From a virus (taxonomy: Duplodnaviria; Heunggongvirae; Uroviricota; Caudoviricetes): a stretch of 16,754 nt of DNA. The first letter of the stretch is position 1, and each line of letters starts with the position of its first letter. Position numbers and translations under genes: made by a program. Location of the stretch: the IMG/VR virus record IMGVR_UViG_2939172355_000006, positions 1 through 16,754 of that record; one strand, given 5' to 3'. The notes under the pieces are model-generated. The model was not told where the DNA came from and did not search any database. It saw nothing but the letters and a program-made list of their open reading frames with translations. This document shows, piece after piece, positions 1 through 16,754 of this stretch.

Positions 1-903
1 TTATGAAAGCATAGACCGTTTACCCTCCCTGGGTACGACGGAACAGGGGTCCTGATGGATAATCACATCCGATCCCGGAAAACGCCGTAAAATAGCCTGC
101 TCTACCTGATCCGCCACCATATGTGCCTGAACCAAAGGCAGAGAGTCTTCCATTTCCAAATGAATCTGAATAAAGCGGGTCGGCCCTGACTGCCGCGTGC
201 GAAGATCGTGAGCGCCGCTAACACCCGGCCAGGAAGTCACGATATCAATAATTTCTTGCCGTTCCTCATCAGGCAATGCGCGATCCAGTAATGACTGTAC
301 CGCCTCATATCCCATGCGTAACGCGCTATATAAAATATAGATGCCGATTCCCAATGCAAACAGAGCATCGGCGCGATGCCAGCCGTACCAGGACAACCCC
401 AGCGCCAGCAGAATTGCGCCGTTCATCATAACATCAGACTGGTAATGTAGCATATCAGCCCTCACCGCCTGGCTTTGCGTCCGGCGCACCACCCAACGCT
501 GAAACGAGACAAGGATAATCGTACAAATTAGCGCCACAATTGTCACGATAACCCCGACGCCTGGATCTGTCATCGGTGTTGGAGATACCAGATGTTGAAT
601 ACCCGTCAAAAACAGGAATAGTGCCGAACCGGAGATAAACATACTTTGCGCCAGCGCCGCGAGGGACTCAGCTTTACCGTGACCAAACGAGTGATTATCG
701 TCGGCAGGTTGCAGGGAATATCGCACCACCAGTAAATTCGTCAACGACGCGCCGATATCCACCAGCGAATCCACCAGCGCGGCGAGAATACTCACCGACC
801 CGGTATACCACCATGCAAAAATTTTAATCAGCAATAGCAGCGAAGCCATCGCCGTCGCAGCAATCGCCGCCCGACTGACCAGCCGTCCATAAGATTGATT
901 CAT
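1..903 (-). CDS. fieF: Cation diffusion facilitator family Fe(II)/Zn(II) efflux transporter FieF (YiiP)
   Basis: Translation from the ATG at 903 ([17 protein letters not shown]...REGKRSMLS, 300 aa) matches E. coli FieF/YiiP along its whole length as I recall it; multiple hydrophobic TM segments and a charged C-terminal domain. The ORF-track start at 921 is a non-ATG extension. Stop is TAA at 1..3. Confidence 0.93.
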
Positions 904-984
904 AAATACTCCCGCTATCAACTGACGCTAGTATAACGGAAGCAAATCATCTGCAATGCATTAAGCAGCAGGCAAATTGAGGAT

Positions 985-1011
985 AAAAAAAACCCCCACA
1001 TCATGTGGGGG
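985..1011 (-). terminator. Rho-independent terminator (minus-strand sense): stem CCCCCAC / GTGGGGG followed by a U8 tract
   Basis: Plus strand reads A8 (985-992), CCCCCAC (993-999), loop ATCAT, GTGGGGG (1005-1011). On the minus strand this is a GC hairpin followed by eight T residues. Likely the terminator of the chromosomal gene upstream of fieF, or a second terminator after ogr. Confidence 0.6.
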
Positions 1012-1100
1012 AAGACAGGGATGGTGTCACAAAAAATCACCTAACCTACTGATATAAATGGATTTATATAAACCACTGTCCACATAGCGTCCACATCGAC

Positions 1101-1138
1101 CATAAATAAAGCCCCTCAACTGAGGGGCTATTTTTGTG
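1101..1138 (-). terminator. Hairpin terminator immediately 3' of ogr (bidirectional-looking); candidate position of the prophage att core
   Basis: GCCCCTC (1111-1117), loop AACT, GAGGGGC (1122-1128), flanked by an A-rich tract on one side and TATTTTTGTG on the other. It lies directly after the ogr stop codon. Confidence 0.55.
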
Positions 1139-1139
1139 A

Positions 1140-1358
1140 TCACATCCACATAATTTGCTGCCCTGACGGCAACGGGTGCGGCCTCACGGCGTGGACTTCT
1201 CCCGGCTTCACGATGTATCTCTGTACCGACTCATAAGTGATGAACGTGGCGCTGCAATTCACGTTCTGGCACTGGTGATAACGCTCTTTTGTCGTGTCAG
1301 TGATATAGCGGCTTGTACGCGCATGTGCGGCATGCTGGCATAAAGGACAATGAAACAT
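1140..1358 (-). CDS. ogr: Ogr, zinc-finger late-gene transcriptional activator of P2-like phages
   Basis: 72 aa product MFHCPLCQHAAHARTSRYITDTTKERYHQCQNVNCSATFITYESVQRYIVKPGEVHAVRPHPLPSGQQIMWM with a CxxC...CxxC zinc-binding arrangement; near-identical to P2 Ogr as I recall it. ATG at 1358; the ORF-track extension to 1433 is rejected. Confidence 0.9.
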   Translation of the reverse strand: MFHCPLCQHAAHARTSRYITDTTKERYHQCQNVNCSATFITYESVQRYIVKPGEVHAVRPHPLPSGQQIMWM

Positions 1359-1470
1359 CGCGAGCACCTCTTCCGGTTTTGTTGATAGTGCCATTTTAGT
1401 TAAATTATCATTATAAAACAAAAAGATAAACAAAAGACATCACTCATAATCTTCTGTTTCGTACTCCACA

Positions 1471-2286
1471 TCAGAAACCGTCGCGGCGAATCAGCGTAGT
1501 GACGCCTGACTCGTTAAGCAGGTCAGCATCGGTGCCGGACTCCTGCAAATCCCAGAATACAGATGCGCTGATGCCGGTAACACCGTTCACCCCGACATTG
1601 GACAGCGTTTTATGCCAGCCCTGCTCCTGGTCGATTTTAGCGCGCAGCCCCAGCGCACGGGCGGTGGCATACGCGGTGGCGGTGGTACTGGTGACCGTAT
1701 CCCATGCGAGGAAATCCGGCCAGATGACCATCAGCTCACGCTGGCTGAAATTCTGGCGGTAGGCTTTCACCTCGGAAATGGTTTTACAGCCCCATGCGCT
1801 GATATACCCGAAAGCGCGCAGCTTCTGACAGACTGATGCCAGTGCAACAGCCACCTCTTTGGTATCCAGCCCCGGCACGCCGAGAATACGCGGTTTAACA
1901 CCGGTTACCGACTCCGCCGCCAGCAGGGCTTTCAGTCCGGTGTACTGACCGTTTTCGTCGGTGGTGCCGATGATATTGGAAACGGTCTGCGCAAGTTTCG
2001 CTTCCTCGTCGTCGCCGGTGCCGTCTTCCACACGCACGACAACGGTGACCGGTTTTGACTGGTCGGCGATGGCCTGCAACGATGCCGCCAGCGTGCCTTT
2101 TTTACCGGCCTTTGCAATTGCGCTCTGCACATTGGTAATCAGCACTGGTTTATTGAGGGGGAAGATTTCCGCATCCGCATCGCTGGCCGTGCAGACCATG
2201 CCAACAATGGCGGTGGATACGGTGGAAATGACGCGGGTGCCGTCGTTAATCTCCAGCACCTGCACGCCGTGATGATAGTCACTCAT
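1471..2286 (-). pseudogene. Tail sheath protein (P2 gpFI-like), N-terminal 271 codons only; 3'-truncated
   Basis: Product begins MSDYHHGVQVLEINDGTRVISTVSTAIVGMVCTASDADAE..., which I recognise as the N-terminus of P2-family contractile tail sheath proteins (about 390 aa when intact). The frame stops after ...TTLIRRDGF and ogr follows 110 bp downstream with no tail tube, E, T, U or D genes in between. GGAG lies 8 nt upstream of the ATG at 2286. Confidence 0.7.
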
Positions 2287-2605
2287 CCGTTTAACTCCGT
2301 GGTTAATGGGTGCAACTATTTTCTGTTGGGCAGTGCATGAGACGCTATTTGACCTGGCTGGTCAGTGGATGAAACAACAGATAAAGAAAAGGCAGGCAAT
2401 TCGCCCGCCTGTCCTGATTTGTACTCACTCATTTTCCGACTGACAATTTACATAGCCAAAACGCTATCAAATCTGACAGTCTGCTTTGAGCGAGGAGCAG
2501 AGGTTAGTTTTAGTTAACCAAAATGATAAAAAGCAGTAGAAAAATCCGCTCATTACGTTATGGTTATAAGCCGCACATAATCATCCGAGCCAAATCCTCT
2601 TGATT

Positions 2606-3505
2606 TCAAAGAATTAGCACTTGCTCTTCACTAGAAACTATGGTTCTGACTTCACGCTCAAATATTGGATCCATTATCATTTTTCTATTTGTTGGAATAG
2701 TAAATTTACCGAGTACCATGACAATGCTACTCAACGGAAATAATTTTGGAGTAACATTTCCTAATTGAATCGTAGGATATATATTAAAGCCCCCTTTTAT
2801 CCTCATTGGCGAACCTTCAATGAAGTGTCGATAATTAAATTTCGCCATAGGGATTCTCGCCACATGCACTTTCATAATTACAGCAACCTGAGCTATTTTT
2901 ACTTTCTGGAGGTAAGTTGACAATCGTTCTAACTGCGTTGTTTCATAGAAAAAATCAGACCACGTTACAGTACTTGTTCCAGTAACAATTTTTATGCTGT
3001 TTCTCTTGTTGGGGTGAGCTTTTCCATATTCATAGATCTCCCGTAAGCTATCCATGTTCTTCACATAAGGGGCTTTCCGACCTCTCTTGACATAAACGCG
3101 GTCTGTAGTATCAGAAGGTGGATTTGCCTGCATAGCTGCAGCTTTTCTGCTTAATTTAGAGATATCATCTTCATCGAGTATATGTATACGGAATATATTA
3201 TTACCTGTGGCAAGCGCACGGCTGATATCATGACTGGAATCACTTGCATAAATTGTATTCAATCCTGAAGTTCCATACTGGCATAATTTGTCATGCGTGA
3301 AATTTTTTTCCAGTCTAAAGAAGGCGGGGATATGCAAGGTTTTATTAAAACTCCGACGAATATGGCTTTTGACATACACCAAATGAGCAGAGCAATTTGG
3401 GTCAGGACATTTGAGTGGATAGGGATTAACACTATAATTAAAAGTATTTACATTTACTAAAATCTGATTGTTATCAATAGCCTGAGTTATACGAATACCA
3501 CTCAT
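2606..3505 (-). CDS. Hypothetical 299 aa protein (AT-rich cargo gene in the Z/fun position between tail fiber assembly gene G and sheath gene FI)
   Basis: Clean ORF with ATG at 3505 preceded by GGAGGAG (4 nt spacing). Codon usage is visibly AT-rich compared with flanking phage genes. N-terminal Cys/His cluster (KCPDPNCSAHLVYVKSH...H...H...C). No family recognised by eye. Confidence 0.75.
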   Translation of the reverse strand: MSGIRITQAIDNNQILVNVNTFNYSVNPYPLKCPDPNCSAHLVYVKSHIRRSFNKTLHIPAFFRLEKNFTHDKLCQYGTSGLNTIYASDSSHDISRALATGNNIFRIHILDEDDISKLSRKAAAMQANPPSDTTDRVYVKRGRKAPYVKNMDSLREIYEYGKAHPNKRNSIKIVTGTSTVTWSDFFYETTQLERLSTYLQKVKIAQVAVIMKVHVARIPMAKFNYRHFIEGSPMRIKGGFNIYPTIQLGNVTPKLFPLSSIVMVLGKFTIPTNRKMIMDPIFEREVRTIVSSEEQVLIL

Positions 3506-3645
3506 TACTCCTCCATAAAGATAGGCGCAAGCATTTAGTAATAAACCATTAACATGCCGAGATCATACCCGATCATTGAAATGTAAACACTCCCCTAAGA
3601 CGGCTGCTGGCATAATATTTTATGACATCAGCAATGCCCACCTCT

Positions 3646-3685
3646 GGCACAGAGTGGACTGTCAGATTAGGCTTTACTCTGTGCC
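3646..3685. repeat. Inverted repeat GGCACAGAGT ... ACTCTGTGCC (10 bp arms, 20 nt loop) between gene G and the cargo gene
   Basis: Perfect 10 bp arms at 3646-3655 and 3676-3685. Not followed by a U tract on either strand, so more likely a regulatory or processing structure than a simple terminator. Confidence 0.5.
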
Positions 3686-3720
3686 ATAGATATGTAAGCC
3701 CACACTAGAGCTCATACAAC

Positions 3721-4248
3721 TTATTGCGGCATTTCCGGCCATTCAGGATTTGCAGGATCCACACGACTGACCAGAACACTATAGCGTTCCCATGCCTCCA
3801 GTCGACTACGCTCCTCATCTGTTGCCATATTCAGCCTGACCGCGCGCTCCAGCGGCAAAATCACGGATTCAGCTTCGGAAAGCAAAGCTGCCTTATGTAA
3901 TTCCGCCAGTTTCTGCTGTTCGTCTGCCGTATAAATCCGCTTAATCACGGCACCATCCTTAAACATCCATTTACCTGAGTCGTCAGCACGTCGGTTGGAG
4001 GTAATATCAGGAACCTCAACAACGCTAAAACCTTCAGGATTAAGCGTTGAAGCATCTCTGGTGATAGCGACAATAATATTATTTTCATCGTAAACAATCT
4101 TTATTGTGTCTGGCTGAAAGTTCTTCACTTCCTCATACCAGTTTTTTCCGTCCTCAGAGTAAAGCCAGATAACTCCGTGTTTCTTTGTTAACTCATACTG
4201 TTCCAGTGTTTTAGCGTTACCCGCTTTTATGTTCTTTAAGTGCATCAT
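3721..4248 (-). CDS. Tail fiber assembly protein (P2 gpG-like chaperone)
   Basis: 175 aa product [23 protein letters not shown]...[20 protein letters not shown]...[27 protein letters not shown] has the characteristic tail-fiber-assembly (Tfa/gpG) sequence pattern and sits immediately 3' of the tail fiber gene. Confidence 0.85.
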
Positions 4249-4249
4249 A

Positions 4250-5347
4250 TTAAACGCTCGCTACATTATACCAGGTGCCATTTATATACTTTTGAACGGG
4301 TCTGTAATAAACGCCCGCTATATTATCGGCAGAGTTGGACCCTGTATCCTGAACATTAATACCAGACAATACATGACCTGACGGGCACTGGAAATTCCAT
4401 GTTTGCCAGTTGTTCACTCCATAATATTGCTGTGACCCAAGTCGAACATCTTTCACATATCTGGAATCAAAATTGCCATAGTTGCCAGGAATAACTTGCG
4501 AGCCACAAAGCCAGTTACCGTTATTATCCATGTACGCCTGACCATCGGTGCCATTGGCTGTCCTTGAGTTATTAATCATGTAGATGCCAAATTGCTTATT
4601 TCCCAGACCGCCAATCATAAATTTGCGGTCGGCATGGTCCTGACGGAGCAAAGCCTGAGCACCATCAGTGGATACCGCATTACGTCCAAAAATAACATTC
4701 TGGTCACGCATATGAATCCACATGCCTGTGCTGCTGTTAATTGCAAGGCGGTTTGCGTACACCCATGCGTTAGTTGTTATATCTCCTGTAACATCCAGAG
4801 CGTGCCCCATAGTTATGCGACCAGTTCTGAGATTCAACGAAAAGGGGCGTAGTGGCCCGATATCACCATTTTCCCCCTCATTCTCTCGTGTGGGGATAAT
4901 ATGCAGGCATTCTTCAGAACGGCGAAAAATAGCACCAAAGGATGAATTAAAGATTCTCAGTGCATTGACTGTCGATATTTTTACTTCACTGCTGAAAAGG
5001 GCTTTAACAAGGACAGACAAAGCATCCCATTTAAGATTCATCAGGTCTTTTGTTGTGGTGCCCTGACGGCTTCTCCATTTGAAATATTCATTGCCGTTGT
5101 CGCCTGTTTCAAACCACATGTATGAATCAGTGTCACCATCGGCATCATTTTTAAATCCAATCTTCGCCCAGTCAGTATTTCGAATCCAGGCAAGGATTGA
5201 GTCGTTTTCAAAAGTAAGTCCACCGGACAAGGTATCGCCATTTTTTTGCACGGCGTTCCCGGCTCGGTTTACCGTTTCCTGTAAACCGAGATATTCGATA
5301 ACGGCGGCAACGGTCGATTTAGCCAGAATACCGTGAGCGCGCTGGTT
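4250..5347 (-). pseudogene. Tail fiber protein (P2 gpH-like), C-terminal ~365 codons; 5'-truncated, no start codon
   Basis: The frame opens directly after an in-frame stop at 5348-5350 and reads ...GILAKSTVAAVIEYLGLQETVNRAGNAVQKNGDTLSGGLTFENDSILAWIRNTDWAKIGF...[17 protein letters not shown], matching the conserved middle and C-terminal receptor-binding part of P2-type tail fibers. The N-terminal baseplate-attachment domain is missing. The track start at 5251 is a GTG inside the fragment. Confidence 0.72.
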
Positions 5348-5691
5348 TCAGGTTCATACTCAATCACCGCCCCGTCAGGGAAACGGATATGCAGGGCATC
5401 CGCCGACGCAGACGGCGCGGGGTTATCGCCGGAATAAATCCCCGGCAGAACGAACGCCGTGTCGAGTTCACCACCCACGGCCAGAATCAGCACCTGTTCC
5501 CCCACGGAAGGTGCCCACCATGTGCGCGAACGCCCGGCGCGATGGGTCAGCCACTGAAGCCAGTCGGTGCACATGCCGCCGGTCTGCACACGGCAGCGAC
5601 CGGCATTAAGGTCGGTTTCGACGATAATGCCGGTGCGGATCATGTTGCGCAGTGCGCGCGCGAGTTCCTGAATATTTGCGAGAGTGTTCAT
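5269..5691 (-). pseudogene. Baseplate spike protein (P2 gpV-like), N-terminal fragment fused out of frame into the tail fiber remnant
   Basis: From the ATG at 5691: MNTLANIQELARALRNMIRTGIIVETDLNAGRCRVQTGG...IRFPDGAVIEYEPETSALTV matches the gpV N-terminus, then reads FWLNRPLPPLSNISVYRKR*, which is the tail fiber DNA in a different frame. Baseplate genes W, J and I are absent. Confidence 0.7.
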
Positions 5692-5774
5692 GCGTGTGAG
5701 ATTGCACAATATATAAAAGTTATGCTATCTGGATTCATTTGTAGAACGACCATACAACATTCGAGGAGAGCGTA

Positions 5775-6560
5775 ATGTTCAGTGATAATGTGACTAATGC
5801 GTGGTGGTTTATCTCTTTGTATCTATTTTTATTAATAGCATTAACATTTGTTACCTTTGGTAAAAGTAATCTTATGAGGTTTATTGCACATCATTTCAAT
5901 CTTGAGTATTCAGACAGAAAGTTAAAAATGCTCGACAAAAAATGGCGCGACATTCAACTATTTAAAATAATTAACGGAATCAATGTATCAGGCATCGAAG
6001 ATGTGAGAATGATACAGCAGGGGCTGATTGATGGAAAACTAAAAACATCGTATTTTTTCCTTACTCGCTTCTGGGGTGACATAACAAAACCACCACACAT
6101 AATTAAAACAACAATTGTAATTCTGGCCAGTATTATTTATATTCTCTTCGCATGTTATATACACAATGAACAATCCGCTATAGTAAGGGATGCCATAGGT
6201 ATACCATATAAAAATATGATGTACTATGTTTATAGTGACAAAGTTCTTTTATCCTTCAAAAATAAAACGGTTGAATTTAATAAAACTTATAGCCTTGCCG
6301 ATTGCAAGAGTCTGCAAAACGTATTTATAAAAGACACACTTCCCGAGATCGCCTGCAATAAGCTCTTACAGCTAAACAAGGAGGACTCCGAATGGTTAAG
6401 TCAGGAGATTAAAGATAATAACAGCTACAGAAAAACATTATTAATAATGTCCCTAACCTATTTCATTTCAGGTCTGCTTATATTCCTGTCATATACAAAA
6501 TTCCTTTACGCCAATAAGAAGGTTTTAGAATACAAAGCATCAAATAAAAACCACTCATAA
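5775..6560 (+). CDS. Hypothetical integral membrane protein, 261 aa (AT-rich insertion between S and V, opposite strand to the late genes)
   Basis: ATG at 5775 preceded by GAGGAG (4 nt spacing). Three strongly hydrophobic segments (AWWFISLYLFLLIALTFVTF; IIKTTIVILASIIYILFACYI; LLIMSLTYFISGLLIFLSYT). Very AT-rich; no family recognised. Confidence 0.6.
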   Translation: MFSDNVTNAWWFISLYLFLLIALTFVTFGKSNLMRFIAHHFNLEYSDRKLKMLDKKWRDIQLFKIINGINVSGIEDVRMIQQGLIDGKLKTSYFFLTRFWGDITKPPHIIKTTIVILASIIYILFACYIHNEQSAIVRDAIGIPYKNMMYYVYSDKVLLSFKNKTVEFNKTYSLADCKSLQNVFIKDTLPEIACNKLLQLNKEDSEWLSQEIKDNNSYRKTLLIMSLTYFISGLLIFLSYTKFLYANKKVLEYKASNKNHS

Positions 6561-6570
6561 ACCTCTAAAT

Positions 6571-6597
6571 ATTGAGCGACCAGCACGGCCGCTCAAT
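6571..6597. terminator. Hairpin ATTGAGCG ... CGCTCAAT between convergent genes (membrane protein gene and S)
   Basis: 8 bp inverted repeat with an 11 nt loop, located between the two convergent stop codons (6560 and 6632). U-rich flank is modest on both sides. Confidence 0.45.
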
Positions 6598-6631
6598 GCT
6601 TAATTGCGCATCAGCCTCTGCCTGGATAAAA

Positions 6632-7084
6632 CTAACGCTCAAGGTGAGCCAGGATAATCTCTTCAATCATCTGCACATCCTCACCGGTAAAGCCGAGCAG
6701 AGGACGCGCCGGATAATCAATTTTCTTACCGTCTTTCCGGTTTTCTTCCGACAGACCGAACTGATGCACACTGGCGATTTTCGGTGACTTCCCGCCGTAA
6801 AACTCCATTGATGCCTGTTCCGGGCTGGCGCGGATATGCAAAAAACGACTGGTGATAAGTTTCGCAAACATTTTTCGCTTAACACGACCGGTCTTTTTTC
6901 TGGCGCTCTGCTGCTGGCGTGGCGCGTAGGGTGTGCCGTCCGGAGTTTTCTGTGCCATCACCCGACGCTGCTGACTCTGCCGCAGGCGTTTCGCCAGTTC
7001 GGCACTCAGTCGCCGACGCCCTGACGGTGACAGCGATTCAATCAGTCCGGTCAGCCGGTCTTCAAAACGCTTAAACTCATTCAT
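6632..7084 (-). CDS. Tail completion protein S (P2 gpS-like)
   Basis: 150 aa MNEFKRFEDRLTGLIESLSPSGRRRLSAELAKRLRQSQQRRVMAQKTPDGTPYAPRQQQ...IILAHLER; matches P2 gpS in length and sequence as recalled. Start overlaps the end of R by 8 nt. Confidence 0.85.
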   Translation of the reverse strand: MNEFKRFEDRLTGLIESLSPSGRRRLSAELAKRLRQSQQRRVMAQKTPDGTPYAPRQQQSARKKTGRVKRKMFAKLITSRFLHIRASPEQASMEFYGGKSPKIASVHQFGLSEENRKDGKKIDYPARPLLGFTGEDVQMIEEIILAHLER

Positions 7085-7544
7085 CCCACTTGCTCACCAG
7101 TTCGCCATTGATATACAGCTCCATCGGGCGGGTGACCGGCTCCGGCGGCGGAGGTTCCGGGATATTCTTCACATGCAGCGCGCCGTCCACCTCACTGACC
7201 AGCGTGCGCTCGGTCAGCATCAGGCTGATACTGATATCAAAGCTGCTGTCATTGTTGATGTCCGCATAAAACGTGAAGCCCTTTTTCTGGCCTGCGTCGG
7301 TGGTCATGATGTCGGGCTGATTTTCCCGCAGCCACGCTAGCACCGGCACGATGAGCAGGTCAAAATCACCGGTAAAGTCGGTCACAATGACATTGAGCGT
7401 GTAACGCTTTTCAAATGACAGCGACCTCGCCAGTGTGGAGGCAATACTCCCGTTATCCACGAATATCCGCAGCATCTCGGGACTGGTTTTCAGCACCGTG
7501 ACAGCATCAGTCAGCGCCCTGCGCAGGCTGTCGGGTTTGAGCAT
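7077..7544 (-). CDS. Tail completion protein R (P2 gpR-like)
   Basis: 155 aa MLKPDSLRRALTDAVTVLKTSPEMLRIFVDNGSIASTLARSLSFEKRYTLNVIVTDFTGDFDLLIVPVLAWLREN...; matches P2 gpR in length and sequence as recalled. Confidence 0.85.
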   Translation of the reverse strand: MLKPDSLRRALTDAVTVLKTSPEMLRIFVDNGSIASTLARSLSFEKRYTLNVIVTDFTGDFDLLIVPVLAWLRENQPDIMTTDAGQKKGFTFYADINNDSSFDISISLMLTERTLVSEVDGALHVKNIPEPPPPEPVTRPMELYINGELVSKWDE

Positions 7545-7797
7545 CGTTTTCGTCCTGACAGTGTTTAATCATTTTTACCTGGCTGGCACAGCGTGCCAGC
7601 GCGTTCTCAAGCTGCCGGATATCAGCACTTAAATCGCCGTTCGTCTCCGGGTCACTGCCCGGCATCGGGCAAAGGCTCACTTTCGGGCAGGCGTTGTGGA
7701 CAATCACTGGCGTCGGCGCAGGCCGGGCGCTGGTGCAACCGGCGCACAGCATCAGGCAGGTCAGCGCCGTACCAGCGGCGAAAATCTTCGTTTTCAT
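7507..7797 (-). CDS. lysC: LysC, outer-membrane lipoprotein spanin (Rz1-like), encoded out of frame within the 3' part of lysB
   Basis: From the ATG at 7797: MKTKIFAAGTALTCLMLCAGC... has a signal peptide with a lipobox (LCAGC), Pro-rich, 96 aa. Embedded in an alternative frame of the lysB region (overlap 7652-7797) and extending into R, the known P2 spanin arrangement. The ORF-track extension to 7914 is rejected. Confidence 0.7.
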   Translation of the reverse strand: MKTKIFAAGTALTCLMLCAGCTSARPAPTPVIVHNACPKVSLCPMPGSDPETNGDLSADIRQLENALARCASQVKMIKHCQDENDAQTRQPAQGAD

Positions 7798-8077
7798 TAA
7801 GTAACCTCGTGATGGTTTTCTCGCGCTGTGCTTCACGCTTCGCGGCGTTCTCCAGCTCCTGACGCAGTGCCACCTGCGCCAGCTCGTTTTTGTCTGCCCT
7901 GGTAAGGGCAACATGAAGCTGATTTTTCAGCATGGTGATGGTCGTCTGCTGTTCACTGGCGACGTTGTTCGCCCTGTCCAGCGAGGCGCGCAGGCTGGCA
8001 TTTTTGTGTTTCACCAGAAACAGACCGGCCACCGCCAGTGATAACAACACGACCAGCACAATCATCAGCTTTGACAT
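7652..8077 (-). CDS. lysB: LysB, inner-membrane spanin (Rz-like)
   Basis: 141 aa with an N-terminal TM segment (MSKLMIVLVVLLSLAVAGLFLV) followed by a charged coiled-coil-like region; matches P2 LysB. Confidence 0.8.
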   Translation of the reverse strand: MSKLMIVLVVLLSLAVAGLFLVKHKNASLRASLDRANNVASEQQTTITMLKNQLHVALTRADKNELAQVALRQELENAAKREAQREKTITRLLNENEDFRRWYGADLPDAVRRLHQRPACADASDCPQRLPESEPLPDAGQ

Positions 8078-8490
8078 GGTTCCCGCCCCTCAAAACGCTG
8101 ACAGCAGGCCGTACGTATCAGCCGGAAGAACACCGATGCCACGAGATAAATCAGCGCGGTAAAAATCCCCCCGGCAGCGACCAGCGAGATAAACGTCGCC
8201 ACCATCACTACCAGAGCCACTGACCGCCTGCGCCACGGCACCGGCTGCAAAAACAGCGCCGTGACAATCTTCACGGCCAGCGATTCCGGCGGCAGCTCCC
8301 GCCCGTAACGTTCCAGTACATACTCAGTGGCATACACGCCGACACCACCGGCAACCACACAGATAACCGTCGCCAGAATCGCCCAGGCGGCGACAAAACT
8401 GACGGCCACGCTCTGCGGGTAAATCAGGGACAGTGCCAGCATCAGCGCCAGCGACACGTTCAGCATCAGTGAAAGGGATAATTTCTTCAT
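8065..8490 (-). CDS. lysA: LysA, membrane protein of the P2 lysis cassette (lysis timing)
   Basis: 141 aa MKKLSLSLMLNVSLALMLALSLIYPQSVAV... with four hydrophobic segments; matches P2 LysA. No holin (Y) or endolysin (K) gene lies upstream of it; a portal fragment on the other strand abuts its start codon. Confidence 0.8.
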   Translation of the reverse strand: MKKLSLSLMLNVSLALMLALSLIYPQSVAVSFVAAWAILATVICVVAGGVGVYATEYVLERYGRELPPESLAVKIVTALFLQPVPWRRRSVALVVMVATFISLVAAGGIFTALIYLVASVFFRLIRTACCQRFEGREPCQS

Positions 8491-9364
8491 GGTGTTTACT
8501 CCGTTTACCGGTCTGGCAAAAAGCCTGCGTGCTGCCGTGCATCACAGCTCACCGATTTACGTCAAACGTAACATTCTGGCCTCAACGTTTATCCCACACC
8601 CGTGGCTTTCTCAGCAGGATTTCAGCCGCTTTGTGCTGGATTTTCTGGTATTCGGTAATGCGTTTCTGGAAAAGCGTTACAGCACCACCGGTAAGGTCAT
8701 CAGACTGGAAACCTCACCGGCAAAATATACCCGCCGTGGCGTGGAGGAGGATGTTTACTGGTGGGTGCCGTCCTTCAACGAGCCGACACCTTTCGCGCCC
8801 GGCTCCGTGTTTCACCTGCTGGAGCCGGATATTAATCAGGAGCTGTACGGTCTGCCGGAATATCTCAGCGCCCTTAACTCTGCCTGGCTGAATGAGTCGG
8901 CCACGCTGTTCCGCCGCAAGTATTACGAAAACGGCGCTCATGCCGGATATATCATGTACGTCACTGATGCCGTGCAGGATCGCAACGATATCGAAATGCT
9001 TCGCGAAAACATGGTGAAGTCGAAAGGCCGCAACAACTTTAAAAACCTGTTTCTCTATGCCCCGCAGGGGAAAGCTGACGGCATTAAAATTATCCCGCTC
9101 AGTGAAGTGGCAACGAAGGACGATTTTTTTAATATCAAAAAAGCCAGCGCCGCTGACCTGCTGGACGCGCACCGCATCCCCTTTCAGTTGATGGGCGGCA
9201 AGCCGGAGAACGTCGGGTCGCTGGGTGATATTGAGAAAGTAGCAAAGGTCTTTGTCCGCAATGAGCTTATCCCGTTACAGGACAGGATCCGCGAGATAAA
9301 CGGCTGGCTCGGTCAGGAGGTCATCCGATTTAAAAACTACTCACTGGACACTGACAACGGCTGA
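8489..9364 (+). pseudogene. Portal protein (P2 gpQ-like), C-terminal ~270 codons; 5'-truncated
   Basis: ...SPIYVKRNILASTFIPHPWLSQQDFSRFVLDFLVFGNAFLEKRY...YIMYVTDAVQDRNDIEMLRENMVKSKGRNNFKNLFLYAPQGKADGIKIIPL...GQEVIRFKNYSLDTDNG reads as the C-terminal part of a P2-family portal. Strand and position next to cos fit the P2 map. The N-terminal part and the terminase gene P are missing; the exact 5' boundary is uncertain. Confidence 0.6.
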
Positions 9365-9369
9365 ACATC

Positions 9370-9391
9370 GCCGCCTGCGGGCGGCTTTTTT
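9370..9391 (+). terminator. Rho-independent terminator after the portal fragment: GCCGCC-tgcg-GGCGGC followed by TTTTTT
   Basis: Perfect 6 bp GC stem with a 4 nt loop and a run of six T residues, 6 nt after the stop codon at 9362-9364. Confidence 0.65.
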
Positions 9392-9533
9392 ACACCCCGT
9401 CATCACGCCCTCACACGTTCGCCACTGTACAAAACACCCCGCAGACACACCAACGCCCCGGCAGGCCGACTAAACGCCATCACGACGCGCTCAGACGCTG
9501 AAAAAATAAAATCAGCACCACCGCCAGCGCGCA

Positions 9534-9552
9534 GTGCTTTCCCCGCCTCGCC
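9534..9552. other. cos site: 19 nt P2-type cohesive end sequence (reverse orientation in this window)
   Basis: GTGCTTTCCCCGCCTCGCC at 9534-9552 is the reverse complement of GGCGAGGCGGGGAAAGCAC, which I recall as the P2 cohesive end. Its position between the portal gene 3' end and the old/tin-position cargo is as expected. Confidence 0.55.
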
Positions 9553-9779
9553 CGCCCGCTTCATGGGTCGGTTTTGATGCAATTCCAAAAGCCGTCCAAA
9601 CTCTCTTAGGCTAAATGTCCAACGAGAAAATAGTTCTTTGAATGTGAATGCATTTTAATGCAGAGTTATGCCCAGCATTTTTGTACACTTCGATGTATCA
9701 AATGCGCTGCAAACGATCAAATATGGATGTTTTATCAAGCATCCCCCAAAAGATATTTACATCATCCCATGAGGTTAAG

Positions 9780-10853
9780 ATGGATAACAAAATCGTAGAA
9801 ATTGAGACAAATAAGCTTGATTTTGACCCTAAAAACCCACGTTTCTTTCGTCTCAATGATGCCAGTAACGCTGCAACAGTCATTGAGGAAATGTTAGATG
9901 ACGAAAGTGTCCACGATCTAATGCTATCAATCGGTCAGCAAGGTTACTTTCCTGGAGAACCTTTATTGGCAGTAAAAAGCAATGGAAACTACATCGTGGT
10001 TGAGGGAAACAGACGCTTAGCTGCTGTAAAGTTGCTCAATGGAGATCTGCTTCCTCCAAAAAGAAAACTTAAAGGTGTGCAAGAAATCATTGATGATACT
10101 ACCAATAAACCTAAGAAGCTTCCCTGCATCATTTATGAAAACCGAGAGGATGTACTGAGATATATCGGTTATCGTCATATAACTGGGGTCAAAGAATGGG
10201 ACTCATTATCTAAAGCCAAATACCTTAAAGAGTTATGTGATACTTTTTATTCACATGAGCCTAAAGAGATAGTATTAAAAAATCTGGCTCGTGAGATTGG
10301 GAGTAAACCACATTATGTTGCAACACTTCTCACTGCACTGAACTTATATGAAGTCGCGCATGACCATGAGTTTTTTAATTTACCCATGAAGGCTTCTGAC
10401 GTGGAATTTTCATATATAACCACAGCTTTGGGATATTCAAAAATCACAAACTGGTTAGGTCTACAGGATAAAAAGGATTTTTTAGACCCAAATTTAAATG
10501 AAGAAAACCTTAAGCGTTTATTCTCTTGGTTTTTTGTGCCTGACCAACAAGGTAGAACCATCATCGGTGAGTCTCGAAGAATAAAAGATATTGCAGCAGT
10601 GGTTGAGAAACCCGAAGCAATTGAAATTCTCATGAAAAGTTCAAACTTGGATGAAGCATATCTATATACCAGCGGAGAAAGAGAAGCATTAGATAAAGCA
10701 CTAAACGCAGCTAGTGTTAAATTAAGAGTAGTTTGGGATATGCTACTTAAAGCTAAAGAATTAACATTAGAGCATGAAGAGGCTGCATCTGAAATTTTTG
10801 AGATGTCAAAAAATATTAGAAATCAGATCAGAAGCAAAAGGGAGGATGATTGA
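9780..10853 (+). CDS. ParB/Srx-like nuclease-domain protein, 357 aa (cargo gene 1 in the old/tin position)
   Basis: ATG at 9780 preceded by GAGG (7 nt spacing). The N-terminal ~90 aa carry ParB N-terminal domain signatures: IVEIETNKLDFDPKNPR ... VHDLMLSIGQQGYFPGEPLLAVKSNGNYIVVEGNRRLAAVKLL (GxRR box at about nt 10005-10016). C-terminal two thirds are helical and unrecognised. AT-rich. The track start at 9648 has no RBS and is rejected. Confidence 0.8.
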   Translation: MDNKIVEIETNKLDFDPKNPRFFRLNDASNAATVIEEMLDDESVHDLMLSIGQQGYFPGEPLLAVKSNGNYIVVEGNRRLAAVKLLNGDLLPPKRKLKGVQEIIDDTTNKPKKLPCIIYENREDVLRYIGYRHITGVKEWDSLSKAKYLKELCDTFYSHEPKEIVLKNLAREIGSKPHYVATLLTALNLYEVAHDHEFFNLPMKASDVEFSYITTALGYSKITNWLGLQDKKDFLDPNLNEENLKRLFSWFFVPDQQGRTIIGESRRIKDIAAVVEKPEAIEILMKSSNLDEAYLYTSGEREALDKALNAASVKLRVVWDMLLKAKELTLEHEEAASEIFEMSKNIRNQIRSKREDD

Positions 10854-11883
10854 GATTATGATTACAAATCTTGATTCAATGCCTTCTAATGAGCCTTATT
10901 TATGGGCTGATTATATTGAGATATTGGCCTTAACTAATATCGACAGGTCATTCAGTCGAGGAGACCTATATAGCACACTGCAAGCTCAACCCGAAGCAGT
11001 ACTAGCTGAAACAGATGAAGCAGAAGAAGAGGGCGTTTATGATGTTGATGATGAAAATGATACGCCTGTACGCAAGAGAACAAAACGAAGTGTTAGTCGA
11101 GCATATACTGACAGAAAGTGGAGCTATGCGATAGGCTTCATACGACAACGCATTGATTTATTTGGGGATAGTTACCCTTTTACTTTATCAGAAGACAACG
11201 ATACTGTAGAGTTACGTGATATATCAGAAAAGCCACTGGAACATTTAGAAAGACTATATTTAGCTTTACTAATCTGTGCTAACATAAAATATGTCAACAT
11301 AATGAGCAGAAGAGAGATAACGCGCAGTTTTGAACTAATTAGTTTACCTATTTTTGAAAGCCTAATGCCTAGCGGTAGCATAATAAAAGCATGCTGGGCT
11401 TCTGGTGGTCAAGCGGCCCCTTACACTGGAACTCTATATAATAAATTTAAGAGTATTGCTTCCGATATCCGTTGCACAGCGAACTTCAAAGAACGAGATT
11501 TCAGTCGAGGAAATAGTGGTGACGGAGGCCTTGACATAATTGCCTGGCATCCAATGGGAGATCAACGAGATGCCATCCCTATTTCTTTTGTTCAGTGTGG
11601 CTGTTCTCAAGAAGAGTGGGAAGCGAAGCAGCTTGAGGCCTCACCTGCGATGCTCTACAGTAAATTCCCCGTAGCTCACCGATGGGCAACTTATTATTTC
11701 TTACCTCAAGATCTACGATGGATAGATGGTGAGTGGGCGCATAAAAATAAGTTAGGCGATGCTATTTTTGTTGATCGCCTAAGATTAATCAATTTAACCA
11801 GAGCATCTGATAATATTGATCACAGTCAAAATATTAGCTATCTAGATATCATCCTTGATCCTTCCAGCGCGATCGCTGCTTAA
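10846..11883 (+). CDS. Hypothetical ~340 aa protein, candidate PD-(D/E)xK-type nuclease (cargo gene 2), translationally coupled to the ParB-like gene
   Basis: Start ATG at 10846 overlaps the upstream stop (ATGATTGA) with GGAGG immediately 5'; an alternative ATG is at 10858. C-terminal region has ...GNSGDGGLDIIAWHP-(x21)-ISFVQCGCSQEEWEAK..., compatible with a D ... E-x-K catalytic core (about nt 11520-11630). Stop TAA at 11881-11883 overlaps the convergent methyltransferase stop. Confidence 0.65.
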   Translation: MIEIMITNLDSMPSNEPYLWADYIEILALTNIDRSFSRGDLYSTLQAQPEAVLAETDEAEEEGVYDVDDENDTPVRKRTKRSVSRAYTDRKWSYAIGFIRQRIDLFGDSYPFTLSEDNDTVELRDISEKPLEHLERLYLALLICANIKYVNIMSRREITRSFELISLPIFESLMPSGSIIKACWASGGQAAPYTGTLYNKFKSIASDIRCTANFKERDFSRGNSGDGGLDIIAWHPMGDQRDAIPISFVQCGCSQEEWEAKQLEASPAMLYSKFPVAHRWATYYFLPQDLRWIDGEWAHKNKLGDAIFVDRLRLINLTRASDNIDHSQNISYLDIILDPSSAIAA

Positions 11884-12818
11884 TCCCATAAATCTGGAAG
11901 GTTTCTAGCAACCGCCTCAAACAATGGAGGCGGTACTGCATTACCTACCACAGTATATTTCATATTAATAGAAGCCCGTTCAGTTTCTGGGAAAATTAAA
12001 TCCCCAAAACCTTGTAAAATAGCAGCCTCTCGATAGCTAAACCTACGAGCTGGTGCATCCGAAGTAAATTGCCACTTATCAGGTCCCAATTTTTCTAATG
12101 TTGGACTTATTGGATGTAGAGGCATATGTCTAGGATTTGCAACAATTGTTTTAGATATCTGATCCCAATCTTGCCTACGGTTTCGCGATAGATAATACCA
12201 ATGAAAATCGGCGTCATAAAACTCGCCAACAGGCCAAACAGGCATATGCCCAATAGCATCACGAATTGTGGAATATGGTGTCAAACCATCACCATGTGTT
12301 GGTTTTGGAAATTTGTATGTAATACCGTAGTCCTTTCGTATTCCTACGATAAAGATTCGCTTCCTATCTTGGGATACCCCATAATGGGACGCATTCAGAA
12401 TTTGCGAGCTTACTGTATAACCTGCTTCTTCGAAAACTTTGAATTGATCCTTTAATAAATGCTCAAAGTTACGCCTTACCATACCAGAGACATTCTCTAC
12501 AATGAATGCTTTTGGCTTAATTTTACTCAAAGCACGGGCAAACTCTAAATATAGTGTATTAATCTTTCTATCTGCCTTCCTTGCCCCACCTTGACTAAAT
12601 CCTTGGCAAGGATAGCATCCGATGAGCAACTCAGCAGAAGGGAACGACTGGAGCCCTGAGATATCGCCCAAAATGTAGTCAGTTTCAGGATGGTTTTCTA
12701 AGTAAACGTCCCTTGCGTAAGGCAAAATATCATTTGCCATAAGCACATTGAAACCTGCGTTCAAAACTCCCGCATCAGAACCACCACATCCAGAAAAAAG
12801 TGAAACTACAGTTGGCAT
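11880..12818 (-). CDS. DNA (cytosine-5)-methyltransferase, 312 aa (cargo gene 3)
   Basis: Canonical m5C-MTase motifs in standard order: FSGCGG (motif I, aa 8-13), PCQGFS (motif IV, aa 70-75), ENV (motif VI, aa 108-110), QDRKRIFIVG (motif VIII), GNAVPPPL (motif X). ATG at 12818 preceded by GGAGG at 5 nt. Convergent with the upstream ORF, with a 4 nt overlap (TTAA). Confidence 0.9.
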   Translation of the reverse strand: MPTVVSLFSGCGGSDAGVLNAGFNVLMANDILPYARDVYLENHPETDYILGDISGLQSFPSAELLIGCYPCQGFSQGGARKADRKINTLYLEFARALSKIKPKAFIVENVSGMVRRNFEHLLKDQFKVFEEAGYTVSSQILNASHYGVSQDRKRIFIVGIRKDYGITYKFPKPTHGDGLTPYSTIRDAIGHMPVWPVGEFYDADFHWYYLSRNRRQDWDQISKTIVANPRHMPLHPISPTLEKLGPDKWQFTSDAPARRFSYREAAILQGFGDLIFPETERASINMKYTVVGNAVPPPLFEAVARNLPDLWD

Positions 12819-13060
12819 TGACCCCTCCTAAAAACCGACCGCGTATTATAGCGAAACACCCCGTTGGGAAAAGCTAGATTTTGCCAAGTCTTGATATTCT
12901 CACGTTTTAGTAGTTGTGGCCATCTTTAACGAGAAAAAGATAAAATTGACTTCTCATTAATTTTCAATAGGTTTAATTGTAAGCTCAAACTAACGCCTCG
13001 CGACACTCGTTATTCAACCCCGCCAGCCCTGAAAACAAGTTTCACGACTGGCGGCGTTCT

Positions 13061-13267
13061 CTATCGTCTGCGTTGTGGTGGCGCAACTCTGGACTGACCG
13101 ATATGGTTAAACCGCCCGTAATTATCCCGGACTATTTCGGCACACCCGACCAGCTCATCGGGCGTCAGATTTTCGTTGACCATAATCCGCTGTAAACGCT
13201 GAACAATAGCCATCAGCTTGATATTTTTAGTTTTATGGTGCGGTATCTCGCCTGGTATTCTGTGCAT
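13061..13267 (-). CDS. Small hypothetical protein, 68 aa, translationally coupled (TAATG) to the upstream gene
   Basis: ATG at 13265-13267 overlaps the TAA of the preceding gene. MHRIPGEIPHHKTKNIKLMAIVQRLQRIMVNENLTPDELVGCAEIVRDNYGRFNHIGQSRVAPPQRRR. No recognisable domain; could be a regulator. Low confidence that it is expressed. Confidence 0.4.
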   Translation of the reverse strand: MHRIPGEIPHHKTKNIKLMAIVQRLQRIMVNENLTPDELVGCAEIVRDNYGRFNHIGQSRVAPPQRRR

Positions 13268-13719
13268 TATCCAAGCCACCCGTTTTGCTGTGCACGCTCC
13301 ATCTGTTCATCTGAATAGTTCCATGCTCCATCCGTGGCAACCATTGCCCCGCCAGACATCCCCGTCTCTGGTTCATACATAACAGCAAGGCCGAGCTGAT
13401 GCATAATTTCATGATTAATTCTGAATACCAGACCACGCTCACTAAGTTCTTTCCAGTTCACAATCTCACATGCGCCTGTATTAAGCCGCTCAATACTTAG
13501 CAAGACATAATCTTCCAGCCAGTCTGACAGGTCAGTAACATCTGTTATCCGGGCTTCAACCTTTCGCCCCGTATACACACCCTGCACCCATTCATGCAAA
13601 ATCAACGTGTCCCCGCGCTCATAATTACGGTCATTTTTCCGAAACTCTGCGCGTTTCTTTCCTTCCAGCACAAGGTCAAAATATTTTGCGTGCAGCTTTA
13701 CCTCGTGAATTTTTGCCAT
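13267..13719 (-). CDS. Hypothetical 150 aa protein with ASCH/DUF3850-like N-terminal region and a C-terminal HExxH motif
   Basis: ATG at 13719 overlaps the upstream stop (TAATG) with GGAG 9 nt upstream. [44 protein letters not shown]... resembles the small ASCH-like proteins found in P2-family early operons; the tail contains FRINHEIMHQLGL (HExxH). Confidence 0.55.
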   Translation of the reverse strand: MAKIHEVKLHAKYFDLVLEGKKRAEFRKNDRNYERGDTLILHEWVQGVYTGRKVEARITDVTDLSDWLEDYVLLSIERLNTGACEIVNWKELSERGLVFRINHEIMHQLGLAVMYEPETGMSGGAMVATDGAWNYSDEQMERAQQNGWLG

Positions 13720-14252
13720 TATGTCCACTCCATTACTGTTGAGAATCCCGGCCACTCATCAGCGACCGGATACGTGAATTTTTTCCCGTCATAATTTACG
13801 GTCGCTCCACGCGCCAGCGCCTCAAGCTCCCATCGCTGAGGCCTGATACCGTTCTGAGCAAGGTCAACGCGGATACGGGTGATTTGCATTCGTTCCGACC
13901 GGGTCAGTCTGGCCGACGGTGCAATTTCATGTGTTTTTAACGGGCTTCCGTTTCTTTGTTGACGATTTGGTGTTTTCAGGCCGTGTTTTAATGCTCCCCT
14001 GAGCGCCCTCACGACCTCCGGGTCATTCCATTCGATAACACCGTCATCAACCAGATTTAGCACTGCTGCGGCGTGCTCAGAAGGTGTGGGAGCCGGTAAC
14101 GAAGCATCACTACCGGTGAGCTTTGTGATGTGGCGAATCATGGCGTCAAGATGAGAAGAAAAGCGCGTTGCTGCGTCGGCCTGTGCTTCGGTTCTGACCT
14201 GTTGCAGCAGTAATGCGTATTTACCGCACTGATTTTCAGAAACTGTATGCAT
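13719..14252 (-). CDS. Early-operon ORF, 177 aa; probably a deletion fusion whose C-terminal ~140 aa derive from the 3' end of replication initiator gene A
   Basis: ATG at 14252 with GGAG at 6 nt. The C-terminal part (...[38 protein letters not shown]...[21 protein letters not shown]) matches what I recall as the C-terminus of P2 gpA, but no rolling-circle initiator domain and no ~2.3 kb A gene exist anywhere between B and cos. The fusion interpretation is an inference. Confidence 0.5.
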
Positions 14253-14315
14253 GACTTTCTCCAGGCAAAAAGAAGCCCCGCACAATTAAGTGCGTTAAAA
14301 ACTCTGGTTAATTAC

Positions 14316-14816
14316 TTAATGCAGATATTGCTCTGGTTTTACCGACGTCAGGATTGTCGGTGCATACTCAAACAGGCTGAATAATTCACGTAATGCACGG
14401 AATAAGGCATCACGCCAGTAACATGATTCTTCATTAATTCGCCAGTATGGCTGGTTGAATTCTTTTTCAGTCAATCCGGCATGCATAAATAAAGTACGGC
14501 GCTGACTGACAGTTAAAAAGCTAATATATGCATACTCACTTGCACCGACCTGACGGCGTTTTGAGAATGCCCCACGCAATTCATCAATTGCACATACCAG
14601 TCGTTCACGTTCGACGTCGTTCATTTCTTCAAAACGCATCGTTGCGTGACGCTGTTTTAACTGTGCATGAAAGCAAACCGTTAGCCGTTCGCGCTCCATC
14701 ATCTGATTATAATAATCACATGTATCCTGCCAGCGAGGGACGGCAAGATGCTTGCCAATTATCCGGCGCATAGCTGCTGGCTGTTTTTCAACGAGATTGA
14801 GCGTCATCACTGTCAT
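14316..14816 (-). CDS. Replication protein B (P2 gpB-like, helicase loader)
   Basis: 166 aa MTVMTLNLVEKQPAAMRRIIGKHLAVPRWQDTCDYYNQMMERERLTVCFHAQLKQRH...; length and position (after cox and a small ORF) match P2 gene B. Confidence 0.65.
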   Translation of the reverse strand: MTVMTLNLVEKQPAAMRRIIGKHLAVPRWQDTCDYYNQMMERERLTVCFHAQLKQRHATMRFEEMNDVERERLVCAIDELRGAFSKRRQVGASEYAYISFLTVSQRRTLFMHAGLTEKEFNQPYWRINEESCYWRDALFRALRELFSLFEYAPTILTSVKPEQYLH

Positions 14817-14983
14817 TTCCAGCCCCTCCGGCTTTTCAGAAAGGTCAGAGCCTTTTTTAACGGACTCTGTTTTTTGGTGCGGATAATGATTCCCTTACGC
14901 CCCTTACCGTGGGTGATGGTGAAGTCAATCGCCCTGGGGCTTTCGTTACGCAGTAACTGAGCAATACAACGCGGTTCACTCAT
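14813..14983 (-). CDS. Small early-operon ORF between cox and B (P2 orf78 position), 56 aa
   Basis: ATG at 14983 lies 2 nt after the cox stop; the stop overlaps the B start (ATGA). MSEPRCIAQLLRNESPRAIDFTITHGKGRKGIIIRTKKQSPLKKALTFLKSRRGWK. Start choice is uncertain (alternative ATG at 15010 has no RBS). Confidence 0.4.
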   Translation of the reverse strand: MSEPRCIAQLLRNESPRAIDFTITHGKGRKGIIIRTKKQSPLKKALTFLKSRRGWK

Positions 14984-14985
14984 AA

Positions 14986-15258
14986 TCACAACCCCATCCA
15001 CAAAAGCCATGCATCACGCTGTTCAACTGGTCGGTTATAAAACGCCTCTCGTACAGCGCGATTAAACTCTGGAATGAAAACCCACTTCTCACCGACACGA
15101 GCGTTCGGCTTACTTGGATCACGAAGCTCAATAACTGGCAACTTATTCTCTTTTACCATCTTGACTACAGCCGTTTCTGGCTTACCAAGTAACTCTGCAA
15201 ACTTAACCGTATGTACCGCATCAATCGGGTACTGAATCACATAGTCATTGACTTCCAT
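14986..15258 (-). CDS. cox: Cox-like excisionase / directionality factor and early-promoter regulator
   Basis: 90 aa, first gene of the rightward early operon, divergent from C. The central region (...KLPVIELRDPSKPNARVGEKWVFIPEFN...WLLWMGL) resembles P2-family Cox proteins (P2 Cox is 91 aa). Confidence 0.7.
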   Translation of the reverse strand: MEVNDYVIQYPIDAVHTVKFAELLGKPETAVVKMVKENKLPVIELRDPSKPNARVGEKWVFIPEFNRAVREAFYNRPVEQRDAWLLWMGL

Positions 15259-15297
15259 TGATTAGCCCTTTTTGCTTTCGTGTTACCCTTATTAGAT

Positions 15298-15338
15298 CCA
15301 GTCCCTTCTAGGTCGCACCTGTCCTTTCTAGGGACTGG
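15298..15338. promoter_or_regulatory. Operator-like element in the cox-C divergent promoter region: two 12 bp direct repeats (GTCCCTTCTAGG / GTCCTTTCTAGG) nested in an inverted repeat CCAGTCCCT ... AGGGACTGG
   Basis: Direct repeats at 15301-15312 and 15321-15332, 20 bp centre to centre (two helical turns); the outer 9 bp arms at 15298-15306 and 15330-15338 are perfect reverse complements. P2 C repressor is known to bind direct repeats at Pe. Confidence 0.45.
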
Positions 15339-15373
15339 CTAACACACTCAAAAGGTCACCAATACACAACCTT

Positions 15374-15403
15374 TTGACGGGAATATAAGTCACCAATAGG
15401 TTA
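15374..15403 (+). promoter_or_regulatory. Candidate Pc promoter for the repressor gene (TTGACG, 17 bp spacer, TAGGTT), implying a near-leaderless transcript
   Basis: -35 TTGACG at 15374-15379 and -10 TAGGTT at 15397-15402 with a 17 bp spacer. The predicted start is about 7 nt before the C ATG, and there is no Shine-Dalgarno sequence ahead of C. Confidence 0.35.
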
Positions 15404-15410
15404 CTGTCAA

Positions 15411-15704
15411 ATGCAGACATTCGAAAAACTGAAAGCGATTAGGAAAGCAGAAGGCTTAACACAGGCGAAATTCAGCGAAATTAGCGGGATAGCTCTAGGA
15501 ACAGTCAAAAATTACGAAAGTGGGCATAAAGACCCTGGTCTCAGCATCGTTATGCGAGTCACAAATACGCCTTTATTTAAAAAATATACGCTCTGGTTAA
15601 TGACTGGTGATACGTCACCACAAGCTGGTCAGATCGCGCCGGCTCTCGCACACATTGGGCAAAAACCAACAGAATCAGACCACTCCGAAAAACAGACTGG
15701 TTAA
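15411..15704 (+). CDS. C: Immunity repressor C (P2 C-like)
   Basis: 97 aa (P2 C is 99 aa); the ...FKKYTLWLMTGDTSPQAGQIAPALAHIGQKPTESDHSEKQTG tail is close to P2 C as recalled. Divergent from cox and upstream of int, as in P2. Confidence 0.8.
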   Translation: MQTFEKLKAIRKAEGLTQAKFSEISGIALGTVKNYESGHKDPGLSIVMRVTNTPLFKKYTLWLMTGDTSPQAGQIAPALAHIGQKPTESDHSEKQTG

Positions 15705-15773
15705 CACTCTATAAACATTACATTTTCACCATTTGTTACCAAGATGGTGAATACAGCGTCAGAGGGCTTTCTT

Positions 15774-16754
15774 ATGTCAATTAAGAAGCTCGATGATGGA
15801 CGCTATGAAGTGGACATTAGACCTCGCGGTCGCGACGGAAAACGCATCCGCAGGAAATTTGAAAGAAAAGCTGAGGCTGTAGCATTTGAGCGATACACAA
15901 TCGCCTACGCCAGCCAGAAAGAATGGGCAGGTCAGCGAGCAGATCGCAGAACTTTGAGTGAGTTGCTGAACATCTGGTGGAAATATCACGGGCAAAACCA
16001 CGAGCATGGAACAAAAGAGTTTAATCATCTGCTCAAAACCATCAGCGGCATAGGTGATATACCAGTGAGCCGGATGAGCAAAAGAGCTTTGATGGATTAT
16101 CGTTCCATGCGACTACGTGATGGTATCAGTGCCGCAACGATAAACCGTGACATGTACCGATTATCCGGCATGTTCACAAAATTAATTCAATTGGATGAAT
16201 TTTCCGGGCAACACCCAATTCACGGACTGCCGCCACTGGCGGAGGCCAACCCTGAAATGACGTTCCTGGAAAAAGCAGAAATCGAAAAACTGTTAAATGT
16301 TTTGGATGGTGATGACTTACTTGTCGCACTTTTATGTCTGAGCACTGGAGGAAGATGGACGGAAGTTGCCACGCTAAAACCAGCACAGATTACAAATTGC
16401 AGGGTTACCTTCCTGAAAACCAAAAACGGTAAAAAGCGAACCGTGCCGATTTCTGAGGAACTGGAGAAAAAAGTTAAAGAGGAGGCCAGCGCTAAATTAT
16501 TCAAAGTTGATTATGAGAAGTTTTGCGGGATTTTACGCAGAGTGAAGCCAGATATACCACCCAATCAGGCAACCCACATCCTGCGGCATACATTCGCAAG
16601 CCATTTCATGATGAATGGGGGCAATATAATCGCACTGCAACAGATTCTGGGACATGCGAGCATTCAGCAGACGATGGCCTATGCGCACCTTGCGCCTGAC
16701 TACCTGCAAAATGCCGTCGCGCTGAATCCTCTAAAAGGCGGAGTGACGTTATAA
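15774..16754 (+). CDS. int: Tyrosine integrase (P2 Int-like)
   Basis: ATG at 15774 preceded by AGAGGG (7 nt spacing). 326 aa with an N-terminal arm-binding region (MSIKKLDDGRYEVDIRPRGRDGKRIRRKFERKAEAVAFE) and catalytic-domain signatures near the C-terminus (HILRHTFASH; LGHASIQQTMAYAHL with the catalytic Tyr). Stop TAA is the last codon of the window. Confidence 0.9.
   Translation: MSIKKLDDGRYEVDIRPRGRDGKRIRRKFERKAEAVAFERYTIAYASQKEWAGQRADRRTLSELLNIWWKYHGQNHEHGTKEFNHLLKTISGIGDIPVSRMSKRALMDYRSMRLRDGISAATINRDMYRLSGMFTKLIQLDEFSGQHPIHGLPPLAEANPEMTFLEKAEIEKLLNVLDGDDLLVALLCLSTGGRWTEVATLKPAQITNCRVTFLKTKNGKKRTVPISEELEKKVKEEASAKLFKVDYEKFCGILRRVKPDIPPNQATHILRHTFASHFMMNGGNIIALQQILGHASIQQTMAYAHLAPDYLQNAVALNPLKGGVTL

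Follow-up and report, generated by a model that had tools for sequence, protein, structure and literature searches.

A recent four-deletion remnant of a P2-like prophage in Escherichia coli ST410 with intact accessory loci and regulatory switch

Positions 982 to 16754 of the window, by which we mean the whole 16,754-bp stretch of DNA that was analysed, are the remnant of a P2-like (Peduovirus) prophage lying between fieF and cpxP of E. coli, and this remnant equals the intact prophage of strain RL465 minus exactly four deletions, with nothing else differing. The deletions removed 17,695 bp, about 53% of the prophage, and missed all accessory (cargo) loci and the immunity and integration module. 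The original prediction had taken this pattern as a sign that the host is selected to keep the cargo, i.e., as a domesticated defence island. The observation is real, and its reading as selection is partly supported: the accessory genes are intact mainly through the youth of the remnant, and lasting domestication is not supported. The element is probably a recent four-deletion wreck in which a short-term filter shaped the placement of the deletions, with no sign of long-term domestication.

The element is integrated between direct att repeats, with int adjoining attL, as expected for a prophage remnant; the attL copy lies 116 bp beyond the int stop codon, just outside the window. A blastn map against P2SIAC10, an intact phage with a complete genome record that carries the same three-locus cargo set, was collinear, with 99.4% identity across 93% of the query. 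The RL465 prophage, which also occupies the fieF|cpxP site and belongs to an ST410 strain, is 100% identical, with 0 substitutions over 16,754 bp. Since the remnant has one recent history and no divergence from RL465, dN/dS of cargo versus remnant genes could not be computed: the comparison via RL465 was unusable for want of substitutions, and the one via P2SIAC10 was rejected as well, its 103 mismatches bunching in A', H', FI' and DUF3850 (up to 6%), with 0–1 in about 9 kb elsewhere. This mismatch pattern points to mosaic ancestry, not to decay.

Sized by blastn against P2SIAC10 and RL465, the deletions fall one to each of four core blocks, and every junction carries 2–4 bp of microhomology (Table 1). 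Decay through deletion was as originally predicted, with 25 of 44 genes lost or truncated: 17 are gone and eight are truncated (D, FI, H, V, K, Q, A and orf80), sheath and portal among the latter. Deletion took the genes for capsid, terminase, tail tube, tape measure, baseplate, holin and endolysin. Judged from this gene content, virion formation and replication would be impossible for the remnant. The 19 intact genes comprise the five cargo genes, int, C, cox and ogr, all full length as had been claimed and with Shine-Dalgarno-like sequences upstream of the cargo starts, together with ten genes that are neither cargo nor switch (G, S, R, lysA, lysB, lysC, B, orf78, the DUF3850/ASCH gene and a 68-aa orf). 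The proposed asymmetry between cargo and the rest therefore stands for the placement of the deletions, which spares cargo and switch, and falls for the state of the genes, as ten ordinary phage genes are equally intact and none of the 44 genes carries a frameshift or stop of the point-mutation pseudogene type. Intactness is a property of everything that the deletions missed, not of the cargo in particular; all missed parts still match the intact prophage exactly, hardly any time having passed since, and full-length genes with good ribosome-binding sites reflect youth, given 0 substitutions against RL465 and a single clone of carriers.

Table 1. Features of the prophage remnant, in window coordinates
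Feature	Position	Strand	Description	Basis or remark
attR	982..1028	.	47-bp direct repeat bounding the element	longest repeat common to both flanks; phage match begins at 982
ogr	1140..1358	-	late-gene activator, intact	identical to intact phage and RL465; OgrK in RefSeq
Junction A	1474..1477	.	5456-bp deletion; gone: D (except 38 bp), U, T, E/E', FII, C-terminal 31% of FI	microhomology GAAA
FI'	1478..2286	-	tail-sheath fragment, pseudogene	gene-by-gene comparison
Cargo 1	2606..3505	-	299 aa, ~36% GC; intact	Z/fun hotspot, between G and FI; identical to RL465
G	3721..4248	-	tail-fibre assembly, intact, non-cargo	gene-by-gene comparison
H'	4250..5330	-	C-terminal tail-fibre fragment	open 333-aa ORF left at 4250-5251
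Junction B	5329..5330	.	3027-bp deletion; gone: H N-terminus, I, J, W, V C-terminus	microhomology TA
V'	5331..5691	-	baseplate fragment, pseudogene	gene-by-gene comparison
Cargo 2	5775..6560	+	P2 Orf30 homologue; 261 aa, ~34% GC	three hydrophobic segments
S, R, lysC, lysB, lysA	6632..8490	-	five intact late genes, non-cargo	gene-by-gene comparison
Junction C	8504..8507	.	6448-bp deletion; gone: K, Y, X, L, M, N, O, P, Q N-terminus	microhomology TTTA
Q'	8508..9364	+	portal fragment, pseudogene	gene-by-gene comparison
cos	9534..9552	.	19-nt cohesive-end sequence GTGCTTTCCCCGCCTCGCC, which we take to be the P2 cos sequence; intact	the two ends of the linear phage record meet at 9552|9553
Cargo 3a	9780..10853	+	ParB-N-domain protein, 357 aa	PADLOC profile matches
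Cargo 3b	10846..11883	+	predicted winged-helix + PD-(D/E)xK nuclease	nuclease fold
Cargo 3c	11880..12818	-	C5 DNA cytosine methyltransferase, convergent with 3b	PF00145 1e-61; PADLOC DruM/MTase_II; TIGR00675
68-aa orf + DUF3850/ASCH gene	13061..13719	-	intact	gene-by-gene comparison
A'	13719..14124	-	replication endonuclease fragment, last 18% of gene, pseudogene	gene-by-gene comparison
Junction D	14121..14124	.	2764-bp deletion; gone: 82% of A, orf83, orf82, orf81, part of orf80	microhomology CTTT
B, orf78, cox	14316..15258	-	all intact	gene-by-gene comparison
Pe	15382..15410	-	early promoter, TTGACA-17-TATATT	holds the clone's sole common SNP, 15397 T>C
C	15411..15704	+	immunity repressor, intact	gene-by-gene comparison
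int	15774..16754	+	intact	gene-by-gene comparison

Of 5426 complete E. coli genomes, a strict junction-tag query picked out exactly 68, and every one of them carries all four junctions. The carriers form one clone with near-identical copies, 57 of the best 60 copies among the 68 being unchanged, with at most one SNP. Longer 371-bp junction queries returned 74, 68, 70 and 68 genomes, where the 2–6 extras are other loci merged by a 685-bp joining rule; the apparent nesting of these counts was dismissed, as the strict tags give 68 genomes with all four. Among the 5426 genomes the strict tags revealed no intermediates with one to three deletions, nor did a hybrid query with deletion A but intact B and C detect a genome of that type; an origin of all four deletions in a single multi-break event was also considered. 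The carriers are carbapenem-resistant isolates of a high-risk clone, and three of them (E2, WCHEC115106 and RUT3575) have been described with ST410 genomes. The four-junction remnant is confined to this clone, and we did not see the vertical retention across diverged lineages that would mark domestication.

Within the clone, the remnant has since acquired seven changes, of which three lie in cargo coding sequence (a nonsense change, a missense change and an IS insertion, each in cargo 3, with no synonymous change among them). The 3b gene was knocked out twice independently, by an IS5 insertion and by the nonsense change L141*, while 3c is intact throughout; 3a carries the missense change, and an IS2 copy sits 63 bp upstream of it. 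The surviving structural and regulatory genes show no later changes in the clone's copies. Cargo disrupted as often as structural genes would speak against retention, and here the outcome goes partly against that claim, with three of seven later changes in cargo coding sequence and none in structural or regulatory genes. Repeated loss of the predicted nuclease gene shows at least one of the cargo genes to be dispensable to the host or a cost to it.

The three accessory loci differ in how far they can be read. The sole match of cargo 1 is phrog_7195; searches of Pfam, PADLOC, NCBIfam and PDB sequences gave none, and it has only 12 homologue clusters among 5.8 billion proteins and a poor AlphaFold model (pLDDT 51) unsuited to structure search. 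Cargo 2 shares 84% amino acid identity with Orf30 of phage P2 and likewise matched no PADLOC defence model. Locus 3 is a restriction-modification-like module with a predicted nuclease: 3c matches PF00145 over its full length and has the catalytic motifs of the methyltransferase expected in a type II restriction-modification system, and 3b is likely its putative restriction partner. The N-terminal ~150 aa of 3a match PADLOC PD-Lambda-5_A and residues 41-327 match PDC-M38A, with weak ParB matches; 3a was rejected as a full-length PD-Lambda-5_A, as only residues 1-151 match profile positions 1-158 of 440-500. Vassallo 2022 (PMC9519451) describes PD-lambda-5, from a P2-like prophage, as a 'compacted RM+Abi', which the present locus resembles in the N-terminal ParB-like domain of 3a, in DNA methylation and in its P2 hotspot position, and from which it differs in having three genes with a separate C5 methyltransferase. 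Locus 3 was also considered as a candidate for what Rousset 2022 calls a 'putative plasmid partitioning system'; it offers a weak ParB-N match in 3a and no ParA partner.

The cargo positions follow the published accessory hotspots of P2-like phages, namely cos-proximal old/tin, Z/fun and orf30 (Rousset 2022, PMC9122126; Vassallo 2022, PMC9519451), with cargo 3 between Q/cos and A, cargo 1 between G and FI, and cargo 2 as the Orf30 homologue; a defence role here is putative. Exact searches with the Ogr and C proteins returned almost only intact prophages, which makes them unsuited to decay statistics and informative on hotspot variability: prophages with identical C and int carry different cos-proximal genes, and prophages with identical Ogr carry different Z/fun genes. 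Defective P2-like elements with intact defence-hotspot genes are already on record, from a sample selected by defence-gene homology, with domestication raised as an open possibility (NAR 2026, PMC13586616, 'Cryptic genomic islands...'). A replication gene is among their losses as well, whereas the ST410 remnant can be set beside an intact, exactly matching ancestor-like prophage from its own site and shows four defined deletions, 0 substitutions and visible later cargo knock-outs. The cryptic P2 remnant of E. coli K-12 (ogrK and D', beside trhP/yegR) is another P2-family remnant with an intact ogr, but it keeps only this gene and 213 bp of D; its cargo, switch, cos and int are all gone, showing where P2 decay ends when no cargo is kept. 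Domesticated defective prophages, reportedly described by Bobay, Touchon and Rocha in PNAS in 2014 through vertical inheritance across lineages together with purifying selection, are similarly deletion-inactivated with some genes kept; the ST410 remnant, in contrast, is confined to one clone, without divergence.

Only the positions of the deletions speak for selection. When four deletions of the observed sizes were placed at random, the five cargo coding sequences were all spared in 0.5% of trials (P≈0.005), and cargo, int/C/cox and ogr together in 0.1% (P≈0.001); conditioned on keeping C and the methyltransferase, the values are 0.011 for cargo and 0.0065 for cargo, switch and ogr. All of these are post hoc P-values for a single case, chosen because the pattern was seen. 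Decay thus spares candidate useful genes non-randomly, and we infer selection rather than chance, and its type, from this placement.

We favour the following course of events. In E. coli ST410, a P2-like prophage attached between fieF and cpxP would have suffered four separate microhomology-mediated deletions on one short branch of the clone. Each lies within a different core transcription block: the F operon of the tail, the V operon of baseplate and fibre, the O and P operons of lysis and head, and the early genes for replication. Spared and unchanged are cos, ogr, the int-C-cox module, the att sites at both ends, the accessory loci, all three of them AT-rich, and ten genes of ordinary phage type. 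The simplest reading of the core-only placement would be a short-term filter on surviving deletions, in which losing the C repressor or the methyltransferase is harmful while lytic genes or the nuclease are still active; the accessory loci may have added a benefit, and the nuclease gene of locus 3 has already been lost in some sublineages. The int and ogr genes are spared with no obvious selective reason, which counts against such a filter.

That the host gains from putative anti-phage cargo, perhaps via the C/Cox/Ogr circuit, and that selection retains cargo and switch as a domesticated defence island, is possible and in our view doubtful. The avoidance of all three accessory loci and the switch fits it, as do the position of the loci at two published P2 defence hotspots and the orf30 site, the PD-lambda-5 domain of 3a and the resemblance of 3b/3c to a restriction-modification pair; a retained C repressor would in itself confer immunity to homoimmune phages. 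Near-identical defence genes in defective P2/P4 elements of the 2026 survey (PMC13586616) point the same way. Placement is the part of this claim that stood; against the rest weigh the absence of substitutions since the intact ancestor, the single clone, the ten equally intact non-cargo genes, the new lesions in and next to 3a and 3b with other intact genes unchanged, the want of a defence-model match for cargo 1 and 2, and a K-12 remnant without any cargo. Four neutral deletions in core DNA, which makes up 76% of the prophage, could also have been fixed by hitch-hiking on the expansion of a drug-resistant ST410 subclade. One clone of carbapenem-resistant high-risk isolates, no intermediates, no substitutions and a case picked after its pattern was noticed all suit this account, which we regard as unlikely given nominal P-values of 0.001–0.006 and given that a loss of 17.7 kb in four deletions, set against 0 substitutions in 16.7 kb, seems too quick to be neutral.

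Selfish persistence, in which modules are kept because their loss kills the cell, other morons possibly being toxin-antitoxin-like and the host gaining nothing, predicts the order seen in locus 3, where two losses hit the nuclease gene and none the methyltransferase. On this view a working nuclease makes the methyltransferase indispensable, and remaining lytic or toxic early genes do so for the C repressor. A nuclease-fold gene convergent with a C5 methyltransferase gene is a layout typical of type II systems, and the intact sister prophage of RL465 still has holin and endolysin. This explanation seems quite improbable, since the placement stays unusual after conditioning on C and the methyltransferase (P about 0.007–0.011), cargo 1 and Orf30 give no hint of addiction, and int and ogr are not addictive. 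It is very improbable that the 15.9-kb remnant is an incipient helper-dependent element, a satellite in the making, an idea that follows from the retention of both att sites, int, cox, C, ogr and cos. The remnant shares cos, integrase and att sites with P4-like satellites, and no primase, sid, psu, delta or epsilon homologue was found among its annotated and scanned genes, A being present as its end only. Were the idea true, a P2-like helper infecting the same cell could in principle package the excised remnant, e.g., as a ~31.8 kb dimer nearly filling a P2 head, and the three accessory loci would move horizontally.

Our preferred reading, a recent wreck shaped by a short-term filter, brings little that is new as a concept, as the literature already covers prophage domestication, the hotspots of P2 and defective P2 elements whose defence genes are preserved, and the ST410 remnant is a clean example of a known phenomenon. 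What it offers is a clean natural before/after pair, an intact prophage and its four-deletion derivative at one site in one epidemic clone with no substitutions between them, so that the first steps of prophage decay and any selective sparing of accessory or defence loci are directly testable in ST410 isolates.

We compared the P2-like remnant with intact relatives and found that its decay consists of four deletions alone. The complete phage genome P2SIAC10 (33,562 bp) aligned at 99.4% identity over 93% of the query in seven blocks, and a closer reference was the fully intact prophage of strain RL465, assigned to ST410 (PMC4994348), which occupies the same site between fieF and cpxP. Over its 16,754 bp the window carries 0 substitutions relative to the RL465 prophage, and exactly four deletions set the two apart, where the original prediction had "at least four"; the sole apparent mismatch falls within the imperfect microhomology of junction A. 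The description of eroded virion and replication genes beside preserved cargo (genes at three variable positions), int, cox, C and ogr was likewise borne out: the 44 phage genes divide into 17 lost to deletion, 8 truncated and 19 intact, the last including all five genes of the cargo as well as int, C, cox and ogr, every one full length with a Shine-Dalgarno-like sequence upstream. Equally intact are ten genes belonging to neither cargo nor switch (G, S, R, lysA, lysB, lysC, B, orf78, a DUF3850/ASCH gene and a 68-aa orf), and no frameshift or nonsense pseudogenes were found among the genes of the remnant. Full length therefore cannot set the cargo apart from whatever the deletions missed. Mismatches to P2SIAC10 are concentrated in the truncated A, H and FI fragments and the DUF3850 gene, with 0-1 in the cargo and most other genes. 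RL465 equals the window in these stretches, so the mismatches stem from recombinational mosaicism between P2-like phages and not from pseudogene decay.

Coordinates of the remnant, its deletion junctions and the later changes (window positions)
Feature	Position	Detail
fieF	1-921	
P2-like (Peduovirus) prophage remnant	982 to window end	window ends at int stop codon
att repeat, 47 bp	982-1028	other copy 116 bp beyond window end
Junction A	1474-1477	5456 bp deleted; GAAA microhomology
Truncated FI	1478-2286	7 mismatches to P2SIAC10
Cargo 1	2606-3505 (-)	299 aa
Truncated H	4250-5330	56 mismatches to P2SIAC10
Open frame left of H	4250-5251 (-)	333 aa
Junction B	5329-5330	3027 bp deleted; TA
Cargo 2	5775-6560 (+)	
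Junction C	8504-8507	6448 bp deleted; TTTA
Cargo 3a	9780-10853 (+)	
Cargo 3b	10846-11883 (+)	
Cargo 3c	11880-12818 (-)	
DUF3850 gene		8 mismatches to P2SIAC10
Truncated A	13719-14124	24 mismatches to P2SIAC10
Junction D	14121-14124	2764 bp deleted; CTTT
Change 1, T>C in Pe promoter spacer	15397	14 nt upstream of C start codon; at least 33 of the best-ranked 60 copies
Change 2, 3b L141* (TTA>TGA)	11267 T>G	strain E22 and similar assemblies
Change 3, IS5 within 3b	11002-11005	FXCREC123, JXZ9A32M
Change 4, 3a missense		strain 18-4
Change 5, IS2		63 bp upstream of 3a; E2
Change 6, IS4		between attR and ogr; three genomes
Change 7, 6-bp intergenic deletion		NIPH17_0036

The RefSeq annotation of a copy identical to the window remnant gives the gene order ogrK, truncated tail sheath, 299-aa hypothetical, tail-fibre assembly, truncated fibre, truncated V, 261-aa hypothetical, S, R, lysC, lysB, lysA, truncated portal, ParB-N protein, hypothetical, C5 methyltransferase, two small genes, truncated A, B, orf78, cox, C and int. 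Past the window end, complete genomes continue to the second repeat (attL) and then cpxP. The att repeat includes the fieF terminator hairpin CCCCCACATCATGTGGGGG, so the terminator would be regenerated by integration, and with both att copies, int, cox and cos intact the remnant is excisable in principle. The open frame left of the truncated tail-fibre gene H, listed in RefSeq as a normal protein, is a deletion product and no gene in its own right.

Four 56-bp junction tags searched against 5426 complete E. coli genomes identified exactly 68 carriers, each with all four junctions; no genome among the 5426 carried only some of them, and a hybrid query built to catch deletion intermediates found none. 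Of the best-ranked 60 copies, 57 are unchanged (at most one SNP), and published comparisons set the carriers E2, WCHEC115106 and RUT3575 beside ST410 high-risk-clone genomes. The remnant thus has one recent history, a single short branch within one clone, and from the zero substitutions we infer, at typical E. coli clock rates, an age somewhere between decades and a few centuries at the outside. The ST410-like strain EC45 (NZ_CP059125) carries a full-length sister prophage with gpO truncated by the IS21-family element ISEc12 (locus L008, 36079-38381), at a site within the interval that deletion C later took from the remnant; IS inactivation may have come ahead of deletion. With 371-bp queries over the junction A and C regions, flanks were joined (within ~685 bp) in six and two genomes, respectively, outside the 68-genome clone, which may represent independent, similarly extensive deletions in other P2 remnants.

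Cargo 1 and cargo 3 lie at the Z/fun and cos-proximal hotspots of P2-like phages, respectively (PMC9122126, PMC9519451). Cargo 1 matched no recognisable family in Pfam and PADLOC searches, has 12 homologue clusters only and gave a poor structure model. Prophages with identical Ogr carry quite different genes beside FI at this position (L012-L021, ~0.5-3.5 kb per locus): a DarT-macrodomain (DarTG-like) pair, invertase-flanked tail-fibre segments, a 259-aa gene or cargo 1 itself. Cargo 2, a P2 Orf30 homologue (84% aa identity), is a predicted membrane protein. In cargo 3, 3c is a predicted C5 methyltransferase and 3a has nothing but its N-terminal ParB-like domain in common with PD-lambda-5_A, which makes the locus a probable restriction-modification-like module, with the ParB-N protein as an accessory. 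Between Q and A, prophages with identical C and int at the same chromosomal site differ widely in gene content (L025-L033, ~2-5.5 kb per locus), for example GmrSD_N, HEPN and C5 methyltransferase, a HipA-like/HIRAN gene with an Rv2179c-like gene, HATPase_c_3 with a methyltransferase, or an HNH_2 gene. In several, a C5 methyltransferase comes with a different partner. By position, "defence island" is a plausible label for the three loci.

Seven later changes were detected in the clone's remnant. The sole common SNP lies between the early-promoter -35 and -10 hexamers, with T in the window and RL465 and C in KBN10P04869, 18-4, E22 and CM178617 among others; this is the stretch in which the P2 C operators lie. 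The cargo was predicted to be protected while the rest decays, and these changes, small in number, point away from that: three of the seven struck cargo coding sequence (30% of remnant length) and none the remaining intact genes (5.7 kb), so that all three coding-sequence events fell in cargo (P about 0.09). The predicted nuclease 3b was knocked out twice, independently, although the clone hardly varies otherwise, and the adjacent methyltransferase 3c is intact throughout. This suggests that the nuclease is costly or dispensable, and loss of 3b before 3c fits the order expected of a restriction-modification pair.

Where the deletions fell is the sole usable signal on the cargo/core asymmetry. 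Core DNA forms four blocks, set between ogr, the three cargo loci (1, 2 and 3) and the switch, and every block contains a single deletion. When deletions matching the four observed in size were placed randomly, without overlap, in the 33.5-kb prophage, the five cargo coding sequences stayed untouched in 0.5% of trials, and cargo, int/C/cox and ogr together in 0.1%; survival of C and the methyltransferase alone had P=0.18, and given it, P was 0.011 and 0.0065, respectively, values nominally significant for a post hoc case picked for this very look. Pure chance with clonal hitch-hiking, for which the single short branch leaves room, is a less likely but live alternative, and host-level domestication is possible. 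The element is best read as a prophage wreck of very recent date, whose cargo is intact by virtue of that youth. The pattern of one deletion per core block suggests that in the short term a filter decided which deletions could be tolerated; this filter would act via immunity, methyltransferase addiction and possibly moron benefit.

The K-12-type P2 remnant is independent and older, and has kept nothing but ogrK, which is intact, and a 213-bp piece of D (CY598, L037 4851-5363, between trhP and yegR); ogr, its last survivor, is intact in the window remnant too. Prophage domestication in general is well established (Bobay et al. 2014). A 2026 survey described defective P2 and P4 elements in which mobility genes, the replication gene often among them, had become pseudogenes beside near-identical defence genes, and left domestication as a question (PMC13586616). 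The window remnant is a well-resolved further example of this already reported kind, and its chief value lies in the intact and deleted prophage forming a matched pair within an epidemic clone.

Follow-up and report, generated by a model that had tools for sequence, protein, structure and literature searches.

Orf30 of phage P2, found intact in a decayed Escherichia coli prophage, belongs to a small family of predicted membrane proteins tied to the gap between tail genes S and V and may act in defence at the cell envelope

The gene considered here invites comparison with the superinfection-exclusion membrane proteins of temperate phages, such as P22 SieA, HK97 gp15 and T4 Imm and Sp, which are small inner-membrane proteins without an enzymatic domain, each encoded as a separate unit. 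In phage P2, the classical exclusion phenotypes map to old, tin and fun, and not to orf30. Although P2 serves as a model phage, a few of its genes, orf30 among them, still lack an assigned function; our literature search found neither a function assigned to orf30 nor an experimental phenotype. P2-like phages carry foreign genes at three sites, the TO region, the Z/fun region and the 'orf30 region' (PMC3091744), and in phage R18C the last of these contains an ORF of 741 bp (PMC6823313). Studies of defence hotspots detail the A-Q and Z/fun gaps (PMC9122126, PMC9519451, bioRxiv 10.1101/2024.10.15.618418), and P2 hotspots 'within the tail genes' and 'downstream of GpL' are mentioned in PMC13586616. 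The S-V gap was not found by name in the recent literature on P2 defence hotspots.

Here, we analysed a stretch of 16,754 nucleotides from a virus record of the Caudoviricetes (IMGVR_UViG_2939172355_000006), referred to below as the window (Table 1). A sequence-only reading of this DNA had described an AT-rich gene for a 261-aa protein with three hydrophobic helices, encoded between S and V on the opposite strand and bounded by a hairpin. The open reading frame, its GC content and the Pfam matches of the flanking genes agree with this description, the helices coincide with three Kyte-Doolittle hydropathy peaks (residues 9-28, 108-129 and 221-240), and the gene on the plus strand runs against the late operons, with V and S both on the minus strand. 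The hairpin folds on both strands, and its stem is invariant in seven alleles, even though these diverge by up to 14% in the coding sequence. In P2, it is annotated as 'putative rho-independent terminator for O operon' (AF063097), and it probably ends the orf30 transcript in addition to that of the O operon.

Table 1. Positions of features in the window and at the loci used for comparison.
Feature	Sequence	Position	Strand	Details
Decay sites (truncated genes)	Window	1471-2286, 4250-5329, 8065-9364, ~13700-14285
AT-rich ORF, 299 aa, intact	Window	2606-3505	-	about 36-40% GC; PHROG 7195 end-to-end match
gpV, baseplate spike, 5' fragment of 121 codons	Window	5329..5691	-	Pfam Phage_base_V 1e-20; RefSeq pseudogene
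Divergent V/orf30 control region, 83 bp	Window	5692..5774	.	P2 annotation carried over; comparison of seven alleles
Putative pV with Ogr site	Window	~5733-5760		by homology to the P2 annotation
Shine-Dalgarno sequence GAGGAG	Window	5763-5768		6 nt 5' of the orf30 ATG
orf30 CDS	Window	5775..6560	+	ATG start; 261 aa; three predicted TM helices; predicted inner-membrane protein
Hairpin between convergent orf30 and S	Window	6566..6602 (stem 6571-6597)	.	P2 annotation, folding, allele comparison
gpS, tail completion protein, intact, last gene of the late O operon	Window	6632..7084	-	Pfam Phage_tail_S 1e-43; RefSeq name 'phage virion morphogenesis protein'
AT-rich three-gene block in the old/tin (A-Q) slot	Window	9648-12818
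Empty-type spacer next to V, 66 bp	L003	1864-1929
Intact orf30 in the defective P2-like prophage of E. coli B	L011 (B-LamR)	2102523-2103308
S-V gap filling	L091	2498-4400
S-V gap filling	L084	3150-4394
S-V gap filling	L041	2892-4418
S-V gap filling	L080	3276-4376
S-V gap filling	L097	3335-4504
S-V gap filling	L055	3674-4417
S-V gap filling	L029	3668-4423
Lone family gene, E. cloacae	L101	5001-5765
Lone family gene, E. soli	L019	2554-3318
trhP-yegS slot of E. coli K-12	L100	2167183-2168306		cryptic P2 remnant PR-X (ogrK, yegZ) and yegR

The AT-rich gene between S and V is orf30 of phage P2, carried by a decayed P2-type prophage. The orf30 region is 99.9% identical at the nucleotide level to Peduovirus P2 isolate OU784549 and 91.6% to the reference P2 genome (AF063097); the ORF alone shares 90.6% of its nucleotides and 84% of its amino acids with the reference, where it is annotated as 'orf30 / Orf30, nonessential' (protein AAD03281.1). 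The phrog_2407 profile matches residues 1-261 of 261 (E 9e-141), and by this full-length match, the S-V position and the strand opposite to the late operons Orf30 is a member of PHROG 2407. The P2 and window versions have the same length, the same neighbours V and S, the same orientation, terminator and pV activator site, but they are different alleles, and the window copy lies in a decayed prophage beside fieF whereas P2 is a viable phage. The gene is thus already known, being the long-annotated orf30 in a known variable region, an identity that the sequence-only reading had missed, and as a sequence finding it is ordinary. A structural role was rejected because the gene is absent from most P2-like prophages. 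P2 orf30 is annotated as non-essential for phage growth, for which 1024 genomes with an empty S-V junction provide indirect support.

In the window and in the GenBank entry of P2, an intact ORF of 786 bp codes for 261 aa. The description of P2 ORF30 as 'short, 261-bp-long' in the R18C paper (PMC6823313) conflicts with both. Within the 940-bp AT-rich stretch 5692-6631, the longest stop-free run comprises 271 codons, whereas 2000 shuffles gave 71 codons on average and never more than 183, and the ORF is therefore far beyond what is expected by chance. The GC content is 0.327 for orf30 versus 0.539 for S and 0.596-0.617 for the V fragment, so that its base composition is, as in a moron-type gene, unlike that of the flanking phage genes (0.33 versus 0.54-0.62).

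The prophage itself lies beside fieF in E. coli, is 100% identical to strain WCHEC020031 and has undergone heavy decay. Truncation has affected FI, H and V as well as the portal gene Q and the replication gene A. The genes for the head, terminase, holin and endolysin have been lost by deletion, and lysA now abuts a portal fragment. One deletion removed the 3' end of V, genes W, J and I and the 5' part of H; the resulting H'-V' junction is exactly common to 68 complete E. coli genomes, which indicates that the cryptic prophage is clonally inherited. No known RNA family or tRNA was found in the window. All three P2 cargo slots are intact, and each of them holds AT-rich cargo. The Z/fun slot, between the tail-fibre assembly gene G and the truncated sheath gene FI, contains the 299-aa ORF, for which Pfam, NCBIfam and PADLOC gave no match; like orf30, it is an uncharacterised cargo gene that has stayed intact despite the decay of the prophage, the second of its kind here. 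In the A-Q slot, gene 1 codes for a ParB-N-domain protein (PADLOC PD-Lambda-5_A 3e-24, PDC-M38A 9e-25), gene 2 for an unassigned protein of about 345-369 aa and gene 3, which is convergent, for a C5 cytosine methyltransferase (Pfam DNA_methylase 1e-61, top PADLOC match DruM). As gene 2 was not matched by PD-Lambda-5_B, this block may be either a variant system or a module of the restriction-modification type.

Of the 5426 complete E. coli genomes that we surveyed for what lies between S and V, 1911 contain S/V-type sequence. The junction is empty in 1024 genomes, with 66 bp between S and V, and orf30 is present in 460-463 (86-100% nucleotide identity, always chromosomal), which corresponds to about 8% of complete E. 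coli genomes; a further 77 contain an R18C-type ORF of 246 aa on the late strand. About two thirds of the E. coli P2-like prophages lack orf30. The divergent E. coli allele of locus L005 was absent from this genome set. Among 78 P2-like loci with a close gpV in IMG/VR, 52 gaps are empty, 16 contain orf30 and 10 contain other AT-rich cargo. In both collections, orf30 varies between otherwise near-identical phages, and the gene is accordingly accessory, being present in some P2-like prophages and missing from many near-identical ones. The expectation that S and V are adjacent in P2-type genomes holds for most E. coli P2-like prophages, but not for P2 itself, in which orf30 lies between them.

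The cargo of the remaining IMG/VR gaps includes a complete Pycsar system (PycC 1e-128 and PycTM 8e-29), two AAA ATPases that match the PADLOC candidate PDC-S59, a protein matching PDC-S33 and three unassigned proteins, namely a membrane protein of 389 aa, a protein of 247 aa and a Cys-rich one of 251 aa; these fillings have a GC content of 34-38%. With Pycsar and PADLOC candidates among its contents, the gap between S and V serves as a slot for cargo in which recognised anti-phage systems are found too. A survey of S-V gaps had been named as a way to follow up the gene, and it revealed a variable slot, which is empty or occupied by orf30, the 246-aa ORF, Pycsar or PDC candidates and behaves as a third defence-type hotspot, located inside the tail genes.

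Homology and structure searches, another route that had been suggested, revealed no function. For Orf30, Pfam, NCBIfam and PADLOC gave no defence, exclusion or structural family, and PADLOC-DB 2.0 in particular matched no family to Orf30 itself and gave one marginal, irrelevant match among 28 relatives. A fold search of BFVD returned nothing at E<0.001, a profile search of the PDB found nothing relevant, and no homology to a characterised superinfection-exclusion protein was detected. A sub-threshold DUF6535 match was taken as hydrophobic noise. A holin or lysis role was rejected, as the protein is too large for it and the gene is on the opposite strand and non-essential.

Distant relatives were identified by an exhaustive HMMER search of 1.84 billion protein representatives; a word-indexed homologue search returned only close relatives, even with a profile. 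The HMMER search yielded 44 representative clusters, about 25 of them full-length (250-270 aa) with 17-24% identity to Orf30, from sources that include Yersinia, Pectobacterium, Enterobacter, Cronobacter, Sodalis and an Enterobacteriaceae strain. All 28 aligned family members match PHROG 2407, and five of them also show weak matches to DUF6216 (PF19723). The Sodalis member P0032, which sits in an S-V slot, reaches 28.9 bits over nearly the whole DUF6216 model (gathering threshold 27.3 bits), whereas the window Orf30 does not pass this threshold and gave no DUF6216 hit at E<0.01. We therefore call Orf30 a distant relative of DUF6216 and not a member, with a link that runs through intermediates only. 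DUF6216 comprises uncharacterised proteobacterial membrane proteins of about 230-270 aa, which resemble Orf30 in length and architecture. A 2026 preprint on the silencing of antiviral immunity by H-NS (10.64898/2026.09.05.749240) contains DUF6216 once, 'BL21' 29 times and 'P2-like' four times, and serves as a lead.

Nearly every relative lies between gpV and gpS of a P2-like prophage, is encoded on the strand opposite to theirs and is separated from the start of V by about 80-165 bp. This is the case for E. coli P0042, one Sodalis locus, four Yersinia loci, two Pectobacterium loci with extra cargo before S, Enterobacteriaceae ATCC 29904 and two decayed metagenomic remnants (L105 and L106). At the Cronobacter locus, two small genes separate the relative from V, which is about 1.2 kb off. 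Compared to P2, gpV is 64-82% and gpS 45-51% identical at these loci, and the membrane protein about 22-35% over the aligned parts. Every family member has a GC content of 30-36% between flanks of 48-63%, and a GC content below that of the flanks is typical of horizontally moving cargo that is often silenced by H-NS. The occurrence of relatives with about 20-25% identity at the same place and on the same strand in at least five other genera indicates that the family is an old resident of the slot which was often lost or replaced. The view of orf30 as an inserted gene is hence partly right, in that the gene is accessory, AT-rich and often missing, but it is too simple, as divergent relatives fill the same slot and strand elsewhere. 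The data show a small Enterobacterales family (phrog_2407) that is tied to one slot of P2-like phages.

The family also outlives the phage. In E. cloacae, the gene stands alone between trhP (yegQ) and yegS in all 24 contigs read, and a copy with 78% identity lies between the same genes in E. soli; the Enterobacter family member is absent from IMG/VR. In E. coli K-12, the same slot contains the P2 remnant PR-X, and judging from this position, the Enterobacter orphan looks like all that survives of a P2-like prophage, in domesticated form. E. coli B carries a defective P2-like prophage that decayed independently, with S truncated and fused to a portal fragment, and its orf30 is intact and 96% identical to the window allele at the nucleotide level. 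Together with the window and the remnants L105 and L106, this makes four independent decayed prophages in which the family is intact.

Sequence comparison of the alleles showed that orf30 is under purifying selection. All seven E. coli alleles compared are intact at 261 aa. Pairwise dN/dS values are 0.21-0.71, mostly 0.3-0.5, versus 0.03-0.3 for S and V, and dN is roughly ten times that of S and V; such fast divergence at a fixed slot fits what arms-race genes show. By region, dN/dS is 0.26-0.30 in the soluble loops and tail, 1.5 in TM1, 0.7 in TM2 and 0.8 in TM3. In the distant family, the best-conserved stretch (QLF[KR]xxNGIN) covers residues 61-70 in loop 1. The 28 aligned members have no K or R in the N-terminus, a net charge of +4.9 in loop 1, 0 in loop 2 and +2.1 in the C-terminal tail. 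This family-wide positive-inside pattern, combined with the three hydrophobic helices, predicts an inner-membrane protein with the N-terminus outside, loop 29-107 in the cytoplasm, loop 130-220 in the periplasm and the C-terminal tail in the cytoplasm. Loop 2 contains about two cysteine residues on average, C194 being found in 28 and C177 in 25 of the 28 members, and is predicted to have a disulfide; loop 1 is predicted to be helical. In the AF2 model (pLDDT 74.8), loop 2 forms a four-strand beta-meander plus helices.

The initial suggestion of a superinfection-exclusion or abortive-infection factor is plausible for orf30, with the location in the slot and the predicted topology speaking for it. 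Presence in some prophages and absence from others, defence cargo in the slot, fast evolution and retention during prophage decay favour a host-protective accessory role, and a single membrane protein without an enzymatic domain but with a presumed disulfide-bonded periplasmic domain fits best with exclusion at the level of the envelope. We consider an anti-phage role of some kind to have an even chance. It seems possible, though somewhat short of that, that orf30 is a lysogenic-conversion gene which protects the lysogen at the envelope against other phages. To this end, orf30 would be expressed from the prophage, and its product would shield the lysogen from infection at the envelope. The disulfide-bonded periplasmic domain might then meet the membrane-crossing machinery of an incoming phage and block the entry of its genome, while anchoring of Orf30, or its coupling to a host partner, could fall to the TM helices and to the conserved loop on the cytoplasmic side (residues about 55-105). 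Superinfection exclusion is the mechanism that we favour; taken by itself, a block of phage entry is, in our judgement, more unlikely than likely. Some observations do not sit easily with protection at the envelope. The most conserved part of Orf30 is predicted to be cytoplasmic and not periplasmic, and a protein that blocks entry would be no better a match for this than one that senses infection or acts as an effector. The long-term hold of one family on one slot is unlike the rapid cargo swapping of P2 defence hotspots (PMC13586616), and this locking to the slot could point to a role in the biology of the phage itself. In addition, Orf30 matched no PADLOC model and no Pfam exclusion or Abi family, and no consensus promoter was found ahead of the gene.

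The conservation of the cytoplasmic loop bears on an abortive-infection mechanism, in which Orf30 would rest inactive in the inner membrane until it senses an infection cue by way of this loop, and would then oligomerise and depolarise or permeabilise the membrane, so that the cell dies before phages are released. Conservation within the family is highest in loop 29-107 and the TM helices evolve freely, like pore or anchor segments; the same slot elsewhere contains Pycsar, which uses a small TM protein as its effector, and AT richness would fit tightly repressed, potentially toxic cargo. However, orf30 is a single gene without a partner sensor or an enzymatic domain, Orf30 has no likeness to RexB, PycTM, a 2TM effector or any other PADLOC model, and the conserved, putatively disulfide-bonded periplasmic domain would have no obvious role. 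We regard this mechanism as distinctly unlikely.

The control region between V and orf30 and the locking of the family to its slot raise the question of a function in the phage's own life cycle. orf30 is a separate unit that diverges from the V promoter and converges on S. On the V side, the P2 annotation places the start of the late promoter pV and a binding site for the activator Ogr, which by homology are expected 14-41 nt upstream of the orf30 ATG in the window. Promoter scans revealed no consensus sigma-70 promoter for orf30 on the plus strand of the 83-bp spacer, and because of the position of the pV/Ogr site any orf30 transcript would start at or beyond the pV core and cross the activator site. 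Late activation of pV could thus interfere with orf30 transcription. The spacer is nearly invariant in seven alleles, against a divergence of up to 14% between their coding regions. In empty-gap prophages, the spacer next to V has 66 bp and contains a GC-rich hairpin (GCCGCCGG...CCGGCGGC); the V-proximal spacer of orf30 carriers is AT-rich and completely different, which indicates that the orf30 cassette brings its own version of pV and the activator site. The 246-aa ORF of locus L004 retains the empty-type promoter.

A function of this kind could be the exclusion of related P2-like phages or of re-injection by progeny, or a tuning of lysis or the envelope. It would agree with a nearly invariant control region common to orf30 and pV, with lysis genes just upstream of R and S and with one family locked to a slot and strand beside the spike gene V in at least six genera, where it diverges with the phage. 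Against it, the gene is annotated as non-essential, and roughly two in three P2-like prophages of E. coli do without it. It is also kept by prophages that have lost the ability to form particles and stands alone on the chromosome in Enterobacter, settings in which selection would not maintain a role confined to the phage cycle. We therefore consider a role in the phage cycle improbable.

The Enterobacter orphan could, in turn, point to lysogenic conversion unrelated to phages, such as stress tolerance, transport or resistance to colicins or tailocins. A stand-alone gene maintained in two species at 78% identity and a predicted membrane-spanning protein with domains on both sides would be compatible with a task in host physiology, but Orf30 has no transporter, enzyme or signalling domain and the other cargo of the slot is of the defence type, so that we judge such a task to be very improbable. 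That orf30 is a functionless passenger, an ORF persisting in young DNA, is next to negligible and strongly disfavoured by the constraint analysis, for although the 68 carriers are clonal and retention among them proves little, dN/dS in the soluble loops is well below 1, all sampled alleles are intact at up to 14% nucleotide divergence and full-length homologues exist across genera at about 20% identity.

Envelope protection thus remains our preferred reading of orf30. We further speculate, with more doubt than conviction, that the Orf30/DUF6216-like family might represent an ancestral, fast-evolving, single-gene membrane immunity factor of P2-like phages, which was tied to the S-V slot before these phages spread through the Enterobacterales, was repeatedly lost or exchanged for other defence cargo and became domesticated as a lone gene in Enterobacter. 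New here are the recognised defence systems in the S-V gap, the recurrence of the family across genera and its survival beyond the prophage. The slot cargo, the position-locked family, the link to DUF6216 and the Enterobacter orphan make a defence role testable by simple experiments. A positive result would establish a new single-gene membrane defence and explain the occurrence of orf30 in complete E. coli genomes; if true, the reference genome of a model phage would have concealed a new kind of envelope-level anti-phage protein for 30 years.

Compared to known systems, orf30 resembles the cargo of old, tin, Z/fun and the hotspots of P2-like phages in being AT-rich, non-essential, variable among related prophages and located in a fixed gap between core genes (PMC3091744, PMC9122126, PMC9519451). 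The A-Q and Z/fun hotspots rapidly swap unrelated cargo, whereas the S-V slot is usually empty and one family recurs in it across genera. With SieA, gp15 and Imm/Sp, Orf30 has in common that it is a small predicted membrane protein without an enzymatic domain, encoded as its own unit; it differs from them in being larger, with sizeable predicted domains on both sides of the membrane, and neither Pfam nor fold searches revealed a likeness to them.

Follow-up and report, generated by a model that had tools for sequence, protein, structure and literature searches.

The window, i.e., the whole 16,754-nucleotide stretch analyzed here, carries a tightly packed cassette of three genes (A, B, and M, in that order; positions 9780–12818) in an AT-rich block that adjoins a P2 cos site and is flanked by P2 phage genes. 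The locus is laid out as follows:

9590..9779, plus strand: AT-rich leader from cos to gene A, presumed from its composition to be the A–B promoter region
9780..10853, plus strand: gene A, 357-aa ParB/Srx-fold protein
10858..11883, plus strand: gene B, with 341 aa if translation begins at ATG 10858 and 345 aa if it begins at ATG 10846, as in RefSeq
11880..12818, minus strand: gene M, 312-aa C5-cytosine DNA methyltransferase (MTase), convergent with B
12819..12860, minus strand: probable expression signals of M's own, from sequence inspection

Across positions 9500–12900, GC content is 0.37–0.43, compared with 0.51–0.59 on the structural-gene (cos) side and 0.45–0.53 on the early-gene side. This profile and the open reading frames bear out the AT-rich three-gene block proposed in the initial annotation, including the lengths of A and M. 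The block had also been assigned to the slot between cos and the replication genes, and intact relatives (E. coli SMS-3-5 and phage Wphi) carry it there, with portal gene Q and cos on one side and replication gene A on the other. The module hence occupies the P2 cos-proximal site, a defence hotspot (PMC9122126). Its host element is a P2-type prophage remnant: in the window, Q lacks its N-terminal part, and all that is left of gpA is a C-terminal piece that now forms part of the open reading frame at 13719..14285.

Genes A and B overlap at ATGATTGA, in which ATG 10846 precedes the A stop codon (TGA, 10851–10853). The overlap had been taken as the basis of translational coupling; both the overlap and the tight coupling hold, but the true start of B is probably ATG 10858, 4 nt past the A stop, since homologue alignments begin at the second Met (M5, nearly invariant; cluster P0001, 341 aa). 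Whichever start is used, a single GGGAGG Shine-Dalgarno serves the two coupled genes. A longer version of A, starting at 9648, is unsupported because homologues begin with MDNK (cluster P0121, 357 aa). At the other end of B, its stop codon and that of M overlap as TTAA (11880–11883), as first described. Upstream of M, on the minus strand, lie a GGAGGGG Shine-Dalgarno (12822–12828) and a perfect TATAAT (12845–12850), and this probable promoter went uncalled in a consensus scan because of its weak −35 element. The scan otherwise stayed at background level, with no convincing promoter in the 9590..9779 leader. When the module and the A and M upstream regions were searched for common operators or repeats resembling parS, only short, chance-level matches emerged.

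Structure prediction for A yields an N-terminal NTP-binding-type domain, a central helix-turn-helix (HTH), and long C-terminal helices. The predicted structure resembles ParB, KorB (the best structural match), and Srx, so that the original call of a ParB/Srx-like protein is sustained at the level of fold, with an HTH in addition. A displays the motifs FDPxNPR, EGNRR, and ENRED, invariant and of the box I/II/III type, with an intact GxxRR P-motif; it thus combines the ParB/Srx N-domain fold and the GxxR P-motif by which members of the ParB-CTPase superfamily are recognized. Profile similarity to this superfamily is weak for Pfam ParB_N (E-value 0.021; score 15.3 against a cutoff of 26.3) and falls below threshold for TIGR00180, the ParB/RepB/Spo0J model (30.5 bits against a cutoff of 58.45), and A has no Pfam match to DUF262. 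RefSeq names A a 'ParB N-terminal domain-containing protein', and PHROGs assigns it to a family of unknown function. A is conserved more strongly than B.

For B, the structural model points to a divergent restriction-endonuclease-like protein of the PD-(D/E)xK type whose N-terminal half is helical and resembles a winged helix. The helical character of this half rules out an SRA-like m5C reader. Candidate active-site residues are D22, E25, D226, D230, D239, Q250, K261, and E264. The Lys of the canonical (D/E/Q)xK motif is replaced by Gly (Q250-C-G252); for B to act as a nuclease, a Lys elsewhere, perhaps K261, would have to stand in for it. B has no family match in Pfam, NCBIfam, or PADLOC and none by sequence in the PDB, and a Foldseek comparison of its model with the PDB gave no significant match; it is listed as a family of unknown function in PHROGs and as hypothetical in RefSeq. 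These searches placed neither A nor B in a non-defence family. The initial annotation had recognized no named system in this gene combination, and our literature search likewise found no published characterization of the trio, which appears in Rousset 2022 Table S5A as raw rows only ('DNA_methylase + hypothetical + ParBc') and is not among the systems tested there.

M is a C5-cytosine MTase, matching PF00145 over its full length (9.9e-62) as well as TIGR00675, with the catalytic motifs FSGCGG, PCQ, and ENV present in its translation. It aligns with M.HaeIII across residues 4–307, target-recognition domain included (1.6e-48), and the equivalents of HaeIII S224, R225, R227, and R243, whose roles as GGCC contacts have been described (PMC3526282), are invariant in 29/29 distinct module MTases. 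From this alignment, the predicted target of M is GGCC or a close relative.

We next evaluated the distribution of the cassette, using a B profile to recover loci from species-representative genomes (n = 20). A convergent MTase of one subfamily follows B in all 20 loci, and A precedes B in 19. Oryzomicrobium and P2-like prophages of E. coli show the same order, and this layout is shared by a second deep clade (A ~32% and B ~24% identical) from Pseudomonas, Burkholderia, Methylophilaceae, and Ferrovum. Since the order A-B-M recurs in all related gamma- and betaproteobacterial loci examined, with the stop codons of B and M overlapping or abutting in most of them, the trio is not a chance neighborhood. 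No locus examined carried A and B without any MTase, although Ramlibacter locus L003 has none of the family type, its nearest Dcm being 44% identical and located next to a Type IIG enzyme. A Vsr mismatch endonuclease, typical of m5C restriction-modification (R-M) systems, adjoins the module in L003 and in two other loci (L011 and L028). The exact version in the window was detected in 104 of 5,426 complete E. coli genomes (~2%). Many Gamma- and Betaproteobacteria have more distant versions, whether on the chromosome, in integrative elements, or in P2-like phages, and the B superfamily alone comprises >2,200 clusters at 50% identity. The trio thus travels as a unit far beyond E. coli.

Within these loci, the three genes follow different evolutionary paths. 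In pairwise identity, A tracks B closely (r = 0.965), whereas M correlates with either at ~0.45 (0.455 with A). M remains 60–98% identical across loci, while A drops to 26% and B to 19%. Nearest neighbors of M cross the A/B clades, indicating that M has been swapped between them: relative to phage vB_EcoM-12474II, for instance, the window's M is 98% identical but its A only 32% and its B 25%, with a recombination breakpoint exactly at the B/M junction. This constancy and clade crossing of M suggest that a single methylation mark serves many diverged A/B pairs. Decay is similarly uneven. IS5 or ISKpn26 interrupts B in three E. coli genomes, A and the 5′ part of B are gone from a metagenome-assembled locus (L025), and another locus (L026) combines a 5′-truncated A with a B that has an internal deletion; the latter two retain a full-length M, and every one of these five events falls on A or B while sparing M. 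The insertion sample is small (for three intragenic events, P is ~0.04 if targeting is taken to be uniform), and IS5 prefers certain targets. In a fourth E. coli genome (NZ_CP048915), an IS2 lies upstream of A, in the leader interval. The initial annotation had proposed either an R-M-type or a modification-dependent module; because M is always kept in decay and the module is linked to Vsr, a self-protecting methylase is favored, and the modification-dependent option becomes less likely.

Taken together, we interpret the block as a conserved module of the R-M type whose restriction arm consists of two proteins, one of them a ParB-type switch, and put the probability of this reading at roughly 0.6. 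M, expressed from its own promoter, would mark resident DNA, probably at GGCC, and co-translated A and B would form the restriction arm directed against DNA without the mark. B would provide a divergent PD-(D/E)xK nuclease center along with a winged-helix-like DNA-binding half, and A an NTP-binding N-gate (GxxRR), an HTH, and C-terminal dimerizing helices. A may bind the unmodified target, with NTP binding leading to a closed or sliding state, and in that state it may recruit or license B to cut. Much more tentatively, the module could represent a new R-M class, in which a ParB-type CTP/NTP-gated clamp would be loaded onto unmethylated GGCC-type sites and, by sliding, come to license a dedicated PD-(D/E)xK nuclease, so that discrimination and cleavage would both hinge on the clamp. 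In that case it would be the first R-M system with a ParB-CTPase switch, in place of an ATP or GTP motor, in its restriction arm, and its A/B pairs would diversify rapidly under phage counter-defence pressure while one conserved methylation mark stays in place. Counting against the R-M reading with a ParB-type switch, A might only regulate expression; KorB is a repressor.

A regulatory role for A would fit a plain Type II pair, in which B alone cuts, M methylates, and A is a KorB/ParB-like controller that times B in the manner of a C protein. A does lie directly upstream of B, to which it is translationally coupled, i.e., in the usual position of a C gene, and B has a putative DNA-binding half of its own. 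We nevertheless consider this unlikely, as a 357-aa protein with invariant NTP-pocket motifs would be costly for a size-limited phage if it were a mere repressor, the upstream regions of A and M have no operator-like repeat in common, and A is not only more conserved than B but co-evolves with it residue for residue, as physical partners do. An obligatory, co-evolving A argues against a two-component system, in line with the original view that the block is unlike a plain type II pair. Alternatively, A could serve M as a ParB-like loader or activator, comparable to the ParB-dependent phage T-dioxygenases, leaving B as a stand-alone nuclease. In phages, DNA-modifying enzymes often need a protein with the ParB fold or are joined to one in a fusion (PMC12704722; PMC13229309), and PD-lambda-5, which shares the N-terminal ParB-like domain of A, contains a methyltransferase domain. 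This pairing is improbable, however, given that loci with a missing or shortened A (L025 and L026) keep an intact M, that M is exchanged freely between A clades, and that A is coupled to B, whereas M has a predicted promoter of its own on the opposite strand.

The block might also be no single system, A and B being a toxin/abortive-infection or Type IV-like pair and M an orphan or anti-restriction methylase. Unrelated cargo is often stacked in P2 hotspots (PMC9122126), and recombination can separate the MTase from A/B, the breakpoint falling exactly between B and M; yet outside P2 phages, too, the A-B-M order persists in two proteobacterial classes, the MTase belonging to one subfamily throughout and the B and M stop codons mostly overlapping or abutting. 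In addition, the N-terminal half of B is not of the SRA-like type, and a pair that cuts m5C-containing DNA would be self-toxic beside an m5C methylase, so that we give this option little credence. Least probable by far is that A is a ParB for partition or plasmid maintenance, which would make the block a prophage segregation or maintenance module. The RefSeq name of A and its ParB fold plus HTH would fit, but A falls short of the TIGR00180 cutoff, no ParA/CbiA-type gene was found among the annotated neighbors in any of the inspected loci, and the obligate nuclease-like and methylase partners would be left unexplained. The 'putative partitioning system' reported from P2 hotspots is a different cassette, which in the table of Rousset et al. 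appears to consist of StbA and Plasmid_stab_B, and identity with it was ruled out.

With Type II systems that have m5C methylases of the HaeIII/BsuRI/NgoPII type (GGCC), the module shares a HaeIII-like C5 MTase with conserved GGCC-contact residues, an adjacent convergent gene of predicted nuclease fold, an occasional Vsr, and a methylase kept when the nuclease-like gene decays. Unlike these, it has an obligatory ParB-like third gene co-evolving with the nuclease-like one; moreover, no sequence match links B to a known restriction-enzyme family, and B is without the canonical Lys. Among NTP-dependent R-M systems, LlaJI has McrBC-like R1/R2 proteins, CglI and NgoAVII have R and N proteins, and Type III systems belong to the same category; all pair a methylase, m5C or other, with a restriction arm split into nuclease and nucleotide-dependent DNA-handling subunits, and their partner proteins are a likely working analogy for A and B. 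A differs in having a ParB/Srx fold rather than that of an AAA+ GTPase or SF2 helicase-like ATPase, bears no sequence or fold relation to these partners, and is predicted to use NTP.

Several defence systems share individual components with the module. PD-lambda-5 is a validated two-gene, methylase-containing system described as a compact RM+Abi, from a screen in which P2-like prophages gave 7/21 systems (Vassallo et al. 2022, PMC9519451). PD-Lambda-5_A profiles match A at 1e-24 in its N-terminal ParB-like domain, and both systems include a methyltransferase. However, the match is confined to A residues 1–150 (positions ~1–160 of profiles 440–500 aa long), B has no PD-Lambda-5_B match, and the module MTase is a separate Dcm-type gene; with a single domain in common, identity was ruled out. 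The uncharacterized PADLOC candidate PDC-M38, of which our literature search found no mention, includes a 715-position profile (PDC-M38A) whose positions 58–342 align with A 41–327 (6.5e-25), but this profile is twice the length of A and B has no PADLOC match at all. M matches the DruM2 profile at 1e-110; Druantia type II, which combines the DruM methylase with a DruE helicase and DruF/G, was ruled out, as A and B match no Druantia model and the flanks are P2 genes with no large helicase DruE. GmrSD, SspE, and DndB (DUF262) also link a ParB/Srx-fold NTPase domain to modification-related restriction, but they carry DGQHR/DGQQR motifs and HNH (DUF1524) and act on modified DNA or sense phosphorothioate, whereas A has EGNRR and is partnered with a PD-(D/E)xK protein and an m5C methylase; neither DUF262 nor DUF1524 was matched in the module by Pfam. 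Finally, A has the fold and domain order of the CTP-dependent clamps ParB, KorB, and Noc (NTP-binding N-domain with GxxRR, HTH, C-terminal helices), but is marginally similar in sequence and has nuclease-like and methylase partners, no ParA, and no known parS.

If the proposed reading is correct, restriction-modification has a compact form, this 3.1-kb cassette, that has been overlooked and that current defence annotation tools such as PADLOC would miss. The ParB-CTPase switch, familiar from chromosome segregation and transcription control, would then also govern an immune nuclease, a type of role that a recent (2025) fold-wide survey of ParB-CTPases flags merely as a possibility. Lysogens should then carry GGCC-type m5C methylation, with effects on cloning, McrBC compatibility, and phage host range. 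The many highly diverged A/B pairs set against one fixed methylation mark would also offer a natural experiment suited to the study of restriction-arm diversification.

The block at 9780-12818 consists of three tightly packed genes, as the initial annotation had described and as both the ORF map and the sequence confirm:

9780..10853, + strand: gene A, ParB-like protein, 357 aa (ORF map, sequence)
10858..11883, + strand: gene B, nuclease-like protein, 341 aa from the likelier ATG start (345 aa from the RefSeq start; ORF map, homologue alignment)
11880..12818, - strand: gene M, convergent C5-cytosine methyltransferase (MTase), 312 aa (ORF map, sequence)

The block is AT-rich: GC content is 0.37-0.43 between 9500 and 12900, but 0.51-0.59 towards the structural genes and cos, and 0.45-0.53 towards the early genes. 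A longer ORF for A, starting at 9648, finds no support among homologues, for which the protein cluster (P0121) has 357 aa. The proposed stop/stop overlap of B and M (TTAA) is present in the sequence. The proposed A/B overlap, ATGATTGA, is also present and corresponds to the RefSeq start of B, but homologues favour a later start: they align from the second methionine and their cluster (P0001) has 341 aa, which makes ATG 10858, 4 nt past the stop of A, the likelier true start. Whichever start is used, A and B have one strong GGGAGG ribosome-binding site in common and are translationally coupled.

We then used a B profile to scan a single genome from each species, and searched the recovered loci with A and B profiles and the MTase. 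The trio was found to co-occur well beyond the window: a convergent Dcm-type MTase directly follows B in 20/20 loci, its subfamily being the same throughout (E 1e-121 to 1e-189), and A lies directly upstream of B in 19 of them. Hosts include Enterobacteriaceae, Methylococcaceae, Gallionellaceae, Comamonadaceae, Porticoccus, and Hydrogenophilales. The P2-like phage vB_EcoM-12474II (L002, 204-3240) has the same architecture as window 9780-12818, with A 32%, B 25%, and M 98% identical, and typifies a second, diverged A/B clade with 277 relatives. Within this clade, the order A, B, and convergent MTase recurs in Pseudomonas, Burkholderia, Methylophilaceae, and Ferrovum, often with adjoining integrases. 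When 1.84 billion representatives were searched with a profile of both B clades, 2,215 clusters (at 50% identity) were retrieved. In three loci, including one from Ramlibacter (L003, 4864-11589), the module adjoins a gene for Vsr, which usually accompanies m5C methylases. The Ramlibacter locus is an exception, as A, B, and Vsr are present without the family-type methylase; the nearest Dcm, 44% identical, is found at a distance of 3 kb, next to a Type IIG enzyme of 1,044 aa, and retains the SRNR...R HaeIII-type contact residues.

At the domain level, M matches PF00145 (1e-61) and A matches ParB_N weakly (Pfam), while B has no family match among Pfam, NCBIfam, or PADLOC profiles. The structural model of A (pLDDT 86) matches two sets of structures: the N-terminal domain has the ParB/Srx fold, and the middle domain matches the DNA-binding domains of ParB, KorB, and SopB and is followed by two long C-terminal helices. 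In the light of what is established on ParB CTPases, the invariant motifs FDPxNPR, EGNRR, and ENR are counterparts of ParB boxes I-III. Because of these matched domains, helices, and motifs, A as modelled shows every element expected of an NTP-gated ParB-type DNA clamp, which bears out the ParB-like character first assigned to it. The B model (pLDDT 92, pTM 0.91) yielded no significant Foldseek match in the PDB, the top-ranked class being PD-(D/E)xK restriction-endonuclease-like. Residues D22, E25, G225, D226, D230, D239, Q250, G252, W258, K261, E264, D310, R311, and R313 are invariant in both B clades. The pattern GDGG(I/L)D...QCG presumably resembles the D...QxK motif of Mrr/MspJI, with a glycine at the position expected for the lysine; the helix that follows carries K261, which may take its place.

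A and B are tightly correlated in their pairwise identities (r = 0.965), as would be the case for proteins that interact physically, while M correlates with either at only about 0.45. The lowest identity seen for M is 60%, as compared to minima of 26% for A and 19% for B. Since the nearest MTase neighbour often comes from the opposite A/B clade, recombination appears to swap the methylase, or the A-B cassette. In E. coli, the recombination breakpoint coincides with the B/M junction, and DNA similarity between the window and vB_EcoM-12474II begins precisely where the methylase gene ends, which points to a restriction half exchanged as a cassette against a fixed methylase.

Decay of the module is similarly asymmetric. 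In three E. coli genomes (L029, L031, L036), B is interrupted by IS5 or ISKpn26; these IS5-family insertions are independent, occupy more than one site, and come from two different prophage backgrounds. A fourth genome (L030) carries IS2 in the leader upstream of A. In none of the four is A or M disrupted. Among metagenome-assembled genomes, one locus (L025) lacks A together with the 5' end of B, and in another (L026) A is truncated at its 5' end and B has an internal deletion; M is full length in both. Loci retaining A and B without any MTase numbered zero among those examined. Loss of the restriction half with M retained is as restriction-modification (R-M) logic predicts, and the asymmetry also links A with B, not with M.

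We favour, with a probability of about 0.6, an R-M-type module in which M would mark self DNA and the co-translated A-B pair would form a putative restriction arm. In this arm B would act as the nuclease, and A, as an NTP switch of ParB type, would sense or load on unmodified DNA and license B. The structural match to KorB would also suit a controller of a plain Type II pair, a role that we consider possible yet doubtful for A next to its tight covariation with B. That A instead assists the methylase is improbable: M persists where A is lost or truncated, and its correlation with A is weak. An A-B pair acting independently of M seems equally improbable, as an MTase of one subfamily follows B in every species-representative locus. 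Partition, which the ParB fold of A might suggest, is very improbable, since no ParA was found among the annotated neighbours of inspected loci.

The trio had not been recognised as a named system, and this holds: we found no characterising paper in the literature, and PADLOC, like Pfam and NCBIfam, has no model for B. In PHROGs, A and B belong to families without an assigned function (phrog_3694 and phrog_3984). PD-lambda-5, a validated system presented as a compact RM+Abi that includes a methyltransferase domain (Vassallo et al., PMC9519451), is a domain-level relative but a different system, as the match of A to PD-Lambda-5_A is limited to the N-terminal 150 residues. A also matches part of PDC-M38A, from a PADLOC candidate (PDC-M38) that is itself uncharacterised. 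Druantia was rejected because the match of M to DruM2 reflects MTase similarity only, A and B have no Druantia match, and the trio is flanked by P2 phage genes. The partitioning cassette of the P2 hotspot appears to be StbA/Plasmid_stab_B, not the trio. The A-B-M arrangement is present as raw rows, outside the tested systems, in Table S5A of Rousset et al. (PMC9122126), and is not described in a 2025 survey of the ParB-CTPase fold (PMC12704722). The same Table S5A places a 'DUF262 + DNA_methylase + HEPN' arrangement, another ParB-fold and methylase pairing, in the P2 hotspot; this may be PD-lambda-5.

An identical 3.3-kb block occurs in 104 of 5,426 complete E. coli genomes, in phage Wphi (as gp98, gp96, and Mth), and in one record labelled Peduovirus P2. 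E. coli SMS-3-5 carries it inside an intact P2-like prophage, between portal gene Q and cos on one side and a DUF3850 gene and replication gene A on the other. This is the position of the old/tin hotspot known from Rousset et al. (PMC9122126) and Vassallo et al. (PMC9519451), in agreement with the slot originally proposed. The window prophage is a degraded remnant (1-9364 and 13061-16754) adjoining fieF:

1..921, - strand: fieF
1471..2286: tail-sheath fragment (tail-fibre fragments also present)
8489..9364: portal without its N-terminus
13719..14285: ORF with a gpA C-terminal piece fused to another early gene (phrog_128 N-terminal part, phrog_91 C-terminal part)

P2-type B, cox, C, and int follow this last ORF intact. 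Phage replication and morphogenesis genes have decayed, and the defence-like trio has outlasted them. Two other AT-rich ORFs, both without Pfam or PADLOC matches, belong to families without an assigned function. One (2606-3505, - strand, 299 aa, phrog_7195) lies in an island of GC 0.35-0.39 between the tail-sheath fragment and a tail-fibre assembly gene, at the P2 Z/fun position, the second P2 defence hotspot, and is a candidate second uncharacterised cargo. The other (5775-6560, + strand, 261 aa, phrog_2407) sits where the window is richest in AT (GC 0.33), is also found in the intact SMS-3-5 prophage (WP_000490546) adjoining a virion morphogenesis gene, and lies at what we take to be the P2 orf30 position; it may mark a third variable cargo slot.

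M aligns with M.HaeIII along its full length, including the target-recognition domain. In M.HaeIII, Ser224, Arg225, Arg227, and Arg243 are reported to read GGCC (PMC3526282). Equivalents of these residues are invariant in 29/29 distinct module MTases, from which we infer a single GGCC-type mark common to many diverged A/B pairs. McrBC restricts R(m5C) DNA; if M makes GG(m5C)C, active McrBC should be incompatible with lysogens, and cloning of PD-lambda-5 likewise needed a host deleted for the mrr region. The best-supported reading is a widespread, unnamed module combining R-M logic with a ParB-fold component, which is without precedent in R-M-type modules and sets the trio apart from a plain type II pair, as first suggested.

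Follow-up and report, generated by a model that had tools for sequence, protein, structure and literature searches.

A predicted two-subunit restriction-modification module pairing a ParB/KorB-like protein with a PD-(D/E)xK nuclease in P2-type prophages of Escherichia coli

Results

Genetic setting of the locus

The window, that is, the whole stretch of 16,754 nucleotides analysed here, is a segment of an Escherichia coli chromosome that contains a heavily decayed P2-type prophage. Positions 9400-13000 match many complete E. coli genomes at 100% identity, among them that of SMS-3-5, whose prophage is intact; there, the same trio of genes described below lies between the genes for the portal (Q) and for replication (A). 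The position between Q and A in P2-like phages is a documented defence hotspot (PMC9519451; PMC9122126). The three genes form an island of low GC content (0.37-0.42) and correspond to gp98, gp96 and Mth of phage Wphi, from E. coli W:

9780..10853, + strand: ParB/KorB-like gene (357 aa; Wphi 'gp98', called there from 9648)
10846..11883, + strand: predicted nuclease gene (345 aa; Wphi 'gp96')
11880..12818, - strand: C5 cytosine DNA methyltransferase gene (312 aa; Wphi 'Mth'; Pfam PF00145, E 1e-61)

The start of the ParB-like gene at 9780 is preceded by a GAGG ribosome-binding site. Depending on the start chosen, the nuclease gene either overlaps the ParB-like gene by 8 nt or lies 4 nt away from it. 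The nuclease and methylase genes are convergent with a 4-nt overlap, and no terminator was found between their overlapping ends.

Sequence family and fold of the predicted nuclease

The middle gene (10846-11883, + strand) is translated as GNSGDGGLDIIAWHPMGDQRDAIPISFVQCGCSQEEWEAK. Residues are numbered here from 10846, the start of the 345-aa RefSeq call; homologues begin at M5 of this call (position 10858). A preliminary description of this DNA had proposed a PD-(D/E)xK catalytic core formed by D254, E283 and K285, a numbering which fits the 369-aa open reading frame from 10774 (the Wphi gp96 call), and these residues become D230, E259 and K261 in the present numbering. The start at 10774 was rejected, as it adds 24 residues which overlap the ParB-like gene and have no counterpart in any homologue. 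The peptide at 11520-11631 is indeed encoded in frame +2 (DGGLDIIAWHP...EEWEAKQ) and the spacing of about 29 residues from the aspartate to the glutamate is correct, but the two strings quoted from it are separated by 9 residues (MGDQRDAIP) rather than by 21. The motif alone is weak evidence, because shuffles of the nuclease protein reproduce the strict hydrophobic-D-hydrophobic ... [DE]xK pattern in 7% of cases and a loose version in 44%; what makes the predicted active site real is its conservation across homologues.

The nuclease had no match in Pfam, NCBIfam or PADLOC, whether the single protein or every member of two alignments was searched, and against the PADLOC models nothing was returned at E <= 1. 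A sequence search of the PDB with the family profile gave nothing at E <= 10, and the best E-value in Foldseek was 0.085. The family accounts for 203 matches in a database of 90%-identity clusters, none of them with a name beyond 'hypothetical', and for at least 1516 representatives at 50% identity (E <= 1e-3), including 451 with E <= 1e-30; the exact nuclease protein of the window occurs on at least 1000 contigs.

An AlphaFold2 model built from a 46-sequence alignment (pLDDT 90.6, pTM 0.90) shows a helical/winged-helix N-terminal domain (residues ~1-125) followed by a C-terminal domain with a PD-(D/E)xK fold (~130-330). A charged insertion at residues 64-84 is present in the nuclease of E. 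coli and its nearest relatives and missing from homologues of ~305 aa. The core elements of the model follow one another as helix 152-173, which carries E163, strand 179-182, strand 231-234, strand 246-251, helices 258-273 and strand 281-285. This bears out the restriction-endonuclease-like core that had been predicted, since the order of the elements is that of the PD-(D/E)xK superfamily, a four-stranded mixed sheet with flanking helices (alpha-beta-beta-beta-alpha-beta). The acidic residue expected at the N-terminus of strand 2 is present, as D230 directly precedes strand 231-234. Q250 lies on strand 246-251 and K261 in helices 258-273; strand 3 does not carry (D/E)-x-K and has Q250-C-G/A252 instead. 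On the strength of the model, the product of the middle gene very likely has a restriction-endonuclease (PD-(D/E)xK) fold, and it constitutes a new family inside this known superfamily.

Conserved residues of the predicted active site

Conservation was assessed in an alignment of 142 representatives sharing 23-39% identity with the nuclease of the window. The residues and motifs concerned are the following:

11332..11334, + strand: E163 codon, conserved glutamate on the first core helix 152-173 (140/142; helix from the model)
11509..11553, + strand: G-x-x-G-D-G-G-L-D-I-I-A-W (motif II), in which D226 and D230 start strand 231-234 (from the alignment)
11581..11628, + strand: strand 3, ISFVQCGC (Q250, G252), then the helix with W258-x-x-K261 (from the alignment)
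11761..11784, + strand: C-terminal motif (I)FVDRLRL, which resembles the VLVDGxRL tail of Mrr (D310, R311 and R313 in 142/142)

Apart from the three residues of the C-terminal motif, D230, D22, E25, R102 and Y138 are each invariant (142/142). G228 is as conserved as E163 (140/142), D226, Q250 and K261 are each found in 139/142, and C253, W258 and C251 are kept in 136, 134 and 133 of the 142, respectively. E259 occurs in only 16/142 homologues, the position being otherwise occupied by V, K, T, P, I or S. Of the three residues first proposed, the aspartate and the lysine thus stand and the glutamate does not; nor can E-A-K represent motif III, as its glutamate is variable and, in the model, it is situated on helix 258-264, which follows strand 3 (246-251). 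The canonical D/E place on strand 3 is occupied by Q250, and G or A252 is found where the lysine normally sits.

The whereabouts of the lysine were followed by an alignment-anchored count among 187 distinct homologues. In 183 of these, Q-x-(non-K)-C is combined with W-x-x-K, and three (P0152, P0217, P0268) have Q-C-K-C and no W-x-x-K lysine. The one remaining homologue is without both lysines and also without E163, D226 and Q250, and is degenerate. The association gives a Fisher p of 3.7e-6 when phylogeny is ignored, a statistic that would be weakened if P0152, P0217 and P0268 were one clade, as they may be. Because all three Q-C-K-C homologues lack K261, we read the catalytic lysine as having been relocated from strand 3 to the helix adjacent to it. 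An active site made up of E163, D226/D230, Q250 and K261 is likely; the placement of K261 and E163 near D230 and Q250 is suggested by the predicted secondary structure and by covariation. It would represent a new permutation of the PD-(D/E)xK active site, which is supported by the natural reversion to Q-C-K-C.

The ParB/KorB-like protein and the methylase

The upstream protein consists of a ParB-N (CTPase-fold) domain, an HTH-like domain and a helical C-terminal domain. Its P-motif, VVEGNRRLAAVKL, is invariant and can be aligned with GERRxRA, which serves nucleotide binding in ParB structures, and it is kept in an E. coli allele of 34% identity (see below) and in a Bacteroidota homologue. The partner therefore shows the ParB-N fold with a GxxRxxA motif followed by an HTH. 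Neither the window nor the related loci examined contain a parA-like gene, as would be found in a ParABS system. Wherever the upstream part of a locus is complete, the ParB-like gene lies immediately upstream of the nuclease gene, with a median gap of 6 nt, and the identities of the two proteins to those of the window co-vary (rho 0.84; ~0.60 for each against the methylase). As judged from these comparisons, the ParB-like gene would be an obligatory, co-evolving partner of the nuclease gene, and the nuclease is therefore probably not a stand-alone effector.

The methylase aligns with M.HaeIII, its best PDB match (E 1.6e-48), over residues 4-307, with the variable region included. M.HhaI aligns over residues 5-175 only, and Dnmt1 likewise only with the catalytic N-terminal part. 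Other annotators have named the protein BspRI-like or 'Mth'; BspRI and MthTI are GGCC methylases. The similarity to M.HaeIII over the full length and the names given by others lead us to predict GGCC as the target, which the enzyme probably methylates. Among the PADLOC models the methylase scores best against DruM; an assignment to Druantia was rejected, as neither DruE nor other Druantia genes are present. As in Type II restriction-modification systems, a cognate methyltransferase gene stands beside the nuclease gene, and it is this gene order that suggests an effector role for the nuclease and a protective one for the methylase.

Conservation and exchange of the module

Gene order was compared in 25 loci of species-representative genomes and in 80 loci from metagenomes. 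A C5 methylase is encoded in 23 of the 25 genome loci, none being detectable at L022, which is cut upstream, and at L026, and in nearly all informative metagenome loci. The trio is full length in 71 loci, and in 65 of these the methylase gene is convergent and downstream, with a median gap of 66 nt. Mean identity to the window is 52% for the ParB-like protein, 42% for the nuclease and 68% for the methylase. Overall, the nuclease gene is found beside the same well-conserved methylase gene in more than 90 loci from several proteobacterial classes, and the module occurs in prophages, in integrase-flanked islands and in other, non-phage contexts. In a Comamonadaceae/Rhizobium group, a C5 methylase of 41% identity is encoded 3.3 kb away, behind the gene of a 1048-aa protein with an N6_Mtase domain. 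Within this group, a Ramlibacter locus carries, immediately behind the nuclease gene, the gene of Vsr, a repair nuclease commonly seen alongside 5-methylcytosine methylases. In one Bacteroidota locus the C5 methylase is missing, and only a Methyltransf_24 gene is present, upstream.

Of 5426 complete E. coli genomes, 103 carry the allele of the window (>= 99% identity). Another 36 have a methylase gene that is ~93% identical at the nucleotide level, and their diverged allele was examined in one of them, O145 RM9872, and in phage vB_EcoM-12474III, which has the same allele. Compared with the window, and in the same hotspot, the O145-type allele has a ParB-like protein of 34% identity and a nuclease of 26% identity, with a methylase of 97.8% protein identity; it retains GDGGFD, Q-C-G and W-x-x-K as well as the ParB motifs. 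Homology to the O145-type P2 prophage, as detected by blastn, ends at 9590 and restarts at 11881, the first base past the junction of the nuclease and methylase genes. These breakpoints enclose one feature:

9591..11880, no strand: exchangeable cassette, consisting of the promoter region, the ParB-like gene and the nuclease gene (blastn breakpoints)

The ParB-like and nuclease genes have therefore been replaced as one unit while the methylase gene was kept, as would be expected if both pairs depended on, or were restrained by, the same methylation. Among the 103 genomes, three IS insertions affect the module, two of IS5 at different positions in the nuclease gene and one of IS2 just upstream of the ParB-like gene, and the methylase gene is intact in all 103, with no disruption by an IS. 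With three insertions there are too few for statistics; their direction fits a restriction half that can be lost and a modification half that is not lost first.

Discussion

Proposed mechanism and alternatives

The results allow us to propose a role for each of the three proteins. We consider it fairly probable that the trio (Wphi gp98-gp96-Mth) is an uncharacterised two-subunit restriction-modification module. In the mechanism that we infer, the protein with the winged helix and the PD-(D/E)xK domain would cut DNA by means of E163, D226/D230, Q250 and K261, an active site that would be a permuted form of the Mrr/MspJI-type D...QxK in which the general-base lysine is provided by the next helix (K261). 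The nuclease and the ParB/KorB-like protein encoded upstream of it would act as one unit and form the restriction half, in which the ParB/KorB-like protein would bind DNA and a nucleotide and would target, load or license the nuclease. The convergent HaeIII-like C5 methylase would be the modification half, so that unmethylated incoming DNA would be bound and cut and the DNA of the lysogen would be shielded by 5-methylcytosine, presumably at GGCC. The module would thereby serve as anti-phage cargo of the P2-type prophage hotspot between Q and A. We found no description of the trio in the literature on Wphi, on the P2 hotspot or on ParB in restriction and defence, and the database names of its members are only 'hypothetical protein' or 'ParB N-terminal domain-containing protein'. 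The module looks like a new restriction-modification variant that makes use of a ParB-fold partner.

The function of this partner is the less certain part of the proposal. We lean slightly towards the ParB-like protein being a subunit of the restriction half; it could instead be a regulator. The nuclease would then be a stand-alone Type II enzyme (IIS/IIP-like), and the ParB-like protein a transcriptional controller, similar to KorB or to C proteins, which times the nuclease against the methylase. Such an arrangement would suit the winged-helix DNA-binding domain that the nuclease has of its own, as have SdaI, FokI and N.BspD6I, and the ParB-type HTH of the partner, which resembles the repressor/clamp KorB; some regulation is moreover likely to be needed, because the convergent nuclease and methylase genes overlap at their ends and are not separated by a terminator. 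We nevertheless regard it as unlikely. Controller proteins are small and the partner has 357 aa, and for a plain repressor an invariant nucleotide-binding P-motif would be superfluous. The divergence of the partner also parallels that of the nuclease (rho 0.84), both are exchanged as a single cassette, and the near-zero intergenic gaps suggest that the two proteins are co-produced in stoichiometric amounts.

Returning to the two-subunit reading, a tentative and rather doubtful extension of it is that the ParB/KorB-like protein is a clamp gated by CTP or another NTP, which would load at target sites of the methylase that are unmethylated, slide along the DNA and deliver or activate the bound nuclease. 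If this were true, the module would represent a new class of NTP-dependent restriction-modification system, in which a ParB switch replaces the ATP motors of Type I and Type III systems or the GTPase of McrBC, and the rapid exchange of the ParB-like protein and the nuclease, with the methylase kept constant, would be the outcome of an arms race with phage inhibitors.

The nearest relative at the level of motifs, Mrr, is modification-dependent and not modification-blocked. The ParB-like protein and the nuclease might carry out a Type IV, Mrr-like attack on foreign modified DNA, with the methylase serving, for example, to protect the phage from GGCC-type host restriction. We consider this improbable. 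The relationship to Mrr is statistically insecure (hhalign 2-15%; Mrr_cat E >0.1), and the adjacency of nuclease and methylase in more than 90 loci would be difficult to account for if the two were not functionally coupled. A nuclease that depends on methylation would also be self-destructive together with a methylase unless their specificities were disjoint, and a swap in which the methylase is retained better fits a protective role for it.

It is more improbable still that the module has no part in immunity, whether because the ParB-like protein and the nuclease serve in maintenance of the element, because the methylase and the nuclease form a pair that acts in addiction only, or because the nuclease fold has no catalytic activity. 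Partition and regulation are the classical roles of ParB-fold proteins, and addiction alone could explain why the module persists in a heavily decayed prophage; but there is no parA nearby, the near-invariance of acidic, Q and K residues speaks for catalysis, and the site is a defence hotspot, where addiction would not be at odds with defence, as both can coexist in restriction-modification systems. Hardly tenable is the arrangement put forward in the preliminary description, a canonical PD-(D/E)xK site with D254 as motif II and E283-x-K285 as motif III in a self-sufficient effector nuclease, for although the aspartate and the lysine are conserved and the model shows the expected fold, the conservation data refute the glutamate (E259 here), E-A-K is on helix 258-264, the invariant strand-3 residue is Q250, and the ParB-like partner is overlooked.

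Relation to known systems

The design of the nuclease appears to resemble that of Mrr and MspJI (Mrr_cat, D...QxK) in several respects. A winged helix comes first and the nuclease domain second, GDGGxD is placed ahead of strand 2, and strand 3 has a glutamine instead of its acidic residue; beyond it, in matching order, come a W and a (V/L)VDxxRL tail. Mrr thus has GDGGIDG ... VQAKRW ... VLVDGxRL, compared with GDGGLDII ... VQCGC..W..K ... IFVDRLRL in the nuclease described here. The present nuclease differs in that its lysine is found not at Q+2 but 11 residues after the glutamine, on the next helix, and in that it has an additional conserved pair of cysteines, Q-C-x-C. Furthermore, Mrr is solitary and methyl-dependent, whereas this nuclease is paired with a ParB-like gene and a methylase. 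The protein of the window had no match to Mrr_cat (PF04471), and the best E-values among homologues, 0.13-0.16, were obtained in 1 of 46 and 2 of 142. In local hhalign comparisons with E. coli Mrr, with either the single sequence or a 21-sequence alignment, only the C-terminal VDxxRL segment was paired, with a probability of 2-7%; in the global mode all motifs were aligned, yet the probability was low (overall 2-15%; global P 4e-4). Since the profile-profile support is weak and local pairing is limited to VDxxRL, we do not claim membership of Mrr_cat and regard the nuclease as Mrr-like in design only.

A displaced active-site residue is also known from the CCGG-family enzymes NgoMIV, Cfr10I, Bse634I, SgrAI, AgeI and BsaWI. 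In these, the glutamate is relocated and the lysine stays (S/T-x-K), whereas here the lysine moves and the glutamine stays; they also have no sequence similarity to the present nuclease and no ParB-like partner.

At the level of the module, the NTP-dependent, multi-subunit systems McrBC (a GTPase with the PD-(D/E)xK protein McrC) and CglI/NgoAVII (Type II, ATP-dependent; R, N and a C5 methylase) similarly place a subunit that binds both a nucleotide and DNA beside a separate nuclease, and CglI shares the C5 methylase within a three-gene module. Their nucleotide-binding subunits, however, have an AAA+ or SF2 ATPase fold, whereas the partner described here has a ParB/Srx (CTPase) fold with a putative nucleotide dependence, and their nucleases belong to another family. 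GmrSD, BrxU and SspE are anti-phage systems in which a DNA nuclease is likewise combined with a nucleotide-binding domain of the ParB superfamily (DUF262 ParB-fold NTPase and DUF1524 His-Me nuclease). These systems have a DGQQR-type DUF262 and an HNH-like nuclease, are usually fused and modification-dependent, and lack a cognate methylase; the present module, in contrast, has the ParB-type GNRRLAA, a PD-(D/E)xK nuclease, two separate genes for these proteins and a methylase. As neither Pfam DUF262 nor DUF1524 was found in the module, it is not assigned to GmrSD, SspE or BrxU.

PD-lambda-5, which is cargo of E. coli prophages, contains a methyltransferase and has been described as a compacted RM and Abi system (Vassallo et al. 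2022, PMC9519451). The ParB-like start of its first protein matches residues 45-195 of the partner in its 401-aa call. This match covers only positions 1-158 of the PD-Lambda-5_A profiles, which are 428-592 positions long, so the module is not counted as a member; the gene content is also different, and the nuclease is without a match in PADLOC.

Canonical ParB and KorB proteins are CTP-dependent DNA clamps, with which the partner shares the ParB-N fold, the GxxRxxA P-motif and the HTH. It differs from them in having no parA, another C-terminal domain and a nuclease and a methylase as neighbours, and in being encoded in defence hotspots and genomic islands. Recent surveys treat the role of 'orphan' ParB-CTPase-fold proteins as an open question (PMC12704722), and no mention of an association with a nuclease and a methylase was found in the 2025 survey of this fold (PMC12704722). 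The present proposal would give these orphan proteins a concrete task, that of nuclease partners in a module linked to a methylase, and it offers a function for a large 'hypothetical' family that has no Pfam model. Phage Wphi and E. coli W, in which the system is found, are both in standard laboratory use and readily open to genetic work. As the module is found in 103 of the 5426 complete E. coli genomes, together with its diverged relatives, it may also affect the host range of phages used in therapy and the uptake of plasmids in clinical lineages.

Possible cargo retention in a decayed prophage

The prophage is heavily decayed on both sides of the three-gene module of the ParB/KorB-like gene, the nuclease gene and the C5 methylase gene (1-9364 and 13267-16754 of the window). 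The following features lie in or next to these stretches.

1-921: cation-efflux gene of the chromosomal flank (Cation_efflux and ZT_dimer)
8065-8490: lysis-cluster gene, DNZ54_00345 family, adjoins lysB
8489-9364: truncated portal gene, without its N-terminus
9368-9385, + strand: strong intrinsic-terminator-like hairpin (GCCGCC-TGCG-GGCGGC, then a T-run)
13719-14285: replication gene A, remnant only
15744 onward: integrase gene, intact

The cation-efflux flank is followed by ogr and then by truncated tail sheath, tail fibre and portal genes. The lysis-cluster gene directly adjoins the portal remnant, which indicates that the lysozyme, holin, capsid and terminase genes have been deleted. The integrase gene and the three-gene module are both intact amid these decayed phage genes, which suggests that the cargo is kept while the phage around it decays. 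The hairpin lies immediately 3' of the portal remnant and approximately 400 nt before the start of the ParB-like gene. No convincing sigma-70 consensus was found in the intervening sequence, and the IS2 insertion of strain E2, one of the complete E. coli genomes carrying the module, falls within this same interval.

Conserved nuclease residues beyond the predicted catalytic centre

Six nuclease residues that lie away from the predicted catalytic centre (D22, E25, R102, D310, R311 and R313) do not vary in any of the 142 aligned homologues; these residues, and a conserved cysteine pair, map as follows.

10909-10920: W-A-D22-Y-x-E25-L, first helix of the winged-helix domain
11149-11151: R102
11593-11604: Q250-C251-G252-C253
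11773-11784: V-D310-R311-x-R313-L, near the C-terminus

The invariant residues could contact DNA, belong to an interface with a partner or provide a second metal site. The cysteines (C251 in 133 and C253 in 136 of the 142 homologues) flank the position vacated by the lysine; such a conserved pair on strand 3 of a PD-(D/E)xK fold is unusual, and might serve in metal binding or redox sensing.

The methylase, larger loci and the DUF3850 gene

In PADLOC, the methylase (11880-12818, - strand) scores best against a DruM model of Druantia type II, with E 1e-110 and 368 bits, and no other Druantia genes are present alongside it. DruM-type models evidently capture the HaeIII-like methylase clade, and could thereby yield false partial-Druantia calls. 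In a subgroup of related loci (L018-L020, L056 and L116), a protein of approximately 1045 amino acids with an N6_Mtase-like segment (for example, L018:6915-10061) is encoded downstream of the nuclease gene and separates it from a C5 methylase gene that is more distant (41%). The Ramlibacter locus, L116, additionally encodes Vsr and a NERD/UvrD helicase, and the subgroup may represent a larger composite system.

The methylase start at 12818 is followed, after approximately 450 nt and on the same strand, by a gene that belongs to the conserved backbone of these P2-like prophages.

13267-13755, - strand: DUF3850/ASCH (PUA-like) and DUF7415 protein

A 2025 ParB survey notes ParB-CTPase-DUF3850 fusions in phages (PMC12704722); the DUF3850 of the window is encoded by a separate gene, close to the ParB-like gene.

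Other low-GC open reading frames

2606-3505, - strand: 299-aa ORF within a region of low GC (0.37), flanked by the tail fibre assembly gene and the remnant of the tail sheath gene
5775-6560, + strand: 261-aa ORF of low GC (0.39), between a baseplate V-like gene and a virion morphogenesis gene

Neither ORF has a match in Pfam or PADLOC. The 299-aa ORF occupies the second P2 variable locus, which PMC9519451 describes as the Z/fun position, and is possibly a further defence candidate that is as yet uncharacterised. The 261-aa ORF, labelled hypothetical in RefSeq, seems to mark a third, small slot for cargo.

Follow-up and report, generated by a model that had tools for sequence, protein, structure and literature searches.

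Probable deletion scar in the early operon of a decayed Wphi-type P2-like prophage of Escherichia coli

We analyzed a stretch of viral DNA of 16,754 nucleotides (IMG/VR record IMGVR_UViG_2939172355_000006; Caudoviricetes), referred to here as the window, with a focus on the interval between early gene B and the cargo genes. The window DNA is 96-97% identical to that of phage Wphi and other peduoviruses. The interval holds three open reading frames (Table 1) and, because of this DNA identity, we consider them homologous genes that did not arise by chance. The sequence TAATG is present at both ORF junctions (ACATAATGGC at 13719 and GGATAATGCAC at 13267), just as the original prediction had described. 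On the upstream side lie gene B, an orf78 homologue, cox, the C repressor gene, and int, whereas a gene encoding a Dcm-type methylase lies on the downstream side. The latter gene starts at 12818, which leaves a gap of only ~1.5 kb between B and the methylase gene, whereas gene A by itself occupies 2,286 nt in P2. Going downstream, gene B is the last early gene without damage before the altered region. A search of the window against Rfam found no RNA family.

Table 1 Features of the region between gene B and the cargo genes, and of the cargo genes.
Feature	Positions in the window	Strand	Details
Gene B, 166 aa, intact	14316..14816	minus	Full-length phrog_235 match; near-identical to Wphi gpB
Terminator-like hairpin between B and orf80	14279..14294	minus	Terminator scan; P2 record annotation
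ORF 1, chimera Orf80(1-44)::gpA(629-761), 177 aa	14252→13719 (13719..14252)	minus	ATG start (mechanical ORF list begins at TTG 14285); identities to P2, PHROG, Wphi DNA alignment
orf80' fragment, DUF2732 family, codons 1-44	14121..14252	minus	P2/Wphi alignment
Deletion junction, 4-nt microhomology AAAG common to orf80 and A	14121..14124	minus	Junction probe, P2 sequences
'A remnant, gpA codons 629-761 and stop	13719..14120	minus	PGAP, P2 gpA comparison
ORF 2, orf91 homologue, 150 aa	13267..13719	minus	Start overlaps the A stop codon; native gene
H103-E-I-M-H107 within DUF7415	13399..13413	minus	NHEIMH is residues 102-107
ORF 3, orf92 homologue, 68 aa	13061..13267	minus	Overlaps the orf91 stop; native gene
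Dcm-type cytosine methylase	11880-12818	minus	Cargo
gp96	10774-11883	plus	Cargo; no PADLOC match
gp98	9648-10853	plus	Cargo; PGAP: ParB N-terminal domain protein

The hairpin running from 14294 to 14279 has the sequence of the putative rho-independent terminator that the annotation of P2 places between B and orf80. Because TTG 14285 falls within this hairpin, ATG 14252 is taken as the real start of the first ORF. The resulting product is identical to P2 Orf80 residues 1-44 at 42 of 44 positions and to P2 gpA residues 629-761 at 124 of 133 positions (93%), so that its length corresponds to the sum of the two parts in frame (44 + 133 = 177 aa). These identities bear out the earlier proposal that a short early ORF is fused to the C-terminus of a truncated gpA, of which only residues 629-761 are left. 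The PHROG matches likewise split at residue 43/44, with residues 3-44 matched by phrog_128 (the orf80 family) and residues 43-172 by positions 645-752 of phrog_91 ("nicking at origin of replication"). The Orf80/DUF2732 part is not full length, comprising residues 1-44 of 74 aa (phrog_128 positions 7-48 of 75), and PGAP labels 13719-14126 as "replication endonuclease, incomplete, missing N-terminus". No Pfam domain was matched in the 177-aa ORF, including its retained 133 gpA residues.

The junction between the two parts was located by comparison with Wphi (NC_005056, here locus L002) and P2 (AF063097, here locus L003). The window DNA follows the B/orf80 region of Wphi up to CACATCACAAAG (...CACAAAG) and continues from there in the 3' part of A; positions 1847-4610 of L002 are absent from the window, corresponding to a deleted span of 2,764 bp. 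On the P2 map, the left side extends to L003 2154, in orf80 codon 44, and the sequence resumes on the right at L003 4919, in A codon 629; AAAG ends the P2 sequence on both sides of the junction. As orf80 and A occupy different frames, the loss of 2,764 bp results in an in-frame chimera of 177 aa.

Of 5,426 complete E. coli genomes, 68 matched a 200-nt junction probe without a break. An assembly artefact was also considered and is ruled out by the presence of the junction in these 68 independent complete assemblies. The two halves of the probe are separate in ~1,600 other genomes, one in a DUF2732 gene and the other in a replication endonuclease gene, and in the genomes with intact phages the separate halves overlap by exactly 4 nt (query nt 103-106). 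No longer homeology was found at the junction beyond these 4 nt: among 30 upstream positions there are 9 matches, as many as expected by chance, whereas a terminal identity of at least 4 nt occurs in ~0.5% of random position pairs. A junction identity of 4 nt without homeology is what microhomology-mediated illegitimate recombination usually leaves behind, and from the sequences on both sides we infer that this was the mechanism of the deletion.

Initiator proteins can also generate deletions, as seen in rolling-circle plasmids and filamentous phages, in which case the endpoint falls exactly at the nick. In the window, just 25 nt separate the annotated nick from the right endpoint 3' of it, which might suggest that gpA itself made the deletion, either by terminating rolling-circle replication aberrantly or by strand transfer at ori. 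We regard such an origin as highly improbable: the endpoint is 25 nt off the nick and within the 4-nt microhomology, and the orf80 side has no ori-like sequence, its 9/30 matching positions being those expected by chance. Recombination at the AAAG microhomology is the preferred mechanism, although, with the endpoint this near the nick, some part played by gpA or by a replication intermediate is conceivable.

The deletion removed the rest of orf80, all of orf81, orf82, and orf83, and gpA residues 1-628. P2 gpA is an HUH rolling-circle initiator that nicks within its own gene, and the window shares with it the C-terminal 133 residues. The HUH motif (HWHMML, P2 gpA residue 399) and the paired tyrosines YxxxY (YIAKY, P2 gpA 450-454), of which Y450 and Y454 are presumably the active-site tyrosines, both fall within the deleted part and are missing from the 177-aa ORF. 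The ori nick site, which the rep_origin feature in the GenBank entry of P2 puts at 29892 (L003 4893, within A codon 620), is not retained either, as it falls on the deleted side at a distance of 25 nt from the junction. Because the catalytic core of the initiator and the nick site are both gone, neither a helper phage nor gpA supplied in trans would be expected to rescue replication. From established P2 biology we infer that replication of the element is dead. The case for a replication-defective element is stronger than originally claimed, as the ori nick site and orf81-83 are gone and structural genes are truncated; given the loss of the replication parts together with truncated morphogenesis genes, the element is most simply viewed as a dead prophage remnant.

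The two ORFs that follow the chimera had been proposed, as part of a chain of coupled small genes, to replace A. Instead, the DUF3850 gene and the 68-aa gene natively follow A in Wphi-type phages, and it is the first ORF alone that the deletion created. The same DNA is found directly 3' of an intact gene A, encoding 761 aa in Wphi-type phages, in Wphi, S164, P22H4, vB_YpM_50, and others. The overlap of the A stop and the orf91 start reads ATGATG in Wphi and ATAATG in the window, and the overlap between orf91 and orf92 is identical. The 150-aa protein matches phrog_1812 from end to end (residues 1-149 against positions 1-150 of 150, E 1.9e-82), while the 68-aa protein, which PGAP annotates as hypothetical, matches positions 1-66 of 69 of phrog_11386 and aligns to the orf92 region of Wphi. 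No defence-system match was found in PADLOC for orf91 or orf92.

The 150-aa protein consists of two domains. The N-terminal one, predicted earlier to be ASCH/DUF3850-like, was confirmed by a DUF3850 match of 65.1 bits (cut-off 22.9) covering profile positions 1-77 of 77 and residues 4-76 of the protein, as well as by an ASCH match of 43.3 bits (cut-off 21.2). It also matches PDB 3IUW (E 4.5e-13) and is modelled by AlphaFold with a pLDDT of about 85. The second domain, at residues 86-128, is DUF7415 (PF24187; 54 bits, cut-off 27). The N-terminal 76 residues thus resemble ASCH/DUF3850 (PUA-like) proteins such as 3IUW, to which the window protein adds a C-terminal DUF7415. To our knowledge, the DUF3850 subgroup has no known biochemical function, and the literature on DUF3850 was uninformative on function. 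The combination of an ASCH domain with an HExxH segment had been called unusual; it turns out to be the full-length architecture of an existing family, phrog_1812, made of DUF3850 and DUF7415.

The string NHEIMH is present in DUF7415 as noted earlier, but it does not represent a conserved HExxH motif. In close homologues (52-56% identity), the first histidine is replaced by tyrosine in Salmonella proteins and the second by asparagine in one of these; the homologues with such replacements are 52-54% identical to the window protein. When the C-terminal 71 residues served as query in an exhaustive search without a profile, 194 representatives were retrieved at E ≤ 0.001. Among 180 aligned DUF7415 domains, H103 is kept in 24% (Arg in 31%, Lys in 14%, Thr in 10%), whereas N102 is found in 99%, E104 in 87%, and H107 in 97%. 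In the same alignment, G96, L97, I101, N102, H107, G110, L111, and A112 are each conserved in at least 91% of the domains, and the core G-L-x-x-R-I-N-x-E-I-L-H-P-x-G-L-A, nearly invariant in the family, is present in the 150-aa protein. On this alignment, the HExxH is a fortuitous match that arises at a variable position beside a conserved N-x-E-x-x-H helix, and no zinc-protease site is predicted.

The structural models are consistent with this conclusion. When the whole 150-aa protein was modelled with AlphaFold from a 12-sequence alignment, the C-terminal domain had a pLDDT below 50; DUF7415 alone, modelled with 85 sequences, reached a pLDDT of 94 and is predicted to form a helix/β-hairpin/helix fold of ~55 residues. 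Searches of PDB structures with the DUF7415 model found no neighbour among solved structures, the zincin fold included, so that the suggested relation to metallopeptidases does not hold at the level of the fold. The H-E-x-x-H string is the only feature in common with zincin metallopeptidases, and it is limited to the window protein and its closest relatives; the first histidine is not conserved, the fold is dissimilar, and the domain has only ~55 residues.

Taken at face value, the TAATG overlaps and the HExxH string at residues 103-107 could indicate that coupled small genes functionally replaced A and that they include a novel fusion of ASCH with a metallopeptidase that uses its HExxH. This reading has next to no probability in our estimation. 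It conflicts with the presence of the same two genes, with their overlaps, behind an intact 761-aa A in Wphi-type phages, with the pre-existing phrog_1812 architecture, with the retention of H103 in just 24% of 180 homologues (Tyr in close ones), and with a confident model of a ~55-residue domain that has neither a zincin nor any other solved-structure neighbour. Two outcomes had been named in advance as speaking against the original prediction: one, an unconserved HExxH, was observed, but the 177-aa ORF is not a full-length match to an intact small protein. The interpretation of orf91 and orf92 as native neighbours of A is retained, and the supposed "ASCH-metalloprotease" is removed as a false lead.

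In BFVD, the neighbours of the DUF7415 model are only other uncharacterised DUF7415 phage proteins, from phages of Proteus, Morganella, Salmonella, Vibrio, and Streptomyces. Most DUF7415 proteins are stand-alone and 60-130 aa long, and others are fused to a PF04447 dATP/dGTP pyrophosphohydrolase and to thymidylate kinase (P0070, P0079, and P0131); these fusions hint at a link with nucleotides or nucleic acids. It is conceivable, if rather doubtful, that DUF7415 is a new ligand-binding or catalytic module directed at nucleotides or nucleic acids for early phage replication. No mention of DUF7415 was found in the literature, and it is this uncharacterised domain, and not the deletion, that constitutes the unexplored item here.

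The 150-aa architecture also corrects the annotation of orf91. Compared with positions 13061-13719 of the window and with other phages, the Wphi record (2003) has at least 6 single-base indels in L002 5009-5524, which split the 150-aa gene into a 93-aa orf91 and a 64-aa gp92. Judging from this comparison, the orf91/gp92 split in Wphi is probably a frameshift artefact of sequencing errors, and we propose the 150-aa form as the true orf91. P2 orf91 (109 aa, L003 5317-5646) is identical to the window protein through DUF3850, diverges after about residue 75, and is without DUF7415. A variable hotspot between A and Q of P2-like prophages was described by Rousset et al. (PMC9122126). In view of the divergence of P2 orf91 after about residue 75, the boundary of this A-Q (old/tin) hotspot can fall inside orf91, between its two domains.

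Wphi is the closest known relative of the region. It has the order orf80-orf81-orf82-orf83-A-orf91-orf92 around the position of the junction, ~97% DNA identity on both sides, the same A/orf91 and orf91/orf92 overlaps, and the same cargo of mth (Dcm methylase), gp96, and gp98 after A-orf91-orf92; the window differs by the absence of 2,764 bp. From ogr to int, the element measures ~15.6 kb as compared to 32.7 kb for phage Wphi. Over 15.6 kb, the window is 100% identical to at least 60 complete E. coli chromosomes. In one of these records, NZ_CP033401, the element is located between fieF and cpxP, and PGAP annotates a partial tail sheath, baseplate V, and portal as well as the incomplete replication endonuclease.

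The junction of orf80 codon 44 to A codon 629 is confined to the 68 near-identical genomes, in which the element occupies the fieF-cpxP site. Since the best 60 carriers are 100% identical across the whole 15.6 kb, clonal inheritance is indicated, and conservation among such carriers would be uninformative on selection. Altogether, at least 80% of the 15.6-kb element is present at a single place in 95 complete genomes, and 68 of them have the junction; the remaining 27 may carry intact Wphi-like prophages or less-decayed intermediates.

The reading frame of the chimera raises the question of whether the fusion is functional. Its two parts share one reading frame, and the start codon, the native ribosome-binding site, and the stop/start overlap on the downstream side are all preserved; prophages of the P2 type are also known to carry anti-phage functions (PMC9122126). 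The Orf80'-'gpA chimera might therefore have been exapted and the scar kept by selection, e.g. as a dominant-negative protein against incoming P2-like phages or for the translation of orf91 and orf92 through coupling. We find this very improbable for several reasons: an in-frame junction is expected by chance in 1 of 3 cases, the near-identical, clonal-looking carriers give no sign of purifying selection, the retained 133 residues have no Pfam match, and the chimera belongs to a Pe-promoter operon beside an intact C repressor gene and is probably silent. The frame of the fusion could reflect this chance expectation of 1 in 3, or selection.

Weighing these observations together, none of which speaks against it, the region is very probably the scar of a deletion that struck the early (Pe) operon of a Wphi-type P2-like E. 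coli prophage, one that has been inherited vertically and has decayed heavily. A single illegitimate recombination at AAAG would have removed 2,764 bp and joined orf80 codon 44 in frame to A codon 629. The HUH motif, the Y450/Y454 pair, and the nick site of ori are all part of the lost span, and the element would neither make an initiator nor be nicked by one in trans. The genes orf91 and orf92 are the untouched native 3' end of the operon with its stop/start overlaps kept, and the intact C repressor would silence the early operon.

One microhomology deletion thus accounts for the loss of both the catalytic core of the initiator and the origin, while the cargo, the immunity genes, and the integrase are intact, and such a loss with retention of cargo, immunity, and int is the usual pattern of prophage domestication. 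The deletion is of a well-known kind, prophage decay, and is already captured by routine annotation; apart from the removal of the false lead, the value of the analysis lies in correct annotation.

Other cryptic P2-like remnants of E. coli likewise have multiple internal deletions with truncated morphogenesis and replication genes, and likewise keep int, C, cox, ogr, and cargo. Their junctions are different in other strains, the orf80-A junction being specific to the 68 genomes. In other E. coli lineages, deletions that arose independently have also produced fusions with an endpoint in this early operon: we found three distinct Cox'-'orf91 junctions (P0016/P0017, P0018, and P0034), a Cox'-'A fusion, or cox/'A remnant, at the yegR site of strain LR-28 (L004 3813-4377), and pieces of tail or baseplate genes fused to orf91' (P0014, P0037, and P0042). 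P2-like prophages seem to lose the replication module repeatedly, and the present scar is one instance of the common process of prophage decay.

Several further features of the element were noted outside the early operon. Positions 1100-9400 of the window are a patchwork: ogrK is intact, partial pseudogenes are left of the tail sheath, baseplate V, and portal genes, and the region still has lysB/lysC for lysis, two tail genes, and a gene for tail-fibre assembly. A gene encoding a 261-aa hypothetical protein lies on the opposite strand at 5775-6560 and had no match in PADLOC.

The cargo at the P2 A-Q hotspot (window 9648-12818) is the Wphi set. Within gp98, residues ~45-195 resemble PD-Lambda-5_A of PADLOC, and residues 85-371 match the candidate PDC-M38A. 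The methylase, gp96, and gp98 may form an uncharacterised methylase-linked defence cassette.
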